Part shown: positions 1-64,000 of the stretch, in pieces
How positions within the stretch are numbered: position 1 is the first letter of the stretch
Layout of the letters: every line of letters begins with the position of its first letter
IMG/VR virus record: IMGVR_UViG_3300029305_005185
Span: 1 to 64,000 of that record
Strand: one strand, 5' to 3'
DNA length: 64,000 nucleotides
Origin: a virus
Lineage: Duplodnaviria > Caudoviricetes
Notes under the pieces: generated by a model
The model's database searches: none
Told to the model about the DNA's origin: nothing
What the model saw: the letters and a program-made list of their open reading frames with translations, nothing else
Made by a program: the position numbers and the translations under genes

Positions 1-202
1 TGATGATAAATTTGTTAAATATAAAACTGATAAAGAAATTTCTTTGTGGTTTCAAGAAGAAATAGAGCTTAATAGAATAAATTTATATTCCATTGATATA
101 GAAAAGTATTTAGATGGCACTATTACACGGCTTTTAGAAGAAAATGCAGAATTAATTTCTAATCATAATAATAATTTATTATATGAATACGAATCTAATT
201 AA
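1..202 (+). CDS. 3' end of hypothetical protein (truncated by window edge)
   Basis: Frame 2 is open from the window start to TAA at 200-202 and overlaps the next ATG at 183. Confidence 0.5.
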   Translation, partial: DDKFVKYKTDKEISLWFQEEIELNRINLYSIDIEKYLDGTITRLLEENAELISNHNNNLLYEYESN

Positions 203-665
203 ACTGTCAAACGATTTATTCTCTTTTAATAATAGTTGCCATCTTGATATAATAAAAGAAGAATATAATCTTAAAGGAACTATCAATTCTCTTTTTAATT
301 CTATTCTACCGCAAGAAAATTTAAAATATTCTTTTTCTTAGAGAGAATCGTTTTATAATAACATTTTAAAACAACTAGAATTAAAATATACTGAAAAAGA
401 AAATATTATTATATTGTTATTTTGTTTGCTTCGTTCTTATGGTAGTGCACTTGAAGAACAAATGGATAATATAATTAAAAAATATTAGATTATTCAAAAT
501 TATAAAAGTACTATAAAATATTTAAATTATATTAAATATCAAGTAGAATTTCAAATATTCTGTTTTATAGTACTTTCTTCTGAAAAAGAATATCCTCAAG
601 AATTTATCTCTTTTATAAAAGAACAAGTAGATAAAGGTAATATTATTTTTAAAAATTATTGTTAA
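183..665 (+). CDS. hypothetical protein (160 aa, 2 in-frame TAG)
   Basis: ATG183 to TAA665 is open except for TAG at 339 and 486; it fills the gap up to the GGAGG RBS of the next gene. Confidence 0.6.
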
Positions 666-680
666 ACTAGGAGGGATTCT

Positions 681-1298
681 ATGGGCTTGCTTGCTGGAGA
701 TAGTATTTCTCCTTCTGATTTTATAACTCTTAAAGAAAAAATTAAAAATATTATGCTTAATAAAAGAGTTTACTACGGTTCATTAGTAGAATACGGTGGA
801 AAAGAATATGATTATGAAAACGATCCAACTACTAATGGAATAATTTACGCTGAGCACCAAAATAAAATTGTTATTCCAATGCGCGCTATAACTACTAATA
901 ATGTAGACGCTATAGCAGAAAAAAATGATAAAATCATTTCTTTGCAAAATATAAGTACTATAATCGACGCTTTTGATGCAAAAAAAGCCACTTCTTCAGT
1001 TAAAGATTGTCAAAACTATTGCAGTGGATTGTGTGTAACTTAGTGTAGTACTGGTTGCACTGGTTGTAGCAATGATTGCGCAAAAAATTGTGGATCAAAT
1101 TGTAGCGGTGGATGTGAAGGATGCGAAGGATGCAGTGGTTGTGGTGGAGCATGTTCAAGTGGATGCACTAGTGAATGCGGTGGCAGCTGCCGTGGATGCA
1201 CTCATTCTTGTACTGGAGGATGTACTTCTGACAATTGTACTAATGGCTGTTTTACTAATTGCTATTCAACATGCTATGGCAAAGCGGTAACAGTTTAA
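681..1298 (+). CDS. Cys-rich CxxxC-repeat protein 1 (205 aa, 24 Cys in C-terminal half, 1 TAG)
   Basis: GGAGG RBS; reading through TAG1041 continues the CxxxC periodicity (CSGLCVT-Q-CSTGCTGCSNDC...) to TAA1298. Confidence 0.85.
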
Positions 1299-1334
1299 TT
1301 TAATAATATTATTACAATTAAGAGGTTAAATATT

Positions 1335-1988
1335 ATGGCAAATAAAGAAATGCAAGCTTCTGATTTTATAGAATTAAAAGAAGCTATTAAAAATGAACTT
1401 CAAAATAGAAGAAAATATTCTCCAAATTTATCAGGAAAAGCAAAAGATTTCCCTGATGGAGACCCAGTAAAAAATGGAAAAGTTCTGGCGCAACATTAGA
1501 ATACAATTGTAGATTAGATAAAAGAAATTACTACAACAAATGTTGATGAAAGAGCAGTTGCGAAAAAAAATAAAGTTCTTTCTTTAAACAATTTGAAAAC
1601 TATTATAAATGGATTAATAGCTTACCCTATTTATAATAATCGTCAAGGCGGATATTGTACTAATAGTACCTGTGCTGGATTATGTTTTAATACTTGTGGT
1701 AATACTTGTGATGATTCTTGCACTGGAACTTGTACTGGCACTTGTACTGGAGAATGTAAAGGTGGCTGTGGTAGCGGTTGTTCTAGCACCTGCACTGGTG
1801 GTTGCTCAGGTGGTTGCAGTGGATGTGGAGGTTGTGACAACACTTGTACTAGTAGCTGTGGAGGAAAAAGATGCGGCTCATGTAGTGGTACATGTAAAAG
1901 TAGTTGCGCGCCTGATAATTGTACAAATAGTTGTATAGTTGTATGCCAAATTACATGTAAAAATAATGGAGGGCCATATAATTCCTAA
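1335..1988 (+). CDS. Cys-rich CxxxC-repeat protein 2 (217 aa, 26 Cys, 2 TAG), paralog of protein 1
   Basis: GAGG RBS, ATG1335; the N-terminus SDFIELKEAIKN...AQH*NTIV aligns with SDFITLKEKIKN...AEHQNKIV of protein 1; TAG at 1497 and 1515. Confidence 0.85.
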
Positions 1989-1997
1989 TTATAAAAT

Positions 1998-2026
1998 TTG
2001 ACAAATCTCAAAATTTCATATATAAT
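1998..2026 (+). promoter_or_regulatory. sigmaA/sigma70-type promoter
   Basis: TTGACA-N17-TATAAT. Confidence 0.8.
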
Positions 2027-2084
2027 ATAAACATAAATAAACGGTCTTGAAAAAGACTTTGAGGAAAAGGAGTAATTAAAACAT

Positions 2085-3590
2085 ATGACTATGTTAAATG
2101 CATTAAAAGGAAACTACAATATCTCTCGTACTGAAAATGGTGGTGTTACTCATAAGTCCACCCTTAATGGTGTACTTGACCTATTTGCTATGGGTGCGGC
2201 ATATCGTAAGCGCACGGATGAAGATTGTATTCTTCTATTTAAGAAGGCATATGATATGAGTCCTAAGTATGCTCTTAAGTGTCTATTCTATATTCGTGAC
2301 GTACGTGGCGGCCAGGGCGAACGCCGTTTCTTCCGCACTTGTATGAAGTGGCTTGCACAGCATGACCCTGTTGCTGTAAAGCGCAACATGAGCTATTTTA
2401 GCGAATATGGTCGTTGGGATGATTTGTATTGTCTTGTTGGAACTTGTCTTGAAAAGGAAGCTTTTGCTATTCTTCGTGACCAGCTTCTACTTGATATGAC
2501 TTGTGAAACTCCTTCTTTGTGCGCAAAGTGGGTAAAGAGCGAAAATACTTCTTCTCATGAATCTCGTTATCTTGCTTCTAAAACTCGCGCTGCACTTGAC
2601 ATGGACCACAAGCATTATCGTAAAATGCTTTCTATCCTGCGCGCTCGCATTAATGTTCTTGAACGTCTAATGTCTGCTAACAAGTGGGAAGAAATCAAGT
2701 TCGATAAGATTCCTTCTAAGGCAGGTTTGATTTACAAGAATGCTTTTGCTCGTCGTGATATCATTAAGGAAAAGTATGCTAAGTTTGCTAAGGATACTAC
2801 CACCAAGGTAAACGCCGCGACTCTTTATCCTTATGAAGTTGTTGAGAAGGCAATCAATAATTCTCGTTATTATTATAATGATACCGACCGCGCCATGATT
2901 AATAAGTATTGGGAGAACCTTACTGATTACTTCAATGGTGCCACTTTCAATGCAATCGCTATGGTTGATACTAGTGGTAGTATGATGGGCACTCCTATGA
3001 ACGTTGCCATTTCTCTTGGTCTGTATTGTGCTGAGCGCATGAAGGGTCCTTTCCACAATCATTACATTTCCTTCAGCTCTCGTCCTCAGTTGATTGAGTG
3101 CCAGGGTATTGATTTTGTGGACAAGGTAAAGAGAATTTATTCTACCAACCTTTGCGAAAATACTAACATTGAAGCCGCGTTTGATATGCTTTTAGATACT
3201 GCTATTCGCAATCGTATTCCTCAGCATGAAATGCCGCAGAATGTTATTGTAATTTCCGACATGGAATTTGACGCCGCAACTAGTGATACTATGGGATGGT
3301 TCTATGGAAGCAGTCGCCGACATAATGGTAGCTCAATGAACTCTGCAAATGCCGAAACCGTAATGGAAGGTGTAGCTCGTAAGTGGGCGCAGCATGGTTA
3401 TGAATGTCCTCATGTTATCTACTGGAATGTAAACGCGCGAAATGATAATATTCCCGCACTTGGTGTTGGACGTATTTCTTTCGTAAGCGGTTTCTCTCCT
3501 AGCATCTTTAGCACCATTATGAGTGGCAAGGATGGAATTGACCTAATGCTTGATAAACTAAATAGTCAGCGTTATGCTCCTATTGAATAA
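2085..3590 (+). CDS. DUF2828-family TROVE-like/vWA protein (Ro60-related)
   Basis: Motifs RDVRGGQGERRFF, YGRWDDL, SLCAKW; vWA MIDAS VDTSGSM, ISDMEFD, IYWNV. Confidence 0.75.
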   Translation: MTMLNALKGNYNISRTENGGVTHKSTLNGVLDLFAMGAAYRKRTDEDCILLFKKAYDMSPKYALKCLFYIRDVRGGQGERRFFRTCMKWLAQHDPVAVKRNMSYFSEYGRWDDLYCLVGTCLEKEAFAILRDQLLLDMTCETPSLCAKWVKSENTSSHESRYLASKTRAALDMDHKHYRKMLSILRARINVLERLMSANKWEEIKFDKIPSKAGLIYKNAFARRDIIKEKYAKFAKDTTTKVNAATLYPYEVVEKAINNSRYYYNDTDRAMINKYWENLTDYFNGATFNAIAMVDTSGSMMGTPMNVAISLGLYCAERMKGPFHNHYISFSSRPQLIECQGIDFVDKVKRIYSTNLCENTNIEAAFDMLLDTAIRNRIPQHEMPQNVIVISDMEFDAATSDTMGWFYGSSRRHNGSSMNSANAETVMEGVARKWAQHGYECPHVIYWNVNARNDNIPALGVGRISFVSGFSPSIFSTIMSGKDGIDLMLDKLNSQRYAPIE

Positions 3591-3596
3591 TAATAC

Positions 3597-3619
3597 GCCC
3601 TGCGAAAGCAGGGCTTTTT
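3597..3619 (+). terminator. intrinsic terminator
   Basis: GCCCTGC-GAAA-GCAGGGC followed by TTTTT. Confidence 0.85.
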
Positions 3620-3641
3620 CGTGTATAAAGAGGTAATTTAT

Positions 3642-5741
3642 ATGGCAAAAAATAAAAGAGGGTATATATCTGAGTTTTACCAATATCCGTTAAGCGGCGG
3701 CCCTTTTGTATATTATCAATCCTTACTTTCTAAACCTTCTTATGGAGCTAAACTTGTAGCTCGTTCTGCTTAGAAATATTTATTTGGAGCATCAAATATT
3801 CTTAACAGAGAAAACTATCATCAAAGAATAAGTCAAGCACTTAATATTCTCAAAGCAAACGCAGATGAAGAAGCTCGCAAAGAAGCCCTATATATGGCCA
3901 CATTGGCTAAAAAATTAGATAAATACGGCGTTGTTGATTTACCAGATATAACAGAAGACCCTTACGGTTTTATTGTAAAATTAAATGAATTTTTACGAGG
4001 AGCAGAATCATTTAAGCAAGAACTCTTAAAAGAAAGAGAGCGTATTCATACTTATCGCACAGCTATAAATAGATATGGTTCCGCGAAAGAAGTAGCAAAA
4101 GTAATTAAAAACGGCGGCGACCAAGATTTTACTTCTGAATAGTTAGCTGATGCTTTACATAATATTTCTAACACCATAGAAGGCCGCAAAGGACAATCAA
4201 GTTCTTTTACAACATATTCTTCTTCTATTCGTGATAATTCTTTAGCAGGTAAAATAGCAGAGGCAGTAATAAGTCGTTTAATTCAACTTCATGGTCCTGA
4301 ATTAATATAGGCTAATGGAAACCAATTTGTATTAAATGGTAGACAGGCTTATGCTATGACCACATTAATTGTAAATGAAATAGAACGCAAAATTATAGCA
4401 AGTGGTGGACAAATTACACAAAAAACTGTTGATAATATTAGAAAATCTATTTTTGATAAAAATGATTCTTCTAGTATAAAACAATATGATAACATTATAA
4501 ATAAATACATGGAAGCTAGTGAATTTCACGCCGAATCTCTTAATTCCTTCACTGATGCTGTTGTAAATAATGACAAATATAAGAAAATGCTAGGTCCAAA
4601 AGGTAAATATGGTCGCGGTATTTTAAACAAACGTATTCGTCCTTTGAAAGAACTTATTTCAAAACAAAAAGTTTCAGAACAAGAAAAGAAAGATATGAAT
4701 ATCGCATTAGAACAATTTAGTCGTGAATGGGCGGCCGCGGCATACGCTGCGCAACCTAAAGTTTATTTTACTGCAGAAGCTGATTTGGGAACTTTGTTTA
4801 AAAAACATGGCGAGGTTTTATTTTCTGGTGGCTATGCTAAAGATGATATTGGCTCAATTGTTGTTTCTTACGAATTTGGAGATGACAAAAAAACCAATTA
4901 GGCATTAAGTCATTTGGAAACAAAAATTAAACAAATTAACAGAAATGCTATGAAAAGTATGCGTTATAAAGAAGGTACTGCAAATGAATTTCTTAATAAT
5001 GCTTTATATACTTTAGAAAGTTTAGAAGAAATGCAACAAGCTTATGAAGAAACTGCCGCTGAGCTTGAAATGAGTATTGAAGAACTAAAAGAATTAGTAC
5101 ATACTTTTACTATACATGGTAACGTAAAAAGCTATGATACCATTGACGCAAAAACAGGTGCGTTTAGCGGCGGTAGTATTGGTAAAAATATTACAGAGCA
5201 ACTCACCAATTTTGCCAACCTTGTTAGTATTGCTGGTTTTGGAGGCGCTTATACAGACTATGATCAAGAATGGTTACTTACCGCAATAATTAACACTGGT
5301 GAAGGATTACTTGGTAGAGGAAATAGAGAAGGGTTAGAAAAATATCTTTCGGCTTTTGCAGGAATGTTACTATTTGATGATGCCTATCTTACTATTAGTG
5401 CTGGTGCAAATTAGTTAGTTAATTCTCTTGGCGGAACAACAGTAGATAAAATCCATTTGTATTCTCTTAATGGAACTATTGTACCTTGCTCTTTCGTTCT
5501 TTATGAAACCTATAAAAATTTAACCAAAGAATTAGCCGCTATTGGAAATGATTTCAGTGGAGAGCATGGAATAAAAGCAACTATTAAAGCGCGTGGTGCT
5601 ATTGGCGGCCCTTTTACTAAACCAGAAGACTGGGCTGCGGAACGTGATGCAGCAATAGCCGCCGCAGACATATAGATTCAATTTATGGGGCATTTTCTTG
5701 GTTTCTTAGATAATCTTGCCCATGCTATGAATCCAGGTTAA
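3642..5741 (+). CDS. large hypothetical protein (699 aa, 6 in-frame TAG)
   Basis: Track ORFs 3894, 4356, 4914 and 5457 share one frame; the only interruptions are TAG at 3771, 4140, 4308, 4899, 5412 and 5673; GAGGT RBS before ATG3642. Confidence 0.8.
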
Positions 5742-5745
5742 TAAT

Positions 5746-5774
5746 TTGACTTTTTCTAAATTTTATTATATAAT
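5746..5774 (+). promoter_or_regulatory. sigmaA-type promoter
   Basis: TTGACT-N17-TATAAT. Confidence 0.75.
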
Positions 5775-5801
5775 AAAAAAAAATAATAAAGGAGAATTCA
5801 A

Positions 5802-6827
5802 ATGAAATTTGAAAACACTGACGTTTGGGGCTTTGAACATGCCCTACGCGGAATGAGGAACCCAAAGGATAGTTGGCATTTAAGTGATAGCAAATATGAT
5901 GAAAATGCTCCTTATGGTTACGCCATTGGTCCTAAAGATATGAAACTCGCCAAAGCTCTTATTCATGGCGGTCCAGAGCATCGCAAGTTTTTGAGACAGA
6001 TTTTTGTTTCTGTAGATATTACTGCTCCACTTTATTGGTGGAAAGAATTTGATACATACAAAGTTGGTACAACTGCCAATTCTTGTAGCACGATGCATAA
6101 GATTACTTCCAAACCAATTACATTAGAAAGTTTTGAAATTGATGATTTAATCAATTGGGATAAGGCTGATAATCTTTGTAAGTATTATTCAAATGATGAC
6201 AACTTTGCTGAAATGACATCGCTTGTAGATTGGCTAGAAAATCTCCGTCTTTCTTATCTTGAATGGAAAGAAAAAGAAAAGAATGCTCAAGATAAGGAAG
6301 AACAAGAACGTTGTGAGTATAATGCCTATCTCATTTGGAAGGAACTTATCCGCTGGCTACCTGAAGGTTGGTTGCAGAAGCGTACTGTAACTATGACCTA
6401 TGAAAATCTTCATGCAATATGTTCTAAATCTCAGCGCTACTTCCATAAGCTAAATGAATGGAGCGGCCGCCGCAATAGTGAATTAGAAAATTTCATTGAA
6501 TGGGTAAGAGAAGAAATTCCTTATTCGGAAGATTTTATTCTTTATCATGAAATTGAAGATGAAATTAAAAAACGTAATGAAAATGTTGAATATGCTAAAA
6601 CTTTCTTGTCTGGCTGTGTACCAATTATAATTTTTGTTGGTCGTAATAACAATACTTTTATAGAACATCATATTGCTCCGCCAAAACAGATTGAATTTGA
6701 TATTTGGTTAGAAGCTATGACGGAAGTGGCTGATAAAAATATTAACGACAAAGAGAAAGAGTACCTCTTTATGATAATGAAAGATAGCGAACTTATAATT
6801 GGATACAAAAAAAATGAGGAAGCCTAA
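5802..6827 (+). CDS. phage ThyX-like (flavin-dependent thymidylate synthase-related) protein
   Basis: ALRGMRNP, HRKFLRQIFVSVDITAPLYWWKEFDTY and SCSTMH resemble a common Firmicutes-phage ThyX-fold family; recognised from memory. Confidence 0.5.
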   Translation: MKFENTDVWGFEHALRGMRNPKDSWHLSDSKYDENAPYGYAIGPKDMKLAKALIHGGPEHRKFLRQIFVSVDITAPLYWWKEFDTYKVGTTANSCSTMHKITSKPITLESFEIDDLINWDKADNLCKYYSNDDNFAEMTSLVDWLENLRLSYLEWKEKEKNAQDKEEQERCEYNAYLIWKELIRWLPEGWLQKRTVTMTYENLHAICSKSQRYFHKLNEWSGRRNSELENFIEWVREEIPYSEDFILYHEIEDEIKKRNENVEYAKTFLSGCVPIIIFVGRNNNTFIEHHIAPPKQIEFDIWLEAMTEVADKNINDKEKEYLFMIMKDSELIIGYKKNEEA

Positions 6828-6843
6828 TGGCTTCCTCTTTTTT
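6807..6843. terminator. bidirectional terminator between convergent genes
   Basis: A-run, GAGGAAGCC-TAAT-GGCTTCCTC, T-run. Confidence 0.7.
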
Positions 6844-6846
6844 ATT

Positions 6847-7488
6847 TTATAGAAGAATGTTGGGAGCTGGAGTTTCAGCTTCGCCTTCTAATTCAGCTTT
6901 TGCTAATTCATCTAACATAATATTAATATATTCATTCGCGGCCAAATTATCTTTGGACTTAGTAGTATATTCATTGCTTAAACGATCAAATTCTGCTTTG
7001 CGTTCTTTCTTCAAGTTGTTAATATAAGAAGTAATAGAAGGTTCGACTGGCAAAGAAGCATAAGCAGCCAAATTGGGCATATTACTAGATAATTCTTTAA
7101 TAGCAAAAACTTTTAGCTCTTTCATTTCAGCAGTTTGAGCGGGGAAACGACAAAGATCAGCTAAAAGATTACCATAAATTGACATAAGATTTTCTAATCT
7201 ATTAATATCAGCATAATGCTTTTCCTTGACTTCTCCATAATGCCCATCGCGCTTTTCTTTTTGCTGTTCGGGAGTTAGAGAATCCATTTCCTGATAAAGA
7301 TCTAAAGCTTCGTCAGTATCGTTGTTTAGCTTTTCTAATTCAGCACTAATATCAATAGTACTTTGAATAGGAGCAATTTCTTCTGGAGCGAGTTTCTTTA
7401 AAGGAGCAGCATTCCATGCACAAAGTTTTAAAAACTCTTTCCAGTCAATATCAGGATTATTGTTTAAATAATCTGTGTATTTAGACAT
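6847..7488 (-). CDS. hypothetical helical/coiled-coil protein
   Basis: Open ORF with a GAGGTGA RBS before ATG7488; no TAG. Confidence 0.7.
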   Translation of the reverse strand: MSKYTDYLNNNPDIDWKEFLKLCAWNAAPLKKLAPEEIAPIQSTIDISAELEKLNNDTDEALDLYQEMDSLTPEQQKEKRDGHYGEVKEKHYADINRLENLMSIYGNLLADLCRFPAQTAEMKELKVFAIKELSSNMPNLAAYASLPVEPSITSYINNLKKERKAEFDRLSNEYTTKSKDNLAANEYINIMLDELAKAELEGEAETPAPNILL

Positions 7489-7553
7489 TATTTTCACCTC
7501 AAATAATTGTTTTGTATATATTAATTGCTAAAAGCAATTATAAACGAATTAAA

Positions 7554-8957
7554 TTAAATTACTTTTATCCAAATTCTTCCATTAACTTTTTTACCATTCC
7601 ATTCTTCATAAGTAGGAACAGCGCTAACGTATCCAATAATACATTCGGGATAATGTAAAACTTCATCTTTGGTCATAATACTTACCGTACCATTTGGTCC
7701 AGTACATACTGGCGCGCCAGCATAATATTCACTGCGATCCTCATTTGGGTATGCTAATACACGACCGCAAAGAGCGATAGGAGTTTTTGCTACATTAGTT
7801 TCGCCAATAAGCATACCATAAGTATCAGATACAATATTACCACCTAACATTAAACGTTCGGTAGAAATGGAAAGAGTATCATCACCATTTTCCACAACTA
7901 CACGTCCAGCAGCAACAGATTTTGTTTCACGAGCTTCAGCATAATCGTTATAAGCGGCGCCAATTAAAATTTTATTTTTTGCATCAAGATACACATCATT
8001 GCTATAATAAACTTTTGTAATAGTCCCATTTTTAATGTCACTATTTAAAACGCCTAAAATTGGCAATTTAGAATCAGTCGTATTTTCTTTTATTTCAATT
8101 TTCGTCTACTAATTTCTTAAATCTGTTATCGCTTTAGCAATAGTATTACTAGTACCTAAATCTTTAGAAGTAAGCGGAATCTAATCTCCTGCAAGTTTTA
8201 TCTACTTCCAAGTTCCATTTGCTGATAAGAAATAGAAAAAATCTGTAGCTCCCATTTGAATATCAGTAGGTTTTTTTACCAAACCCATTTCAGCCGCGTT
8301 GGGAAAATGTTTTAAGTATTTAGAAAGTCTTGCTTCAATACCATTTTCAGGGTCATTTACTTTAATATCTAATTCATCTAATTGAATTTGAGTGCTTTCT
8401 AAAGCAGCATCTAAATTTTTAATCAGTGTTCTTCCGCCTTCATCTACTAAAAAGAATTGTCTGCTTTCTTTACCATAAGTGCTCGTAAAACCTAAACTGC
8501 TAATTCCCTATATTTTTTCTTGTACAGAATCTGTTAAGAATAAAATATCAAAAATAGAACTTCCTTCAAAGTTTAACAACCCAATTTTATCTTCTTCAAT
8601 TAAACTTTCTTTTATTTCTGTTAAAGTAAAGTAATTTTTATCCTATACAACTGTGTCAACAATTTGTTCTATCATAGCATTAGAATCAGCATTTACAACT
8701 GTATAAGCAAAATTCATATCAGGCAAAGTTACTAAATGAGAATTAGTTGTTCCAATGGCAATTTGATACCATTTTTCCATAACCTCTTTTGGCAAATGTA
8801 TTGGTGTTAAATCACCCCATTTACTTTCTCCATCGCCAACTCTTACTTCAGTTAGTCCTTCTTCTATTGCAAACTCTCCTGCAAATAATGTAGGATTTTC
8901 TTTATCAAAAATAATTTTAGGTGCTAATCTTGTTTCTACAAGAATATTCATTGACAT
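7554..8957 (-). CDS. tail fibre/spike with Mtd_N-like N-terminus and C-terminal Peptidase_G2-like intramolecular chaperone (467 aa, 6 TAG)
   Basis: Track ORFs 8643-8966 and 7554-8066 are in frame and the gap contains only TAG stops; N-terminal NPTLFAGEFAIE...RVGDG; C-terminal YNDYAE...GRIWIKV. Confidence 0.75.
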
Positions 8958-8984
8958 TCTTATCACCTCACTTATTATGTGATA

Positions 8985-9020
8985 GAAAAAGAAAGAGAAT
9001 AAATGAATTATTCCCTTTCT
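8985..9020 (-). terminator. probable intrinsic terminator (minus strand)
   Basis: On the minus strand: AGAAAGGGAATAA-loop-TTATTCTCTTTCT then TTTT. Confidence 0.5.
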
Positions 9021-9029
9021 ATAAAATTT

Positions 9030-9311
9030 TTATTTAACTTTAATCCAAATTCTTCCATCAACTTCCACATTTCCTGTTCCCCAAACTTTATATTCGGGAA
9101 TTTCAGAAACAAAGCCAACAATACAATCTGGATTATTTATCATTTCTTCTCGTGTCATACGAGAAACTGTTCCATTTGGCCCACTACAAACTGCTTCACC
9201 AGGCCGGAAGTCATAACGATTTTCGTAAGTATATACTAACGCGCGACCAGCGCAAGCAATAGGAGTTTTATATTTATGTTGTATTCTTGTTTTTAACGTT
9301 GTTGTTGCCAT
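9030..9311 (-). CDS. miniature, probably internally deleted tail fibre paralog (93 aa)
   Basis: Fibre-type start MATTTLKTRIQHKY is fused directly to the last ~79 aa of the G2-like domain (KTPIACAGR...GRIWIKVK). Confidence 0.65.
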   Translation of the reverse strand: MATTTLKTRIQHKYKTPIACAGRALVYTYENRYDFRPGEAVCSGPNGTVSRMTREEMINNPDCIVGFVSEIPEYKVWGTGNVEVDGRIWIKVK

Positions 9312-9359
9312 ATATTAACCTACCCCCCCCCGCTTTTTGCAGAAGGAACAATATCTATA

Positions 9360-12230
9360 TTAACATACATAAATCCAAATTCTTCCATTTACTTGTATAT
9401 CATCTTCGCCCCAAATGTTATAGTTTGGTATTTCAGAAACGATACCTACAATTCTATCTGGGTAATTTACAATTTCTTCTCTTGTCATACGAGAAATAGT
9501 TCCATTGGGACCAGAACAAACACAATCACCAATAGAATATATTTCGCGTTCTTCATATGGAATAGCAAGTACGCGACCACATACAGCTGTTGGAGTTTTA
9601 CATTTTTCTGTCTAACCAATTGCAAAACCAAATGTATCAGAAACAATCTTACAGGCAGGTTGTAAACGTTGGGTAGTTTTCTTCATAATTCCATCATGGT
9701 CATCACAAATACAATTTCCAGGAACAGCTTTTTCAGAACTACGATATTCTGCATAATCATTATAAACTGCACCATAAATAGTTTTACCATAAACTGTTCC
9801 AGCAACTCCCAAACCACCAGAAATTTTAACCGCACCAGTGGTTGTAGAAGTAGAAGCAGTTGTATTTGAAAAAGTTGTAACGCCTGTAACTGTGCCACCA
9901 GCTAAAGGAAGATAAGCTGTACTATTATATGCATTACTTCCTAAACCTTTAACTGCTACTTCTTTATCTGTTCCATTCGTATTTACTATAATTGTACCAT
10001 TAGAGCCGCCAGTAGAAACTGCACGGACACCAGAATTATAAAATGTTGTACCACTTAATCCAACGCCATTATTCGCACTATACGTAGTATCTGTAAACAC
10101 CGCATTTGCAGGAACAGTTTTATTCAAAGTATACGTAGTAGCAACAGGTACTCCATTACTAAAATAAACTGGCTAAATGGCTGAACCAGCATCAGCATTT
10201 AATTTATTTGCTGAAGTCGCAGCTCCACCGGCAGAAGAAGAACCAGCATAATTATGAGTATGGTTTTTATCTGCTTTTCCAGCTGCAACAGTATTTAAAG
10301 CATCAATAGCATCATTATTAGCATCAATTAAATCACCAAGTTCTTTTAATGTATCGTATGCCGCTCCAGCGCCATTAAGTAATTCGTTCTTAACTGCAAC
10401 CGCAGCACCTGCTGCGTCATAAGCATTACTATCAGTATAAGCGGCACTGCCCAAACCTTTAACAGCTACGTTAGTTGTAGTTCCATTGGTATTTACGGAA
10501 ATAGTACCATTGGTTGTACCAGTTGAAATATTAAGAACACCTTCCCAAGGAACAGTTACATAAGCTTGATTATTAGCATCTAATTTTAAAGCATAATTTT
10601 TATTATTTTCTGCATAACCTGTTTTAATTAAACCAAGTATACTATCAGAAGCAACTGGTTTCCCAATAATGCGATCCCATACTAAATATTTAGATATATG
10701 CGCCTATGATGAATACCAAGTTGGCAAGCCAGAAGTAAAAATAAGTATATCATCTTCGTTACCACCATCATAAGGAGCATAAAAAGTTACGTTTTTATCT
10801 ACTTTTATGCCATTAATATTTATTTCAAGTAATGTTGGCATAGTACAAATCTAATTGTAAGCTTTGGTTAATCTACCGTATGAATCAACAGTAAATTGAG
10901 GAATAGTAAAAGTGCTTTCTGAAGATAAAGAAAGATTTTCTAATTGCCCATAGATACCAGCAATAACACCAGTTTCAGAAGTTTTATTATCTATATATTC
11001 TACCAATTCATCAAATTTAGTATCAATAGAACCAATGGAATCTCCCAAAGTTAATTCCGCGGCGGTTAATATTCTTTGAACATCACCAGATAAATTATCT
11101 TTTGCAATAGTATTTTTTGCTATATATTCATTAGTTATTGAACCAGGAACAAATGAAGCGCTAATTATCTTTGTATTTTCGTCTACATTAACCTAAATCT
11201 AAGAAGCATTCATTTCATGGGTATAAGTATCTATTAAAAAACTAGCATCTATTAAAACTGGAGCAGTGATATTTTTCACATTTAATTGTAATTCAGCCTA
11301 CTTTCCACTTCTTACAATTCTACCATCAGTAAGATAACACTCTAAAGGGACATCTACCATTCCAAATACTTCTCCTTTTTGAGAAAAAGTATATTGAGTT
11401 TTATCCGCATTAGAAGTTAAAGAAACTGCATAATTTCTTTCAATTTCTCCAATTTCTTCTTCTATATTTTCAATTGAAGTTTGATGTTTCTAAATTTCAG
11501 TATCATGCTTTTTATCTTGAGATTCTCTTGCTTCTGTTTCAGTACTAATTAAATTTTTTAATTGACTTTCTAAATTAGTTATTTTTTCATTAAGATTATT
11601 ATCTTCATTTACGTAATTAGTAGCAATAGTATCAACAGCATCTTCAAGAGCTGTCTAACCACTAGTTCTTGTTGCTATCTCAGCATTTAACGAACTTTGC
11701 AAAGAAGATAGAGAAACACCTTCACTTTCACCAGAAAGACTATTAATTTGAGTCTACAAATTTTCAATTGCCAGCTTTCTGATATCTTCTTCATCTTTTA
11801 TCGCACCACTATTAGTATTTATTTTATCATTTAATTCATTATACTAATCAGTCGCATCACTTGCTAAAAGATAAAGACTCTTTTTCTAAAAGCACATTAT
11901 ATCTTTATCGTCTAAACCTTTAACATAAATTTCATTGCCTGCTACAGAAATAGTACCATTTGTTTTACCAGCTGTTATATTTATAGCTCCTGACATTTCA
12001 TTTATAAAAGGTAGATCTTTTAAAGTTTTAACACCATCGCCAATTTTTATTAATTGATAAGAAACCGGTGGCATTTCTATCGCGGCGGCATCTGCTTCAT
12101 TTAAAATATCATATATAATTACTTCTCCCTCATAAGGAATAAAAGTTTCTTCTTTGGTTCTCCAATTAGCCCAAGAGTCATTACGCAACTTGATTCTAAC
12201 ATTATAATATTTATTAAACTATTCGGACAC
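9360..12230 (-). CDS. long tail fibre protein with C-terminal Peptidase_G2-like chaperone (956 aa, many TAG)
   Basis: Four track ORFs are in one frame and the gaps contain only TAG; GTG12230 with GAGGTGA RBS; FIPYEGE...KIGDG N-terminus, three NGTI...VKGL repeats, AGSAI*PVYFSNG, YNDYAE...GRIWIYVC. Confidence 0.8.
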
Positions 12231-12315
12231 AATTCTCACCTCTTTTGGCATTAGTTCCTATAATAGAAGAAGTAAAATAACTTTATCGTCACATTAAAAA
12301 TTTCTAAAACATAAT

Positions 12316-12344
12316 TTGACAAATATAAAAATTTCAATTATAAT
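12316..12344 (+). promoter_or_regulatory. sigmaA-type promoter
   Basis: TTGACA-N17-TATAAT. Confidence 0.8.
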
Positions 12345-12376
12345 ATATATGAAATTGAAGAAAAGGAATTGATAAT

Positions 12377-13135
12377 ATGCATTATGTATTTACAGATATT
12401 CACGGCGACATGAAATCTTGGAACGCTGTAAAAGAACAATTTGGTCAGCCTGAAAACATGCTTATTTTTCTCGGTGATGCTTGTGACCGCGGCCCTGACG
12501 GCTATGAAATTATGAAAGATATCTACAATATGGACAATACTTGCTATCTCAAAGGTAACCATGAAGATATGTTTATTAAGGCCGCGAAAGAAATATTAAA
12601 ATGGAAAAGTGAAAATTGTCTTTCAACTGAAGAAATTCAAAGAATGGATATATATGAAATCTGCTATAATAATGATGATGTAAGTCTTCATCTTTATAAT
12701 GGCGGCGCCGCGACCATTAATGCTTGGATTAAAGATGGTATGCCAAGAAATATTATAAATCTTCTTGCTCAGTTGCCAGTTCGTTGCGAAGTGGATAATT
12801 ATGATATGTGTCACGCCGGCGTTCAATGGGAATTGTGGCAAGAAAATCTTGATAAAGAATCTCAAGAATTTAAAGAAGAATGTCTTTGGAATCGTAAACA
12901 TTTTAATTATGACTGGGAAAAAGATAGGATTCTAATTCACGGTCATACTCCAACGGTTTCTGGACATTTTAGATTTTTAACTGATATGAATCATAAGCGT
13001 AAGCACGTTCCAATTCAATACGCTAATAATACAAAAATTAATCTTGATACCCGTTCTATTGAAGTAGATTTTCTCTGGGTATATTGTCTTGAAACAAAAG
13101 AATTTATAAAGGTGGAAAAGAAGAATGAAGCGTAA
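12377..13135 (+). CDS. Ser/Thr phosphatase-type metallophosphoesterase
   Basis: DIHG, GDACDRG, GNHE, HAG and HGHTP motifs. Confidence 0.9.
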   Translation: MHYVFTDIHGDMKSWNAVKEQFGQPENMLIFLGDACDRGPDGYEIMKDIYNMDNTCYLKGNHEDMFIKAAKEILKWKSENCLSTEEIQRMDIYEICYNNDDVSLHLYNGGAATINAWIKDGMPRNIINLLAQLPVRCEVDNYDMCHAGVQWELWQENLDKESQEFKEECLWNRKHFNYDWEKDRILIHGHTPTVSGHFRFLTDMNHKRKHVPIQYANNTKINLDTRSIEVDFLWVYCLETKEFIKVEKKNEA

Positions 13136-13538
13136 GCGAGAACGTAAATGGTATTATATTTATGGTAATTTGTCCGAACGTTTTTATGATGAATATCATC
13201 ATAAAATGAATACACTTGGATGGCTAATGAATCATCCTAATGAGTCTTATAATTTTCAAACTTGCTATCCTCTTGAAAATGATGAATATGCTTTAAAAAC
13301 TAAACATTATATTCATATTCTTCATAGAGTTGTTTTAGATTATTTTGAAGAAATTCCTGATGAACTTTTTGAATTAAATATTAGCACAATGACAAATACC
13401 GAAGGTAAGATTTATCTTTATTTTAAACTTAAAGCCAAACAGAAAGATGAGGAGATTATTTATGCCAACATGGAAAGTAGCACCACTAAATGTAACGAAA
13501 GAAATAAATCTGAAGTCACAAGTGAAACTGCACTATGA
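13125..13538 (+). CDS. hypothetical protein
   Basis: ORF overlapping the stop of the upstream gene. Confidence 0.55.
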   Translation: MKRKRERKWYYIYGNLSERFYDEYHHKMNTLGWLMNHPNESYNFQTCYPLENDEYALKTKHYIHILHRVVLDYFEEIPDELFELNISTMTNTEGKIYLYFKLKAKQKDEEIIYANMESSTTKCNERNKSEVTSETAL

Positions 13539-14298
13539 TTTCGTAAACAAGGATTGTAATAAAAATGGCACCACCTTAGTAACCACTCTTCTTCAAGGTT
13601 CCCAAAACTATAATATGGATGACGAAGAAAGCGATGTAGATACCAAGTCTCTTGTTGTACCCAATTTTGGACAATTAGTACTTGGTGCCAAACGTGAAAG
13701 CAAAACTCTTGTTATGCCGAATGATGAACATGCTGATGTAAAAGACGTACAGGAAATGATGCTATGTTGGAGAAAACAGAATGTAAATTTTGTTGAAGTT
13801 CTTTATACTCCTTATTGTCATAGTAATGAAGATTACGCTTGGTTTATAAACACCCTTCGCGCTATGCGTGATGATATTTCTCACTACAGTCGTTGGTATA
13901 CGCTGATGGCTACATGCGGGCATATGACTGAAAAGTATGAAAAACTTCATCGCGGTGGTGTCGCCCGTGCTGATGTTGTTGCTAAATTTGGATATGACCC
14001 AAAACAACTTTGCCATCAACTTCGTTTGAAAGATTTTATGGAAAAATACTTTGCTGACTATGACTACAAAGATTGCCTCAAACCTACTGACTCTGAATAT
14101 TTGCGAGCAGTAAAACGAGGAAAGTATGACGTATATACTGCTGAGGCTCTTGCCGTAGAAACTAATCAGTGGATGCTAAAATTTCGTGAAAATTGGATGA
14201 ATAAACTTGGCAGGCCCGACCACAATGAAAAAGTTGGCAAACAACTTGATGAACTTACTGTTGCTTTGTACAGGGAAGTGATGATGAATGAAGTCTAA
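13462..14298 (+). CDS. predicted nucleotidyltransferase (Pol-beta superfamily)
   Basis: QGSQNYNMDDEESDVD (GS...DxD), NVNFVEVL, YDPKQLCHQLRL; GGAG RBS before ATG13462. Confidence 0.75.
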   Translation: MPTWKVAPLNVTKEINLKSQVKLHYDFVNKDCNKNGTTLVTTLLQGSQNYNMDDEESDVDTKSLVVPNFGQLVLGAKRESKTLVMPNDEHADVKDVQEMMLCWRKQNVNFVEVLYTPYCHSNEDYAWFINTLRAMRDDISHYSRWYTLMATCGHMTEKYEKLHRGGVARADVVAKFGYDPKQLCHQLRLKDFMEKYFADYDYKDCLKPTDSEYLRAVKRGKYDVYTAEALAVETNQWMLKFRENWMNKLGRPDHNEKVGKQLDELTVALYREVMMNEV

Positions 14299-15022
14299 TA
14301 TTAATCGTATATTTATTCGTGGCGATACGCATGGTAATTATGATTGGTTAAGAAAGTGGTGCAATGATAATAACACAACTACTGATGATATCCTCATTAT
14401 TCTTGGCGATAATACCCTTCGTTTTGAAGGCGCCCTTACGGCGCGCGAGCAGGCTCGTAAATCGTTTGTTCGTAATATGCCTATCACTATATTTTGTGTT
14501 CGCGGTAATCATGACCGTCCTTTTTGTAATCAATGGCAACTTGATTGCGAACTTGTAAATTGTCCTTTTCTTGATGATAAAAATCCACCTATGTGGCATG
14601 ATATAGAATATTCAAATATTTGGTATTTTATGGATTATGGAGTTTATTATATTAAGAACAAAAGTTTTTTGATTGTTGGCGGCGCTTATAGTGTAGACAA
14701 AGATTGGCGCATATTCAATCATTGGACTTGGTATCCAGAAGAGCAATTAACAGTAGATGAATGGCTTGATTTATTTGATTTAACTTATGATCGTGGTTTC
14801 AATTATGTTTTAACGCACACTTGTCCTTATGATTGGCGACCAACTGATTTGTTTATGAAATCTGTTGACCAATCCAAAGTAGACAGCACCACTGAAGAGC
14901 AGCTTCAATATCTCTCTTCAATTATCAGCTGGGAGCATTGGTATTGGGGACATTTTCACGGAGACCGTGATTATGGCGATGGTCGTAGAATGTTTTATAA
15001 TGATATTGTTCAAATTTTGTAA
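14288..15022 (+). CDS. calcineurin-like metallophosphoesterase
   Basis: GDTHG, LGD, RGNHD, GGAYSVD, THTCP and GHFH motifs. Confidence 0.9.
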   Translation: MKSNINRIFIRGDTHGNYDWLRKWCNDNNTTTDDILIILGDNTLRFEGALTAREQARKSFVRNMPITIFCVRGNHDRPFCNQWQLDCELVNCPFLDDKNPPMWHDIEYSNIWYFMDYGVYYIKNKSFLIVGGAYSVDKDWRIFNHWTWYPEEQLTVDEWLDLFDLTYDRGFNYVLTHTCPYDWRPTDLFMKSVDQSKVDSTTEEQLQYLSSIISWEHWYWGHFHGDRDYGDGRRMFYNDIVQIL

Positions 15023-15036
15023 AGGAGAATACTTTA

Positions 15037-15408
15037 ATGACACCTATTATTCCTCCCATTTGGTTGTATCTGTTTGAAGTGCTTGAAAGTCTTGATAGTT
15101 TACTATTAGCTATTAATATTATTGGCATTGCTGCTATTATCGTTTACGCAATTTTCGCTCTTTGCTATACCATATCAGAAGTAGAAGCCCCTCCGATGCC
15201 CAAGAAGTGGATTTGTATTCTTATTTGTTTGATGCTTGTTTTTTCAATCATTGCTAATATTCTAATTCCTTCTCAAGAAACCATGATTTATATGGCAGGT
15301 CTATCATTTGTCACACTCGATAATGTAGAATACGGCGCAGAAGTTGTAAAAAATGTATTTGACTATGTTATTACCGCTCTCGGCATGGGAGAAAATTTGA
15401 CAAATTAA
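15037..15408 (+). CDS. membrane protein
   Basis: Two hydrophobic segments; GGAG RBS. Confidence 0.7.
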   Translation: MTPIIPPIWLYLFEVLESLDSLLLAINIIGIAAIIVYAIFALCYTISEVEAPPMPKKWICILICLMLVFSIIANILIPSQETMIYMAGLSFVTLDNVEYGAEVVKNVFDYVITALGMGENLTN

Positions 15409-15425
15409 AAAAATTCATATATAAT
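15397..15425 (+). promoter_or_regulatory. sigmaA-type promoter
   Basis: TTGACA-N17-TATAAT. Confidence 0.8.
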
Positions 15426-15453
15426 ATTCTTATCAAAGATAAGGAGCAAACCA

Positions 15454-15723
15454 ATGGCTACTAAAACAATTCTTACACAGGAGCAGTTGGATTTGCTCCT
15501 TTCTACTTATAAAGAAAAAGGAACTTTTGCTGCCGCGGGACGTGCTGTTGGAATTAGTTCGGCCGTAGCAAAACGAATCGTAAGTGAACATCAAAACGAT
15601 GCTCCCGCAGAAGATATTCCTACTATATATACTGGTCCAATCCCAAAAGAAAACCCTACAAGAAGCGATATTTGGAATACTTTTAAAAAAGACGAAGAAT
15701 GGTGGAAGAGATATGGCGAATAA
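15454..15723 (+). CDS. small HTH protein (copy A1)
   Basis: GTFAAAGRAVGISSAVAKRIV helix-turn-helix pattern. Confidence 0.65.
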   Translation: MATKTILTQEQLDLLLSTYKEKGTFAAAGRAVGISSAVAKRIVSEHQNDAPAEDIPTIYTGPIPKENPTRSDIWNTFKKDEEWWKRYGE

Positions 15724-16057
15724 ATACTATAATGTAGATAAAAGTCCTTATCATACTAATTGTTATTTTGTAACAACTAGCGAAGAAGTTTGTAAAATTA
15801 CTTCTGTTCTTCCCAAAGATAATCCTTTTAGTTATAATATGCTTCAAATTGCTTTATTTGGACTTGAACCAGATGATTTTCTTAAATACATTCAAATTAA
15901 ATATAATGCTAAAATTTTAAAGAAAACTAAATGTATTTGGAAGTCTATCACTTTTACTAATCTTGCTGACGCTTGGGCTTTTGCCAAAGAACTTGACAAG
16001 CGCTTCACCTATTGTGTTGAAAATAATTTCTTCAAGGAGATAAATAATGCCTGCTAA
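15713..16057 (+). CDS. hypothetical protein (copy B1)
   Basis: Starts MANKYYNVDK at ATG15713; paralogous to 16315-16617. Confidence 0.65.
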   Translation: MANKYYNVDKSPYHTNCYFVTTSEEVCKITSVLPKDNPFSYNMLQIALFGLEPDDFLKYIQIKYNAKILKKTKCIWKSITFTNLADAWAFAKELDKRFTYCVENNFFKEINNAC

Positions 16058-16331
16058 ATATATTCCTTCAGAAGAAGAATTAAAACTAATTATGTCATAT
16101 TATACTGAAGCCGGCACTTATTCAGAAGTTTCTCGTAGAACTGGTTTGAGTCTTCCGGTTGTAAAACGCATAGTTGATGAAAATAAAACTTCATATGTTA
16201 ATAAAAGAGTGAATTGTCTAGTCTATGATGATGCTATTCCAGAAGAATCAAAAGAAAATATAAAATTTAATTTTAATGAAGAAATAGAAAAATTTTATAA
16301 GGAAGTATTGCTAAATGGCGGAATATTATAA
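16047..16331 (+). CDS. small HTH protein (copy A2)
   Basis: GTYSEVSRRTGLSLPVVKRIV; paralog of A1. Confidence 0.65.
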   Translation: MPAKYIPSEEELKLIMSYYTEAGTYSEVSRRTGLSLPVVKRIVDENKTSYVNKRVNCLVYDDAIPEESKENIKFNFNEEIEKFYKEVLLNGGIL

Positions 16332-16617
16332 AGTAGAAAAAAATCCTATAAATTCAAAATATTATCTCGCGCCGACTGCTCATTTACTTCAAACATATGA
16401 ACCTAGACAATATCCATTCTGTTATACCAGTTTAATTATAGAGTGCTACAATTTCTCTCCTCGTGATTTTTATAAATATCTTATTTCAAAATATGATGCT
16501 AAAATTAGCGTAGAAAAAATCTTCCCTTATTTTAAAACTTATTTTACTGAAAAAAGAAAAGCAGAAGAATTTTGCAAAGAGGTTAATGAACGTATAAGAG
16601 AGCAGCAGTTAGCGTAA
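16315..16617 (+). CDS. hypothetical protein (copy B2)
   Basis: PRDFYKYLISKYDAKI aligns with PDDFLKYIQIKYNAKI of B1. Confidence 0.65.
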   Translation: MAEYYKVEKNPINSKYYLAPTAHLLQTYEPRQYPFCYTSLIIECYNFSPRDFYKYLISKYDAKISVEKIFPYFKTYFTEKRKAEEFCKEVNERIREQQLA

Positions 16618-16678
16618 GAAAAAATCTTCTATACAACTAAATCGTCTCCCTACCTTATTTTTGAAGGAGGTGAGACCT

Positions 16679-17119
16679 TTGGAGAAAATTAAGGGATTTT
16701 TCAGAGGATTGGCTAATTTGTTTAAAAATATGTCTGATATAGTTGAATACTCTGAAACACAAAAGAGAACAGAAGCTTCTCTCGCGGCGATAAATAAGAA
16801 TTTAGAAGCCATGAATAAAGTTATGGAAAGTATGGGTAAGAAACTTGATGATGTTTCTGAGCAAACGAAAAATCTTGAAGAAGATATGAAGAAGGTAAAA
16901 TCTGGTCTTCAAAAAGAACTTTTCAATAGCCTACAAAGCCTTCACGACAAATATTGCCCAGGTACTGGACGCGGATGGGCGACTCGCTTGGAGAAGAATG
17001 AAGCAAAAATGTTTTATGATGAAATTCATATGATGGGAAGCAATGGATGGAGTACAAAAACATTTGAAGATATATACAATCTTCCAGAATCTGAAAGAGA
17101 AATGTATGGATAGAAATAA
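16679..17119 (+). CDS. coiled-coil protein resembling lysis-module (holin-adjacent) proteins of Firmicutes phages
   Basis: GGAGGTGA RBS before TTG16679; C-terminal FYDEIHMMGSNG...IYNLP; ends TAG-AAA-TAA. Confidence 0.45.
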
Positions 17120-17150
17120 GAGGAGAAAATTTTCTCCTCTTTATTTTTTT
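17118..17150 (+). terminator. intrinsic terminator abutting the next promoter
   Basis: Inverted repeat AAGAGGAGAAA/TTTCTCCTCTT followed by a T-run. Confidence 0.75.
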
Positions 17151-17177
17151 GACTTTTTCAAAAATTTAGGTTATAAT
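17149..17177 (+). promoter_or_regulatory. sigmaA-type promoter
   Basis: TTGACT-N17-TATAAT. Confidence 0.75.
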
Positions 17178-17216
17178 ATATTTGAAGAAAATATATGTAT
17201 TATTTAGAGGTATTTA

Positions 17217-17423
17217 ATGAAAATTGGTAATAAAGAAATTAAAGAATTATTCTTGCATGGACATATCATGGATTCTGAATATGCAGGTGGAATAATTCTT
17301 GATGAAGGAAATGAATCAATTGATTTTTATTTTAAAACTAAGGAAGAAATGGAAGCGGTTAAAAGTCTATTAGATCAATTTCTAAATATTTATAGAAAAG
17401 AGGAAGAACTTAATGCCAAATAA
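17217..17423 (+). CDS. hypothetical protein
   Basis: GAGGT RBS; overlaps the start of the RNase H gene. Confidence 0.6.
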   Translation: MKIGNKEIKELFLHGHIMDSEYAGGIILDEGNESIDFYFKTKEEMEAVKSLLDQFLNIYRKEEELNAK

Positions 17424-17907
17424 ATCAATCATCCCTTATGAAATTTACACCGATGGTTCCGCCAAAGGAGCCGATGCATCTAATCGTCTTGGAGGTTGGG
17501 CTTATGCTATTCTTTTTGACGGAGATATGGTTCGTAAAGATAGTGGTGGTGTACGTGCTACAACAAATCAGCGCATGGAGCTTCAAGCGGTAATTGAAGC
17601 CATTAAAGGCGCCCGCGAACTTTCTAAAGATAACCCAGGCGCGATTTATAAAGTCTATAGTGATAGTGCTTATGTTGTAAATTGCTATGCACAAGGTTGG
17701 TATGTTGGTTGGGAAGCTAACGGTTGGCGAAATGCTGCGAAAAAAGAAGTTGCTAATCAGGATTTGTGGCAACAGATTTTACCTTACTTTAAGAGTAAAA
17801 GTTGGCATTTCTACAAAACTAAAGGTCATGCTAACGATTATTATAATAATTATGTAGATACTATGGCACAAGCCGCAGCTGAAAAAATGAAACATGCTAC
17901 GAGGTAA
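17413..17907 (+). CDS. rnhA: ribonuclease HI
   Basis: IYTDGS, TTNQRMEL, YSDSAYV, NQDLW, KGH and NNYVD motifs. Confidence 0.95.
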   Translation: MPNKSIIPYEIYTDGSAKGADASNRLGGWAYAILFDGDMVRKDSGGVRATTNQRMELQAVIEAIKGARELSKDNPGAIYKVYSDSAYVVNCYAQGWYVGWEANGWRNAAKKEVANQDLWQQILPYFKSKSWHFYKTKGHANDYYNNYVDTMAQAAAEKMKHATR

Positions 17908-17910
17908 ATT

Positions 17911-18288
17911 ATGGAAAACAATTTTATTTCTATGATAGATATTTATGAAGTAGATAAAACTTACTATTATTCATATGTATATCGTTGTAAAGATAGGCAA
18001 CTAATGAAACGTCATCCTCGTGAAGGTCTTACTGTTTGGGAAGACCTTGAAACAGGAAAGTTACTTTATGGAAAAGAAGTTACTAATATTATGGCTTCAG
18101 AAGCAACTCGTTTCTTTATTTTTGAATTGCTAGATGAAGAACTCCTTGGTCCAGAGAAAACTACTCAAACAATTGAAGTTGATTATGAAACTTATAGAAA
18201 TTTCTTAGAAGCAGTTGCTTTAAAAAATAAGAAGGAAGACTTATATGGAAAAAATCTTTTTACTTCACGCTGCCGCGAGGAGCGGTAA
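17911..18288 (+). CDS. hypothetical protein
   Basis: GAGGT RBS; operon context. Confidence 0.65.
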   Translation: MENNFISMIDIYEVDKTYYYSYVYRCKDRQLMKRHPREGLTVWEDLETGKLLYGKEVTNIMASEATRFFIFELLDEELLGPEKTTQTIEVDYETYRNFLEAVALKNKKEDLYGKNLFTSRCREER

Positions 18289-18814
18289 AAATACTTGCGC
18301 AGAAGCAATGAAGAATTATTATGAGGCTACTTATCATAAACGAGTTTTAATTATTGCTTTTGCCGATTATGTAAAATTCGTATTAAATAAATATTACAAC
18401 ACTCCCGCGGAACGTACAGAAGAATATCGTACTCGCATTCAGCAATTTGCTACCGAACAAGTACGAGCAAGTAATGTAAATTATTGGGCTGATGTTGTTA
18501 GCGATTTGCTTCTTGCCATTCAAGAAGATTGGGATATTGTAATTATTCCTGATTGGAGATTTGGCAATGAACGAGTGGCGCTAGTTTCTCGTTTCCACGA
18601 ATTTGGTATTCCAGTAAAAACTATGTTAATTGACCGTCCTGGCATTGAAGAAGTTGATGGTATGACTGAAGAACAACGTTCTCATTCTTCTGAACGAAAT
18701 CTTGACAAATATGATAATTTTGATTATAATGTTATAAATGAAACTTCTCAAATGCAAAAAACTATTCAGCAACTAATTGATATTATAGATAAGGAAGAAA
18801 ATAAAGATGATTAA
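18245..18814 (+). CDS. deoxynucleoside monophosphate kinase-like P-loop protein
   Basis: ARSGKNT, AFADYVK, IPDWRFGNE and HSSE motifs. Confidence 0.7.
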   Translation: MEKIFLLHAAARSGKNTCAEAMKNYYEATYHKRVLIIAFADYVKFVLNKYYNTPAERTEEYRTRIQQFATEQVRASNVNYWADVVSDLLLAIQEDWDIVIIPDWRFGNERVALVSRFHEFGIPVKTMLIDRPGIEEVDGMTEEQRSHSSERNLDKYDNFDYNVINETSQMQKTIQQLIDIIDKEENKDD

Positions 18815-19940
18815 AATCAACGATGTTTCCGAACTTTTCAATCTTGAGCCTATGAAATATTGGGCGCAATCTTCTACCACTTCCGCTGCGCAACAGCAAG
18901 CAAAACTTGAAGCGCTTATTGCTTCTGGCGAATATATTTTTTCCGAGAAAACCGATGGTAATCTTATTCGTATGGTGGCAACTCCCGAACGATTTGCTCT
19001 TCAAACTCGCGGCATTAGTAAGAAAACAGGAGAATATGGTGAAATTCAGGAGAAAGTTTTCTTTGCTGACGCGATGATGAATGCCTTTGAAGATACTACT
19101 GTTCTTATTGGCGAAGCCTATATTGAAGGCGGTACAGACAAAACTGTCGGCGCTGTTCTTCGTTCTCTTGATGCGCGCGCGAAAAAAGTACAGGTTGGTG
19201 ATAATATTGTTAAGTTCCGAATCTTTGACTGCTTCTACTATGAAGGAGAAAGTCTCCTTGATAGACCAATTATTGAAAGAATTAAATATCTCTCTGATGC
19301 CGTATCAAAAATCAATTCTCCTCTCGTATCTTACGTCAAATACTACAACGCTGATGATAAGACCTTCTCACGACTTGAATCCATTTTTGAGCGTGGTGGC
19401 GAAGGCATTGTTATGTACAAGAAAACAATGACTCCTGTTGAAGGACGCACACCGGCGTGGCAGACAGTAAAAGTAAAGCAAACACTTGGACAGGACGCCG
19501 ATTGTTTTATTTTTGGAACTAAGCCTCCAAAAATGGAATATGAAGGTAAGGAAATTTCTACTTGGCCTTATTGGATGAATACAAAGACAAATGAAAAGCT
19601 TGAAGGAAATCATTATGCTGAATTTGTAAACGGCGGTACTGTCGCTCCCATTACTAAACCTTTCTATAATGATTGGCCTGGTTCTATCGCCGCCGCGGTT
19701 TGGGATGAAAATGGTGAAGCGAAAATTCTTTGTTATTGTTCTAATTTGACTGATGAGTTTTGTTCTGAACTTCGTGATAATTACGATGAATATCATCTCC
19801 ATCCTATTCGTGTTCAGGGAATGCTTGTGTCGGAAGATAGATTTGGTAATACGAGTATTCGTCATCCTAAGTTTATGGGACTAAGAGATGATATTGCCGT
19901 TGAAGATTGCACCTTTAAAAAAATTGTTGGAGAAGAATAA
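18807..19940 (+). CDS. ATP-dependent DNA ligase
   Basis: SEKTDG (KxDG), IGEAY, FRIFD, EGIVM, VKVK and SIRHPKF. Confidence 0.9.
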   Translation: MIKINDVSELFNLEPMKYWAQSSTTSAAQQQAKLEALIASGEYIFSEKTDGNLIRMVATPERFALQTRGISKKTGEYGEIQEKVFFADAMMNAFEDTTVLIGEAYIEGGTDKTVGAVLRSLDARAKKVQVGDNIVKFRIFDCFYYEGESLLDRPIIERIKYLSDAVSKINSPLVSYVKYYNADDKTFSRLESIFERGGEGIVMYKKTMTPVEGRTPAWQTVKVKQTLGQDADCFIFGTKPPKMEYEGKEISTWPYWMNTKTNEKLEGNHYAEFVNGGTVAPITKPFYNDWPGSIAAAVWDENGEAKILCYCSNLTDEFCSELRDNYDEYHLHPIRVQGMLVSEDRFGNTSIRHPKFMGLRDDIAVEDCTFKKIVGEE

Positions 19941-20353
19941 TGAATTATATTTTAAATACTAAAACCAAAAAGGTAGAAATTTATTGGGATAATAATAATG
20001 AATATCAAGCAATTATAAATTTTTTATCTCAATGTATTTTAACAGAAGAAAAAAATCCATATATTATTAAGGCTAACGAACTATCACCAAATACTATTAC
20101 TTGGAATACAAATAATTTACCAAACAATATTACTTTTACTGGTAATGCTCTTGAAGGAGTTACTGGAGTTACTACTATACTTGATAGTACAGCAGAAACC
20201 GCTCTTAGTTCTGGTTTAGTTGATGCCACACTAGCGGATATCAATTTTACTGCTACGGCAGATGATATTGCTACAGCGTTAAAAGCAGAACCCAAAGAAT
20301 AGTATTGGCTAAATGGTAATCCCATAAATTCTATATAGTAGAAAACAGAATAA
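19940..20353 (+). CDS. hypothetical protein (ends at 20302 in code 11, at 20353 with TAG=Gln)
   Basis: TAATG coupling to the ligase gene; TAG at 20300, 20336 and 20339, then TAA. Confidence 0.6.
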
Positions 20354-20355
20354 TA

Positions 20356-20570
20356 CCTCCTTGCGTTGTTGAGGTTATAAAAACGCCGCGATGTGGACTG
20401 CGTAAATGGTCCGGTTAGTGCTAGCCAACAACCTTGAAAAAATTAGCGCCGTTGATATAACGTCAACTGTGTTCCTACGCACAGTATAATTGTTAGTAGG
20501 GGAGGAGAAGAACCTGATATGAGGGCTGAAACACATATCTTTAGCAGAAATGCGGTCATCAGCCTACAGG
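20356..20570 (+). ncRNA. candidate structured RNA with several hairpins and two possible pseudoknots (family unknown)
   Basis: GC-enriched intergenic block; many stems whose G-U pairs favour the + strand; one GAAA tetraloop. Confidence 0.5.
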
Positions 20571-20578
20571 GAATAAAT

Positions 20579-20607
20579 TTGACAAAAAGTAAAAATTGAA
20601 GTAAAAT
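20579..20607 (+). promoter_or_regulatory. sigmaA-type promoter
   Basis: TTGACA-N17-TAAAAT. Confidence 0.7.
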
Positions 20608-20626
20608 ATTTAATAAATAAAATATT

Positions 20627-20685
20627 GCTGTTTCGTAGCCCGCTTCGCGGTCTACTCCACAGCCCGTCGTGCTTCGCAACGACGG
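20627..20685. other. twin GC-rich hairpins with identical GCTTCGC/GCGAAGC apices
   Basis: GCTGT..GTAG.CCGC-TTC-GCGG.CTAC..ACAGC, then CCGTCGTGC-TTC-GCAACGACGG. Confidence 0.7.
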
Positions 20686-20696
20686 AAGGAAGGAAA

Positions 20697-20903
20697 ATGG
20701 AAAATGTAAAATATGTTATGCTTTGTTGGGATGAAGATTTGAAAAATAATTCTTTTATAATATTTCTCTCTGATACTATTAGGAGAAATAATGGAATAGT
20801 TCACTCTTTTTTAAAGAAAGAACCGGGCTATGGTGATAAATATTTTGCTCGAGCAGACTATAGAAGAAAATACCCAGAAGCAAAAATTATTGATGTGATG
20901 TAA
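20697..20903 (+). CDS. small hypothetical protein
   Basis: GGAAGG RBS, ATG20697. Confidence 0.55.
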   Translation: MENVKYVMLCWDEDLKNNSFIIFLSDTIRRNNGIVHSFLKKEPGYGDKYFARADYRRKYPEAKIIDVM

Positions 20904-20960
20904 CCGCACTAACATCCGCAGTGCTTTACATATAACTTTATTACTTGGAGGACTAAGATT

Positions 20961-21587
20961 TTGCCTGAATATATTTCTTTTGAAGAACTCGTAGAAGAGT
21001 TAGGTAAAACTAGGTTAGACCCAAAAGACTATTAGTATTATGATAGTCTATTAAATCATAGGACTATTCTTTTCAATAATGTTGTTGCTGACAAAATTGT
21101 AGAAGAAGTTATTTTGCCATTGAAACGATTTGAAGAAGATAGTGATATGGATAAGGTAACTTTAATTATTTCTACTCCCGGCGGTAGTTTAGCCGACGGT
21201 TTGATTTTAAATAATATTATTGATAATTATCGTAAGCCTTTGGAAATTATTGTTTATGGTTATAGTTGTTCCATGGGAACCTTATTTTTATGTGCCGGCA
21301 ACAAAAATCCAAATGTAACTAAAAAATGCTATCCGTTTTCTTTTTTCTTATTCCATCCTGGCCGGCTTAATTTAGATGATAATTCCGCCGCCGCTATGGA
21401 TTATATTGAATATCAAAAGAAAACTGACGCGGCGATTCGTGAATACATCATCAATGGAACCAATATAACTGCCGAAGAATATGATAAGCACGCTCGTGTT
21501 GAATGGTATCTAACTGCGAGCGAAGCAAAAGAAAAAGGCTTAATTGATGTTATTATTGGGGAAGATGATTTAAATGACGAAGAATAA
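20961..21587 (+). CDS. ClpP-like serine protease (1 TAG near the N-terminus)
   Basis: GGAGG RBS, TTG20961, TAG21033; RTILFN, ISTPGG, YSCSMG (catalytic Ser), FLFHP, EWYLTASEAKEKGLID. Confidence 0.85.
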
Positions 21588-22827
21588 ACAAACAATTTAT
21601 TTCTACGATACTAGTGCTTTACTCTCTGGTGCTTACAAAGATATGGAATATGGAATCTCTTATATTAGCAGTATTGTTCTTGACGAGTTGGAACATATTA
21701 AAACTTCCGCCGCCAAAGATAATGATGTGAAATATAAGGCTCGCAAACTTATTCGTTTCCTAATGGATAATGACGGAGAATGGGAGCATGAAATTTTCCC
21801 ACAACGTGCAATTGATAAGGTAATGAAGAAATATTCTTTCTTAACAAATAAAAATGACAGTTATCTTATTGCTGAGGCTTTACTTTTAACAAAAAAATAT
21901 CATGTTGTTTTTATTACTCAGGATGCTTGTCAATACTTAATTATCAAAGATAAATTTCCACAAATAAAACCAGAGTACTATATTTCCCAAGAAAATACCA
22001 ATGAACTATTTACTGGATGGCGACATTATGAATTAAATGATGCCGTTCTAACTTCAGTTTATAACAACCAAAATGGCAATGTTCTTGGAGCCAAAGAAAA
22101 TCAATATTGTGTTCTAAAACAAAACAACGAAATTATTGATGTTGTTGTATGGCGTAATGGCAAGTATGAAGCCTTACATGACCGTGAATTAAAGAATGCT
22201 TATATTGGTGAAAAAATTAAGGCTCGTAATATAGAACAGCGTATGGCAATTGACTTACTTCTAAATCAAGATATTAAAGTTAAGTTACTTGTCGGTGGTT
22301 GGGGAAGCGGTAAAACTCTACTTGCTTTAACTTATGCTTTTGAACAAATCGGGCGAGGTAAATACGATAAATTAGTGTTTGTTCGTAATAATATCATTAC
22401 GGCAAATACCAAAGATGTTGGTTATCTCCCTGGCGATTTACGCGATAAAACAAAAATTTGGGCAATGTGCTTAGCCGACCATATTGGCGGCGAGATGATG
22501 CTTGACCAAATGCTTGATGAAGGTATAGTTGAAGTATTCCCAATTTCTCACATTCGCGGTCGTAGTATTAATAGAAGTATTGTTCTTTGTGATGAAGGTG
22601 AGAACCTAACAAAAGAGCATGTTCAATTATTACTAAGTCGTATTGAGAATGGTAGTGAGATTATTTTCTGCGGAGATATTAAGCAAGTTGATGCTAAAAT
22701 CTTTGAAGCAAACAATGGTATAAATTGTACAATTAATGTTCTACAAGATGAATCTCTTTTCGGTATGGTAAAACTTGTTAAGTCAGAACGCGGTGAGGTT
22801 CCAAAACTAGCCGACAAATTTGACTAA
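21574..22827 (+). CDS. phoH: PIN-domain PhoH-family ATPase
   Basis: YDTSALL (PIN), ELEHIK, GGWGSGKT, GYLPGD, HIRGRS, GDIKQVD. Confidence 0.9.
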   Translation: MTKNKQTIYFYDTSALLSGAYKDMEYGISYISSIVLDELEHIKTSAAKDNDVKYKARKLIRFLMDNDGEWEHEIFPQRAIDKVMKKYSFLTNKNDSYLIAEALLLTKKYHVVFITQDACQYLIIKDKFPQIKPEYYISQENTNELFTGWRHYELNDAVLTSVYNNQNGNVLGAKENQYCVLKQNNEIIDVVVWRNGKYEALHDRELKNAYIGEKIKARNIEQRMAIDLLLNQDIKVKLLVGGWGSGKTLLALTYAFEQIGRGKYDKLVFVRNNIITANTKDVGYLPGDLRDKTKIWAMCLADHIGGEMMLDQMLDEGIVEVFPISHIRGRSINRSIVLCDEGENLTKEHVQLLLSRIENGSEIIFCGDIKQVDAKIFEANNGINCTINVLQDESLFGMVKLVKSERGEVPKLADKFD

Positions 22828-22831
22828 TATT

Positions 22832-22858
22832 GGGCGCGTAAGCGCCCTTTATTTTTTT
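22832..22858 (+). terminator. intrinsic terminator
   Basis: GGGCGC-GTAA-GCGCCC followed by a T-run. Confidence 0.85.
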
Positions 22859-22885
22859 GACAAAAATAAAATTTTGTTGTATAAT
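22857..22885 (+). promoter_or_regulatory. sigmaA-type promoter
   Basis: TTGACA-N17-TATAAT. Confidence 0.8.
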
Positions 22886-22911
22886 TTATATGTAATGAAA
22901 GGAGAATAGCT

Positions 22912-23280
22912 ATGCCTTTTAAACATGTTTATTATGAATGTACTTGTTGTGATACAATATATGAACGTGAAATTGATGCTCTAATGTGTGAAGAGCGTCA
23001 TCTTCTTGACGGAAAAGATGATAATTATTCTCGCTATGATTTACTAAGAATTTACAATCTAATTGAAAGTCGCAATGCTGAGCCTTGTGATTACTGTAAG
23101 CACGCTTATTATGTTTATGGTTGTGAGCAGGAATGTAAATATAGGAACGTTGGTATGTGTCAAATTTACGGACTTGGTAAAGGCAGTAAATTTTCTCCTA
23201 AGGCAGAAGATATTGTGAAAAAATTTGTTATTCATAAAGAAGAAAAGGAGAACTTAAATGATACCGGTATCAAATGGTAA
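22912..23280 (+). CDS. Cys/His-rich hypothetical protein (possible Zn binding)
   Basis: YECTCC...CEERH, CDYC; GGAG RBS. Confidence 0.65.
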   Translation: MPFKHVYYECTCCDTIYEREIDALMCEERHLLDGKDDNYSRYDLLRIYNLIESRNAEPCDYCKHAYYVYGCEQECKYRNVGMCQIYGLGKGSKFSPKAEDIVKKFVIHKEEKENLNDTGIKW

Positions 23281-23671
23281 TTCTATTTATTATTTTAATA
23301 ATGGTTCTTATGAACGTGTTTGGAAGGCCGAATCTCTTGCTGAAGAAATTGTTAATACAATTAATTATTACAAAAATGTCGCCTCTGAATGTCGTGAAGA
23401 AGCAAATAAAACTCATGAAGAAGTAATGGCAGAAGTGCGCGATGAAATGCGCCGGAAGGATGAAGAAATTGCTCGTATGCCTTTTCGCTTTACAGATGTA
23501 GAAAGCAAAAGGTTTGATACCTTTACCCACAAGCACTATGAAAAAGGATGCGGTAATTTTCATGAGGGATTTAGTATTTCTTTTGTGGGAACTGGTGTTG
23601 GTATGGTTTATAAAGTAAAATGTAATAATTGTGGTGAAGAAGAAGATATCACAGACCTTGAGAGTTGGTAA
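23258..23671 (+). CDS. hypothetical protein with C-terminal Zn-ribbon-like motif
   Basis: GTGVG...KCNNCGEEEDITD. Confidence 0.65.
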   Translation: MIPVSNGNSIYYFNNGSYERVWKAESLAEEIVNTINYYKNVASECREEANKTHEEVMAEVRDEMRRKDEEIARMPFRFTDVESKRFDTFTHKHYEKGCGNFHEGFSISFVGTGVGMVYKVKCNNCGEEEDITDLESW

Positions 23672-23675
23672 AAAT

Positions 23676-23704
23676 TTGACATAATAAAAATTTTATGTTA
23701 TAAT
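23676..23704 (+). promoter_or_regulatory. sigmaA-type promoter
   Basis: TTGACA-N17-TATAAT. Confidence 0.8.
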
Positions 23705-23728
23705 ATATTTATAAATGATGAAAAGAGG

Positions 23729-25609
23729 TTGATAAGTTTGGAATACGGAATAAACTCTATTGAAAGCCTAACTTTCCGAGAAGGTGTTCGTAAGCGTATT
23801 CAAATGTATCTCGGCTCGGATGATATTGAAGGAACTTATCAAGCCTTCAAAGAAATCCTAAATAACTCTACTGATGAGGCCCTTGCCGGATACGGTAAGA
23901 AAATTGAAATCACTGTTGATGAAGATGCTAATGCTATTACTGTCCGCGACTATGGACGTGGTGTTCCCTTTGGAAAGAGGGAGGATGGCGAGAATGTTTT
24001 GGTATCTATTTACACCAAAAGTCATACTGGTGGTAAGTTTAATAAAGATGCTTACAAAAATTCCTCGGGTTTGAATGGCGTAGGTGGTTCTTGTGTATGT
24101 CTTTCTTCTAAGAATTTTATTGTAAAATCCTATCGCAAAGGTTTTATGGCAACTGCTTCTTTTGAAGATGGTCTGCTTACCAATTATGAAGAGGCTACCA
24201 CTAATAAAAAAGATGGCACAGAAGTATTTTTTATTCCAGACCCAGAAGTCTTTTCTAATGGTGAGATTGGGTTTAGTTATGAACGTATTTGCGAAGATGT
24301 AAAAGATATTTCTTATCTTTATCCTGGTATTGAATTTATTATTACTGGCATTTTTGATGGCGAGGTTGTAGATAAGAAAACTTATTGTGCTAAGAATGGT
24401 ATTGTTGATTTTGTAAAAGACAATAACAATTCTCCTCTTCATAAATCTATTATCACTGCTACTGTATCTGATGAAATTGATATTGTAGAAATTGCTTTTC
24501 AATGGGGTCGCGGAAAAGAAGAAGGTTATGTTTTCGTAAATGGTTTGCGTTGTCCAGAAGGTGGTTCACCTATTACTGGCGCAAAGGCTTCTATTACTAA
24601 GACTTTTAATAACCTTGCTGATGAAAAATTTGATGGCGATAAGATTCGTGAAGGCTTGTTTTATGTAATCAATTGTAAGGTTGCTAATCCTTCTTTCGCC
24701 AATCAGACAAAGAGTAAAATCAACAATGCTAATCTTCGCACGCTGGCTTCTAATGCTTTTAATAATGCTCTGAAAGAAATGAAGGAAGAATATCCTGGTG
24801 ATTTCGACTCAATTGTAGAATTAATGAAGAAAATCGCCAAAGCAGACGCCGCCGCAGAAAAGGCTCGTGAAGCTATTCTAAATCACGAAAAAAAAGAAGC
24901 ATCTGCTCGCCGCCGTAAAGTAGCAATGCCTGATAAGTTCAAGGATTGCGAAAAGCATGGACAGGATAGCATGCTAATTATCACCGAGGGTAATAGCGCT
25001 TTGGGACGTCTTATCGCCGCCCGTAATATTGAGAATGAAGCACTTTATGCCGTTCGTGGTAAAGTGAAAAATCTATTGAAACATCCTCTTGCCGAATGTT
25101 TGGAGAATCAGGAAGTAAGCGATATTATTGTTGCTCTTGGTTGTGGTATTCAAGAAAAATATAATTCTAAGAAATTAAATTACGGTAAGGTTGCGATTGC
25201 AAGCGATGCTGATACTGACGGTAAGAACATTATGTGTCTAATTGCAACCATGTTCTTTGTTCTTATGCCGGAGTTTATCACTGAAGGTCGTTTATGTTGG
25301 TTGCAGGCTCCGTTGTATAAGTTGTCTAAGGGCAAGCAGGCAGTGTTTGCTTATAATGATAAGGAACTTCGTGAACTTGAAGAAACCCATAAGGGTTGGG
25401 AACGTACACGTTTTAAAGGTCTTGGTGAGTTGAGTGCCGAAGATGTAAAGGATTCTATGCTTCATCCTGATAATCGCCGTTTGGAAGTTCTTACTATCGA
25501 GGACTTTGAAGAGGCCGCGGAAAGTCTGAATATGCTGATGGGTACAAAAGTTGACCCGAGAAGAGAATTCTTGTTTGAGAATGTCGATTTTAGTGTTTTG
25601 AATGGATAA
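23729..25609 (+). CDS. gyrB: type IIA topoisomerase subunit B (GyrB/ParE-like)
   Basis: EILNNSTDE, DYGRGVP, GLNGVG, TEGNSA, RGKVKN, DADTDG, RFKGLGE. Confidence 0.9.
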   Translation: MISLEYGINSIESLTFREGVRKRIQMYLGSDDIEGTYQAFKEILNNSTDEALAGYGKKIEITVDEDANAITVRDYGRGVPFGKREDGENVLVSIYTKSHTGGKFNKDAYKNSSGLNGVGGSCVCLSSKNFIVKSYRKGFMATASFEDGLLTNYEEATTNKKDGTEVFFIPDPEVFSNGEIGFSYERICEDVKDISYLYPGIEFIITGIFDGEVVDKKTYCAKNGIVDFVKDNNNSPLHKSIITATVSDEIDIVEIAFQWGRGKEEGYVFVNGLRCPEGGSPITGAKASITKTFNNLADEKFDGDKIREGLFYVINCKVANPSFANQTKSKINNANLRTLASNAFNNALKEMKEEYPGDFDSIVELMKKIAKADAAAEKAREAILNHEKKEASARRRKVAMPDKFKDCEKHGQDSMLIITEGNSALGRLIAARNIENEALYAVRGKVKNLLKHPLAECLENQEVSDIIVALGCGIQEKYNSKKLNYGKVAIASDADTDGKNIMCLIATMFFVLMPEFITEGRLCWLQAPLYKLSKGKQAVFAYNDKELRELEETHKGWERTRFKGLGELSAEDVKDSMLHPDNRRLEVLTIEDFEEAAESLNMLMGTKVDPRREFLFENVDFSVLNG

Positions 25610-25772
25610 AGAAGTAATTGAGGAAATCAATGTGGAATGGGATATGGAATCATATCCCTTCCCAGTTATTATTATTAAAACTGCTCCAAAAGATGAAGAA
25701 GCAAATGGTTGGATGACTACAACGTACCGGTCATATAAATATAAAAGTAATGAACGAAGAAATATTACCTAA
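25602..25772 (+). CDS. small hypothetical protein (56 aa)
   Basis: ATG overlaps the gyrB stop; fills the intergenic gap. Confidence 0.4.
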   Translation: MDKEVIEEINVEWDMESYPFPVIIIKTAPKDEEANGWMTTTYRSYKYKSNERRNIT

Positions 25773-26001
25773 TGGTTATAAAGTAAAAAATATTCCTGGT
25801 TTTAAAAGAGTAACTCAAAAAGAATTTGCTAATTATATTGACACTTATCCTAAGTCTTATGATATAGGATTTCAAGGTGCAATGATAGATTACGCGCAAT
25901 CAAATATAATATATTTTGATTTAAAAACTCAAGAGACTTTTGCTATATTTATTCCAACCGCTTCTAAAGGTTATGATAAATATAATGAATGTTGTCTTTG
26001 A
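25750..26001 (+). CDS. hypothetical protein
   Basis: ORF between the two topoisomerase subunit genes. Confidence 0.5.
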   Translation: MNEEILPNGYKVKNIPGFKRVTQKEFANYIDTYPKSYDIGFQGAMIDYAQSNIIYFDLKTQETFAIFIPTASKGYDKYNECCL

Positions 26002-26033
26002 TATATTAAAATTTGACTTTTGAAAGGATTATT

Positions 26034-26414
26034 ATGGAAAAACAATATAAATTTTCTACTTTGGAAGAATTAGAAAAAAATTATAAAGTTGGTTCCGTTT
26101 TTTCCCAAAGAATTGAACATCATATTAATACAAATGTTTATTATAGCCAAAACGATTTAAGAGTTTATAGAAAATATAATGATAAAGTTGAAGTCGTAGA
26201 TGAATTTACTTGTTTGTGCTATAAAACAGTTATTAAAAAAATTATTGTAGATGGCTATCTTTATGATGGTACTTATTGGTATCCGGCTAAGGTTGGTCAT
26301 GATGGCTGGTATCAACTTGATGAATTTGACCTATTTGATAAAGAAGAGATAACTTTTGATACTACTGATGGTCTTGCCGACAAACAAAAAATTGACAAAA
26401 TCAAAATTTTATAA
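26034..26414 (+). CDS. hypothetical protein
   Basis: AAGGA RBS before ATG26034. Confidence 0.6.
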   Translation: MEKQYKFSTLEELEKNYKVGSVFSQRIEHHINTNVYYSQNDLRVYRKYNDKVEVVDEFTCLCYKTVIKKIIVDGYLYDGTYWYPAKVGHDGWYQLDEFDLFDKEEITFDTTDGLADKQKIDKIKIL

Positions 26415-26420
26415 TATAAT
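26392..26420 (+). promoter_or_regulatory. sigmaA-type promoter
   Basis: TTGACA-N17-TATAAT. Confidence 0.8.
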
Positions 26421-26450
26421 ATAAATAATAAAAAGAAAGGAGTAAGCATA

Positions 26451-28439
26451 GTGATATACGAAACAGATTTTAAAAGTACAATTGAATCGGCATTCCTTGA
26501 ATATGGTGCTTCTGTCGCACAGGAACGATCTATTCCAGACGTTCGTGATGGACTAAAAATTGGTTTGCGACAGGGCTTGTATTCCCAGTATCACGATAAA
26601 CTTACTCATAAACATAAATTTCAGAAGGCTCAGAAGTCAGTTGCCGCGGCAATGTCGTTATGTTATGTACACGGTGATGCCGCGATGTACGATGCTTTTA
26701 TTCGTTCAGCAAAACCCTGGGCATACCGTTATCCTTTGGAAGAAGCACAAGGTTCCTATGGTTCTCCATGTTCTCCGGATGATCATTCTGCTCAGCGATA
26801 CGTTGAAATGCGAAGTGGAGAGTTGGCTGATTACTTCTTTGATGGTTTAAAGAAAAATGCTATTGCTGAATGGTATGATAACTATGATGATACAGAAAAG
26901 ATTCCTTCTGTATTTCCTTCCATTGGATTTTGGAATCTTGTAAATGGTTGTAGTGGTATTGCAGTAGCGATGGCTACCTCTGTGCCGCAGTTCAATTTGC
27001 GAGAAGTAAATAGCGCGCTTGTAAAATTGATTGAAAATCCTAATTGCGATTTCAGTGAGATTTATTGCGCTCCGGATTTTGCAACTGGTGGTACAATTAC
27101 GAATGCCGCGGAAGTTCGTAAAAGTCTTGAAAATGGTAAGGGTTCTTCTATTCGTTTGCGTGCCAATTTAGAGTACGATGCGAAGCAGAATATGATTAAG
27201 GCAACAGAACTTCCATATAGTGTATATACTAACACTATTATGGAACAGTTGGAAAAACTTACGAATGAAGATGAAAATTATGGTATTGACCGAGTAGTAG
27301 ATCATACGAAAGAATACGCCGACATTCGTATCTATCTTTCCAAAACCGCAAATCCTTCTGTAATGATGAAGAAACTTTACAAGGATACTTCTCTTGAAAA
27401 CTGGTTTAGTATCAACATGATTATGCTTGACCATGGTCGCTTTCCTCGTGTATTTGGTTGGAAAGATGCTTGTCAGGCTTATATTGAACACATTCGTGAA
27501 TGTAAGACCAGAGAACTTCAATATGAATACGATAGTCTAATGTATAGGAATCATATTCTTGAAGGCTTACTTATCGCCATCGCACACATTGACGATGTTA
27601 TTGCATTAATTAGAAATAGTGAAAGTGCGAATGATGCTAAGTATAAATTGATGAATACCTATAAATTAGATGAGGACCAAGCTAAAGCAATTTTGGATAT
27701 TAAACTTCAGCGATTGGCAAAATTAGAAGCGGTCAAAATTAATGACGAACTGGAAAAAAATAGCGTAGAAATTGACCGACTTCACCACATATTAAACACA
27801 CCCCTAGAACTAAATAAGATTCTTATCCAGTGTCTAAATGAAGTCGCAGCAAAGTTCGGTGACAATCGCCGTACGAAAGTTGCTAATATCATTGAGGCGG
27901 AAGAAGAGGAAGTAGAAGAGTATCCTGTTATGGTACGAGTAGTTGATGGAAATATTTCTATCACTAAAAAGCGTCTAAGTGGCAAAATTATGGATACTAC
28001 AAATCTTGGAACTATTATTGGTTTTTCCAATGATGGTAAGATGTATAAAGGTAAAGTAAGTGATATTACCGAAAAACCTTTAAAACTTTCTCAATTCTTT
28101 AAAGTTTCAAACATCATTGATGTAAGGTGTGTGGAAGAATTAAATAAGTATTCGTTTATTTACTTTGGAACTCAGGGTGGTTATATCAAAAAGTCCAATG
28201 TAAAAGATTATAATTTTGGTGGTCGTAATGGCACCAAGTGTCTAAAACTGCGGGCGGATGATAAGGTAGTAAATGTGCTTCTTTCTAATGATGAAGGTAA
28301 TCTTTGTTATTGGGTTGATTTAAACAAACCTTTTATCAAAGTCGTAAAACCTATTAAGCCTACTGGTATTGCCACTATGGGAACTCAAGTAGAAAAAGAA
28401 CGGAAAATCCTAACAATAGGAGAAGAAATTACAGTATGA
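26451..28439 (+). CDS. gyrA: type IIA topoisomerase subunit A (GyrA/ParC-like, short CTD)
   Basis: RSIPDVRDGLK, HGD, SAQRYVE (catalytic Tyr), NGCSGIAVAMAT, PDFATGG; no GyrA-box seen. Confidence 0.9.
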   Translation: MIYETDFKSTIESAFLEYGASVAQERSIPDVRDGLKIGLRQGLYSQYHDKLTHKHKFQKAQKSVAAAMSLCYVHGDAAMYDAFIRSAKPWAYRYPLEEAQGSYGSPCSPDDHSAQRYVEMRSGELADYFFDGLKKNAIAEWYDNYDDTEKIPSVFPSIGFWNLVNGCSGIAVAMATSVPQFNLREVNSALVKLIENPNCDFSEIYCAPDFATGGTITNAAEVRKSLENGKGSSIRLRANLEYDAKQNMIKATELPYSVYTNTIMEQLEKLTNEDENYGIDRVVDHTKEYADIRIYLSKTANPSVMMKKLYKDTSLENWFSINMIMLDHGRFPRVFGWKDACQAYIEHIRECKTRELQYEYDSLMYRNHILEGLLIAIAHIDDVIALIRNSESANDAKYKLMNTYKLDEDQAKAILDIKLQRLAKLEAVKINDELEKNSVEIDRLHHILNTPLELNKILIQCLNEVAAKFGDNRRTKVANIIEAEEEEVEEYPVMVRVVDGNISITKKRLSGKIMDTTNLGTIIGFSNDGKMYKGKVSDITEKPLKLSQFFKVSNIIDVRCVEELNKYSFIYFGTQGGYIKKSNVKDYNFGGRNGTKCLKLRADDKVVNVLLSNDEGNLCYWVDLNKPFIKVVKPIKPTGIATMGTQVEKERKILTIGEEITV

Positions 28440-28831
28440 TTAGTGAACAGTATCGTGAACTATTTGCCTTGGTAGCCCGCAATGGTGCTATCAATGGCGA
28501 AAAAGCAATGGATGTATTGAAGAAAAATGACGCCGATGCTGATATTAAGGCGACGGCGGAAATGACTGATAAGTTCCGTGCTCTTGAAGATAAGATTCGT
28601 AATGGCGAAGAACTTAGTGGTCTTGATTATGTTTATCTTTACGCTGGCGCTACCATTAGCCGTGAAATCCTTGCTAAAAATATCAATACTTGGGCAGCAA
28701 TTGTCAATGAGTATGATACGAATCTAATCCCTAAACTGTTTGAAATCGCCAAAGAAACTGATGCTGAAAAGCAGGCGAAACTTGTTGAGGAAAATTTCTC
28801 GCAAGAAAAAGTTGACAGTAACGAAAATTAA
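28436..28831 (+). CDS. hypothetical protein
   Basis: ATGA coupling to gyrA. Confidence 0.7.
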   Translation: MISEQYRELFALVARNGAINGEKAMDVLKKNDADADIKATAEMTDKFRALEDKIRNGEELSGLDYVYLYAGATISREILAKNINTWAAIVNEYDTNLIPKLFEIAKETDAEKQAKLVEENFSQEKVDSNEN

Positions 28832-28840
28832 TGTTATAAT
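28812..28840 (+). promoter_or_regulatory. sigmaA-type promoter
   Basis: TTGACA-N17-TATAAT. Confidence 0.8.
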
Positions 28841-28873
28841 ATAACAAAGAAATATCCATTGGAGAATATTATT

Positions 28874-29230
28874 ATGACAGAGAACTCTCAAAAGGTATTA
28901 GATTATTTACAGAAACATCCAGAAAAAGAATTTACAAAGCATGAACTTGTAGAAAAGTTGGATATTTCTATGGCAGCCGTTACTGGTTCAGTAAATGGTT
29001 TGCTACGAAAAGGCTTAGCAGAAGAGCGTTTGGAAGTATTCAAACCTCTAAATGCTGGCGGAAAACCCACTGAAATTCGTTGGGTAAAAATTAATGAAGC
29101 TGGGCTGAAATTTGACCCAGTAGAAGAAGAGCGTAAAATCGCTCGGGAAAAGGCGGAAGCAACCGCTTTAAGAAAACAAGCACGAGCCCAAGCCAAGTTG
29201 GAACGTGCCAAACGAAATGCAGTTTTATAA
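28874..29230 (+). CDS. winged-helix (MarR-like) DNA-binding protein
   Basis: KVLDYLQ...TKHELVEKLDISMAAVTGSVNGLLRKGL...INEAG. Confidence 0.7.
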   Translation: MTENSQKVLDYLQKHPEKEFTKHELVEKLDISMAAVTGSVNGLLRKGLAEERLEVFKPLNAGGKPTEIRWVKINEAGLKFDPVEEERKIAREKAEATALRKQARAQAKLERAKRNAVL

Positions 29231-29258
29231 TGATTAAAAAAGGAGAATGAATTAAATT

Positions 29259-30194
29259 ATGTCTAAGTCTATTAATGTACAGTCTAATAATGCAGTAACT
29301 ATTACCGGTAAGCTAAATGATGTTGTAGTTCGTGAGGGTACTTCCAAGAACGGTGGCAAACCTTATCGTGCTGGTACGGTAACTATTCGTGTAGAGCAGA
29401 CCTATGGTGGCAAGGGTGAAATCAGTGAAATCCCTGTTCAGTTTATTGCCATGAAGTTTAAGAAGGATGGTACTTCTAATCCTGCTTATGAAAGTGTAGG
29501 TCAGCTAACTTCTCAGTTTAAGTCTATTCAGAATTATGGTTATGATGAAGCTTCTCGTATTCGTGTAGCGGGTAAGAGCGGTAACATCAGTGAAAATATG
29601 TTTGTCGGTCGCGATGGAGAACAGGTAGTTTCTTCTTGGCGCATCAACTCTTCTTTCTTCAATGAAGTTCGTGGCGGCGAAGCTCCTGGCAATGCCGATT
29701 GCGCCACTTTCAATATGGACATTTTTATTATGGCCATGACTCGTGAAATGACTGCTGAAGGTGAAGAGACTGGTCGTCTAAAGATTCGTGGCGGCGTAAT
29801 TCAGTATGGTGGAAAGCTAGATTGTCTTGACTTCTATGTAGAAGACCCCACTGCCGTTGATTACATTGAGCGTAATTGGAATATGAATGATACTGTAAAT
29901 GTTGTCGGTCGTATTCGTTATACTTCTGAAACCGTTACTAATTATCATTCCGACAACGCATGGGGCGAAGCAATTCCTCAGACTACTACTAAGGTAAAGC
30001 GTGAACTAATTATCACTCATGGTTCTGACGAACCCTTTGATGAGGATATGGCTTATGCTCCTGAAGATATTCAGGTAGTAAACGCTGATCGCAATAACCG
30101 TAAGGAACAGCTAAAGATGGAAGCCCGTAGTAAGGCTACCCAGAAGGCTGCGAAGCCCGCTGTTGAAACTGGCAACTATGGTTGGGAAGAATAA
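29259..30194 (+). CDS. single-stranded DNA-binding protein (OB-fold)
   Basis: NAVTITGKL start, beta-rich body, acidic/aromatic tail YGWEE; lies next to the Sak4-like ATPase. Confidence 0.65.
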   Translation: MSKSINVQSNNAVTITGKLNDVVVREGTSKNGGKPYRAGTVTIRVEQTYGGKGEISEIPVQFIAMKFKKDGTSNPAYESVGQLTSQFKSIQNYGYDEASRIRVAGKSGNISENMFVGRDGEQVVSSWRINSSFFNEVRGGEAPGNADCATFNMDIFIMAMTREMTAEGEETGRLKIRGGVIQYGGKLDCLDFYVEDPTAVDYIERNWNMNDTVNVVGRIRYTSETVTNYHSDNAWGEAIPQTTTKVKRELIITHGSDEPFDEDMAYAPEDIQVVNADRNNRKEQLKMEARSKATQKAAKPAVETGNYGWEE

Positions 30195-30209
30195 TCTTCC
30201 CAACCTTTT
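30180..30209 (+). terminator. hairpin/terminator
   Basis: GGTTGGGAAGA-ATAA-TCTTCCCAACC followed by TTTT. Confidence 0.65.
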
Positions 30210-30255
30210 ACCCGAAAGGTGTGGTATTGTATTATAAAGTAGGAGATAAATAATT

Positions 30256-31245
30256 ATGGCTGGAATTGATATTTTTAACATTGAACCTTCAAAAATTTCT
30301 AGAGACCTAAAGGGTAAGTACATTCTAATTTACGGTGCTCCCAAGACTGGTAAGTCTACTTTTGGTAGTAAACTTCCTCGTAGTTTGTTCCTTCAGTTTG
30401 AACAGGGTACTAACGCCCTAGATGGTATTCGTGGTGTCCCCATTTTTAAGTGGACTGATATGAAGTCAGTTCTTCGTCAGCTTCGCGATCCTCGCGCAAA
30501 GGATATGTATGATTCCATTGTAGTTGATACTGCTGGTATTGCTTATAATCTTTGTGAACAGTTTGTGTGTCAGCAGAATGGCGTACAGCAGATTAGTGAA
30601 ATTCCTTGGGGCGGCGGTTTTAAGCTGGTGAAGAATGAGTTCCAGGAAACTTGGCGTGAGATTTCTTTGCTTGGCTTTGGTATTCTATTCATCGCTCACG
30701 AAAAGGAACGTGCTACTGAAATGCGTGATGAGAATGGTGAACAGATTCGCGCCGTAGCTCCTGACCTACCCAGTGCGGCATATAGTATTATCAATGGTCT
30801 CGTTGACATCATCGGGTATCTATCCACTCAGATGAATCAGGATGGTTCAACTAACCGCTATCTATATACTCGCGCTACTCCCAATATCTTCGCTGGTTCT
30901 CGTTATAAGTATATCGCTCCTCGTATTTCTTTCAATCAGGACGGTTATACTGAACTAGTAAATGCTATTGGTGATGCCATTGATAAGCAGGTAAATGTAG
31001 ATGGCGCTCAGGCAACTGACAAGACTATTCTTCCTAATTATACCGCTCGTCCTTTTGGCGAAACAATGAATGAAGCCCGTGAATTGTGGCAGAAGATTAT
31101 TGAAGTAAAGAGCGACGCTGGCAAGGAAGAAATGAAGAATGCTATTCGTAGAATCTTTGGTCAGGATATCCAGTTGTCTAAGGCAACTGAAGAACAGCAG
31201 GACCTTGTTGAGCTTGTAATTGAAGAGTTTAAGACAATCCTATAA
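30256..31245 (+). CDS. AAA_24/Sak4-like ATPase (ssDNA annealing recombinase)
   Basis: YGAPKTGKST, FEQG, IVVDT, FIAHEK, VDIIGY, AGSR. Confidence 0.8.
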   Translation: MAGIDIFNIEPSKISRDLKGKYILIYGAPKTGKSTFGSKLPRSLFLQFEQGTNALDGIRGVPIFKWTDMKSVLRQLRDPRAKDMYDSIVVDTAGIAYNLCEQFVCQQNGVQQISEIPWGGGFKLVKNEFQETWREISLLGFGILFIAHEKERATEMRDENGEQIRAVAPDLPSAAYSIINGLVDIIGYLSTQMNQDGSTNRYLYTRATPNIFAGSRYKYIAPRISFNQDGYTELVNAIGDAIDKQVNVDGAQATDKTILPNYTARPFGETMNEARELWQKIIEVKSDAGKEEMKNAIRRIFGQDIQLSKATEEQQDLVELVIEEFKTIL

Positions 31246-31256
31246 ATAAATTACAT

Positions 31257-31287
31257 AGGCTCGGGTTCTTCCCGAGCCTTTATTTTT
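31257..31287 (+). terminator. intrinsic terminator
   Basis: AGGCTCGGG-TTCTT-CCCGAGCCT followed by a T-run. Confidence 0.85.
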
Positions 31288-31314
31288 GACATAAATAAAA
31301 ATTTGTGATATAAT
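31286..31314 (+). promoter_or_regulatory. sigmaA-type promoter
   Basis: TTGACA-N17-TATAAT. Confidence 0.8.
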
Positions 31315-31337
31315 ATTTTTAGAAAGGCGGTTAAAAT

Positions 31338-31826
31338 ATGATTGTCTGTAAAGAGTGTAAACAAACCATAACGCATAATAATTATTATTATGTAGATATG
31401 ACAAATGAATATTTATGTTCCGATAAATGTCGGCTTTCTTATGCTAAGAAAGAAAAAGAAAAAGAAGATAAAGAATATTTGTATGAAACAATAGAAAGAA
31501 TATTCAATATTTCTTATCCTAATGTTCAGCAAATGACAGAACTAAAACGTTTTAGAGAAAAAGAAGGAATGACACATAAACAAATTTCTTCTATTCTTCA
31601 CTATATTTATGACGTAAAACAACTAGCACCATATGGATATTCTCTTACATTGGTGCCGCGATATAAAGAAGAGGCAAAAGCGTGGTATTTGGAAAACCAG
31701 CGAAGAGCCCATCAGGCACAAGAAGTTGCTAAAAAAACTCCTGCGATTGGTCGTAGGATTGAAAAGATAAATACAACTCGTGATAAAAAACGAGGAATAC
31801 TTGAAATAAACCCAGAAGATGTGTAA
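31338..31826 (+). CDS. Zn-finger hypothetical protein upstream of the helicase
   Basis: CKEC...CSDKC. Confidence 0.65.
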   Translation: MIVCKECKQTITHNNYYYVDMTNEYLCSDKCRLSYAKKEKEKEDKEYLYETIERIFNISYPNVQQMTELKRFREKEGMTHKQISSILHYIYDVKQLAPYGYSLTLVPRYKEEAKAWYLENQRRAHQAQEVAKKTPAIGRRIEKINTTRDKKRGILEINPEDV

Positions 31827-31835
31827 AGGAGCGGA

Positions 31836-33422
31836 TTGGTATTGGAACTAAATAATCAAGATTTGTATTGTCAGGTACTTGGCAGTATAATGAGAGAACC
31901 AATTCTTTTACACAATGTTCCGTCTAAAATTACTTTGGATGATTTTCATAATGAAAATAAAGTTTGTAGAGCAATTTTCTTTGCGGTAAATGGTATTGCA
32001 AATGAAGAAGTCAGAAATATTGATTGTAATATGATTATGACTTATTTGGAACAATATCCATCTATTAAGAAAAGTTTTGGCTCAAACGGTCCCAGCGTAG
32101 TTGAGAATTGTCTTGAACGTGGGCATCCCGAAAGTTTCCAAATTTATTACAATCAGTTAAAGAAAACATCCCTTCTTCGTGATTTGTTGAATCATGGCTA
32201 TAATGTAGAACCTTATGATTTTACAAGTTGTCAGGCGGGCAGTCGTAAAGAATTTGAAACGATTCAGCGATTTGAAGAAGCAACAGAAGCAGATATTCTT
32301 GGATATGTAGAAAAACAGTTTACTGACCTACAAGCAAGACATACTGTAGCTTCTGTTTCACAAGAATATATGGGCGATGGAATTGATGAACTAATTGCTT
32401 CATTAGGTGAATTTTCAGACCAGGGCGCTGAACTTCAGGGGCATATGTTTAATTCTATTGTTCGCGGCGCTCGTTTAGGTACGATGTATATTCGTTCTGC
32501 GGGTACTGGTATTGGTAAGTCAAGATCAAGTGTATTTGATGCTTGCGGTTTGATTTTCCCTATTATTTTTGATACAAAGAAAAATAGTTTTGTATATATG
32601 AAAGATGTTGTTCCTCAGAAAGTTTTGTATATTATGACAGAACAGGTGCCGCGAGAAATTAGAACTATGATTCTTGCGTATGTTTCTGGTATTGAGGAAA
32701 ACAGAATTGTTAGTAATATTTTAACTCCTGCGGAAAGGCAAAGACTTATGATTGCTGCAGAAATTATTAAATATTATAGTAAATATTTGATTTTTGAAGA
32801 AATTAACGACCCGAACTTGAATAACGTTCAGGCTACGATTAAGAAACACGTTCTTCTTGATGATGTTCATTACGTGTTTTATGACTATATTTTTTCTTCG
32901 CCGTCATTGATTAATCAATTTAGTCATGCCGGTATTCGTGAAGATGTTGCTCTAATGTTGTTGGCAAACCAGTTAAAAGAAATTGCGAAAACCTATAATG
33001 TTTTCATTATGACAAGTACACAGTTGAATGGTGATGGTTTAGCAACAGATGGTAAGCGCCGAGACCAGCGTATGATTCGTGGTTCGAAAGCCGTTGTAGA
33101 TAAGGCTGATATTGGTTGTATTATTGCTCGTGTTGAACCAACAGATTTGGAACAAGTTTCTGAATCAGCAAATCGTTGTGGCAAAGCGCCGACTCATGTA
33201 ACAGATATTTATAAAATTCGTAGCGGACGTTTTAAAGGTACTCGTATTTGGTCTTATTATAATCTTGGTAATGGACGAAGAGAAGATTTGTTTATTACCG
33301 ATGACAATAATCATGAGATTACTTTTGAATCTTATGAACTTATTTACCCAAACTCTAATTTCTCAGAAGAATGGAGTTTGGAAAAAGTGAAAGCATATTT
33401 AGAAAGGAAAGATGAGTTCTAA
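31836..33422 (+). CDS. dnaB: replicative DNA helicase (DnaB-like)
   Basis: SAGTGIGKS, FYDYI, LKEIAK, STQLN, RGSKAVVDKAD. Confidence 0.85.
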   Translation: MVLELNNQDLYCQVLGSIMREPILLHNVPSKITLDDFHNENKVCRAIFFAVNGIANEEVRNIDCNMIMTYLEQYPSIKKSFGSNGPSVVENCLERGHPESFQIYYNQLKKTSLLRDLLNHGYNVEPYDFTSCQAGSRKEFETIQRFEEATEADILGYVEKQFTDLQARHTVASVSQEYMGDGIDELIASLGEFSDQGAELQGHMFNSIVRGARLGTMYIRSAGTGIGKSRSSVFDACGLIFPIIFDTKKNSFVYMKDVVPQKVLYIMTEQVPREIRTMILAYVSGIEENRIVSNILTPAERQRLMIAAEIIKYYSKYLIFEEINDPNLNNVQATIKKHVLLDDVHYVFYDYIFSSPSLINQFSHAGIREDVALMLLANQLKEIAKTYNVFIMTSTQLNGDGLATDGKRRDQRMIRGSKAVVDKADIGCIIARVEPTDLEQVSESANRCGKAPTHVTDIYKIRSGRFKGTRIWSYYNLGNGRREDLFITDDNNHEITFESYELIYPNSNFSEEWSLEKVKAYLERKDEF

Positions 33423-34528
33423 TGTGTTTTGAAGCAAGTTTCTATGATGATATAGCAATTAAAAATGGCTTAGGCGGCCATAGTCTAGTTGAAAAACTTA
33501 CTATGAAAAATGTGGTTACTTTTCTTGAAAGTCTCGGTGTTGAAGATATAGATGAACAAGATGGATATCTTGTTTGTCCTACTATTTGTCACAACCCGCT
33601 TGATGAAGCAGAAAGTATGAAACTTTATTATTATGATAAAGATAGGCATTTTCATTGTTATACAGAATGTAGTGAAAACTTTAATATTATTGAGCTGTAT
33701 AGACGTTATATGGCTATCAATCATTATGAAGTTACTTATTTTGAAGCGGAAGATTACATTCGTCAGTTTGTAACTGATACAGATTTAGAAATAGAAACTT
33801 ATCATAAAAAGGAAAAAGAAGAAAAAACAGAAAAAATTGATTTCATAGATTTACCTGAATATAAACCTTATGTAATGGATTGCTTTATTCCATATCGTCA
33901 TCCACTTTGGTTGCGGGATGGAATTAGCGGTGAATCAATGGATAAATTTAATATTCGTTTTTCTCTTTCTCAAAATAAAATTATAATCCCCCATTATGAC
34001 TTAGAGGGTAAATTGGTCGGTATTCGCGGAAGAGCAATTGAAGAAGAAGATATACAAAAAGGCAAATATCAGCCGGTTCTTTTAGGTGAACAATTATATC
34101 GCCATCCTCTCGGTTTCAATTTGTATGGAATAAATGAAAATAAAAAAGCAATACAAATGACAAAACGAGCAATCCTTTTTGAAGGAGAGAAAAGTGTGTT
34201 GTTATCTAATAGCTATTATGGAAACTTCAGTACAGCAGTAGCAACATGCGGTTCCCAGTTGAATCGTTTTCAAATCAACTTGCTCGTTAAGAAATTGGGG
34301 GTTACAGAAATTACACTGGCTTTTGACAAAGAATATGATAAACCTTATAGTGAAGAAGGAAAAAAATATCGTCAGAAGCTTATTGATAAATGTAAAAAAT
34401 ATCAAGGTCTTGCAACCTTTTATTATATTTTTGACGAACACGGGCTTTTGAATAAAAAAGACAGCCCAATTGATAGAGGATTAAAAACTTTTGAAACCTT
34501 ATTTAATAAAAGAATAAAAATTGTATGA
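33422..34528 (+). CDS. dnaG: DNA primase (DnaG-like)
   Basis: TICHN...HCYTEC Zn motif, IIIPH, GIRGR, TOPRIM FEGEKS and AFDKE. Confidence 0.85.
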   Translation: MCFEASFYDDIAIKNGLGGHSLVEKLTMKNVVTFLESLGVEDIDEQDGYLVCPTICHNPLDEAESMKLYYYDKDRHFHCYTECSENFNIIELYRRYMAINHYEVTYFEAEDYIRQFVTDTDLEIETYHKKEKEEKTEKIDFIDLPEYKPYVMDCFIPYRHPLWLRDGISGESMDKFNIRFSLSQNKIIIPHYDLEGKLVGIRGRAIEEEDIQKGKYQPVLLGEQLYRHPLGFNLYGINENKKAIQMTKRAILFEGEKSVLLSNSYYGNFSTAVATCGSQLNRFQINLLVKKLGVTEITLAFDKEYDKPYSEEGKKYRQKLIDKCKKYQGLATFYYIFDEHGLLNKKDSPIDRGLKTFETLFNKRIKIV

Positions 34529-34547
34529 ATGGAGAGATTATTTTCAA

Positions 34548-36281
34548 ATGAAATATAGACTATTACACGAACTACCTCATGACCCTCAAACTTGCCTAGG
34601 ATGGCTACTAGATGCCCGTGGCGTTGAAGATATAGAAGGATATGTTTATCCCTCTAAAGAATATGAATTAAGTCCTTATCTACTTGATAATATTGATGAT
34701 GCCGCCCATTCACTACTATGGCATTTGAAGAATGATAATGCTATTCTATTAGTTGTTGATAGTGATGCTGACGGTTTTTGCAGTTCTGCCATGATGTATA
34801 ATTATATGAAGCATTTCTTTCCAAATGCTACAATTGATTATATTTGTCATGAACACAAGGCTCATGGATTAGACGATATTATTAATCAAGTTCTTGAAAG
34901 TGATTATGATTTAATTATTTGTCCTGATGCTTCAAGTTTTGATATTGAAGAACATAAACAATTGAAAGAAAATGGCAAAGAAGTTTTAGTTATTGACCAC
35001 CATGATGCGCCCGAATATAGTAAGTATGCTATTGTAGTAAATAATCAACTTTCAGAAAAGTATACTAATAAAGGATTGTGTGGCGCTGGTGTTGTTTACA
35101 AGTTCCTTCAAGTAATGGATAAATATCTTGAGTCAGAACATGGAAAAGAATATATTGACCTATGCGCGCTTGCTAATATTGCCGATTGTATGTCTCCAAC
35201 AAATTTGGAAACGCGATATTATATTACAGAAGGCTTAAAAGAAGAAAATATTAAGAATGGTGGCTTTAAGGCTTTTATTAAAGCACAAGAATTTTCTCTA
35301 AGTAAAGCCGGTGGAAAAGGCATGGATTATATGAAGGTGGCTTTTTATATTGCGCCACTAATCAATGCTATTACTCGTGTTGGTACAATGGATGAAAAAA
35401 ATATGCTTTTTGAAGCCTTTATTCATCCTGATGATTTGGTTCAAAGTGGTAAGCGAGGAGCCAAGCAAGGTGATATGGAAAAGATCGCTGTTGAAACTGC
35501 ACGTCTTGCTACCAACGCTCGCTCTCGCCAGAATAGAATTAAAGATAAGGCAGAGGAACTTTTGGATTACAGGATTCATAAGTTTGATTTGCTTGAAAAT
35601 AAAATTATTGTAATTGAAGTATTTGAAGAAGATAAAATCCCACAGGAACTTACTGGTTTGCTTGCTACACAATTTGTAAGTAAATATGGTCGTCCTTGTA
35701 TTGTTGTTAGAAAGAATGATAACGGTTTCTTACAGGGTTCTCTGCGCGGCAATGAGAATTTTGAAGAAGTTCCAGATTTTAAATCTTTCTTGCTAGATAG
35801 CGGAATTATGGAATATGTAGAAGGACACCCGAATGCCGCCGGTGTATCTGTTCATGAAAAGAATCTAGACAGCTTATTAACATATGCTAATACTCAGATT
35901 TCAGACAAAGGTTTGGAAAACGTTTATTCAGTAGATTACATTTTTACCGAAGATGAAAATTTCTCTAACTTGGCTCTAAACCTTGCTAGTGATGGAAGCC
36001 TTTGGGGAAATGACGTATATGAACCAAAAGTTGTTGTTGAAAATGTTCCAGTAAAAAATCTTTTTATTATGGGAGCAGATAAAAGTAGTGCCAAATGGAC
36101 ACACAATGGAGTTGAGTATGTTCGTTTCAAGGATACTGATTTTATTGACGAAATTCAACAATATGACCGCTGTGAAATTACTGTTTATGGCACAATTGCG
36201 GTAAACGAATGGGCTGGTAAGAAAACTCCACAAATTAGAATTGAAGATTGGTCAATTCGTGATACTTCTGATGATTTTTGA
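34548..36281 (+). CDS. recJ: RecJ-like ssDNA exonuclease (DHH family)
   Basis: DSDADG, IDHH, LCGAGV, APLINA, GSLRG, GHPNAAG. Confidence 0.9.
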   Translation: MKYRLLHELPHDPQTCLGWLLDARGVEDIEGYVYPSKEYELSPYLLDNIDDAAHSLLWHLKNDNAILLVVDSDADGFCSSAMMYNYMKHFFPNATIDYICHEHKAHGLDDIINQVLESDYDLIICPDASSFDIEEHKQLKENGKEVLVIDHHDAPEYSKYAIVVNNQLSEKYTNKGLCGAGVVYKFLQVMDKYLESEHGKEYIDLCALANIADCMSPTNLETRYYITEGLKEENIKNGGFKAFIKAQEFSLSKAGGKGMDYMKVAFYIAPLINAITRVGTMDEKNMLFEAFIHPDDLVQSGKRGAKQGDMEKIAVETARLATNARSRQNRIKDKAEELLDYRIHKFDLLENKIIVIEVFEEDKIPQELTGLLATQFVSKYGRPCIVVRKNDNGFLQGSLRGNENFEEVPDFKSFLLDSGIMEYVEGHPNAAGVSVHEKNLDSLLTYANTQISDKGLENVYSVDYIFTEDENFSNLALNLASDGSLWGNDVYEPKVVVENVPVKNLFIMGADKSSAKWTHNGVEYVRFKDTDFIDEIQQYDRCEITVYGTIAVNEWAGKKTPQIRIEDWSIRDTSDDF

Positions 36282-36306
36282 CAAAATTGAAATTTTATAA
36301 TATAAT
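36278..36306 (+). promoter_or_regulatory. sigmaA-type promoter
   Basis: TTGACA-N17-TATAAT. Confidence 0.8.
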
Positions 36307-36321
36307 ATAAAAAATAAGAAA

Positions 36322-39300
36322 GTGAGGAAGATAAGATTGAGTAATAAATCATACCCAGGAAGTTTACATAATCATACAGATTTTAGCAACCTGAGGCTTC
36401 GTGATAGTATAAACAAGGTATCTTCTCTCATTGATTATGCTATTGAATTAGGGCACTCATGTGTTGCGATTACCGACCATGAGTGCCTTAGTAGTTATAT
36501 TCAAGTTGAAGAATACTATGAAAAAGTAAAAGATAAAATTAAAGTCATTCGTGGTAATGAAATTTATCTTACTCGTAATGGTCTAAACGCGAATAATTTC
36601 AATAAAGAACGCGGCGATGATTATTACCACTTTATTCTTTTGGCAAAAGACGCTGAAGGATATAAGCAACTTTGTGAACTTTCTACAAGGGCTTGGTTGC
36701 GGTCTTATGTATCTCGTCGTTTGCGTCGTGTACCGACTTATTATAAGGATTTGAAAGATATTGTTGCTATAAATCCTGGCCATTTAGTAGCCAGCACGGC
36801 TTGTCTTGGCGGTCAGTTACCGAAGTTTCTTTTAAAATATTATAATACTGGTGATGAGAAGTATTGGGAAACTGCGGTAAATTGGTGTAAGTATATGGTT
36901 AATATTTTTGGTGAAGGCAACTTCTATCTGGAGATGCAACCTTCTAAAAATAGAGAACAAGAAATCGTAAACTTACATATTTGTCGCCTACATGATGAAT
37001 TGAGTTTGCCGATAATTATCACGACTGATAGTCATTATCTTAAGAAAGAAGATGCTATTATTCATGAAAAGTATCTTAATTCTCAGGATGGCGACCGCGA
37101 AGTAAAGGCTTTCTATGAAACAACTTATATGATGGGAACGGAAGAACTTGAAAGTTTTTTTCCGTATCTTACTCGTCCTTATCTTGATGAGGCTTATGAA
37201 AATATTAATCATATTGCTTCAATGTGTGAAGATTTTTCAATCAAGCGACCGCTTCGTATTCCTTGCTTGCCTTGGAAAAGTTATAATGTAAGAAATACTA
37301 TTGAAGTAGAAAAATACGTTTCTTATATGCCTGCTTTAGAAAACTTTGTAAAGTCATCTTACAAGGAAGATAATGAACTTGTTTTTGCTGTAATTGATGG
37401 TATTATAAATCATTCTGACCTTCAGAATAAAGAGGCATATGAAGCATTAAACCAATGCTTGGAAATGACTTGGGTTTCAAGTGAAGTAAATAAAGCACGA
37501 TGGAGCGCTTATTATCTTAATCTTCAGAAGATTATTGAGGAATGTTGGAATGCAGGAACTATTGTTGGTCCAGCTCGCGGTTCTGGTGGCGGTTTTCTTT
37601 TGTTGTATTGCTTGGATATTATCCAAATGAATGCACTTCGTGAAAAAACCACTATGTATCCTTGGCGTTTCTTGAATCCCGAACGTGTTAGTGTTCTTGA
37701 TATTGACTTTGACGTTTCAGGTTTGAAGCGAAAAAATGTATTGGACCATCTTCGTAAAACTTATGGTGAAGATAGAGTTTGTAACGTTCTTACTCTAAGA
37801 ACTGAAAAATCTAAGAGTGCTATTCTAACCGCGGCGCGTGGTTTGGATATGACGCCGGAAGAAGGTCAGTATCTTTCTTCACTAGTTGGAGCAGAACGTG
37901 GTCAGTTGTTTACTTTGAAGCAGATGTATTATGGCGATGAAGAAAACGAAATGAAACCCAATGCGACTTTCGTTGAAGAAATGAATCGTCATCCTCAACT
38001 TTGGGAAATTGCTCAGAAGATTGAAGGACTTATCTGCGGCGCCGGTATTCATGCTGGCGGCGTAGTATTTAATGATGAACCGTTTACAGAAACTGCTTCA
38101 CTTATGCGAGCGCCTGATGGTACTGTAATTAGTGGTTTTGAACTTCATGACCTTGAGAAGTGTAGTCTTATTAAGTATGACGCACTTTCTGTTGAAGGTA
38201 TGGACCGTATTCAGGTTTGCCTTGAATTACTTATCAAATATGGTTTTATCAAAGAAGAAAAAACTTTAAAAGATACATATGAAAAAGTAATTGGTGTATA
38301 TAACATTGAACGTGATGACCCATCAATGTGGGAAAAAGTTTGGAATCATGAGATTGTTAGTTTGTTCCAGATGGAACAGTCTTCTGGTATTCAAGGTATC
38401 GCAGCAACAAAGCCGCAGAACGTTGACGACTTGGCGGCGTTAAATTCTGTTATTCGTCTAATGGCGCAAGAAAAAGGCGCGGAAACTCCTATTGAAAAAT
38501 ATGCTCGTTTTCGTAAGAACTTGAATGCTTGGGAAACTGAAATGATTAAGGCTGGTCTAACTGAGCAGGAACGTCAACTTTTACATAAAGAACTTGATGC
38601 TTCTTCTGGTTTGTGTATCGCACAGGAACAGTTTATGATGTTAGTTCAGATTCCTGAAATTGGTGGTTTTGGATTGCAGTGGGCTGACCGTTTGAGAAAG
38701 TCTATTGCTAAGAAGAATCCCAAGGAATATGAAAAACTCACTGCTGAGTTCTTTGAAAACATGAAAAATAAAAATCTTTCTGTAAATCTTTGTAATTATG
38801 TTTGGAATACTCTAATTGCGATGAACCGTGGTTATGGTTTCAATCAGGCTCATACATTAGGCTATTCTCTTGTGGCTCTACAAGAAATGAATTTGGCTTG
38901 TAAATATCCTATCATTTTCTGGAACACAGCAAATCTTATCGTAGACAGCGCGGGCGTTCAAGAAACTGAAGAAGGCGATGAAGAAACTTTAGTAGTTGAA
39001 CTTGAAGATGAAGAAGTTGAGGAAATCGTTGATATTTATGAGCCGGAAGATTGGGAAGAATATGATTATGAAGATTTGCCCGATAGAACCGCGAAAAAGA
39101 AAAAGAAAAATAAGAGTATTGACTTTGGTAAAATTGCTATGGCAATCGGTAAGTTCCAAACAGCCGGCATAAAAGTTTTACCTCCAGACATTAATAAGTC
39201 TGACTTTAGTTTTACTCCGGATGTTGAATCTAATTCAATTGCGAGTGGACTTCGTAATATTACTCGTATTTCAGCGGATTTAGTTGAAAGAATTATTGCA

Positions 39301-40317
39301 AATCGTCCATATTCTTCTATTGAAGATTTTAGGTCTAAAGTAAAAGTAAATAAAACACAAATGTTTAATCTGTTAAAGTGCGGCGCTTTTGACTGTATTT
39401 ATCCTGATAGAATGAAAGCAATTAAAGAATTTGCTTCATCTTTGGCAGACGTAAAATCAAACTTAACATTGGCGAATGTTCCTATGTTAATGAAGTATGG
39501 TATTCTTGAAGAAGCAGAAGAATACACTGAAATTTTTATGTATAATAAATTCTTAAGAAAGCATCTTACAGAAGATAAAAATTACATAGAAATGGCTCCC
39601 AAAGCATTAGAGTATTATTGCGATAGATTTGATCCAGATGTATTAATTGGCGATGGTTCTCTTCTTCCAGTTAAGGCTTGGGAAAAACAGTATAAAAAAG
39701 CAATTGAACCTCTTGGAGCGTTCATTAAAGAAAACAAAGAGTTTTTACTTGAAGAACTTAATACTGCTCTAATTAAAGAACAATTGGAAGAATATTCTAA
39801 TGCTTCTTTATCTCGTTATGAAATTGAATCTATGTCTTTCTATTATCATGAACATGAATTAAAAAATATGGATAGAATTAAATATGATTTAGTTGACTTT
39901 AATTCTTTACCATTTGAACCGGAAGTTGAAAGAACTTTCCCTGCGAAAGATGGTAATGGAGAAATTAAACTTTATCGTTTATATCATATTTGTGGAACTG
40001 TTCTTGATAAAAATAAGATGAAAGGTAATGTAAGTTTGCTAACTCCTGATGGAGTTGTAAACGTAAAAGTTTGGAAAAATCAATTCGCTAAATATGACAA
40101 ACAGATTTCTGAAGTTGGTTTAGACGGCAAGAAGCATGTGATGGAACGCAGTTGGTTCCAGCGAGGAAATCTATTGTATATTCAGGGTATTCGTCGCGGC
40201 GATAGTTTTATTCCAAAAACATATAAAGGTAGCCTTCATAGGATTCCTATTATGAAGATTACCAAGATTGATGGTAAAGATATTGAATTTACCAATTTGA
40301 GGTATGATGAAGTATGA
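36322..40317 (+). CDS. dnaE: DNA polymerase III alpha subunit
   Basis: PHP motifs LHNHTDFS and AITDH, GPARGSGGG, FLNPERVSVLDIDFD, HAGG, YGFNQAH, PPDINKS; 1331 aa with no TAG. Confidence 0.95.
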   Translation: MRKIRLSNKSYPGSLHNHTDFSNLRLRDSINKVSSLIDYAIELGHSCVAITDHECLSSYIQVEEYYEKVKDKIKVIRGNEIYLTRNGLNANNFNKERGDDYYHFILLAKDAEGYKQLCELSTRAWLRSYVSRRLRRVPTYYKDLKDIVAINPGHLVASTACLGGQLPKFLLKYYNTGDEKYWETAVNWCKYMVNIFGEGNFYLEMQPSKNREQEIVNLHICRLHDELSLPIIITTDSHYLKKEDAIIHEKYLNSQDGDREVKAFYETTYMMGTEELESFFPYLTRPYLDEAYENINHIASMCEDFSIKRPLRIPCLPWKSYNVRNTIEVEKYVSYMPALENFVKSSYKEDNELVFAVIDGIINHSDLQNKEAYEALNQCLEMTWVSSEVNKARWSAYYLNLQKIIEECWNAGTIVGPARGSGGGFLLLYCLDIIQMNALREKTTMYPWRFLNPERVSVLDIDFDVSGLKRKNVLDHLRKTYGEDRVCNVLTLRTEKSKSAILTAARGLDMTPEEGQYLSSLVGAERGQLFTLKQMYYGDEENEMKPNATFVEEMNRHPQLWEIAQKIEGLICGAGIHAGGVVFNDEPFTETASLMRAPDGTVISGFELHDLEKCSLIKYDALSVEGMDRIQVCLELLIKYGFIKEEKTLKDTYEKVIGVYNIERDDPSMWEKVWNHEIVSLFQMEQSSGIQGIAATKPQNVDDLAALNSVIRLMAQEKGAETPIEKYARFRKNLNAWETEMIKAGLTEQERQLLHKELDASSGLCIAQEQFMMLVQIPEIGGFGLQWADRLRKSIAKKNPKEYEKLTAEFFENMKNKNLSVNLCNYVWNTLIAMNRGYGFNQAHTLGYSLVALQEMNLACKYPIIFWNTANLIVDSAGVQETEEGDEETLVVELEDEEVEEIVDIYEPEDWEEYDYEDLPDRTAKKKKKNKSIDFGKIAMAIGKFQTAGIKVLPPDINKSDFSFTPDVESNSIASGLRNITRISADLVERIIANRPYSSIEDFRSKVKVNKTQMFNLLKCGAFDCIYPDRMKAIKEFASSLADVKSNLTLANVPMLMKYGILEEAEEYTEIFMYNKFLRKHLTEDKNYIEMAPKALEYYCDRFDPDVLIGDGSLLPVKAWEKQYKKAIEPLGAFIKENKEFLLEELNTALIKEQLEEYSNASLSRYEIESMSFYYHEHELKNMDRIKYDLVDFNSLPFEPEVERTFPAKDGNGEIKLYRLYHICGTVLDKNKMKGNVSLLTPDGVVNVKVWKNQFAKYDKQISEVGLDGKKHVMERSWFQRGNLLYIQGIRRGDSFIPKTYKGSLHRIPIMKITKIDGKDIEFTNLRYDEV

Positions 40318-41384
40318 TAGGAATTTATGATTATGATTTTATAACTCGCGCTCATGGAAGGGGGTTGCCGCCTCCTTCCATTGAAGCGATGAAGATGGCA
40401 ACTTATTTGAAGCGATATGAAAAGAAACCTTACCGTTTACTTACTTCTTTAGAACAAATATTAAATTGTGAAAAAGTTTATTTCTTTACAAATCAGATTG
40501 TAGAGGAAATTCCTACGGAAGTTTTCTTTTATGATAATGTTGAGTTTTATGGAGAATATATGAGTGAAGTCTTATCACCTTTAATTCAACATATGGCTCC
40601 TGACGTATCTCTTTATAAAGAAGAAATACAAAAAAGAATCGCCGAAGATAAAGTTGGCTCAGCGAAAGCATTATCATTTTTAGATTCAATTTATTATCAA
40701 GCGAAAATAAACGGAGAAACATTACCAGTGCCGCCGATGTCATCTAAAAAGAAAATCTATATTTATGATAAAGATTTTCTTGGCTATGAAGATTGTTGGG
40801 AAATATTGGATAAAATTATTGAGAGGCGGCCAAGTACAATTCATATGACAGAGATGATACAATGTCATACGATGAAACAGTTTCTTTTTCTTCGTGAAGA
40901 ATATGAAAAAGTAAGTCGAGCGAATAAAATTGCCTTGGATTATTTTGTTCCTCTTCATCAATTAGAAGTATATTTTGGAAAATACAAAATGAAACTTCTT
41001 GGTGAAATTACAAAAAATTCTAGTGTTTATATTTACTTAGGAAAATGTTACGGCGCCCAAGCGTATAACAATACTTTTTATGTAAAAAATATACTTTACT
41101 GTTTAAATCTTCTTTTCAGTTATTACTCAAGAAATATTCCAATTATGGCAGAAATATATTATCCTAAATTTGAAGAAGATAATCCATATATTGAAATCTA
41201 TAAAGCAATAAAATCTTGGGCTAATAATGAAGATTGGGATATTATATTACAAGATTCTTTTAGAACGAAACTTCAAAAAGAAAAACTAGAACAACTTTTA
41301 GATAAACATCCAATTATGAAACCATTCTTCTCTTATTCTAAAAATAAATTAAAAGATACTAGAGGAATATGGAGGATTATATAA
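40314..41384 (+). CDS. hypothetical protein; possibly a degenerate radical-SAM-family homolog
   Basis: ATGA coupling to dnaE; IGIYDYD...PSIEAMKMATY, IQHMAPDVSLY; no CxxxCxxC. Confidence 0.5.
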   Translation: MIGIYDYDFITRAHGRGLPPPSIEAMKMATYLKRYEKKPYRLLTSLEQILNCEKVYFFTNQIVEEIPTEVFFYDNVEFYGEYMSEVLSPLIQHMAPDVSLYKEEIQKRIAEDKVGSAKALSFLDSIYYQAKINGETLPVPPMSSKKKIYIYDKDFLGYEDCWEILDKIIERRPSTIHMTEMIQCHTMKQFLFLREEYEKVSRANKIALDYFVPLHQLEVYFGKYKMKLLGEITKNSSVYIYLGKCYGAQAYNNTFYVKNILYCLNLLFSYYSRNIPIMAEIYYPKFEEDNPYIEIYKAIKSWANNEDWDIILQDSFRTKLQKEKLEQLLDKHPIMKPFFSYSKNKLKDTRGIWRII

Positions 41385-41599
41385 TGACTAATTTTGAAAT
41401 TAAAACTGAGATTGAACAACTTGAAGCAAGAAAAAGAGAACTACAAATGTCTTCTTTTGAATTGAATGTTGAGGCTTTAGATATCAATGCGCGCATCGCC
41501 CATCTTCGCAATGAATGCACTCATACTGATGCTGACGGTACTTTTGCTATTAACAAACATGAACGTTGTAAGTATTGCGGGCGGAATATGCACAAGTGA
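41384..41599 (+). CDS. small coiled-coil/Zn-finger protein
   Basis: TAATG coupling; ECTH...CKYCG. Confidence 0.6.
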   Translation: MTNFEIKTEIEQLEARKRELQMSSFELNVEALDINARIAHLRNECTHTDADGTFAINKHERCKYCGRNMHK

Positions 41600-41802
41600 T
41601 TATACTCTATCATATCAATTCACATCAATGTAAAACAGTTAAACAAAAACTTATTGAAAAGAAATTACAATACAAAGAAATAACCGATGTAGACGAAATA
41701 CTAAAATCCCATATATTTCAGGTTCCTACTCTTGTAGTAGAAGAGCAAGAATACGGATTTATTCAAGCGTTGAAATGGTTGAATAAGGTGGGAAAAATAT
41801 GA
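41596..41802 (+). CDS. glutaredoxin/NrdH-like protein (SxxC)
   Basis: IILYHINSHQCKTVKQKL...QVPTLVV; directly upstream of nrdD. Confidence 0.6.
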   Translation: MIILYHINSHQCKTVKQKLIEKKLQYKEITDVDEILKSHIFQVPTLVVEEQEYGFIQALKWLNKVGKI

Positions 41803-44009
41803 ATATTACAGTTATTAAACGTAGTGGAATCAAAACTGAATTTAATGGTGAAAAAATTATCTTAGCAATTACTAAAGCATACGATGGGGAAGAAACTCCA
41901 AAATACGCTTTTTCAATTGTAAAAAAAATTGAAAAATATGCCAAGAAAAATGGTAATATTATTCATGTAGAAGATATTCAAAATTTAATTGAAATTCATC
42001 TAATGAAACGCGATAAGAAAACTGCTCGTGAATTTATTAGATATAGATATAAGCGAGAAGTTGCTCGCAATAGTTCTACTGAGTTTATTGATGCAATGAC
42101 AGATAAGCTCATGGCGAAGAACGTAGAAAATTCTAACGCTAATGTAGATGAACATTCTTTTGGCGGGCGCGTTGGCGAAGCTTCTAATGAAATGATGAAG
42201 CAGTATGCTCTTGACCATTGTATGAGTGAGCTTTCAAGAAAGAATCATCTAAATAATGAAATTTATATTCATGACTTGTCTGCTTATGCAGTAGGCATGC
42301 ATAACTGTCTATCTATGCCGCTAGATGATTTACTTGCCAAAGGTTTCAATACTCGTCAAGTAGACATTCGTCCTGCCGGCAGTATCAATACTGCTTTTCA
42401 ACTTGTAGCCGTTCTTTTCCAATTGCAGAGTCTTATGCAGTTTGGCGGCGTAAGTGCAACACACTTGGATTGGACAATGGTTCCATATATTCGCAGAAGT
42501 TTTTATAAGCATTATAAAGACGGAATTAAATACTTTGAAAATGAAAGTATTGATGTAAATGATTATCAAATCAAAGTAGAACATACTAGTATTGACGATG
42601 CTTTCTATCGTAAAGAAGCGAATCCTCAAGTTTATGAATATGCAATGGATATGACTAAGCGAGAGTTAAATCAAGCCGTTGAAGGTTTTTATCATAATCT
42701 TAACTCACTACAAAGTCGTAGTGGAAATCAGCTTCCGTTCAGTTCCATTAATTATGGCACTTGTACTCTTATTGAAGGACGTATGACTATTGAAGCAATT
42801 CTTGGCGGTAGTTTAAAGGGTGTTGGAAAATTCCATCGTACAAGTGTATTCCCTTGTGGTATTTTCCAGTGTATGAAGGGTGTCAATCAGGAAACTAATG
42901 AACCTAATTATGACATGTTCCGTTTAGCGCTAAAATCTACAGCAAAACGTTTATATCCAAATTATGCTAATTGTGATTGGAGTGGCAATGCTGGTTATGA
43001 TAGAAATGACCCTCGTACATATTTTAGTACCATGGGATGCCGCACAGCCAATGGTTGGGATATCAATGGATTTGGTCAGTTAAAAGATGGCCGCGGCAAT
43101 ATTTGTCCTGTAACAATTATTTTACCAACTTTAGCAATGCAAGCACGTGAGCTTTGGGAGGAAGATGGTGGCAATGAAGATAGCCTAGAAGATGTTTTCC
43201 TTAATATGCTATACTATAAAATTGGCGAAGCAAAAGATATGCTCATTGAACGTTTTGAATATATTTGCTCTCAGCCGGCGTCCTCAGCGAAATTCATGTA
43301 TGAGAATAACACAATGGCAGGTTACGTGCCAGAAGAAGGAATTCGGTCTGCTTTAAAGCATGGCACACTTGCACTTGGGCAGTTAGGTTTAGCAGAAACA
43401 TTACAAATTCTTGTAGGATATGACCATACAGAAAAGACTGGTATGGACTTAGCCAAGAAGATTGAACAAATGTTTAAAGAACGTTGCGCTGAATTTAAAG
43501 AGAAATATAAACTGAATTTTGGCGTGTATTATACTCCCGCCGAGTCCCTTTGTTATACAGCAATGAAAAAGTTCCAGCAGAAATATGGAATTATTCCTAA
43601 TGTTTCTGACCGCGAATATTTCACCAACAGTATTCATGTTCCAGTCTGGAAAGAACTATCTCCATTTGAAAAAATTGATATTGAAAGCCAACTAACTGGT
43701 TATTCTTCTGCTGGTTGTATTACTTATGTAGAAATGCCAAGTGGAGTAAAGAATAATGTTGATGCTCTAGAACAGATAGTTAAATATGCTATGAATAAAG
43801 ATATTCCTTATTTTGCTATCAATGTTCCAGTTGATACATGTCTAAACTGTGGCTACAGTGATGAAATTAACGATAAATGTCCCGAATGCGGTAGTTCTAA
43901 TATTCAGCGTCTTCGTCGTGTAACTGGTTATTTAACAAATGACTACAAAACTGCTTTTAATTACGGTAAGCAAAAGGAAACAGAAGACCGTGTAAAGCAC
44001 GCTCATTAA
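41799..44009 (+). CDS. nrdD: anaerobic ribonucleoside-triphosphate reductase (class III) with ATP cone
   Basis: VIKRSG ATP cone, IYIHDL, TMGCRT, TPAESL, CLNC...CPEC, RRVTGYL glycyl-radical motif. Confidence 0.95.
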   Translation: MNITVIKRSGIKTEFNGEKIILAITKAYDGEETPKYAFSIVKKIEKYAKKNGNIIHVEDIQNLIEIHLMKRDKKTAREFIRYRYKREVARNSSTEFIDAMTDKLMAKNVENSNANVDEHSFGGRVGEASNEMMKQYALDHCMSELSRKNHLNNEIYIHDLSAYAVGMHNCLSMPLDDLLAKGFNTRQVDIRPAGSINTAFQLVAVLFQLQSLMQFGGVSATHLDWTMVPYIRRSFYKHYKDGIKYFENESIDVNDYQIKVEHTSIDDAFYRKEANPQVYEYAMDMTKRELNQAVEGFYHNLNSLQSRSGNQLPFSSINYGTCTLIEGRMTIEAILGGSLKGVGKFHRTSVFPCGIFQCMKGVNQETNEPNYDMFRLALKSTAKRLYPNYANCDWSGNAGYDRNDPRTYFSTMGCRTANGWDINGFGQLKDGRGNICPVTIILPTLAMQARELWEEDGGNEDSLEDVFLNMLYYKIGEAKDMLIERFEYICSQPASSAKFMYENNTMAGYVPEEGIRSALKHGTLALGQLGLAETLQILVGYDHTEKTGMDLAKKIEQMFKERCAEFKEKYKLNFGVYYTPAESLCYTAMKKFQQKYGIIPNVSDREYFTNSIHVPVWKELSPFEKIDIESQLTGYSSAGCITYVEMPSGVKNNVDALEQIVKYAMNKDIPYFAINVPVDTCLNCGYSDEINDKCPECGSSNIQRLRRVTGYLTNDYKTAFNYGKQKETEDRVKHAH

Positions 44010-44018
44010 GGTGATATT

Positions 44019-44501
44019 ATGTTAGGAAAGATAGCAGGTATTTACTATAATGACACTGCCGCGGCTCCCGGCTTTTGTGTTTCAGTATATGTAAGCGGTT
44101 GTGATTTACATTGTAAGGGTTGCCATAATCCTCAAGCTCAAAGCTTTGATTATGGCGAAGAACTTACAGAGGAATTAATTCAAAAAATTATTTTAGCCTT
44201 GAATGCGAATGGAGTAATGAGAAAGTTATGTATTCTTGGTGGCGAACCTTTACATCCAATGAATGTTCCAATGACTGAATATCTAATTAAAAGATGTAAA
44301 GAAGTATTTCATAATCTTGAAATTTATATTTGGTCTGGATATGATTATGAAATATTAAAAAATAGAAAGGAATGTAATTATATTTTAAATACTGCAACTT
44401 GCCTTATTGATGGTTTATTTATTGAAGAGTTGCGAGATACTACCCTTCCAATGCGTGGCAGTAGCAACCAAAATATAATTATGCTAAAAGAAAATGAATA
44501 A
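44019..44501 (+). CDS. nrdG: anaerobic RNR activating enzyme (radical SAM)
   Basis: GCDLHCKGCHNP, LGGEP, RGSSNQ. Confidence 0.95.
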   Translation: MLGKIAGIYYNDTAAAPGFCVSVYVSGCDLHCKGCHNPQAQSFDYGEELTEELIQKIILALNANGVMRKLCILGGEPLHPMNVPMTEYLIKRCKEVFHNLEIYIWSGYDYEILKNRKECNYILNTATCLIDGLFIEELRDTTLPMRGSSNQNIIMLKENE

Positions 44502-45036
44502 AAAATCCTTTGCCGGCGGTCTTTGTATTGGGCTTGCGGCGTTGGCTAATATGCTGGCGCCGCACCCAGTTATTGGTGCTTTTTTGTTTTGCTTTGGCTT
44601 ATTTGCTATTTTAGCAAATGATTTTAAATTATGTACTGGTATGTTCGGTAATTGTAAATCCTTCAAAGATTGGCTAAATGCTTTAGGTGTTTTAGTCGGT
44701 AATTATTGGGGAGCATCGCTAATTGCTATTTTTGCTTTATTGTGCGGATGGGAATTACCGAAAGTAGTCGTATATAATGCCAATCTATGGACGGTATTGT
44801 ACAAGTCTATTTTATGTGGTGCTATGATTCACATTGGAGTAAAGTCGTATAAAAATGGTCACCCGTTAGTTATGTTCCTTTCAGTAGCATTATTTGTATT
44901 GTGCGGAATGGAACATTGTGTAGCCAATACTTTTTTACTTCTTTTCAGTTCTACTTCTGGTTTCTTACCAGCATATGGAATCAATATTATCGGTAATGCC
45001 GTTGGTGCGAAAATAATGGACTATTTTCTCTCTTAA
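44494..45036 (+). CDS. formate/nitrite transporter (FNT) family channel
   Basis: AGGLCIG, GAFLFCFGL, KLCTG, GNYWG, ILCG, GMEHCVAN, GNAVG. Confidence 0.8.
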   Translation: MNKKSFAGGLCIGLAALANMLAPHPVIGAFLFCFGLFAILANDFKLCTGMFGNCKSFKDWLNALGVLVGNYWGASLIAIFALLCGWELPKVVVYNANLWTVLYKSILCGAMIHIGVKSYKNGHPLVMFLSVALFVLCGMEHCVANTFLLLFSSTSGFLPAYGINIIGNAVGAKIMDYFLS

Positions 45037-45042
45037 AATTTT

Positions 45043-45084
45043 AAAGTCAAATTTTTTAAAAAAATTTGACTTTTTCTTTTTTTT
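45043..45084 (+). terminator. 15-bp perfect inverted repeat/terminator containing the -35 box of the next promoter
   Basis: AAAGTCAAATTTTTT-A-AAAAAATTTGACTTT followed by a T-run. Confidence 0.6.
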
Positions 45085-45094
45085 GTTTTATAAT
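45066..45094 (+). promoter_or_regulatory. sigmaA-type promoter
   Basis: TTGACT-N17-TATAAT. Confidence 0.7.
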
Positions 45095-45122
45095 AAAATA
45101 AATCAAAAAGGAGAATAAGAAC

Positions 45123-46112
45123 ATGACAACTACTTGGATTATTGTAATACTATGTTTTGCTCTTGTTTTATTCTATTTCTACACTCAAGGTCGCGAAGAT
45201 AAATATAAGGAAAGTTATGGCGACCTAGAGCGTCTACGCGCAGAAAGGTTGGATTTAGAGGAATAGAATAATCTAAAAAGAGAAACTAATGAAGAACTAA
45301 AAAAAGAGTATGCAAATTGGAAGGATTTACTTAATTGTATAGATAATGATATCCAAGGCGCGAATAATAAATTAAGCCATTTAAATGATATCATTTCATA
45401 GAAAGAAATTCTTATAGAGTAGAAGCAATCTTTGATTGATAATGGTATTGGAAAGTTAGAAGAAGAAAAGAAAAATAGTATGGCGATGCGTTTAGTTCAG
45501 GAGCAAAAACGTTTAGATGAGCTATTAGAAGAAACTCGGAAAGTTTCTGAACGAAGTATTGCTGAATGGACTGAAAAAGCAGAAGATGCTCGTAATAAAT
45601 ATCTTTCAGTAATGGAAACTTTGCGGGCAGAAGAATCTATTCAAGAAACGCACATGCTTCAAATTCCGCAGAATATTCGTGATGATATTTCATATTTAAT
45701 TGAAACAGTAGTACCTCGTTTGAATAATAAAGAACTTATTAATAAACTTATTTGGTCTGAGTATATTCAAAATACTACTAAAGATATGCTAGAAGCTATT
45801 CTTCCAAGTAAAGAATGTTCTGGTATTTATAAAATTACTAATGTTGAAACGAAGAAAAGTTACATTGGTCGTTCAACAAATGTTTATAAACGACTTCAAG
45901 ACCACATTAAAAGTTCTTGTGGAATTGCTACAATTGCTGATTAGAAAGTTCATCATGCTATGCGAGATGAAGGATTATGGAATTTCCAATTTGAATTGTT
46001 AGAAGAATGCGATAAATCCAAATTAGGAGAGCGCGAAAAATATTATATTGAATTTTTTCAAACTCAAAAATATGGTTATAATGCTGTCGCCGGAAGTGCA
46101 TTTAAGGAGTAA
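45123..46112 (+). CDS. N-terminal TM + coiled-coil + GIY-YIG nuclease (329 aa, 4 TAG)
   Basis: AAGGAG RBS; WIIVILCFALVLFYFY; SGIYKITN...YIGRS...RLQDH, TAG45942, then NFQFELLEEC...EREKYYI...YGYN. Confidence 0.8.
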
Positions 46113-46115
46113 TTA

Positions 46116-46517
46116 ATGGAAATTAACGAAATTATCCCAATAGAAAAACGTAGTAGATTATGTGTTCATTGTGATGATAAGTGTAAAACTACTTATCTAA
46201 TTGCCGAACCTCGTATGGGTAAAACAACCGAAACAATTCGTCAAGCGGTTTTTCGTCGCTGTCATATCCTTTCTAAAGAATATGATTATTTCCGTTCAGT
46301 TGGTATGAAGCATGTTTCAGAAACTACTGGAAGTGAAATTGGTTTTTTAGGTATTAGAGATTTACTTTACAGCGATAAAAACTATTTTGAAGGAAAGCAA
46401 AAACTAAATTTATGTGTTGATGGAGCAAAAGGAATATTAGAAGAATTACTATCTGAACGTTTTGGAGTTCCAGTAGAAATTCAATATATGTCAATTGAAG
46501 CACCGAGGAATAATTAA
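46116..46517 (+). CDS. hypothetical protein with P-loop-like motif
   Basis: IAEPRMGKTT; AAGGAG RBS. Confidence 0.55.
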   Translation: MEINEIIPIEKRSRLCVHCDDKCKTTYLIAEPRMGKTTETIRQAVFRRCHILSKEYDYFRSVGMKHVSETTGSEIGFLGIRDLLYSDKNYFEGKQKLNLCVDGAKGILEELLSERFGVPVEIQYMSIEAPRNN

Positions 46518-46909
46518 TGAGAGATAAAGAATTTTTTGATGAAAATATTGAGGAAACAATAGAATATTTAAAAACATTACCTCGCGCGGATAACGTTCCT
46601 ATTCCGAATGCTGGTACAGGAGAATGGAAACCAGCATTTGAACCCGCCAAAGAGGATGAAGAACTTCCAAAAGAAATTTGGATTCCCAATCGCCGCGAGC
46701 GTCGTTTAATGAAGAAACGTGGCAATAAAATGGAAAAAGCTTTATCTAAGTTTTATCAAAATGCCATTGATGAAGCGAGAGATTATGTAAATACACCCAA
46801 TTATAAAAACGAAATTTATAAAGCACTTTACGAAAAAACAAAAGCAAGAAATGAAGAATTAGAAAAGGAGATTTCACAAAATGGCATTACAGCTAACGAA
46901 GGAAACTAA
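46517..46909 (+). CDS. hypothetical protein
   Basis: TAATG coupling; PNRRERR motif. Confidence 0.6.
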   Translation: MRDKEFFDENIEETIEYLKTLPRADNVPIPNAGTGEWKPAFEPAKEDEELPKEIWIPNRRERRLMKKRGNKMEKALSKFYQNAIDEARDYVNTPNYKNEIYKALYEKTKARNEELEKEISQNGITANEGN

Positions 46910-47090
46910 ACATTGGCGAGTAGATAGTGAGGATGAAGCCGTAGATATGATTGCTGAATATAAGGATAATGCTACAAAAGGCGGTTATATCGTGACTAAG
47001 AGCGGTTATAAAATTAAGACTAAGAAGTCTAAGGGTGAAATCATTGACCTTTGGGCAGAAGTTGAAATTACATTTTCTTATGAGGTATAA
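46881..47090 (+). CDS. small hypothetical protein
   Basis: AAGGAG RBS. Confidence 0.65.
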   Translation: MALQLTKETKHWRVDSEDEAVDMIAEYKDNATKGGYIVTKSGYKIKTKKSKGEIIDLWAEVEITFSYEV

Positions 47091-47095
47091 TATAT

Positions 47096-47896
47096 ATGGA
47101 CGATTTTATTTCTGATTTACTAAGACAACTTACAGAAAGCCTTGACGATATAATGGCAATTGAAGATGAAAAATTTGCTTTGGCTCAGGATTTAGCTCTT
47201 CAAGCCATTACCATGACATTAAGTGGAACTCAGGCTGATTATCAAATTGGTCAGGCAGTTGCGGCAAATAAGGCGGCGGGTATTAGTCGTTCTCAAATGA
47301 TTGATTATAATGAGCTTCTTAAAGATACTTTATATAATCTAATTCAGAATGGATATAAGACTCGTTATAACAATCCTAATAAACATGAATTCCTTGATAG
47401 TTTCTATTCTCTTGTTGAAAAATATACTGATAAAATGATTCAGTTCTGGGATTTAGAAACTCCTGTTGTTTATGTACAGAGGTTACACGAAAACGCTAAA
47501 CTCCCCTCTTATGCAAGCGCTGGAGACCAGGGTGCTGATATTTATGCCTGTGAAGATATTACTATTCCCGCGAATAGTTTTGGCACAATTGTAAAAACTG
47601 GTTTGGCGATGGCTATTCCTTTTGGCTGGGCTATTGCAATTCGTCCTCGTAGTGGTATGAGTCATAAAACTCGTATGCGTATTTCTAATACTCCCGGAAC
47701 AGTGGATACCAATTATAAGGATGAAATTGGTGTAATTGTTGATAATTTCTCTAATGAAGAATATAAAATTAAAACGGGCGATCGTATTGCTCAGTTTGTT
47801 ATTGAAAAAAATTATCAAGCCAATTTTACCGAAACTGAAGACGTTCATAGCCATGGCGAAGATCGCGGTGGCGGGTTCGGTCATACTGGTGTATAA
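47096..47896 (+). CDS. dut: trimeric dUTPase with ~120-aa N-terminal extension
   Basis: GADI, RPRSG, GTVDTNYKDEIGV, GDRIAQ, RGGGFGHTG. Confidence 0.9.
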   Translation: MDDFISDLLRQLTESLDDIMAIEDEKFALAQDLALQAITMTLSGTQADYQIGQAVAANKAAGISRSQMIDYNELLKDTLYNLIQNGYKTRYNNPNKHEFLDSFYSLVEKYTDKMIQFWDLETPVVYVQRLHENAKLPSYASAGDQGADIYACEDITIPANSFGTIVKTGLAMAIPFGWAIAIRPRSGMSHKTRMRISNTPGTVDTNYKDEIGVIVDNFSNEEYKIKTGDRIAQFVIEKNYQANFTETEDVHSHGEDRGGGFGHTGV

Positions 47897-48621
47897 TGGC
47901 TATTAATATATATACTGTATAGGAAGATGCTACCAGCGCGGGCTGGTAGCTAATTTCTACAACATATAAAAACTTAAAAACATCTATGGAATGGTAGTGC
48001 CCTAAAGGACATTTAGTTGAAATGACATATGAAGAGTGGCGCAAAACTCACTCTTGTGCTAAATGTAATGAAGCTCATTCTCATGGTGTTTTAAGAAATA
48101 AAATTCCTGACAAACCAGCAGGAACCTACCGCGTTCTTTCCCTTGACGCGGCGACAGGAGCAACTGGTTGGTCGTTATATGATAATAAAAAACTTGTCGC
48201 CTATGGAACTTTTAATACATAGGAATACGATAAAACGGCTCGTATATACGAAGTATATGAATGGTTAGATGAAATGTTGGTTAAATCTAAATGCGATGCC
48301 GTTGGTTTGGAAGGAATTTAGTTACAAAAGAATGTATAGATGTTTTAGACTCTTGCTAATTTATAGGGGGTAATTTTAAATACTTTATATGCCAGAGATA
48401 TTAAGTATGAAGTTGCTTCTTCAAGCACATGGCGTTCTTTTGTAAATTTAAATAATCACGATTAGCGCGAAAACGCAAAAGCTAAAGCATAGGCTTGGGT
48501 ATTAATGAATTATCATTTAAAATGTACACAAGATGAAGCCGATGCTATTGTAATGGGAAAATATTTTTCAAATACATTAAAAGAAAAAAAGAAAATTACT
48601 TGGGGTGAAGATATTTTATGA
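47896..48621 (+). CDS. ruvC: RuvC-like Holliday junction resolvase with N-terminal Zn-binding module (241 aa, 10 TAG)
   Basis: TAATG and ATGA coupling at its two ends; CPKGH...CAKC; VLSLDAATGATGWS, GLEGI*LQ, LANL*GV, STWR, DEADAI. Confidence 0.85.
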
Positions 48622-48998
48622 CCGCTACTATTTATGATATTATTTCTGCAAATCCTGTATTTACCAAGATTCTACAGCATGAATTTACTGGTAAACAGTC
48701 CTTTATGATTAGCCGCGTTCTTCGTGCGCTAAATACTGAAACTGAATCTTTTAACAAGACTCGTGAAGAAGTTTTGAAGAAGTATGCTGAAACTGATGAT
48801 GCTGGTGAAATGATTATTTCTGAAGGAAATGTAAAGATTCGTGACGGCGAAATGGAATCTTTCCAGAAAGAAATTAATGAATTGCTATATGCTGAGTTAG
48901 ATGTAGATGTTAAGCCTATTCCTGTAGATTGGCTTGATGATGTAAAGCTAACTCCTCAGGAAATGATTGTACTAGAGCCTTTTATTTCTATGGAATAA
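48618..48998 (+). CDS. conserved phage protein (DUF1617-like)
   Basis: FNKTREEVLKKYAETD...LTPQEMIVLEPFI; no TAG. Confidence 0.6.
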   Translation: MTATIYDIISANPVFTKILQHEFTGKQSFMISRVLRALNTETESFNKTREEVLKKYAETDDAGEMIISEGNVKIRDGEMESFQKEINELLYAELDVDVKPIPVDWLDDVKLTPQEMIVLEPFISME

Positions 48999-49000
48999 AT

Positions 49001-49043
49001 AAAAAAATAAAGAGGATGACGAAAGTCATCCTCTTATTTTTTT
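49001..49043. terminator. bidirectional terminator between the replication and tail modules
   Basis: A-run, AGAGGATGAC-GAAA-GTCATCCTCT, T-run. Confidence 0.9.
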
Positions 49044-52000
49044 ATGGAATTAATGCTAAAAGTTTTTCTAATTTATCATATGTTAAAGTCTTAGTTGCCC
49101 CACTACTATTTCTAAAAGTAATAGAACCATTATTTATTGTAATAGACTTTGCTTTCATTTTTCCTTCTTCAGTAATTGTAAAAGGTGCTTTAGTTGGATT
49201 AGAATCTCCTGCCCAAAATCTTATTGGTTTACTTAAAATTGGGTCAACGTATCCATCATTACCACAAATGCCAGCAAAATTACTTGTCTCGCCATCGCTT
49301 CCAGCGTATAATCTATCTACAACATGTAAATATCCATCATCATGAACCTATACAGTAAGCGTAGGATTATCTTTATTATCATATGTATAGAAAAATAAAC
49401 CATGTTCTCCACTAGCATTTTTACCAAAGATAGTTATAGGTTTACCAGTTTTACTTAATAACTATAATCCATTTTTAGAATCAAGTTTCATAGAACCATC
49501 AGAAGAAGCCATTTTGAAACCATGCCAATCCAATACCAATTCTTCTTTTCCGTCTAACATATACATTAAACCGTCTTCATTTATTTTAATATAAGAATTA
49601 TTACTATAAACTGGAGAGCCATTAGAAGAGTCAGATTTATAAGCATATAGTCCTTCACTATTCCACTAAAATGCTGCCTAATCTCCTGACATAATTCTAA
49701 TTAATCTTGTATCAAGCTGTCCAGTGGTAATTAAATTAGCATTTATGCCCATTGGAGTTATTGCTGTTTCCCAATTGCGTTCATTGGTTTCATCATTAAT
49801 AGAGCCGGAGCAAAATACTCCACCGCCTCGTACAGCAATTTGTCCATATATGCCATTGTTATAAGGAATAGTATTAGTTAATACAAGACCGCCTGTATCA
49901 TCTAAATGAAGATTAGAATCACTAAAATTAAAAGCAATATTATTATTATCTAACGTAGACTATAATACAGAAGGCTGTACTTCTCCGGAAGAAGTAAAAC
50001 TCGCCGCGGCAATGTTATACATATTTTGATTCTATTTCATTGCTTCATTCTAAGCAGAAATAGAAGAAAATAAATCTTCAAATTTTGTTTTATAATTTGA
50101 AACTATTACAGTATCTTCTTTAGGCTTGTCTAAAACATAAGTTAAACCAGATATATATCCATATTCTTTATAAACGTCTATAGAATAATCATTGATATGA
50201 CAAAGTTGGCCAAGTTCTAAAGAATTTATTTCATCGGGAATGTTAGCTACCTAAATTTCATAAGAATATTTAGGTTTGGAACTATCTTTCGCCACCTATT
50301 TAGCATCTAAATATAATTGTTCATTAGCTCTTGAAACCTAAAAGATAATATTATAAGTTTCTTCTAATAAATAACTAGGAAAATGTTTGTCAGATACTTT
50401 TAATGTAATATAAGGGCGTCCTTTACGCTCAAGAATCTAATAATCTTCATAATTAGTTAATTTTTTAGCATCAGGAGTAACATAAATCTTGAAATTTTCA
50501 CTTTCAGTATTTACATTACGATAGTCTATAAAAATACGAGGATAAACAATTTTGTATCTATCAGAACCATTTCTAATAGTTAGCATTACATCCTCTTCAA
50601 TAGTCTCTCCTTTGTCAAAAGAATATTTTACAACTTGGTATCTTTGATAATCTATATCATCGGATGTTAATAGTATTACTGGTATAATATTATTGTTGCT
50701 ACTATCTTTTAAAAAAGCATATTTAAAACCAGAATTATTATATAAATGACGAGAACTTAAATATTGATTTGATCCTAAAAAAGCTCCTGTTAAATTATAA
50801 TAATCGGCATACTCTGTTTTGTTTGTATCAAAATCTTTGTTATAAATTAAATCTTTGTATATAGAATTTTGTTTTGGCACTTTAATTTCTAAATAAGGAA
50901 CGGTGTTTGCTTTATTAGATTTTACCGTATGAATAGTTAATTCAGTGCCCGCGGGATAAATTCCATTATCTGTTCCAGCAGAGGTTGGGGCTTCAAATGT
51001 ATAATATTTTGCATCTAATAATACATAATATTTTTTATTTTCTGTTATTGTATTTTTATTGACAGTTATCCAAGTATATTCTGGATTCATTAAAGTAATA
51101 CAAAAATCAGAAACAAGCCGAAGTTTTACTTCATTATTATCCTTATTAGCTTTTTCAGTTGTACCAATTCTTCGTAAAAAATTAGACGGTAGTTCTATAA
51201 AAGAATAATAAGTTCGTTTATCATCACTAATATCATCACTTGAAGCATAATAATATTCTTTTTGCTCTTCTTCAAAAAGAATTTCATCAAAAATGATTGT
51301 AGTATTATCTACGGTTTCATTTCGCTTGTCTTTCATTATGGCAACATTATGGCCCTCACCAGGATCTTCATAAGATTCTGGCTGCCAATAACCTTCACGT
51401 AAAGCTGGGCCTAAAGTACGCTCTAATTTAAAATTTAAAGCTTCTTTTTGAGCCAAAAGAGAAAGCCTGTTGTTATCATTTATTTTTATATCTTTTTTTA
51501 AACCTGACCAATTATCTTCGCTACCTTCGTCAGTACCTATTAAAGCTGAATATTCCTCATATTTTGCCCGCTAAGTATCTTCTTTAATCTAAAGGGAATT
51601 ACAAATAGTTTCATATTTATTTTTTGGAAAGTATTCTAAAGATAAATAAATAACCACACCTTTTGATATATCAGCATCTTTACTTCCAAAATATTTTTCT
51701 CTTCCTTCTTCTGTGGCAAAGATATCATTATTTTTAGAAGTAAAAATAGAGTCTGGAAATCCATATTCATCTTTGGTTACATACCAACTATTCCTATTAC
51801 TACTAGCATTGGAAGGAGCGTTTTGAGCATGTACTAATGGGCGGTTAACTTCCTATTCATCAACTATCATCAATGGAAAAAGAGATTTAGAATCATCATA
51901 AGAACTATCTGAATATCCTTTAATAGTGGCAACATTTATACCTTCTAATCTCAAGCTTCCCTATAAAATTTCCATAGAGTCTTTTGGAACAAAAGTAATA

Positions 52001-53505
52001 AAATAACTATTGCCATTTCCACCTTTTAAAACTGGCTCATTGGATAAAGACTAAGCATATTTTTCATATGTTTTTAATTGTTCTTGAGCGCTTTCCATTG
52101 AAGCTTTTGCAGTGGCTTGCAATGCTTCAAGCTCATTTAACTATACAGCTAATTCAGAACCAATTTCTTCAACTGAAATTAATTCTTTATTCAACTTATG
52201 AATTTTTATTTTATATGTTTCTATCTCAGCTTTTTGGAAATCATTAATAGAGCCAACTTTATATAAATAATCAAAATTTAAAATAAAGTCATCTAATAAC
52301 GGATTTAATGAAGTATCTGCTATTGAAACATATCCAGTATCCATAGTTTCAGAGGCAATTGGATTAACATACATTTTAGTATAGACTTCGCTACTATCAA
52401 TAGTACGAGAAATAGTATTTAAATTATGTTTATAATTTATTACATAAGGCTTATCTGTTTTAATAGCTCTATTAAAAAAAACTACTTTTTTGCCAGTCCA
52501 AACCTAATTGGCATCATCCCAATAAGTTCTTTTAAAATGACCATCTGGGTCACAAGCGTATTCATAAGTACAGTAGACTTCAAATGTTTCTGCTAAAGTT
52601 TGAGTAATATTATACTTATTACTATTATAACAATCTACATAGCGTGCTTTTTCTCTAAAATTAGTTACCTATATAGGAGATAATTTATTATTTATAATAT
52701 CCCAATTTTCAACATAAGGATTCTCATAAATAACACTTTCATCTCTTGGCTAATATAAAGGGCCGCTAGTACCGGCATTTATTAAAAGCCAATTTACCAT
52801 TTCTTTATCTAAATATTTTGCATCTTTGCTATTATAAAAACTGTAACCTTCAATCTAGCCAGCAGTACCACCATCAATAAAAGTATCAGAAAGCTAATCA
52901 AAATAACCACGCCAATCCATACGAATTTCATAACACCATGGAGTAAGCCATTTAACAACATATCCATTTTCATCTTTTTCATTGGGAAAAACTTTATCTA
53001 ACCAATAATCAATAGATGCTAAGGTAGTATCATCTTTAGCAAAATCTTGTTCTAAAACAGTGCTATTTAATTCAATTTTATATCCCTATTTTCCAAGTTC
53101 GGCGAAAGCTAAACCATTACAAGTTATTTCTTTATAAACTGAAAAGTTTTTGTCTCTTTTATTTATTATCTTATCAACGATAAAAGGAAACACTTTTACT
53201 TCTTCTTCAGAAAACTAAATACTAACTTTTAATACTCTTGTATTTTCAACTAAAATCCCATTCTCAGCGTCTTGCCATCGTGGATTTATAATCCGTTCAT
53301 TAGGTGTTTCACTTAAATAAAATTTCGGAATTTTACAAGTAAAATTCTAAGTGCCATCATCTTTAATTTCCATTCGTGGCTCAACAACCTATCCCAAAAA
53401 AGTGTCTTCATAGGATTGCAAGCAACCAATAAAGTTATCTTGCAATCCAAAGACATCAATTTTATACGGGCGGGCTTTTTGATGTAAATTTATGCTTACA
53501 CTCAA
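49042..53505 (-). CDS. tail tip/baseplate hub (Tal-like minor structural) protein (~1487 aa, ~26 TAG)
   Basis: Frame scanned by eye: no TAA/TGA between TTG53505 (GGAGGGG RBS) and TAA49042; SNKYNITQTLAETFEV, WETAITPMGINANLITTGQLDT; lies downstream of Dit and TMP. Confidence 0.75.
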
Positions 53506-53520
53506 AATTAACCCCTCCAA

Positions 53521-55338
53521 TCACGCATAAGTATATTTATATTCTAATTTTATATTTTTTACAGCAATTGTTTCATCTATTCCGTGATTAAAACCTAAAA
53601 TATGATAAGAAGCAATTTTACCTGTAGAAATATCAATGGTGTCTCCACCATCTATTTGTAAGTAGCTAGAAGCAATAATATTGCTACAATTTTCATCCTA
53701 AATTTCTTCTAAAACAATTACACTATCACTATTAAGTTGATTAGTTTTATATGTAATATAAGCCTATCCTTTTTCTCCCAAAAAACTTAAAGTATAAGGA
53801 TAAAAATCTCCAAAAGTACCCTCTGTAGTTATATCTTCTTTGCGAAAACCATCGTTGCACTTCGCAAACATCATTAACATCATAATATTAAAATAACCAA
53901 ACCAATCTACTTCTATAGGGTCTTTAGTAATGGGATAGGGGTAAACAATTACTTTATTTGTCTTAAAACATCCTGGAAAATCGTCTTCTTCATCATATTC
54001 AATATTTTCATAATCTCCAGCATGAAAAATTACTTCCCCATATACATCTTCAGTTACTTTATCTAAAGTTTCTATATGTTTTTTCGTCATTGGATAATTT
54101 GTATCATCGCTATCTATTAACATACCCTATTGAATTTTTAATTCATCATCTGTAGCATAATAAAAATTCTAATTTAACTACATTTTCTAAAGAACTCTTA
54201 TTGCCCAAAGTAATACTTTTCCATTAATTAATTCTTCTTGCAAACGTTCTTGTAATTCAACTAAAGCTCCATGTTCATTTTCTTCATAAAAATGCCAAGC
54301 AGCATTAATAGCTTTATTTACATCAGAACTAATTTCTGGTAAACCATATTTAAAAGATTTAATATAACGAGTATTTTTCCCAAAACCATTTTCACTAGAT
54401 AAAATATTATCTGTAGTTGAAATAGTATTGTAGGGATAAATAGAATTTGTTATAGAATCATAAATTTCATTAAAATAAACTGGCTACCATTGCTTTGTAT
54501 TTATTGAAGTAATAGAACGCTATAATGTAAATTCTATATTAGCCTCAGAAGCAATTGTAGAAGGATTATAAAAAGGAATAAAAGAAGCTTCATCATAAAC
54601 AATAGAATTATCAGGCTATTCTTCATATTCAGTCCAACGTTTAATTATTTTTTCATTTTCATCTTTTTCAAATAAAGTTTTTTCTAAAATAACTGGCAGA
54701 CTAAACCAGCTACCAGTAGCACATTTCACATTTTTAGTCCAGCTATCTCTTGCAGGTATATTATTATGATACATCATGCAAGCCGCGGCCTATCCATTGT
54801 CATTCATATTAGCCAAATCAGCTATTTTTCCATCCAATACCTAATAAAAAGAATATGTAAAAGGTCTATCCTATATAAACTAAATTTTACATTCGCCTTT
54901 ATAAATTCTACTAGGAAAACTTATACCAGCAACTTTAGCTTCTTCCTAAAAAGGAATAAAAGCAAAATCTACTACTGTCTTAATGCGAACATAACAATAT
55001 CTATCAAACCAAGCATCTTCATAAAATTGCCCATAATGTCCCGGACGAAAATGCCGTTTAAAATCTTCAAATTGACGTTCTGTCATTCCATCTGTTGCCA
55101 AAGAATATGTATATGTTTTCGTTTTAAAATTAGTGCCCCAATAATACTAACCCCATACACCATTTACATTTGAAGTCTCATCTTCAAATTCTGGGGAACC
55201 AGCGAACTGGTACCGGTCGCCGCTTGTAACGGCGACCAGTCCAAATTCACTAATATGACGTCCAGCAAAACTGAAGTCAATATATTCTTTTCCCCAAGGC
55301 ATGAGATTACGGGTAAGTTCTTCAACTTGTATACCCAT
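53521..55338 (-). CDS. distal tail protein (Dit-like; 605 aa, ~15 TAG)
   Basis: DFSFAGRHISEFGL...FEDETSNVNGVWG*YYWG; frame open except for TAG; directly downstream of TMP. Confidence 0.75.
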
Positions 55339-55345
55339 ACTCCTT

Positions 55346-58300
55346 TTACCTCCTATTTACGCCGCGACCAGATGCGCGCGCGGCAATTGAATATATTTTA
55401 TTTGTTATATCATTATAAAGTTCATCAACATCGTACTGATCATTGAGTTGCTGTACCTGTAGTACAATAGCGCCAGATTCAATATTAATTCCTCGATTTT
55501 CAGTTGTGTTATTGATTATGTTAGCTATAGAACTACGAATTGAAGCTCCGAGATTTGAAGCAAAGGAATTAAAAGCATCTTTCAAAGCTTCTCCACGACC
55601 GGAAGCCATAGCAAGTCCTTCTTCAAGAATACGATTTTGCTCAGCAGTAAGAATACGTTCTGGTTTAGATTTAGAACCATCAACCCAAGCGGGACCAGTA
55701 TAATTAATTATACCGCCTTTTGCATATTTATTACCAGAATCTGCCTATTCTTTCATCCAATTTTTAATATGTTCAAATAGTTCTTTTTGCGCTAAATCTA
55801 AAGCTTCTTTTGGAGTTTTACCAGAAATAATAGCAGAAGCATAAGTGTCTCCAAATTCTCTTTTCCATTTTTCTTGCTATTCAGTGTCAGCTTTATTAAA
55901 GGAATCTTGCAAAGTTTTACCCTCTTTTGTATCCCAAACAGCATTAAAAGATTTATTCCCCTCTTCAGCGTAATACTATCTTTCTCTTTCTGCGGTAAAA
56001 ATACCAATTTTCTTAGCCCATTCTGTTAACATATCTTCTTGTTGTAAAGCAGATTGTTCAAAGAAATTTGTACTATTGCCTAGCATAAAATCTTGAATTT
56101 CAGCATCAGTACCCGACATTACTTCATAAACTTTTTGCCAAATTACACCATTTTCTTGCTGATATTCAAGAAGCTCTTCTTGAATTTTAACTTGCTAATC
56201 AAGTAATTTTGCCTGATTCTCATTGGCTTCTCGGATATTTTCCAAAGCATTTTCCTAATTAGAGAAATATTCATCTTTAAACATTCCATCTAATTGTTTT
56301 TCTAAATCAGCAATCTCAGAAGCGGAGCCACCACTACGACGCTTCAAGGCAAGCGAACGTTGTAATTGTTCTCTGTCTTGAATAGCAGTATTTTGCTCAT
56401 ACATCTAACGTTCTGCGCTAATTGCTTCCTAAATACCATTAGCATAAGCTTCATTAGCTTCTTTGATTAAGTCGTTTTGCTTTTTGAGATTTTCGATATT
56501 TTCTTTCCAAGCATTTACAATGATATCATAGATTTCTTTGGATAAATCAATTTCATTATCTCGAATCTCTTTTTCAATCTCATTGATTTGCTCTTCAAGC
56601 TCGGCCAATGTGCCTTCAGTTTCTTGAACAGTATCACGTAGTGCATCATAGTCATCAATTTGCTTTTGAAGTTCTTCATAGAACTTGGCAACCAACTCTT
56701 CATTTTCAAGCTCTTCGCCATCAGTATTAGTATAAGACCAACCAAGAGATTGAACAAAAGCAAGTTGTTCTTCACCTGACATCTCATTCATTTGAGATAA
56801 GACTTCAAGAGCACCTTTGCCTCCATTAGTTTCATTGCCTTTCTTATATTGCAACAAACCATTTTCGTCAACCTCTAAGAATTGAGACCAAATCTTATTG
56901 GTATTAATATGCTCGGCTTGACGTTGAAGTTGTAGTTGTTGGAAACGAAGTAAATCTTGTTGGGTATTTACTTGGTCATCTAGCAAAGCTTGAGTGGCAC
57001 GTAGATTCTTTAAGTATTCTTTACCGTCAGTTATATTTTTGCGTTTAGCAAGAAGAACATTAATTTGTCCTTCAATATCTGCAATCTGGCGAGAAAGATT
57101 ATACCATTCTTGTAAATCGGCGATATGGGCTTTTAGAGAATTTTCGTCTCCACCACCGCCGCCACCGCCACCACCGCCACCGCCAAGAAGATCGGCAGCG
57201 GAAAGGCTATTAAGTAAACCTTGCCATACAGATTTTGCACGACGAACTGCGGCCAAAGCAGCTTCAATACCACTGCCTCCTGCAAGAGCTGGACCAGTGA
57301 CATTGCCAGTAGCATAAGCATTAGGCTCTAAAGGTAAACCACGAGCATTTTTCATTTGTCCGTTAAGAATACCTTTTGTCTGAAGATGATTAAATACAAT
57401 AGCATTTTTAGGTAGTTTTACAAATTCTGCGCCGGTCTAACCAAGTAAATGATATTGACCATTATATACGGCTAATTCAGGGCCAAGTTCACCGACAAGA
57501 GTTTTATTTGCTATTTGAGCTCCAGTTGCTAATCGTCCAATAGAACCATCGGCGTAAGCGGGACCAGTAATAGCATTCATAGTACCGGTATAGACTTGTG
57601 GAATATTTCCATTACGTCTTATATTATAAGTTATTGTATATTCAGCATTACCCATTGGAGGTACTTCGCCACTAATACCTGTTTGATAATCAATTTGTGG
57701 AGTAGCATTATCTAGTGGTGGAACTTCGCCAGTAATTCCTGCATTATATTGAACATCTACTTCTGCAGTACCGCCATCAACAGTTGGAATTGACTAATCG
57801 CCACCACTTTGTCCGCCGCCACCAATACCAGCACTATTAATTTGCAAATTAATTGGTGTTTCTAACGCAGTTTTTAACTAATTAAAAGCTTCCTAAATAG
57901 CATTAAATTCGCTTGTTGCGCCTTCTGAATTTATATTTAAATTAAGACCACCTTCAAGTGAAGTACGAATAGCTGCTACATCAGTTTCTAACTAAGATAT
58001 TGTAGTTGTTCCAGATTCACTAGTACTAAAATCAATACTATAAGTATAGGTTGTTGTTCCATCCGCGTTAACCGTAGAGCTGTCTATATTAACTTGCTAT
58101 CCAATTAATTCAGAAATATATTGAGCTGGGTCAACTCCACCGGTATCTCCAAGCTATATTTCAAAGTTTCCAGTATCAACTACATAGGTAATAGTAGTTT
58201 CACCCTATCCTTCAACTACAATATTTCTAGTTCTTATTGTACGATTAATTTGATCACCAATCTCTTGAGTTGCTTCTGGGCCGAAACCTTCATTGGTTAA

Positions 58301-61300
58301 ATAATCTCCAACAAAAGTATAGCGCATTTTAGTTGTAACAACTATATTTCCTTCGGCATCCACAGTTAAACCATCAACTACTAAACCAGAAGAAGCTAAT
58401 TGATTATTCAATTGTTCAGTTAACTATTCTTTAATCGCTTCAAAAGAGCCTTCGCTATCTAGGCCGGTAATAGTAAAAGAGTCTCCTCCAATAGATTCAA
58501 AATCTATTTGTAAATTCTAATCCCCAACAGCAATTTGAGTTACCCCAGCTAAAGCTGCGTTCATACGGCTAGAAAAATCAGAACCTAATGATTGAATCCA
58601 ACCTTCTGTTCCAAGATTCTAAAAAAGACTATCATAATAGTTTGTTAAGGTTTCCTGCCATCCATCAGCCAAGTTACCTTCCTAATCATATAAACTTTCT
58701 CCAAGATTTCTTGGATTCATAGCTTCTGCAATGGCTACTGCTTGGTCTTGAGTTAAATTTGCTAACTGTTCTCTTAAAGCAGAACCTATATTCGGGTCAT
58801 TAATTTTCGTAGCTAAATAATTCATTCCAAAAAATGCAGTCGGATCTAAAGCATTACCACCTGTAACCAACTACATTAAATTCTGTAAAGATTCATTTTG
58901 TCCGTTTTTAATATTAGTTTCGAATTCAATTAAAAACTACTACTTTTCTTCTAGATTGGACAAATTATTATAAGCATTATAAGCATCTTCTAAATTTGTT
59001 ATTGGATTACCCTCACCATCGCCACTAAAATCGAAATTAATACTAGTATCAATATTACCAATTGTGGCTAAAGCTAATAAAGCTTCTAACATAGTTTCTA
59101 ATCCAGACAAATATTTTATCTATGAACGTGCTGTGTCTTTTAATCCTTCGTTCATTCCATCTGCCATAGCAGTCGCTGCTGCACCAATTTCTAGTCCTAC
59201 AGCGGCAAAACCTTGAGCATCAACTTGGCCAATAGTTTCTGAAGCAGAAACAACTGTATTAGCAAAGGTTTGGATATCCATACCTGCAATTCCCAAGCTT
59301 CTAGAAACATCATTCCATTGTCCAGAACGATCAAGCTAACTAATAAGATTATAAAAATCATTATAACCCATTTGCTCACTATCTCTTAAGCCAGTCAAAG
59401 CGTTTTTAACTTTATCAATAGTTCCTACAAAACGATCGAAATTTTCTGTCATTCCGTCTGTAGAACTTCTATCCATAAAATTAAATTCTAAAGATTCTGG
59501 GTCAAACATAGCGCTATTTTCAGCCTAACGCAAAACTTCAACCCAGTCTTCCATTCCACTAATTACTTGACCCTATTCATCTAAACAAGCATGAATAGCA
59601 TCCTAAATATCTTCGTAGCCTTGAATGGTGCTATTTTCACCATCTCTCCACATTTCCCAAATTTGATCGCCAAACTCTCCACCAAGTCCTTGAGCATTGG
59701 CTCTAGAGTAAAGCTGAGTAATAAGAAGCCTTTGATCAGCTTCACTCATCTAAACACCACGACTCGTAGTTCTTACTGCTACACCAGATAATCCATATTC
59801 ACGAGCTAAGCGATTAAAATCTTGAGCGCTCAAAGTTCCTTCAATTCCAGAACTTAAATCTGAAATACCCGAAGAAATACTGTCAATTATACCATCAACA
59901 ATAAAAGCTTGAAGTTGTGCTAAACGCTAATTAATGTAAGCAGCATCGGCATCCTATGCTAAAGCTCCCTAAATGATTGCAGAATAAATAGAATCTATTA
60001 TAGCCTAAGAGCCGCCATTTAATGCAGCCTCGATACTATCGGCGGTATAACCAGTATAACCTAGTGTATCATAGATACCAATTAATTCTTCCGCTGTCAT
60101 CTCTCCACCGGAAGCTAATTCTTGCATTGCAGTGCCAACTTGATTAAAAGACTCTCTAACGTTATCAAACTGGGCAATTTGCTATGCTTGCTATCCTTCG
60201 GCCATCGCACTCCAGAATTGTTCGAACAAATCTATTGCCTAAAATGCTTCCGCCTATTCTTCAGCTGTCATATCGGAAGTGCGAACTGCTTCTTCGGCTT
60301 CTGCAATAGTTTGGTCTATTTCGGTACGACTAAAAGTAGACATTCCAGTGCCGGCTATTATGGCTACCTTATCACCATATTGAGCGCGAAGCTATTCTAG
60401 TCTACTAGTCTACGCATTCTAGAACGCCATATCTACCATTTCCATAGCAGTAGCGCCCGCTTCACTCATCGTAGAAAAGCCAATAGTTTCTGCCAAATCA
60501 CTTGCAGAATCAAAAGTTTGTATGTCAAAAGTTTGAGTATCCTTGTCATATTTAAACAATTTACTAATCTTTGACATATCAGCCTATTCGCCTGCAATCA
60601 TTTGAAATGCTGTTGCTATTTCCGCAGCATCTTCAACAGTAAAACCTGGAGAATCTTCAGACATATTACGAATTTTTTCCATCGCGGAAGAATAATATGC
60701 TAAAGAATCAGCTTGTTCGGCAATAACTTTGGTGAAATCAAAGCCGAAATCTTTTCCATATCCAATTGAACCAAGATAGCTTGTATATAACTATTCAAGT
60801 TTATCAGTTTTAAAACTAAAAGTTAAATTATCATCAGCAACTATTTGTTTACTAATTTGTTTTAAGCTTGTAGCAAATTTATCACTAAGATCGTCTAATT
60901 CAATTGGAATATCAATTCCTTCTATTTGACTTATTTCTTTAAATTGAATAAGTTCATTTTCAGTAATATTTCCATAAGCTTTTTTAATCAATAGTTCATA
61001 AAGAGTTTCACGCGCTTCATTTAAACCATCTTTATAATTAGCTATTAACTATTCATAAACTGAATCAATAGTAGCCTAATCGATTCCTTCGGGCAATGCC
61101 TGTTTAATATATTCTTTAATTCCGTCTTTTGCCTAATCTGCTTCAGTTCCACCAGCTAAAATTTCGCCAATACTTTGTAAAAAATTAGCTTTAATATCTT
61201 CCAATTTTTCTGGAGAATCTTTAAAAATTTCAGCCCATGTACTATCAGTTACTCCTTCAGCAGAAGCCAACTAAGTACCCAAATCTTCTACAGCGCCTAT

Positions 61301-64000
61301 AGCAGATTCTAATTCATTATTTACTAAACCTAAAATAGCATTTTTAACCTATTGAGGAACTTCTTTCAACACTTCTGCATTTAGAAGTTCTTCACTAATA
61401 TTCCATACTCCACTGCCAGCGTAAGTTTCAGAAGTGTAAGCGCTTAAGTCAACACTCTCTCCAAGTAAAGATTGCAATTTTCCAAGATCGTCGGCACTAT
61501 AGCCAGCCAAGCCCTAAGAAGACAACATACTAAAGATTTCACGCTTATCTTCAGTAATTTTGTCAGCACCTTTAAAATTTCTTGCAGTCTAAGAAGCAAG
61601 AAGCGCTTTTGTTGCCTATTCAGATTGGTAATCTAATTCTGCCTAAATTGCCTCAACAGCTCCGTTACGGATAGTTGTCAAATAAGCTTCAATTGGCCCC
61701 TAAGCCTCATCAAAACTACCAATGGATTCTCGCTAAGAGTCTGTTAATCCTTCATACCAATCTTTCGCCGCCTAAGAGTACTATTCTAATAACTACTCGC
61801 GCTCACCCTCAGATGCTTCAGTAGCGAATTCCTCTCCACCAAAAGTATACTAATCTTGTTCTTTTAAAATAGCAAGCTATCTTGCTAGAGATTTATCTAA
61901 AACATCTGTAGTACTAAGTTTATAAGCTTCAGCTACTTCATTAATATTTTTTGCGTACCATTCACCGTTAATTAGCTTAAAAGCATCGGTAACATTTTCA
62001 TACCCCATCTTTTTAGCTATTTTATCAGCTGTTTCAAGGTCAGTACCTTCCGAAGCATCCTCTAAAGCCTATTTAGCAGTATCTAGTTCTGAAGTTAAGG
62101 TACTACCAAATGAACCATATTGAGTTATTAAATTTTCCGCATATATAGGCAAATCTTTTAATGGGTCAATAACACTCGCATCAACACCAATTTCTTCTAA
62201 TTGAGTAACTGCTTCTTCAACGCCTAAAGAAGAAGTAAGGTCAGCATCAGCGATAATTTTCTCTGCCTATGCTTTTAAATCACTGTCTTCTATATTAGCA
62301 AGACCAGTAATTATCTTAGTATAAGCATCTGCCATTGCCTATGCAGCTGCTGGGTCATCTTCACCAGCAATTTCTTCAACATATTCAGCATATTGATTTA
62401 ATTTATGCTAAATTGCTGTAGAAATTCTATTAGTCGCACCAGCTGTTTCATCCACTGAAATATTTCCTTCTTCGTCAACCTAGCCATATAATTTACTAAG
62501 TTTTTCCCAACGGCCTCCAGCAGATAAACGTTCTAATTTTGCCTATGCTCTTTGTATAGATTCATCTTCAGTTTCAGTTGCCTAATTATAATGTTCAAGC
62601 GCTAAAGCCAATTCTTTGCTGTCAGAATTCGCAGCGACTCCAAGTAAATTAGCAACCTTAGTGGTAAATGTATTTTCATCTAACATGCCAAGTTTTGCTT
62701 GTTCAATTAGTGAATTATACTTATCTACATTTTCACCTTCGGTTAGCATCTAAGCTAAAGATTCTGCCGTTGCCATGCGAACATCAGTTTTTTCGGTTAG
62801 CGTAGCAGCGGCTTCTGCCTTAATAAAACCTTCATCAGTAAAAATATTTTCATTTACTTCGCGTGTAATTTTATAAGCATCATTCTCACCAGAAGCAATA
62901 AAATCAGAAACAGCAGCCGCGATAACAACATCAGCCAAACCTTTTACATCATTAACGGCAGACTCACTATCTAAATTATATGACTATCCTAATCTGCTAT
63001 AATTCTCTAGAGAAGTTAACTAAGCCTATTCTAAATTTCTTTTATCCTTTCTTGAATCTAAAGCTAACTAACTCTAATTACCAAAAAATTCATTACGTTC
63101 TGCGTCTGTATATCCGGTAATTGCAGAGAAAATACTATCAAAAGTTTCTCTAGTTACACCAAAATTAGCATTATTAGCGGCTTCATTTCTTATTAAACTT
63201 AATAACTCTGCTTCTGTTGTCGCCGCTTGAAAGCCAGTCAATGACTCCTGAGAAGCTTTTGATAAATCAAATAAAGTAGAATATTTTTCCCATAATTTTA
63301 AATCTTCGTTATTTAAAGCCTATGAAAAATTCTTTATTTGTTCAATACTTAGTCCAGCGTCAGTAAGAGTTAAAATAGAATCAAGGAATCTGCCGCCTTC
63401 TGACCTATCAACAAGTGTTTCATAGCCATATTCTGCATTCGTTGCATAATAAGAACCGCCAAAAGCTTCTAGTAATGAAATCTATCCCCTAGATAGTGTC
63501 TCTTCATCTAAACTTCCCTATTCTCTGAGAGCTCTAAAAAGGCTTAGCTATTCTTCTTGAGTTATTTTAAATTCCTTACCATCTTTATCCCAATAAGAAA
63601 ACCCTTCAGTAAGAAAATCCATCCAAGTATTTTCATTAGAAAATTCAGCTGTTTTAGCTTTTTCCTAAAAAGCATCCATGAATGGAGTAAGAGCTGCGTC
63701 CGCCGCTTTTTGCTATTCTTCATTTTCCTTAACCGCTGCTTCAGCAGCAATAATTTGCGCCGCGGCCGCTTCATAAGCAGCCTATGCAGCAGCTTGTCTA
63801 GCATTTGTTAATTCTGCTTCAGCAGCTATTACACTAATAATAGCATTGCCTGCGGCATCTACACCAGAAGTTAATTCTGGAAAATTACTAGCAAAAGCAT
63901 TTTGAGCATCAATATAAGCCTATTGTGCTTCAAGACTATCGTATTGTTCAGATTCCAAACGTTTCAATTCATCTATAGAAGTCTATAGATTACTTGCTCG
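55346..64000 (-). CDS. tape measure protein (>2880 aa, 5' end outside window, many TAG)
   Basis: Seven track ORFs (55346, 56429, 57437, 58205, 58682, 60791, 62750) share one frame; Ala/Glu-rich helical composition; LVGELGPEL and YAKGG...GPAWVDGSKSKPERIL; gaps not exhaustively scanned. Confidence 0.8.

What the first reader, a model, noticed from the sequence alone, without database searches (positions are those of the whole stretch)
183..64000. TAG is a sense codon, most likely Gln (translation table 15)
Seen: more than ten genes are broken only by TAG and never by TAA/TGA, for example 3642-5741, 7554-8957, 9360-12230, 49042-53505, 53521-55338 and the TMP. The window holds its own evidence for the amino acid: paralog 1 reads AEH-Q(CAA)-NKIV where paralog 2 reads AQH-TAG-NTIV. 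Family motifs recalled from memory also give Q at TAG positions: RuvC EGI*LQ and LANL*GV, fibre AGSAI*PVYF, Dit G*YYWG. Established: TAG-to-Gln recoding occurs in crAss-like, Lak and other gut phages. Consequence: standard-code annotation misses or fragments over a third of this window.
Basis: partly seen in the sequence, partly recalled or inferred. Interest (0 to 1): 0.8.

Follow-up and report, generated by a model that had tools for sequence, protein, structure and literature searches.

The report
Phage reads TAG as glutamine
This 181-kb phage reads the stop codon TAG as glutamine in its tail, fibre and DNA-processing genes, a known trick of gut and rumen phages, so standard gene callers break more than a third of this window.

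Summary
The observation and the reading are both confirmed. The phenomenon is already known (genetic code 15).

- **In-frame TAG:** Eleven genes in the window are interrupted only by TAG, 164 times. They cover 24,849 of 64,000 bases (38.8%).
- **Coding density:** Greedy ORF coverage rises from 75.1% to 95.2% when TAG is sense. It does not rise for TGA (74.0%).
- **Amino acid:** In 80 related phage loci read at DNA level, the window's TAG columns carry CAA/CAG far more than any other codon. Gln beats every other residue in 1,999 of 2,000 site bootstraps.
- **Cultured controls:** Two conserved terminase sites are Gln in 6 of 6 cultured standard-code phages.
- **Gene pattern:** The replication block 12377-45036 has no interior TAG.
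- **Suppressor tRNA:** The genome encodes one tRNA(CUA), outside the window at 150928-151018. It encodes no release factor, GlnRS/GluRS or PylS.
- **New detail:** This tRNA looks derived from tRNA-Trp and carries a long variable arm. Ten related phages share that arm. A ROOL RNA lies about 200 nt downstream.
- **Verdict:** New member of a known kind, moderate interest.
- **Recalled motifs:** The fibre motif does not. The paralog evidence alone is weak.

The parts
183..665 (+). ORF of 160 aa with 2 in-frame TAG; no family match
681..1298 (+). Cys-rich paralog 1, 205 aa, 1 in-frame TAG. It carries CAA (858-860) where paralog 2 has TAG.
   Evidence: (weak phrog_6085 match)
1335..1988 (+). Cys-rich paralog 2, 217 aa, 2 in-frame TAG. 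The TAG at 1497-1499 faces Gln in paralog 1; the second TAG faces Pro.
3621..5741 (+). ORF of 706 aa with 6 in-frame TAG; no family match
7554..8966 (-). Fibre-like protein, 470 aa, 6 in-frame TAG. It shares a C-terminal domain with 9360-12251 and with two fibres elsewhere in the genome.
9360..12251 (-). Tail-fibre-like protein, 963 aa, 13 in-frame TAG. Residues 660-732 are 66% identical to the tail protein of Faecalibacterium phage FP_oengus.
12377..45036 (+). Replication and nucleotide-metabolism block with no interior TAG: PhoH, topoisomerase II subunits, Sak4-like, DnaB, primase, RecJ, YorL-type DNA polymerase, NrdD
16661..17119 (+). Gene of the TAG-free block whose first stop is TAG, with TAA two codons later. 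TAG probably serves as a backed-up stop here.
19940..20353 (+). Gene whose first stop is TAG at codon 121, with further TAGs and then TAA within 17 codons. Its true end is ambiguous.
45123..46112 (+). GIY-YIG homing-endonuclease-like protein, 329 aa, 4 in-frame TAG. At site 274, 52 of 75 relatives have Gln and 18 have TAG.
47896..48621 (+). RuvC-like Holliday junction resolvase, 241 aa, 10 in-frame TAG. Sites 142, 157 and 199 are Gln or TAG in 80, 80 and 78 of 80 relatives.
49042..53520 (-). Large tail protein, 1,492 aa, 26 in-frame TAG; no family match; relatives in 64 of 80 loci
53521..55338 (-). Tail protein next to the tape measure, 605 aa, 15 in-frame TAG. The distal-tail label rests on position only; no Pfam or PHROG match. 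Site 64 is Gln in 119 of 140 cluster representatives.
55346..64000 (-). Tail length tape measure protein. The window holds 2,884 of its 4,079 codons and 79 of its 116 in-frame TAG; the gene ends at genome position 67585.
   Evidence: phrog_4211, 1e-44

Best explanation
The window is the first 64 kb of a complete 180,867-bp tailed phage genome that uses two codes.

- **Standard-code genes.** Replication and nucleotide-metabolism genes are written so that they can be read by a standard-code host. They have no interior TAG.
- **Recoded genes.** Tail, fibre, tape-measure, terminase, RuvC and homing-endonuclease genes carry in-frame TAG that is read as glutamine (NCBI table 15).
- **Decoder.** Decoding is done by the phage's own tRNA with anticodon CUA, at genome 150928-151018, outside the window.

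Inferred steps:
- A host enzyme, most likely GlnRS, charges this tRNA with Gln. The known precedent is the E. coli tRNA-Trp amber suppressor, which accepts glutamine. The tRNA then outcompetes host RF1 at TAG.
- Recoded genes can be completed only once the tRNA has accumulated, so recoding delays late functions.

Shown here: TAG is sense, its meaning is Gln by comparative evidence, the tRNA exists, and the gene-class pattern holds. Not shown: the charging enzyme, the timing, and the peptides.
For: 1. **TAG-specific open frames and coverage gain**.
2. **Real conserved proteins are restored:**
   - RuvC: Pfam PF02075 and phrog_827.
   - GIY-YIG.
   - Tape measure: phrog_4211.
   - Large terminase and portal.
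3. **The whole lineage tolerates TAG.** Inside tblastn alignments to 80 related loci there are 1,427 TAG, 15 TAA and 2 TGA.
4. **Amino acid, sense codons only.** Of 2,115 aligned codons, Q is 590 (27.9%), K 281, E 181, S 140, Y 63 and W 2. Log-likelihoods are Q -5314 and K -6212. The site bootstrap gives Q in 1,999 of 2,000.
5. **Standard-code relatives.** In the 23 relatives with at most 1 TAG, Q is 169 of 583, K 68 and E 44.
6. **Cultured standard-code Firmicutes phages.** Terminase sites 82 and 393 are Gln in 6 of 6. Overall 14 of 32 aligned cells are Q.
7. **tRNA(CUA).** It scores 60.5 bits against the Rfam tRNA model. It has U1.U72, G2-C71, G3-C70, G73, G10 and U35.
8. **tRNA follows the code.**
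   - Relative G003 has no in-frame TAG and no CUA tRNA. G002 uses TAG and has one.
   - CUA tRNAs were found in 12 of 38 TAG-using records. Among the 11 TAG-free records there was 1, a doubtful call.
9. **Glutamine codon share.** CAG/(CAA+CAG) is 0.50 in TAG-free genes and 0.19 in TAG-containing genes. (CAG+TAG)/(all Gln codons) is 0.47.
10. **Candidate hosts.** Five assembled genomes (MAGs) in which relatives were binned were tested. GlnRS scores over the cut-off in 3 of 5, and RF1 in 3 of 5.
Against: - Many TAG sites are not Gln in relatives. Only 16 of 48 sites have Gln as the plurality residue.
- Some sites are dominated by another residue: E, S/T, M or N at sites 131, 153, 156 and 166 of 53521-55338, and W or Y at terminase site 258.
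- Paralog columns within the genome give Q, P, E and K.
- The tRNA body resembles tRNA-Trp (56 of 74 positions identical) more than tRNA-Gln (47 of 76).
- Its long variable arm is a feature of Ser, Leu and Tyr tRNAs, so tRNA anatomy alone does not say Gln.
- The AAG share of Lys codons also falls in TAG-containing genes (0.39 to 0.22). The CAG shift is therefore partly a general composition effect.
- The host is unknown. The host hints come from binned MAGs of relatives, which can be mis-binned.
- No expression or peptide data were examined.
Confidence: 0.9

Rival explanations
1. TAG is sense but stands for another amino acid. Candidates are Trp (the tRNA body is Trp-like; table 32), Ser, Leu or Tyr (long variable arm), Lys or Glu (second and third in the tally), or pyrrolysine.
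For: - The suppressor without its variable arm is 56 of 74 identical to a tRNA-Trp(CCA) of relative G002. Its anticodon arm differs only at position 35.
- The long variable arm.
- K is the second commonest residue at TAG columns, at 13.3%.
- One paper reports Trp isotype calls for 19.4% of phage suppressor tRNAs (PMC10879173, passages).
Against: - W is 2 of 2,115, Y 63 and S 140 at TAG columns. Log-likelihoods are W -8894, Y -8126, S -6834 and K -6212 against Q -5314.
- The most conserved TAG columns carry almost only Gln codons or TAG.
- No PylS was found in the genome.
- The D arm has a 4-bp stem and a 7-nt loop.
- An amber suppressor of tRNA-Trp is known to accept glutamine. An amber tRNA-Ser switched to Gln after two acceptor-stem changes (review PMC9976931, passages).
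Confidence: 0.05
2. The TAGs are true stops. The interrupted genes would then be pseudogenes, assembly errors or naturally split genes.
For: Public protein collections hold fragments that end at these TAGs. One example is a 119-aa record identical to residues 406-524 of 53521-55338.
Against: - There are 164 TAG and no TAA or TGA in about 8,270 codons of 11 genes.
- 57 of 80 relatives show the same pattern, with TAG at other positions.
- Essential genes are affected: terminase, tape measure and portal.
- A cognate tRNA is encoded.
- The record is rated complete by CheckV.
Confidence: 0.01
3. The host itself reads TAG as glutamine. The phage would then simply share its host's code, and there would be no code switch during infection.
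For: None found here. The host is unknown.
Against: - The 33-kb replication block has no interior TAG. Six of 101 TAG-free genes appear to end at TAG with a backup stop.
- 23 of 80 relatives use no TAG at all.
- RF1 is present over the cut-off in 3 of 5 MAGs that hold relatives.
- Published surveys found standard-code hosts for such phages (bioRxiv 10.1101/2021.08.26.457843, passages).
Confidence: 0.03

Closest known systems
Stop-codon-recoded (code 15, TAG to Gln) phages of gut microbiomes: crAss-like, Lak, Agate and others (Borges et al., bioRxiv 10.1101/2021.08.26.457843, passages read; Peters et al. PMC9523058, abstract in search listing only)
   Same: - In-frame TAG concentrated in structural and late genes.
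- TAG-free early genes.
- A phage-encoded tRNA(CUA).
- Low GC (31-38% here).
- Recoded and standard-code members mixed in one clade.
- No phage aaRS.
   Different: - A different lineage: the nearest terminase and polymerase hits are phages of Firmicutes, not crAss-like or Lak.
- No RF2 gene.
- I could not see the paper's supplementary tables, so this clade may already be listed there.
Phage Phass-1 group (PMC10607447, passages read): 133-138 kb gut siphophages with TAG recoding, tRNA-SUP-CTA genes and tape measures of 3,149-3,209 aa
   Same: - TAG to Gln in terminase, tape measure, portal and fibres.
- No aaRS.
- A giant tape measure.
- The large terminase is homologous (32% identity over 98% of the query).
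   Different: - This genome is 181 kb with one suppressor tRNA rather than two or three.
- No DNA-level similarity to GenBank phages.
- The tail protein 53521-55338 has no GenBank phage match.
SPbeta-like phages, Geobacillus virus E3 and Enterococcus VRE9/H1-type large siphophages (cultured, standard code)
   Same: - YorL-type DNA polymerase (34% identity over 98%).
- YonF-type terminase (up to 39% identity).

Both.
   Different: Those phages use the standard code. At the two conserved terminase TAG sites of this phage they carry CAA or CAG.
E. coli amber suppressor derived from tRNA-Trp, and amber tRNA-Ser converted to Gln identity by acceptor-stem changes (review PMC9976931, passages read)
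   Same: - The suppressor here looks like a tRNA-Trp with C35 changed to U.
- It carries G73 and a weak 1:72 pair.
- Comparative evidence says it delivers Gln.
   Different: It is natural, phage-encoded, and has a long variable arm. Charging was not tested.

Membership tests
Code 15 (TAG to Gln) recoded phage | Conserved genes are interrupted by in-frame TAG only | tested here: met
   11 window genes carry 164 TAG and no TAA or TGA. Family matches were recovered for RuvC, GIY-YIG and the tape measure.
Code 15 (TAG to Gln) recoded phage | Coding density rises when TAG is made sense, and not for the other stops | tested here: met
   Coverage goes from 75.1% to 95.2% for TAG. It is 74.0% for TGA and 87.9% for TAA. 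This used a greedy ORF tiling, not Prodigal, which was not available.
Code 15 (TAG to Gln) recoded phage | TAG columns align with Gln in homologues that carry sense codons | tested here: met
   The first protein-only tally (556 Q of 1,180 cells) was set aside as possibly circular, because public proteins may have been translated with table 15.
Code 15 (TAG to Gln) recoded phage | A suppressor tRNA with anticodon CUA is available | tested here: met
   Genome 150928-151018, found by ARAGORN and by Rfam RF00005 at 60.5 bits. It lies outside the window; the window has no tRNA.
Code 15 (TAG to Gln) recoded phage | Peptides with Gln at TAG | not testable with these tools
   No proteomic data were available.
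Code 15 (TAG to Gln) recoded phage | Phage-encoded RF2 or GlnRS (optional; seen in a minority of published cases) | tested here: not met
   PF00472 and PF00749 gave no match in the genome, while the control genomes matched.
Crassvirales / Lak phages | Hallmark genes (terminase, polymerase) nearest to those groups | tested here: not met
   Terminase matched 148 GenBank records, by first word of the organism name: Bacillus 82, Lactococcus 22, Enterococcus 7 and others. No listed hit bore a crAss-like or Lak name. The polymerase is nearest SPbeta YorL.
Pyrrolysine decoding of TAG | PylS present and TAG rare and gene-specific | tested here: not met
   No PylS_Cterm match. TAG makes up 1.4% of codons in 69 genes.
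tRNA-Gln (membership of the suppressor tRNA) | Gln identity set: weak 1:72 pair, G2-C71, G3-C70, G73, G10, U35 | tested here: inconclusive
   All these positions fit, with the identity set taken from PMC9976931. However, the body is closer to tRNA-Trp (56 of 74) than to tRNA-Gln (47 of 76), and the variable arm is long.

The most novel reading that the evidence does not exclude
The decoder may be a distinct, conserved class of natural amber suppressor. It would be a tRNA-Trp-derived body with anticodon CUA, a weak or mismatched 1:72 pair, and an acquired long variable arm.

- The arm is shared by this phage and at least 10 related recoded phages, with different stem sequences.
- The arm may act as a determinant or anti-determinant. 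It could steer charging to Gln and away from TrpRS, or protect the tRNA from host tRNA-targeting defences.
- Together with the neighbouring ROOL RNA (or cow-rumen-4 RNA in relatives), it could form a code-switch RNA module.
Probability: 0.2. Interest if true: 0.65.

Novelty: new member of a known kind. Interest (0 to 1): 0.35.

Why it matters
**Annotation.** Any code-11 annotation of this genome and of its roughly 165-190 kb relatives breaks the tape measure, tail, fibre, terminase and RuvC genes into pieces. Such fragments are already in public protein collections. Blind use of table 15 instead creates false antisense ORFs over standard-code genes. A mixed model is therefore needed.

**Biology.**
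- This adds a large lineage of siphophages, probably of Firmicutes hosts, to the recoded phages.
- Of 80 relatives, 57 are recoded and 23 use the standard code. That makes a good natural series for asking how recoding arises.
- It also offers a suppressor tRNA of unusual build whose charging could be tested directly.

Tried and rejected
- **GenBank phages.** Megablast of 34000-54000 and tblastn of the tail protein 53521-55338 found no match.
- **IMG/VR with a single protein.** No relatives. An alignment-based scan then gave 80 loci.
- **Protein-only tally at RuvC TAG columns**. Kept only as a lead, because the public proteins may have been translated with table 15.
- **E. coli RuvC structure sequence.** The alignment is too weak to use (E 0.87).
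- **BLAST of the suppressor tRNA against five relatives.** Too insensitive. It was replaced by a covariance model.
- **Theta (HDV-like) ribozyme downstream of the suppressor.** Rfam showed none in genome 149500-152500 at E up to 1. I do not know whether Rfam holds that family.
- **Folding test of the variable arms against shuffles.** The evidence for the arm is therefore only the ARAGORN drawings and the Rfam insertion.
- **Prodigal and Codetta** were not installed. I used my own ORF tiling and a likelihood tally in their place.
Full report
**What the window is.** The window is the first 64,000 bases of a single 180,867-bp virus record that CheckV rates complete. No end repeat was found. GC is 31-38%.

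**Observation.**
- Under table 11 the window has 36 ORFs of at least 150 aa. With TAG read as a residue it has 49, including very long ones:
  - 3621-5741 (706 aa, 6 TAG)
  - 7554-8966 (470 aa, 6)
  - 9360-12251 (963 aa, 13)
  - 45123-46112 (329 aa, 4)
  - 47896-48621 (241 aa, 10)
  - 49042-53520 (1,492 aa, 26)
  - 53521-55338 (605 aa, 15)
  - a frame open from 55346 to the window end (2,884 codons, 79 TAG)
- In the whole genome that last frame is one gene of 4,079 aa with 116 TAG. It matches tape-measure families (phrog_4211, 1e-44).
- A greedy ORF tiling of the window covers 75.1% under code 11 and 95.2% with TAG sense. It covers 74.0% with TGA sense and 87.9% with TAA sense.
- For the whole genome the gain is 75.7% to 91.0%.
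- The eleven TAG-bearing genes span 24,849 bases, which is 38.8% of the window.

**Which genes are recoded.**
- The plus-strand block 12377-45036 has no interior TAG. It encodes:
  - PhoH
  - both topoisomerase II subunits
  - a Sak4-like protein
  - DnaB
  - primase
  - RecJ
  - a YorL-type DNA polymerase
  - NrdD
- Recoded genes in the window:
  - fibres
  - the tail module
  - a RuvC-like resolvase (Pfam PF02075, phrog_827)
  - a GIY-YIG endonuclease
  - two Cys-rich paralogs
  - two unknowns
- Elsewhere in the genome:
  - The large terminase has 6 TAG and the portal has 1. The probable major capsid gene, 73022-74059, has none.
  - Further fibres and a 2,324-aa protein carry TAG.
- Six of 101 TAG-free genes of at least 100 aa have TAG as their first stop, followed by TAA or TGA within 20 codons. 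Two are in the window, 16661-17119 and 19940-20353. TAG may therefore still end a few genes, with a backup stop.

**Which amino acid.**
- A search with the RuvC protein, with X at each TAG, gave 120 full-length public proteins. Q filled 556 of 1,180 aligned cells at the ten TAG columns.
- The best hit is identical to the window protein apart from Q at all ten TAG positions and one D/E difference. Those proteins may have been translated with table 15, so I did not rely on them.
- I fetched DNA instead. An alignment-based scan of IMG/VR found 138 relatives, and the best 80 loci were kept.
- tblastn of all window proteins against these loci gave 920 alignments.
- At 65 TAG sites there were 2,330 aligned codons. 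The commonest were CAA 489, TAG 210, AAA 205, GAA 146, AAT 125 and CAG 101.
- Counting sense codons only (2,115), Q is 27.9%, K 13.3%, E 8.6%, S 6.6%, Y 3.0% and W 0.1%.
- Substitution profiles measured on the same alignments give these log-likelihoods: Q -5314, K -6212, E -6412, S -6834, Y -8126, W -8894.
- These counts are not independent. I therefore gave each of the 57 sites with at least 5 sense homologues one vote and bootstrapped the sites. Q won 1,999 of 2,000.
- The most conserved sites alternate almost only between Gln codons and TAG:
  - RuvC 142: 61 Q, 19 TAG
  - RuvC 157: 64 Q, 16 TAG
  - RuvC 199: 63 Q, 15 TAG, 2 other
  - GIY-YIG 274: 52 Q and 18 TAG of 75
- Evidence against is real but expected for variable positions. 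Only 16 of 48 sites have Q as the plurality residue.

**Independent standard-code controls.**
- 23 of the 80 relatives have no TAG in any aligned region, and 24 have at most one. The low-TAG tally used the 23 of these with at least 500 aligned codons; L081, with 364, was left out. Q is 169 of 583 cells there, K 68 and E 44.
- The large terminase has homologues in 148 GenBank phage records. I took six cultured standard-code phages:
  - Geobacillus virus E3
  - Alicyclobacillus KKP_3916
  - Enterococcus VRE9_4
  - Brevibacillus Sundance
  - Bacillus vB_BcoS-136
  - Bacillus FADO
- In these six, terminase sites 82 and 393 are CAA or CAG in 6 of 6. In all, 14 of 32 aligned cells are Q. Site 258 is W, W and Y in the three that align.
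- For the tail protein 53521-55338, an exhaustive profile-free search found 1,216 relatives. Among the best 150 cluster representatives, site 64 is Q in 119 of 140. Sites 131, 153, 156 and 166 are mostly E, S/T, M and N.

Gln codons CAA+CAG make up 2.69% of codons in 101 TAG-free genes and 2.67% in 69 TAG-containing genes. The latter add 1.37% TAG. CAG/(CAA+CAG) falls from 0.50 to 0.19, while (CAG+TAG)/(all three) is 0.47. This looks as if TAG has largely replaced CAG. However, AAG/(AAA+AAG) also falls from 0.39 to 0.22, so part of the shift is a general effect.

**The machinery.**
- The window has no tRNA. The genome has 27, none for Gln with UUG or CUG, and one with anticodon CUA at 150928-151018.
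- Rfam's tRNA model matches that tRNA at 60.5 bits, with a 17-nt insertion in the variable region.
- ARAGORN draws these features:
  - a 7-bp acceptor stem with U1.U72, G2-C71 and G3-C70
  - discriminator G73
  - a 4-bp D stem with a 7-nt loop
  - a 4-bp variable stem
- No release factor, GlnRS/GluRS or PylS domain was found in the genome, while the control genomes matched.
- Without its variable arm, the tRNA is 56 of 74 identical to a tRNA-Trp(CCA) of relative G002. Its anticodon arm differs only at position 35. It is 47 of 76 identical to that phage's tRNA-Gln(UUG).
- A review of tRNA identity says three relevant things (PMC9976931, passages):
  - U35, the acceptor stem and the discriminator are GlnRS determinants.
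  - An amber tRNA-Ser switched to Gln after two acceptor base-pair changes.
- My inference is that a host GlnRS charges this tRNA with Gln.
- Relatives of the phage lie in MAGs labelled Oscillospiraceae, Acutalibacteraceae, Bacilli, Clostridium and others (9 loci). Of five such MAGs, three have GlnRS over the cut-off and three have RF1 over the cut-off. This is only a hint, since phage contigs are often mis-binned.

**The tRNA across the lineage.**
- I searched 49 relatives' records with a covariance model built from two suppressors. It gave 44 matches, and 30 loci were returned and inspected.
- ARAGORN found CUA tRNAs in 13 records. Ten are 88-98 nt with a long variable arm, two are 74-75 nt, and one call of 77 nt is doubtful.
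- All ten long ones are in TAG-using relatives. Among the 11 TAG-free records searched, only the doubtful call appeared.
- Fully read relatives agree. G002 uses TAG and has a 98-nt CUA tRNA. G003 has no TAG and has none.
- The variable stems differ in sequence between phages while staying complementary in ARAGORN's drawings. A shuffle test of this was not run (see Tried and rejected).
- I found no description of long-arm phage suppressors, but the searches were limited, so this is no proof of novelty:
  - The full-text search found 176 papers with at least 3 of 4 terms. Of these, 12 were listed, and none described it in its title or abstract start.
  - The word 'variable' does not occur in PMC10879173 or PMC10607447.
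  - In PMC12386605 it refers to other things in the passages shown.

**Comparison with what is known.**
- Stop-codon recoding to Gln in phages is established. So are its bias to late genes, phage suppressor tRNAs, rare RF2 and aaRS genes, and clades that mix both codes (bioRxiv 10.1101/2021.08.26.457843, passages).
- Peptide proof exists for crAss-like phages (PMC9523058, abstract in the search listing only).
- This phage is not crAss-like or Lak. Its terminase and polymerase are nearest to SPbeta-like, Geobacillus E3, Enterococcus and Phass-1 phages, at 32-39% identity.
- Verdict: a correct finding, a new member of a known kind, with an unusual suppressor tRNA as the most interesting loose end.
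- The supplementary tables of the cited surveys were closed and may already list this clade.

Noticed in passing
L006:7216-7836 (+), genome 151216-151836: A full-length ROOL RNA (RF03087, 330 bits, E 1e-76) lies about 200 nt downstream of the suppressor tRNA. A ROOL RNA also lies about 930 nt upstream of the suppressor in relative L117. ROOL is known to sit near tRNAs and in prophages (PMC5737381); its function is unknown.
   Followed up: partly
L112:1976-2041, L114:1971-2038, L132:67-130: The cow-rumen-4 RNA motif (RF02948, 61-68 bits) lies within about 0.4 kb of the suppressor tRNA in two relatives (L112, L114) and within about 0.5 kb in a third (L132). An abiF RNA motif lies 1 kb from it in L120.
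   Followed up: no
window 28385-28891, 29091-30323, 30847-31491 (minus strand): With TAG as sense, long antisense ORFs with 2-6 TAG appear over real plus-strand genes (29259-30194 phrog_2367, 30256-31245 Sak4-like, 31338-31826 phrog_4680). The antisense ORFs match no family. Blind table-15 calling would mis-annotate here.
   Followed up: yes
window 681-1298 and 1335-1988: Two tandem paralogs have a conserved N-terminal half and a C-terminal half made almost wholly of Cys, Gly, Ser and Thr in short Cys-spaced repeats. Both give only a weak phrog_6085 match; function unknown.
   Followed up: no
window 7554-8966, 9360-12251; L004:15041-16570; L006:4657-6363: At least four fibre-like genes share a conserved C-terminal domain of about 130 aa. 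The genome carries a family of fibres with swapped N-terminal parts.
   Followed up: no
L002:6022-7059 (genome 73022-74059): The probable major capsid gene (phrog_4088) and a neighbouring 285-aa virion protein have no TAG, while most other structural genes do.
   Followed up: no
window 45123-46112: A GIY-YIG homing-endonuclease-like gene with a hydrophobic N-terminus and a long coiled-coil-like middle carries 4 in-frame TAG. This presumably mobile gene is adapted to the phage's code.
   Followed up: no
protein P0131: A public 119-aa protein record is identical to residues 406-524 of 53521-55338. That stretch lies exactly between two TAGs, so fragments made by code-11 annotation are already in public collections.
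   Followed up: partly
genome 92513-92962 and 161306-177371: There are 27 tRNA genes in two clusters. They include tRNA-Ile(UAU) and three CAU tRNAs, but no ordinary tRNA-Gln. Relatives G002 and G003 each have a tRNA-Gln(UUG).
   Followed up: partly
window 2085-3590: A TAG-free 501-aa gene with a strong match to phrog_850, annotated as an RNA-binding protein (1.8e-127), sits among the recoded genes at the start of the window.
   Followed up: no

Follow-up and report, generated by a model that had tools for sequence, protein, structure and literature searches.

Cysteine-ladder proteins of a 181-kb gut phage as probable targets of a phage-borne CXXX-repeat radical SAM cassette

Two tandem genes at the left end of a 64,000-nt stretch of a 181-kb gut phage, in which the stop codon TAG is read as glutamine, code for proteins made up of a cysteine-free N-terminal part and a tail in which cysteine recurs mostly at every fourth residue. 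Are these cysteine ladders the substrate of a modifying enzyme, is that enzyme encoded by the phage itself, and is the product a released peptide or a whole protein? The initial annotation of the window, which here denotes the whole 64,000-nt stretch analysed, had proposed that they are leader-bearing substrates of a CXXX-repeat radical SAM maturase encoded to the left of it. Our analysis of the full record of 180,867 nt suggests that the two proteins, P0001 and P0002, are probably targets two and three of a complete CXXX-repeat radical SAM cassette carried by the phage, and that they would be thioether-stapled as whole proteins, possibly for late, virion-associated use.

Two-part target proteins and the reading of TAG

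Judged from their homologs, both frames are real genes, since one search with P0001 retained 315 of 483 candidate proteins at E<=0.01 and a second search 270 representatives at E<=0.001, in each case mostly of the same two-part build. The motif AGGAGG lies 7 nt upstream of the P0001 ATG. As initially annotated, the two genes are paralogs (39% identity over 212 columns, E 7e-27) which are full-length only with TAG read-through, and the counts bear out the proposed division into a cysteine-free N-domain of about 110 aa (~108 aa in both) and a ladder of mostly CxxxC spacing. The first of the 24 cysteines of P0001 is residue 110, with 17 spacings of 4, five of 3 and one of 5, while the first of the 26 of P0002 is residue 108, with 19 spacings of 4, three of 5 and three of 3. 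The motif DNCTN.C, which had been described as common to the two proteins, is present in each, and the ladders are built of C-[S/T]-G-x units with spacers that are mostly S, T and G. ORFs that overlap the cysteine tracts in a different reading frame (e.g. 1072-1290 on the plus and 1643-1843 on the minus strand) were rejected as by-products of the repeat. The count of two genes holds for the window but not for the genome, where both proteins are clear paralogs of a third target, par0, located beyond the record junction. Par0 passes the TIGR04114 cut-off of 20 bits with a score of 35.9 bits, and P0001 (17.1 bits) and P0002 (10.4 bits) remain below it. Precomputed annotation assigns the domain PF27846 (tSAM_targ_Cxxx_rpt, 'Modification target Cys-rich repeat domain') to many of the homologs listed for P0001. 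Longer proteins (120 listed of 125) mostly combine PF27846 with other domains, the ladder forming one module of proteins that are 430-1800 aa long; P0257 is a GDSL esterase fused to the N-domain and ladder. When residues 1-110 of P0001 were compared with the longer proteins, none of the 172 candidates scored.

With genetic code table 11, the first frame stops at 681-1043 (120 aa) and the second at 1335-1499 (54 aa), the in-frame TAGs being codon 121 of P0001 and codons 55 and 61 of P0002. The reading of TAG as glutamine is supported within the target family: AQH-TAG-NTIV of P0002 aligns with AEHQNKIV of P0001 and AEHQAKIV of par0, while the position of the P0001 TAG is Q in the closest relatives P0004, P0005 and P0007 (CV[DTE]QCS). 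A tRNA with the anticodon CUA is encoded at 150928-151018 of the genome. The expectation that the host code would yield little beyond the N-terminal part of the first protein was correct, and this 120-aa form (P0008) occurs on eight contigs of the protein collection. The helper, maturase and par0 genes of the cassette described below are readable in either genetic code, while the four genes that follow need TAG to be read as glutamine. TAG makes up 0/16 glutamine codons in the former three genes versus 7/25 in the latter four (one-sided Fisher p=0.021, on 41 codons in total). Late expression of the targets, which had also been proposed, would follow from their TAG content only.

The predicted structure of P0001 has a helical N-domain of about 100-108 aa with a pLDDT above 90 over residues 11-100, and a cysteine ladder modelled with a pLDDT below 50. 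A virion-like N-domain has no structural support, since a Foldseek search against the PDB (E<=0.001) and a search of PDB sequences with the A1 profile both gave no match and only three members of the family itself were returned from BFVD. Elsewhere in the same genome, two other radical SAM genes adjoin the gene of a different, cysteine-poor small protein that begins with a related N-terminus; a comparison of the N-domain with the second small ORF of that cluster gave a probability of 0.3%.

The maturase across the record junction

The record is circularly closed, since its terminal 126 nt repeat part of the window start (Table 1). A single ORF (ORF-X) spans the junction, the same peptide being read from the open frame with which the record ends and from the one with which the window begins. 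Contigs of four DNA runs aligned with window positions 1-2200 as identical short pieces with zero variants at the TAG sites, and two of these pieces reach 67-68 nt further left than window position 2. The cassette is thus ordered across the junction as helper, maturase, target 0 (par0), ORF-X, P0003, target 1 and target 2. The predicted promoter downstream of P0002 would open the next unit (gene 2085-3590) and therefore bound the cassette on its right; within the cassette, scans for promoters and terminators gave nothing above shuffled controls.

Table 1. Positions of the cassette features. Positions are those of the window, except those prefixed G000, which refer to the full record.
Feature	Position	Strand	Remarks
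Helper gene	G000:178037-178327	+	96 aa; outside window
Radical SAM/SPASM maturase gene	G000:178320-179627	+	435 aa; outside window
Third target paralog par0 (target 0)	G000:179633-180370	+	245 aa; 35 Cys; no TAG
Record junction	1-140	.	terminal 126 nt of record identical to window 15-140
ORF-X 3' end	2-202	+	start G000:180396; about 177 aa; 2 in-frame TAG
P0003	183-665	+	160-aa ORF; 2 in-frame TAG
Target paralog 1 (P0001)	681-1298	+	205 aa; N-domain 681-1007; Cys ladder 1008-1295 (24 Cys); TAG 1041-1043
Target paralog 2 (P0002)	1335-1988	+	217 aa; N-domain 1335-1655; Cys ladder 1656-1985 (26 Cys); TAGs 1497-1499 and 1515-1517
Sigma-70-type promoter, predicted	1998-2026	+	TTGACA, 17 nt, TATAAT; 12/12 consensus match only

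The maturase that had been placed to the left of the window lies across the junction, 1,780 nt upstream of the P0001 gene. Its match to the CXXX-repeat target maturase family TIGR04115 spans positions 2-359 of the 359-position profile (E 3.3e-105), and the score of 352.5 bits exceeds the curated cut-off of 350 bits by a margin of only 2.5 bits. A six-frame search with TIGR04115 gave 352.8 bits here and no score over the cut-off in 14 control genomes. The radical SAM motif CX3CX2C (C34/C38/C41) is found at residues 34-41, followed by a full seven-cysteine SPASM domain (C280-x12-G-x4-C298; C348-x2-C351-x5-C357-x2-C360; C379). The next-best families are thioether formers, namely PapB (165.4 bits), the SCIFF maturase (110.1 bits) and QhpD (107 bits). 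Among solved structures the closest is 5WGG/5WHY (E 5.6e-24), of which 5WHY is CteB (PMC13692751, main text); residues 7-367 of the maturase align with residues 82-425 of the chain, and the first ~81 residues of the latter have no counterpart in the phage enzyme.

The helper gene occupies the expected position directly before the maturase gene. Its product aligns with TIGR04116 from end to end (profile positions 5-89 of 90), with a score of 17.5 bits (E 0.0035) that is below the cut-off of 50, and only one of 14 aligned helpers matches this family at E<=0.01. The helper is thus probably a distant relative of TIGR04116, not a member by score. Its model (pLDDT 94.6) comprises one strand, two long helices and a beta-hairpin, and a role as a PqqD-like recognition element is unsupported, this confident model having no match in the PDB at E<=0.001. 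ORF-X has no match in Pfam, NCBIfam or PHROG, while P0003 has no family match and no similarity to ORF-X (E 8). Both were rejected as counterparts of the 129-191-aa ORF located between the target and helper genes in relatives (hhalign probabilities of 2.1% and 0.15%, respectively).

Related loci and genomic setting

A narrowed target alignment (A2) identified 29 viral loci, and a further locus (L007), found separately with the maturase, also contains both target and maturase. The co-occurrence of targets with a radical SAM gene, proposed earlier as a check on the system, is observed in 28 of the 29 loci, where the maturase and target genes are no more than 3.5 kb apart; the remaining locus ends 175 nt after the start of the match. 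The absence of such a gene near the targets or their homologs, which would have counted against the system, was thus observed neither here nor in these relatives. The helper was detected by tblastn in 18 of the 29 loci, and an ORF of 92-113 aa occupies the helper slot in 26. P0001 alone as query found nothing among the viral contigs, and scans of genome contigs with the A2 alignment and with P0093 gave no confirmed match. Among GenBank phages, no match was found to window positions 1-6000 (megablast) or to P0002 (tblastn), while tblastn with P0025 matched one record and the maturase matched 37 records (20 Erwinia, one Salmonella and 16 uncultured faecal phages). The only cultured phages among these 37 are Erwinia jumbo phages (Kwan, Wellington, Huxley, Machina and others) and Salmonella phage pSal-SNUABM-04, whose radical SAM genes share ~24-27% identity and are annotated as 'radical SAM superfamily protein' or 'hypothetical protein'.

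The cassette of this phage is flanked by a tRNA array on one side and a DUF2828/DUF7788 gene on the other. A link with tail-fibre genes, also proposed initially, is seen in the tested relatives, where fibre genes adjoin the cassette, but not in this phage, where the nearest fibre-like gene is 5.6 kb away on the opposite strand. In relatives a tail-fibre gene lies upstream of the cassette (L010, E 1.4e-86; L032, E 1.7e-17), and three of the four tested have a gene for an endolysin or amidase downstream. Modules of the TAG-rich fibre-like genes at 7554-8966 and 9360-12251 of the window recur in ORFs that adjoin the cassette in L008, L009 and L026. A link of the targets to the virion is thus suggested from gene position only. 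The genome also codes for NrdD (474.8 bits) and an NrdG-like activase, in keeping with an anaerobic setting.

Proposed function and competing explanations

Enzymatic thioether stapling of an intact protein, as opposed to a cleaved peptide, appears to be the most likely function of the cassette. As in its nearest characterised relatives, the maturase would abstract a hydrogen atom from a residue beside a cysteine and join the cysteine sulfur to that carbon, which would leave non-reducible sulfur-to-carbon (thioether) bridges along the ladder. The folded N-domain may be the handle gripped by a maturase that is without the usual N-terminal peptide-recognition domain, and/or by the helper, and the product would stay a whole protein of about 22-26 kDa and not become a cleaved, exported peptide. 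Its late use, on or with the virion and probably near the fibres, would be the weakest step of this scheme.

The CXXX-repeat system is already catalogued in databases (TIGR04115, TIGR04116, TIGR04114/TIGR04117 and PF27846), where it is defined by computation only. The phage cassette shares with it a maturase and a target (par0) that pass the family cut-offs, a helper of ~90 aa before the maturase and a cysteine at every fourth residue. It differs in being phage-borne, in its three copies of a two-domain target of 205-245 aa, in a helper and two targets that score below the family cut-offs, and in that part of it needs TAG to be read as glutamine. In a literature search that covered few subscription journals and no supplements, TIGR04115 was found in only one paper, on a pig gut microbiome to judge by its title and opening, and neither a paper naming TIGR04114, TIGR04116 or PF27846 nor a description of the family in phages was found.

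The closest tested analogue appears to be the CrpA/CrpC system of Methanococcus voltae, in which the SPASM enzyme CrpC installs ranthionine bridges on the 28.8-kDa cysteine-rich protein CrpA, whose N-terminal domain aids the engagement of CrpC (PMC13692751, main text). Both systems combine a SPASM enzyme with a whole cysteine-rich protein that has an N-terminal domain and a repetitive C-terminal region, and both include a second protein with the same N-terminus; the Crp product stays a protein with ranthionine thioethers, as the phage product probably would. CrpC belongs to TIGR04463 (cut-off 525 bits), a family on which the phage enzyme reaches 65 bits. CrpC also has an RRE domain, which the phage enzyme is without (the first residue of its radical SAM motif is 34, and its alignment with 5WGG begins at chain residue 82). 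CrpA repeats a 17-residue motif with C-X-X-Q/D and is modified at CAGM, CAVD, PCAGD and CPLV (PMC13692751, main text), unlike the C-S/T-G-x ladder of the phage proteins, and the Crp system is archaeal and cellular whereas the ladder cassette is phage-borne. The main text of PMC13692751 does not contain the terms 'phage', 'viral', 'TIGR04115' or 'CXXX', and both of its uses of 'virus' refer to the tobacco etch virus protease. By this analogy, the phage system resembles Crp in its working but is not a member of it. Among characterised enzymes, the maturase scores best against PapB (freyrasin ranthipeptide maturase, NF047865) and CteB (SCIFF maturase, TIGR03974), both of which form cysteine thioethers (PMC12373016). 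The phage maturase is far below the cut-offs of both families (340 and 425 bits, respectively), and the two enzymes act on short peptides with few cysteines, in contrast to the phage targets. The acceptor residue in PapB is Asp, whereas the spacers of the phage ladder are mostly S, T and G and do not point to an acceptor.

It is unlikely that the ladders instead bind metal, as metallothionein-like or iron-sulfur proteins or sulfur stores with mostly free thiols, the enzyme making few or no bridges or catalysing another reaction. Cysteine accounts for 24-26% of the tails, metal loading had been raised in the initial annotation as well, and metal binding is considered a possible role of CrpA, the cluster of which is upregulated on pyrite (PMC13692751, main text). 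Simple metal binding would, however, have no need of so strict a pairing with a SPASM maturase of the thioether type, histidine is almost absent from the tails (0-1 each), and the thiols of CrpA are consumed by its bridges (PMC13692751, main text). Partial bridging combined with metal binding is possible.

A classical RiPP, in which the N-domain would be a long leader cleaved from a cysteine-rich antimicrobial or signalling core that benefits phage or host, is quite improbable. The leader-plus-core layout and the RiPP-type SPASM maturase accord with it, and SCIFF-type ranthipeptides have been reported in quorum sensing (PMC13673991). Unlike the precursors of ranthipeptides and sactipeptides, which are short and have a cleavable leader and a protease or exporter, the phage targets are 205-245 aa long, and the cassette ORFs gave no protease or transporter match and no immunity gene. 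The leader label of the initial annotation is thus doubtful, as the N-terminal part is a conserved, confidently folded domain of ~100 aa with no protease or exporter found beside it. The tail-fibre and lysis genes that neighbour the cassette in the tested relatives, and the use of the ladder as a module in much larger proteins, also argue against a peptide product. That the ladders are unmodified disulfide or zinc knots of a virion part, the radical SAM enzyme having another substrate, would agree with a BFVD relative named 'TNFR-Cys domain-containing protein' and with the sub-threshold TIGR04114 scores of P0001 and P0002, but is highly improbable given the pairing in 28 of 29 loci, a maturase family defined, by its name, by CXXX-repeat targets, the absence of a signal peptide by eye and the reducing cytoplasm of an anaerobe, in which the targets would fold and disulfides are unlikely.

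Thioether stapling of whole proteins may be extended to a bolder scheme, which we put forward tentatively and regard as rather doubtful, of RiPP-type radical chemistry on the late proteins of the phage in two stages. The TAG-free helper, maturase and first ladder would be made before the code switch and the other two ladders and two partners after it, with the stapled parts on or near the tail fibres. The N-domain would act as a general SPASM docking handle, a notion drawn from the related N-terminus of the cysteine-poor protein beside the two other radical SAM genes.

In small peptide natural products, thioether bridges installed by enzymes are a familiar feature. On a whole cysteine-rich protein they were first shown in 2026, for CrpA (PMC13692751). 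The locus described here adds one enzyme with three diverged substrates and, within one cassette, a split between code-neutral and TAG-dependent genes. If the proposed function is true, thioether chemistry performed by a phage on its own proteins would be a new kind of viral post-translational modification, and the stapling would possibly make a host-recognition part more resistant to reducing conditions and to the proteases of the gut. The TIGR04115 family, defined so far by computation only, would likewise gain a biological setting and tractable substrates of 205-245 aa.

The two window genes and their protein family

Under translation table 11, the frame of P0001, the first of the two Cys-rich target genes in the window, closes after 120 amino acids (681-1043) and that of its paralog P0002 after 54 (1335-1499); with TAG read as Gln, both extend to their full length, through a single TAG at codon 121 in P0001 and TAGs at codons 55 and 61 in P0002. 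The initial annotation held that the host code would yield little of the first gene beyond its leader, and this is borne out, as P0001 would then end after its N-domain and three Cys. The two proteins share 39% identity (E 7e-27) and consist of a Cys-free N-part of 109 (P0001) and 107 (P0002) residues followed by tails of 96 residues with 24 Cys and 110 residues with 26 Cys, respectively, in which the Cys spacing is mainly 4 and the remaining composition is rich in G/S/T. Their repeat unit, C-[S/T]-G-[S/G/T], is the same across 955 CxxxC units of 50 family members. The decoding of TAG as Gln is supported within the family, since the first TAG of P0002 stands where P0001 (AEHQNKIV) and par0 (AEHQAKIV), a third paralog located outside the window, have Q, and the TAG of P0001 aligns with Q in its nearest relatives P0004, P0005 and P0007. 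A CUA-anticodon tRNA is present in the genome (150928-151018, ARAGORN), and TAA or TGA is the stop codon in all 16 cassette and neighbouring genes with a readable stop, the piece of the adjoining ORF-X running off the record end. Among the 27 tRNA genes called by ARAGORN in the whole genome there is neither a Gln tRNA nor a Cys tRNA, even though three of the encoded proteins contain 24-35 Cys. Long ORFs in other frames of the Cys tracts (1072-1290 and 1672-1938 on the plus strand, 1040-1201 and 1643-1843 on the minus strand) are V/A/L-rich or P/Q/H-rich; they arise as a side effect of the repeat and may lead gene-calling software astray.

With P0001 as query, a word-indexed search placed 315 of 483 candidate proteins at E<=0.01, and a full HMMER search of 1.84 billion representatives with P0002 retrieved 270 at E<=0.001, 55 of them at 1e-10 or better. 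Members are mostly 160-275 aa in length with the same two-part build, and the invariant columns of a 50-sequence alignment are one N-domain Arg and the first ladder Cys (DC..xCSGLC...C...C.GC). Two entries of the protein collection, P0008 with 120 aa (on 8 contigs) and P0126 with 49 aa, are forms of this phage's genes cut short by table-11 translation. Judged by their homologs, P0001 and P0002 are genuine genes and belong to a large family, of which a family profile search finds only three paralogs genome-wide, P0001, P0002 and par0. Neither window protein has a significant match in Pfam, PHROGs or NCBIfam, the best weak NCBIfam scores being to TIGR04117 (E 0.41) and TIGR04114 (E 0.73); phrog_6085 matches their Cys parts at 1e-4 and 6e-4. 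Precomputed PF27846 assignments (tSAM_targ_Cxxx_rpt, 'Modification target Cys-rich repeat domain', as named in the Atlas) occur on many P0001 homologs among the matches listed.

The maturase cassette across the record junction

The record, of which the window is the first 64,000 of 180,867 nt, is classed as linear and 100% complete. Its final 126 nt (G000:180742-180867, G000 being the whole record) are identical to window positions 15-140, the 14 nt before these differ at a few positions, and the ORF open off the record end and the frame open at the window start encode the same peptide. The terminal repeat and the ORF reading across the junction show that the record is circularly closed or permuted, and the repeated ends look like an assembly overlap of such a genome. 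Read across this junction, the cassette runs on the plus strand from a tRNA array to P0002 in the order tabulated, and in this phage it is flanked by the tRNA array on one side and a TAG-free DUF2828/DUF7788 gene on the other.

Features of the cassette and its surroundings (G000, whole record; other coordinates, window)
Feature	Position	Strand	Size and content
tRNA array	left of junction, before helper	+	
Helper	between tRNA array and maturase	+	96 aa
Radical SAM/SPASM maturase (predicted)	G000:178320-179627	+	435 aa
par0, target paralog	G000:179633-180370	+	245 aa, 35 Cys, no TAG
ORF-X	after par0, across junction	+	about 177 aa, 2 TAG
P0003, ORF between ORF-X and P0001	183-665	+	160 aa, 2 TAG
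P0001, target	681-1298	+	205 aa
P0002, target	1335-1988	+	217 aa
Perfect consensus promoter match	1998-2026		start of next unit, by consensus match alone
DUF2828/DUF7788 gene	2085-3590		501 aa, no TAG
Fibre-like gene	7554-8966	-	6 TAG
Fibre-like gene	9360-12251	-	13 TAG

The DUF2828/DUF7788 (vWA-like) gene follows the perfect consensus promoter, and its PHROG match is phrog_850 'RNA-binding protein' (E 1.8e-127). With 41% it is richer in GC than the TAG-bearing genes immediately before it in the cassette (20-36%), and its Gln codons are all CAG (9/9), its neighbours using CAA.

The maturase, which the initial annotation had predicted to lie left of the window, aligns over its full length with TIGR04115 ('radical SAM peptide maturase, CXXX-repeat target family') at 352.5 bits (cut-off 350, E 3e-105); a six-frame search with this model gave 352.8 bits, with none of 14 control genomes over the cut-off. 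Its CX3CX2C motif spans residues 34-41, and all seven Cys of the SPASM motif are present. The par0 protein passes TIGR04114 (35.9 bits, cut-off 20). By score, the maturase and par0 belong to the computation-defined CXXX-repeat system, and P0001 and P0002, though under the family cut-offs, are clearly homologous in sequence to its targets. The helper, aligning end to end with TIGR04116 at 17.5 bits, below the cut-off of 50, is despite this score probably homologous to the associated protein of the system; its structure model (pLDDT 94.6) has no match among solved structures. The next families matched by the maturase, PapB (165 bits), the SCIFF maturase (110 bits) and QhpD (107 bits), are all thioether-forming SPASM maturases, and its nearest solved structure is 5WGG/5WHY (E 5.6e-24), 5WHY being CteB according to passages of PMC13692751. 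The enzyme lacks the N-terminal recognition domain, since the alignment to 5WGG begins at chain residue 82 and most other maturase-model alignments begin at profile positions ~64-110.

A 13-member family alignment used as query located 29 loci in viral contigs, mostly of phages smaller than the present one. In 28 of these, tblastn with the proteins of this phage places the maturase downstream of the target at a distance of at most 3.5 kb, at 39-58% identity, and the 29th locus ends 175 nt past the match start. The helper was detected by tblastn in 18/29 loci, and an ORF of 92-113 aa fills the same slot in 26/29. The maturase as query found one locus, in which a target gene directly follows the maturase gene. 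Maturase genes of relatives are interrupted by inteins at the last CX3CX2C cysteine. In L028 (11424-13814) the ORF is continuous, 796 aa long, and matches LAGLIDADG_3, Intein_splicing and Hint; in L008 (11498-13246) it has 582 aa and its mini-intein scores under cut-offs; in L009 (11565-13967) the gene is split into ORFs of 334 and 307 aa. The tblastn match in L029 has the same gap, and there is no intein in the maturase of the present phage.

Proposed modification and its product

PapB and similar enzymes form a bond between the sulfur of a Cys and a carbon atom in a residue close by, according to passages of PMC12373016. The closest tested analogue in kind of the phage enzyme and its targets is the CrpC/CrpA pair of Methanococcus voltae; as described in parts of PMC13692751, CrpC is a three-cluster SPASM enzyme that places ranthionine bridges on the 28.8-kDa Cys-rich CrpA, each bridge lowering the mass by 2 Da and using up one thiol open to alkylation, and the N-terminal domain of CrpA contributes to enzyme engagement. 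By analogy, the phage enzyme probably staples the C-S/T-G-x ladder with thioethers, for which the folded N-domain of the target would be the obvious handle, perhaps held via the helper. The N-domain is modelled with helices at residues 11-28, 57-70 and 88-100 and pLDDT above 90 over residues 11-100, and the Cys ladder at pLDDT <50. An intact protein rather than a peptide is the favoured product, since the N-part is a conserved domain, the cassette ORFs have no protease or exporter match, the ladder module occurs within longer proteins (125 of 430-2000 aa at E<=1e-5) and in the relative P0257 N-domain and ladder are joined to a GDSL esterase. Among the 120 of these 125 longer proteins that were listed, most have PF27846 beside other domains.

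The position of the genes in relatives and the TAG content here suggest that the ladder product may be located on the virion. L010 and L032 encode a tail-fibre protein upstream of the cassette (E 1.4e-86 and 1.7e-17, respectively), two of five scanned upstream proteins contain collagen repeats, and an endolysin or amidase is found downstream in three of four tested relatives. This placement beside fibre genes in the tested relatives is not seen in the present phage, where the fibre-like genes nearest to the cassette lie on the opposite strand. These two genes have a common 140-residue C-terminal domain (48% identity, E 3e-40), have no Pfam match and share modules with cassette-adjoining ORFs in L008, L009 and L026.

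A second radical SAM cluster occurs outside the window (G000:164150-168595; L005:150-4595) and includes a GT2 glycosyltransferase gene with four TAG. It further contains a tandem pair of small ORFs, of 126 and 119 aa, whose tails are rich in S/N/Y/H and which each have a KCGGE motif at or near the C-terminus; two radical SAM genes of 444 aa (one TAG) and 471 aa (SPASM match) come next. The N-terminal 62 residues of the first small ORF align to the Cys-ladder N-domain (hhalign probability 91.7%, E 7.6e-7), and the second gives no such alignment (hhalign probability 0.3%).

Setting, expression and relation to known systems

TAG accounts for none of the 16 Gln codons in the helper, maturase and par0 and for seven of 25 in the next four genes (one-sided Fisher p=0.021, on few codons), a partition that would fit staged expression. 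Other genes of the phage specify NrdD (474.8 bits) and a putative activase resembling NrdG, which by their sequence fit an anaerobic host suited to oxygen-sensitive chemistry. At least half of the sampled words are present in six faecal metagenome runs, animal-derived according to the run records, and the closest GenBank phage matches of the maturase are contigs of uncultured phages from human faeces; jumbo phages of Erwinia and Salmonella come next (~25% identity).

Literature searches found nothing pairing 'CXXX repeat' with 'radical SAM', naming TIGR04114, TIGR04116 or PF27846, or linking SPASM or thioether chemistry to phage Cys-rich proteins. TIGR04115 appears in what is, by title and the start of the abstract, apparently work on the pig gut microbiome. 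Passages of the literature combining 'ranthipeptide' and 'phage' describe no phage-borne system, and in the main text of the CrpA paper (PMC13692751) a term search gives no 'phage' and two of 'virus', both in tobacco etch virus protease. The phage cassette is rated as a variant of the already known, computation-defined CXXX-repeat kind, and would gain interest if the virion link or code-timed expression is true.

What the first reader, a model, noticed from the sequence alone, without database searches (positions are those of the whole stretch)
20356..20570. Unassigned ~215-nt structured RNA candidate with tandem pseudoknots
Seen: a GC-richer intergenic block between a stop codon and the next promoter. 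Stems include TTGAGGTT/AACCTTGA enclosing GGACT/GGTCC and GGTTAG/CTAGCC, and GTTGAT/GTCAAC. ACTGTG/CACAGT has a loop TTCCTAC that can pair with downstream GTAGGGG (pseudoknot 1). GATATG/CATATC has a loop GGCTGA that can pair with TCAGCC across a GCA-GAAA-TGC hairpin (pseudoknot 2), all within CCTG/CAGG. G-U pairs favour the + strand. I cannot match it to tRNA, tmRNA, RNase P, SRP, 6S or a known ribozyme. Inference: a novel phage ncRNA, ribozyme or nuclease-blocking 3' element.
Basis: partly seen in the sequence, partly recalled or inferred. Interest (0 to 1): 0.75.

Follow-up and report, generated by a model that had tools for sequence, protein, structure and literature searches.

The report
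New pseudoknotted RNA in gut phages
The flagged gap holds a real, conserved, folded RNA element found only in a small group of stop-codon-recoding gut phages; it matches no catalogued RNA family and its function is still unknown.

Summary
The flagged gap (about 20348-20578, + strand) holds a real structured RNA element. It matches no Rfam family, tRNA or tmRNA.

Relatives exist in only four other lineages of ~165-181 kb gut phages that read TAG as a sense codon. They keep the helices through compensatory changes:
- a 5' H-type pseudoknot (PK0) right after the upstream stop codon: 27 of 27 cells paired, 3 of 9 pairs changed on both sides;
- hairpin GGACU/GGUCC;
- two hairpins whose sequence differs in each lineage but still pairs.

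A ~96% identical strain has 17 differences in the 200 nt of coding DNA upstream. It has at most 2 in the RNA.

Folding energy alone is not convincing.

The RNA lies in a 1-2.2 kb accessory insert between the ligase and ClpP-like genes. It is absent from 20 related phage records. It has no σ70-type promoter or terminator of its own.

My best reading, at moderate-to-low confidence, is a cis-acting intercistronic element. Ribozyme or nuclease-blocking roles were not tested.

The parts
19940..20353 (+). Upstream ORF (ORF_up). It is 120 aa to the TAG at 20300. If TAG is read as sense it is 137 aa, through the TAGs at 20300, 20336 and 20339 to the TAA at 20351-53.
   Evidence: It is homologous to the ORF before the RNA in L007 (28% identity, E 4e-9), which has an in-frame TAG at codon 9. 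The TAA aligns with the TAA of L007. The extension past 20302 is inferred, not shown.
20348..20354 (+). Conserved AAUAAUA at the 5' edge of the element. It includes the TAA at 20351-53.
   Evidence: Invariant in the window, L007 and L003 (A8).
20355..20386 (+). PK0, a 5' H-type pseudoknot. S1 is 20355-59 with 20371-75. S2 is 20363-66 with 20383-86. The A-rich loop UAUAAAA is 20376-82.
   Evidence: 27 of 27 cells paired and 3 of 9 pairs changed on both sides. Slid controls give 20-56% paired. RNAalifold found S2 on its own in L007/L003. SNP 20367 T>A, seen in 4 runs, falls in unpaired L2.
20388..20452 (+). P1, which closes the inner domain. Pairs are G20388-U20452, C89-G51, G90-C50, G93-C49 and U94-G48.
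   Evidence: The register comes from covariance model R1, built on L007+L003, which matches window 20348-20465 (35.2 bits, E 1.2e-7). It is kept in the L008 group, and C>U in L011 gives U-G. In L007/L003 the same helix has 13 pairs, all paired, 2 with a one-sided change.
20395..20412 (+). P2a hairpin, GGACU-8 nt-GGUCC.
   Evidence: G-C becomes A-U in the L008 group and in the X22/X24 contigs.
20413..20426 (+). P3a hairpin, GGUUA-GUGC-UAGCC.
   Evidence: The stem is identical in the L008 group and the loop differs (GUUC). There is no covariation.
20427..20461 (+). Conserved joining strands, AACAACCUUGAAAAAAUUAG and UUGAUAUAAC. The second follows the P1 3' strand (20448-52), which lies within this span.
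   Evidence: This span lies mostly within a 72-nt block (20385-20456) that is 83% identical to L008, although the ligase is only 53% identical in protein. UGAUA(U)AAC is shared with L007/L003.
20466..20485 (+). hpA hairpin, ACUGUG-8 nt-CACAGU.
   Evidence: A hairpin stands at the same place in all 4 lineages with unrelated sequences: GCUCCA/UGGAGC, CCAGAAGA/UCUUCUGG, and CCUGU/ACAG(A)GG, whose outer pair is a C-A mismatch in the table's register.
20472..20502 (+). The hpA loop UUCCUAC (20472-78) pairs with GUAGGGG (20496-502).
   Evidence: In the L008 group it is UUAAUAC x GUAUUUG. Two pairs change on both sides and one pair is lost. It is absent from L007/L003.
20516..20539 (+). hpB hairpin, GAUAUG-12 nt-CAUAUC.
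   Evidence: It is kept as GCUAUUG/CAAUAGC (L008), AAGAUAAA/UUUAUCUU (L007) and AAGGUAAAA/UUUUACCUU (L003). L007 and L003 differ by an A-U to G-C change.
20551..20556 (+). UGCGGU, a distal complement of GCCGCG (20385-90). It may be an alternative partner that competes with PK0 S2 and P1.
   Evidence: It is CGCGGC in L008 and L011. L183 has one mismatch. It lies in a tail insertion found only in the window and the L008 group. Its role is inferred.
20562..20578 (+). 3' tail, GCCUACAGGGAAUAAAU.
   Evidence: It resembles GCCGUAGGGAUAAAU at the 3' edge in L007 and L003.
20579..20607 (+). Early promoter, TTGACA-17-TAAAAT. It is not part of the RNA but bounds it.
   Evidence: It is one of 39 matches to the phage's stereotyped promoter. 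In L008 it is a 12 of 12 match. L007 and L003 have no such promoter here.
20625..20696 (+). GC-rich leader with two hairpins holding GCUUCG motifs, followed by the ribosome-binding site of ORF 20697-20903.
   Evidence: GC(A)(C)UUCG occurs 1-3 times in the leaders of L008, L007 and L003. This was read by eye and not tested.
20697..20903 (+). Small downstream ORF (ORF_dn, 68 aa).
   Evidence: There is no Pfam or PHROG match. It is 25% identical to the L008 counterpart. A 129-nt stretch is replaced in the X8 strain.

Best explanation
What it is: a real, uncatalogued structured RNA element of about 230 nt in the window (20348-20578, + strand) and 260-300 nt in relatives. It is carried inside a polycistronic early transcript.

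Anatomy, shown by comparison:
- a 5' H-type pseudoknot (PK0) that begins 1 nt after the TAA ending the upstream ORF (in the window this needs TAG read-through);
- a helix P1 closing an inner domain that differs between lineages (about 52 nt here, about 130 nt in L007/L003);
- a conserved UGAUA(U)AAC strand;
- two hairpins, hpA and hpB. In the window and the L008 group the hpA loop forms a second pseudoknot (PK1);
- a G-rich tail.

How it most likely works (inferred): it acts in cis on the transcript that carries it. It sits where this phage normally places a terminator hairpin and T-run in front of a promoter, and it belongs to a 1-2.2 kb accessory insert between the ligase gene and the ClpP-like gene. 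I take it to be an intercistronic folding module. It would decide what passes from the ligase operon into the ClpP-like operon, by acting on read-through, processing or exonuclease progress.

Two features could make it conditional (inferred):
- Ribosomes that finish ORF_up must melt PK0.
- The 3' strand of P1 can instead join a local hairpin in every lineage.

My odds: about 0.85 that it is a real structured RNA on the + strand, and about 0.4 that it acts in cis in this way.
For: Not a known family:
- 0 Rfam matches at gathering score in the 64-kb window.
- Only two noise matches at E<=10 in 20250-20750.
- 0 matches at E<=1 in 4 homologous loci.
- 0 tRNA or tmRNA genes in the window.

Homologs:
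- nhmmer found the element in 8 of 80 IMG/VR ligase loci and 3 of 80 metagenome ligase loci.
- Together with further contigs of the same types found by pattern scans, these fall into 4 lineages besides the window.

Covariation:
- PK0: 27 of 27 cells paired and 3 of 9 pairs changed on both sides, against 20-56% paired in slid controls.
- L007/L003 core: 79 of 79 cells paired and 3 double changes, against 31-48% in slid controls.
- RNAalifold recovered the same P1, S2, P3 and P4.
- P2a, PK1, hpA and hpB behave as tabulated.

Conservation:
- The X8 contig (18,974 nt) has 17 listed differences in 20140-20340.
- It has 1 listed difference in 20356-20570, and at most 1 further unlisted difference anywhere in its 20095-20714 piece.
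- L007 against L003: RNA 78.8% identical, ligase gene 63.7%, ORF_up 53.8%.

Strand: 31 G-U pairs in the tabulated helices.

Not coding: similarities appear in all frames and switch frame between lineages.

Cis context:
- The nearest upstream match to the phage's promoter pattern is at 18702, and none lies next to the RNA.
- There is no convincing terminator. The one terminator-like site is hpA itself, and the region has 2 such sites against 1.7 expected.
- Other unit boundaries show a GC hairpin and T-run directly before TTGACA, for example before the promoters at 22857 and 31286.
- L007 and L003 have no σ70-type promoter between the RNA and the downstream leader.
- In L003, ORF_up carries an in-frame TAA and I saw no clear ORF_dn, yet the RNA is intact.

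Accessory insert:
- The ClpP-like gene matched in 133 of the 160 ligase loci.
- In the rows printed for loci without the RNA, it starts about 45-100 nt after the end of the ligase match.
Against: - In the window and the L008 group a consensus promoter stands between the RNA and the downstream genes. Those genes can therefore be expressed without it.
- The domain closed by P1 is the most variable part, which argues against a conserved ligand pocket.
- There are only about 5 independent lineages. Part of the alignment was made by hand, and the structure was derived from the same sequences that were then counted.
- With 2-3 sequences the shuffle controls are weak: 56 of 500 and 21 of 500 shuffles reach the observed values.
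- MFE z-scores are modest: -2.1, -0.9, -3.8 and -2.2 on the + strand. A coding control reached -3.2.
- Transcription is not shown. One metatranscriptome contig of a ~88% identical relative covers 20254-20478, but DNA carry-over cannot be excluded.
- PK0 is not evident in the L008 group.
Confidence: 0.45

Rival explanations
1. A trans-acting stable non-coding RNA. It would be cut out of the operon transcript, or made from an unrecognised middle or late phage promoter. It would bind a host or phage protein, for example as a decoy or counter-defence RNA.
For: - It is more conserved than both flanking small ORFs.
- It lies in an accessory insert between hypervariable small ORFs and is present in only a subclade.
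- Its fold is compact and multi-helix, with pseudoknots at the 5' edge that could stop a 5'-3' exonuclease and define a stable end.
- It stays intact in L003, where the flanking ORFs look decayed.
Against: - It has no σ70-type promoter and no intrinsic terminator of its own.
- No RNA ends were observed. Contigs cannot show them.
- No partner protein was identified: Pfam, PHROGs and the ESM Atlas gave nothing for the neighbours.
Confidence: 0.2
2. A self-cleaving ribozyme or other RNA-processing site that separates the ligase-operon mRNA from the downstream mRNA.
For: - It is intercistronic, pseudoknotted, has invariant joining strands and is phage-borne.
- I recall that self-cleaving ribozymes are common between phage genes. 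This was not tested here.
Against: - It matches no known ribozyme class in Rfam.
- It is larger than most self-cleaving classes.
- The inner domain is not conserved between the two subtypes.
- No cleavage assay is possible with these tools.
Confidence: 0.08
3. A ligand-sensing riboswitch whose P1 helix competes with a local hairpin to control the downstream genes.
For: - The 3' strand of P1 can alternatively pair locally in each lineage: GUUAUC...GAUAAC in L007/L003, and CGUU...AACG or GUUGAU...GUCAAC in the window (read by eye).
- It lies upstream of the leader and genes in L007/L003, with no promoter between.
Against: - The P1-enclosed domain differs in size and sequence between subtypes.
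- There is no terminator or ribosome-binding-site sequestering helix.
- A promoter intervenes in two lineages.
- It matches no riboswitch family.
Confidence: 0.07
4. A DNA-level element, such as a replication origin, an operator or recombination scar, or conserved intergenic DNA with chance hairpins and no RNA function.
For: - It lies in the replication-gene region: RNase H-like, ligase and topoisomerase II subunits nearby.
- Thermodynamic z-scores are modest and no better on the + strand in the window.
- There are few sequences.
Against: - Compensatory changes occur in at least 6 helices, including two pseudoknots.
- 31 G-U pairs would be A-C mismatches on the other strand.
- hpA and hpB keep pairing although their sequences were replaced.
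- There are no iterons or tandem repeats.
Confidence: 0.08
5. A small protein-coding gene, for example the 26-aa ORF 20519-20599, the 27-aa ORF 20406-20489, or the minus-strand ORFs 20375-20536 and 20443-20679.
For: These ORFs exist. A GGAGG stands 11 nt before the ATG at 20519.
Against: - No ORF is conserved.
- Homologous stretches match in all six frames and change frame between lineages.
- Hairpin-sized insertions and deletions are not multiples of three.
- The similarity between the minus-strand ORFs is confined to the promoter sequence.
Confidence: 0.02

Closest known systems
HK022 putRNA and other cis-acting processive antitermination RNAs (abstract of PMC9378689 seen in the listing). 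The eps-associated EAR RNA of Bacillus, an intercistronic example, is recalled from memory.
   Same: It is a phage-borne structured RNA inside an early transcript, with no protein-coding role, at a boundary between transcription units. It sits where a terminator would be expected.
   Different: - As I recall, put is two stem-loops of about 70 nt just downstream of a promoter.
- This element is 230-300 nt with pseudoknots, abuts a stop codon and lies upstream of a promoter.
- There is no sequence or model match.
- No antitermination test was done.
H-type pseudoknots next to stop codons or slippery sites in viral mRNAs (recoding signals), and the T4 gene 32 operator pseudoknot (mentioned in PMC10690425, passages seen).
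   Same: PK0 is a compact H-type pseudoknot with an A-rich third loop, placed directly at the end of an ORF in a phage mRNA.
   Different: - As I recall, known recoding pseudoknots sit about 5-9 nt after the recoded site and lead into a longer frame.
- Here the spacer is 1 nt and every frame closes quickly downstream.
- The T4 operator lies 5' of the regulated gene.
Exoribonuclease-resistant RNAs (xrRNA) and 5' stabiliser structures of Gram-positive mRNAs (recalled from memory).
   Same: A pseudoknotted fold at the 5' edge of a conserved element could stop a 5'-3' exonuclease.
   Different: - There is no similarity to xrRNA families in Rfam.
- The ring-like topology cannot be tested here.
Orphan structured RNA motifs found by comparative genomics in phages and microbiomes (PMC10690425, passages seen; PMC8040213, listing only).
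   Same: It is a conserved intergenic motif with covariation, known only from metagenomic phage contigs, with unknown function.
   Different: - The main text of PMC10690425 does not mention it: 'ligase', 'Clp', 'recod' and 'jumbo' each occur 0 times.

Membership tests
Any Rfam 15 family (4227 models) | A covariance-model match at the family's gathering score. | tested here: not met
   - 0 matches in the window.
- At E<=10 in 20250-20750 there were only ceN53 (21.7 bits against a cut-off of 50) and mir-4791 (16.3 against 100).
- 0 matches at E<=1 in L003, L007, L008 and L011.
tRNA / tmRNA | A cloverleaf, or a tRNA-like domain with a tag reading frame. | tested here: not met
   ARAGORN found 0 genes in the window. 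In the whole genome it found 27 tRNAs, none near the element, and no tmRNA.
Intrinsic terminator | A GC-rich hairpin directly followed by a U-run. | tested here: not met
   - The only terminator-like site is hpA with the tail ATAATTGTTA. The region has 2 such sites against 1.7 expected.
- 0 sites in the L007 and L008 regions. None lies at the element in L003.
Riboswitch | A conserved ligand-binding core closed by P1. | tested here: not met
   The P1-enclosed domain is about 52 nt in the window and about 130 nt in L007/L003, with different helices.
Riboswitch | An expression platform (terminator or ribosome-binding-site sequestering helix) that competes with P1. | tested here: inconclusive
   Alternative local hairpins involving the P1 3' strand exist in all lineages (read by eye). 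No terminator or ribosome-binding-site helix was found.
Self-cleaving ribozyme | Site-specific self-scission. | not testable with these tools
   It can only be said that no known class matches.
Group I intron | It interrupts a reading frame that resumes after it, and has the P3-P7 core. | tested here: not met
   No Rfam intron match. All frames after the element carry stops, and a promoter follows.
Type III antitoxin RNA (ToxI-like) | Tandem direct repeats upstream of a toxin gene. | tested here: not met
   The only tandem repeat in 20250-20750 is GGAAAAT x3 at the start of ORF_dn.
Independent sRNA gene | Its own promoter and terminator. | tested here: not met
   No σ70-type promoter was found upstream within the region scanned. 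The nearest stereotyped promoter is at 18702. Phage-specific promoter types were not covered.

The most novel reading that the evidence does not exclude
The element senses the phage's switch of genetic code.

The ORF in front of it carries in-frame TAG codons:
- codon 9 in L007 and L003;
- three TAGs in the last 18 codons in the window.

Ribosomes would therefore reach the TAA that abuts pseudoknot PK0 only once the phage's tRNA(CUA) suppresses TAG. Ribosome entry would melt PK0 and P1 and refold the RNA. That would change read-through, processing or stability of the transcript entering the ClpP-like operon, whose first gene in the window itself needs TAG read-through.

Shown:
- PK0 lies next to the TAA.
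- These TAG codons exist.
- The genome encodes a tRNA(CUA).

Inferred: everything else.

Against it:
- L003 has an in-frame TAA at codon 69 of the ORF.
- The L008 group has a different upstream ORF without TAG.
Probability: 0.06. Interest if true: 0.9.

Novelty: new variant of a known kind. Interest (0 to 1): 0.55.

Why it matters
Phages that reassign TAG are common in animal and human guts, but how they time and coordinate the code switch is largely unknown (10.1101/2021.08.26.457843, passages seen).

This is a 230-300 nt multi-pseudoknot RNA. A closely related strain conserves it far better than the neighbouring coding DNA. It abuts the stop codon of a TAG-bearing ORF and sits in an accessory insert of the replication region. 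That makes it a concrete, testable candidate for a new RNA-based control or counter-defence device.

Even if its role is mundane, such as mRNA processing or protection, it would be a new structured RNA family. It has enough helices and tertiary contacts to interest RNA structural biology.

The small number of lineages limits what can be claimed now.

Tried and rejected
Searches for relatives:
- blastn of the gap against 50,697 phage records found no match.
- Single-protein scans of IMG/VR with ORF_up, ORF_dn and the ligase found no relatives. A ligase alignment was needed.
- tblastn of the ligase against cultured phages found 6 records at <=28.4% identity, so there is no close cultured relative.
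- Four DNA pattern scans of IMG/VR found no lineage beyond those found by nhmmer. Of the 94 stretches, I found only the L007 and L003 types to be homologs.
- The metagenome scan added only one slightly different L008-type copy, L183.
- Model R1 does not detect the L008 group.

Flanking ORFs:
- Pfam and PHROGs gave nothing for ORF_up or ORF_dn. The only hits were PHROG families of unknown function for a different L007 ORF.
- The ESM Atlas gave no usable hit.

Thermodynamics:
- This is not discriminating.

Sequencing runs:
- Parts of the stretch without contig cover in X24 and X4 say nothing.
- The RNA-library contig of X24 does not prove transcription.
- 36 difference rows were not shown, so variation in X22 beyond 20412 is unknown.

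Ideas dropped:
- A T4-like late promoter reading of TTATAAAAA: 32 scattered occurrences with no consistent gene context, and the motif is loop 3 of PK0.
- tRNA-like, T-box, 6S, RNase P and group I or II intron readings: no model match and no fitting anatomy.
- A CtsR-box reading of the GUCA repeats: the spacing does not fit the consensus as I recall it.
Full report
**Setting.**
- The window is the first 64 kb of a 180,867-bp IMG/VR virus record. GC is low, about 0.3-0.4 in this region.
- The finding lies in a gap between ORF 19940-20302 (+) and ORF 20697-20903 (+). ORF 19940-20302 directly follows an ATP-dependent DNA ligase gene (18807-19940; Pfam PF01068 on its relatives).
- A near-consensus promoter, TTGACA-17-TAAAAT, stands at 20579-20607. 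It is one of 39 matches in the genome to a very stereotyped promoter.
- The genome has 27 tRNA genes, including a tRNA with anticodon CUA at 150928-151018.
- TAG is read as sense in this phage group:
  - The orthologs of ORF 19940 in L007 and L003 carry TAG at codon 9.
  - The ClpP-like gene of the window (20961-21587) has an in-frame TAG. It aligns with Q of relatives in the sequences read by eye, and the tblastn match runs across it.
  - This fits published TAG-to-Gln recoding in gut phages (10.1101/2021.08.26.457843, passages seen).

**Is it a known RNA?** No.
- Rfam 15 gives nothing at gathering score in the window.
- It gives only two noise matches at E<=10 in 20250-20750.
- It gives nothing at E<=1 in four homologous loci.
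- ARAGORN finds no tRNA or tmRNA in the window.

**Is it more than chance?**
- Folding energy alone does not show it:
  - For the whole element, z on the + strand is -2.1 (window), -0.9 (L008), -3.8 (L007) and -2.2 (L003).
  - A coding control reached -3.2.
- The evidence is comparative. No cultured phage holds the sequence, and the ligase has only <=28.4% identical relatives among cultured phages.
- A ligase alignment brought in 80 IMG/VR loci and 80 metagenome loci.
- nhmmer found the gap sequence in 8 of the first 80 loci and 3 of the second 80. Pattern scans added only further contigs of the same types.
- The copies fall into four lineages besides the window:
  - the L008 group (L008, L082, L011 and L183; these differ at only about 30 scattered positions in the alignment);
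  - the L007 type;
  - the L003 type.
- A 72-nt block (20385-20456) is 83% identical to L008, although the ligases are only 53% identical in protein.
- In run X8 an 18,974-nt contig of a ~96% identical strain has 17 listed differences in 20140-20340. It has 1 listed difference in 20356-20570, and at most 1 more unlisted anywhere in its 20095-20714 piece. A 129-nt stretch of the downstream ORF is replaced outright.
- L007 and L003 are 78.8% identical in the RNA, 63.7% in the ligase gene and 53.8% in the upstream ORF.
- Between the window and L008 the whole element is only 57% identical, because peripheral hairpins come and go.

**Structure.** A covariance model built on L007+L003 matches window 20348-20465 at 35.2 bits, E 1.2e-7. 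That match fixed which parts are homologous. The common plan runs as follows.

- *AAUAAUA.* It contains the TAA at 20351-53.
- *PK0, an H-type pseudoknot.*
  - S1 is 20355-59/20371-75, S2 is 20363-66/20383-86, and the A-rich loop is 20376-82.
  - On the three-way alignment A8 all 27 cells pair and 3 of 9 pairs change on both sides. Slid controls pair at 20-56%.
  - RNAalifold found S2 without being told.
  - The only difference seen in all four runs, 20367 T>A, falls in an unpaired loop.
- *P1.*
  - It runs 20388-94 with 20448-52.
  - In L007/L003 the same helix has 13 pairs, all kept, two with one-sided changes.
- *A variable inner domain.*
  - In the window it holds P2a (GGACU/GGUCC), P3a (GGUUA-GUGC-UAGCC) and a conserved joining strand.
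  - In P2a, G-C becomes A-U in the L008 group and in the X22/X24 contigs.
  - In L007/L003 it is about 130 nt with four more helices. One of them has three pairs changed on both sides.
  - In total, 79 of 79 cells pair, against 31-48% in slid controls.
- *UGAUA(U)AAC.*
- *hpA and hpB.*
  - In all four lineages these two positions form hairpins from unrelated sequences.
- *PK1.*
  - In the window and the L008 group the hpA loop pairs downstream: UUCCUAC x GUAGGGG against UUAAUAC x GUAUUUG.
- Two pairs change on both sides and one pair is lost.
- *A G-rich tail before the promoter.*

Further points on the structure:
- The tabulated helices hold 31 G-U pairs, 217 Watson-Crick pairs and 4 mismatches. 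This favours the + strand.
- No reading frame is conserved: matches between lineages occur in all six frames and switch frame.
- There are no tandem repeats.

- The outer stem UUGAGGUU/AACCUUGA uses the 3' strand of PK0 S1 and has no counterpart in other lineages.
- GGUUAG/CUAGCC as written leaves a 2-nt loop.
- Pseudoknot 2 (GGCUGA x UCAGCC), the GCA-GAAA-UGC hairpin and CCUG/CAGG are specific to the window. The ~96% identical X8 strain shows no listed difference in 20368-20570, so they remain untested.

**Context.**
- The ClpP-like gene matched in 133 of the 160 ligase loci. In the rows printed for loci without the RNA, it starts about 45-100 nt after the ligase match ends.
- The RNA-bearing lineages instead carry a 1-2.2 kb insert: one or more small ORFs, the RNA, a GC-rich leader with GCUUCG hairpins, and usually a small ORF.
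- The small ORFs have no family and diverge fast.
- In L003 the upstream ORF has an in-frame TAA and I saw no clear downstream ORF, yet the RNA is intact.
- The element is single-copy in its genome. It is absent from 20 other related records, 15 of them at least 90% complete. This was tested with model R1 and by BLAST with the L008 copy.
- It has no σ70-type promoter in front and no terminator behind. Other unit boundaries of this phage show a GC hairpin and T-run directly before TTGACA.
- In L007 and L003 no σ70-type promoter separates it from the downstream leader. In the window and L008 one does.

**Interpretation.**
- Shown: a conserved, covarying, pseudoknotted RNA fold on the + strand, inside an operon, restricted to one lineage group, and abutting a stop codon.
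- Inferred: it acts in cis at the junction of two transcription units, on read-through, processing or exonuclease progress.
- Ribosomes that terminate at the TAA next to PK0 must unfold it. Because the ORF carries TAG codons, this could tie the fold to the code switch. I rate that at about 6%.
- The rivals are a processed trans-acting RNA, a ribozyme, a riboswitch and a DNA-level element. They are weighed in their own sections. None could be excluded by computation alone.

**Limits.**
- There are about five lineages.
- Homology of the 3' half was assigned partly by hand.
- The structures were derived from the sequences that were then counted, and the shuffle controls have little power at n=2-3.
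- Transcription is not shown.
- Closer relatives known from protein hits could not be fetched.
- Supplements that may already list the motif were closed.

Noticed in passing
window 20961-21587; G000 150928-151018 (outside the window): The phage reads TAG as sense. The ClpP-like gene has an in-frame TAG that aligns with Q of relatives. The genome encodes a 91-nt tRNA with anticodon CUA among its 27 tRNAs. In-frame TAG density peaks at 40-60 kb.
   Followed up: partly
L008 5085-6093: A GIY-YIG homing-endonuclease-like ORF (318 aa, 11 in-frame TAG codons; family called by eye from the motif, no family search) sits at the 3' end of the ligase gene. It is followed by a second copy of the ligase C-terminus (...RDDIDINDCTLSKIVGKE), which looks like a homing scar.
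   Followed up: no
window 20625-20696; L008 about 6975-7083; L007 about 6013-6152; L003 about 6063-6194: The leader after the promoter is GC-rich and folds into hairpins that repeat a GC(A)(C)UUCG motif 1-3 times in each lineage. Other leaders of this phage are only about 25-35 nt. It may be a second regulatory RNA or a 5' stabiliser.
   Followed up: no
window 1998, 12316, 15397, 18702, 20579, 22857, 23676, 26392, 28812, 31286, 36278 and 28 more in G000: There are 39 matches to a stereotyped promoter, AAATTTGACAAA-N-TATAAT, 38 of them on the + strand. Several are directly preceded by a GC hairpin and T-run terminator.
   Followed up: partly
G000 about 83.6-93.0 kb (outside the window): A palindromic element, AAACTATATGTTTAACATATAG, recurs before several promoters. 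Several gaps there are GC-rich (for example 84669-84860, GC 0.53) and may hold further RNAs.
   Followed up: no
L003 5435-5806: The ortholog of the upstream ORF has an in-frame TAA at codon 69 as well as two TAGs. It may be a decaying gene beside an intact RNA.
   Followed up: partly
L007 6340-6365 and L003 6224-6248: A conserved non-coding motif, GGTTTAAGGATAA(A/C)TTTGTCC, lies upstream of the ClpP-like gene in both lineages.
   Followed up: no
run X4, laid on window 20349-20390: One faecal sample holds both a window-like phage (3 contigs at >=99% identity) and an L007-type phage. A 1942-nt contig matches only 20349-20390 and continues as the L007 sequence. The two RNA subtypes therefore co-occur.
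   Followed up: no
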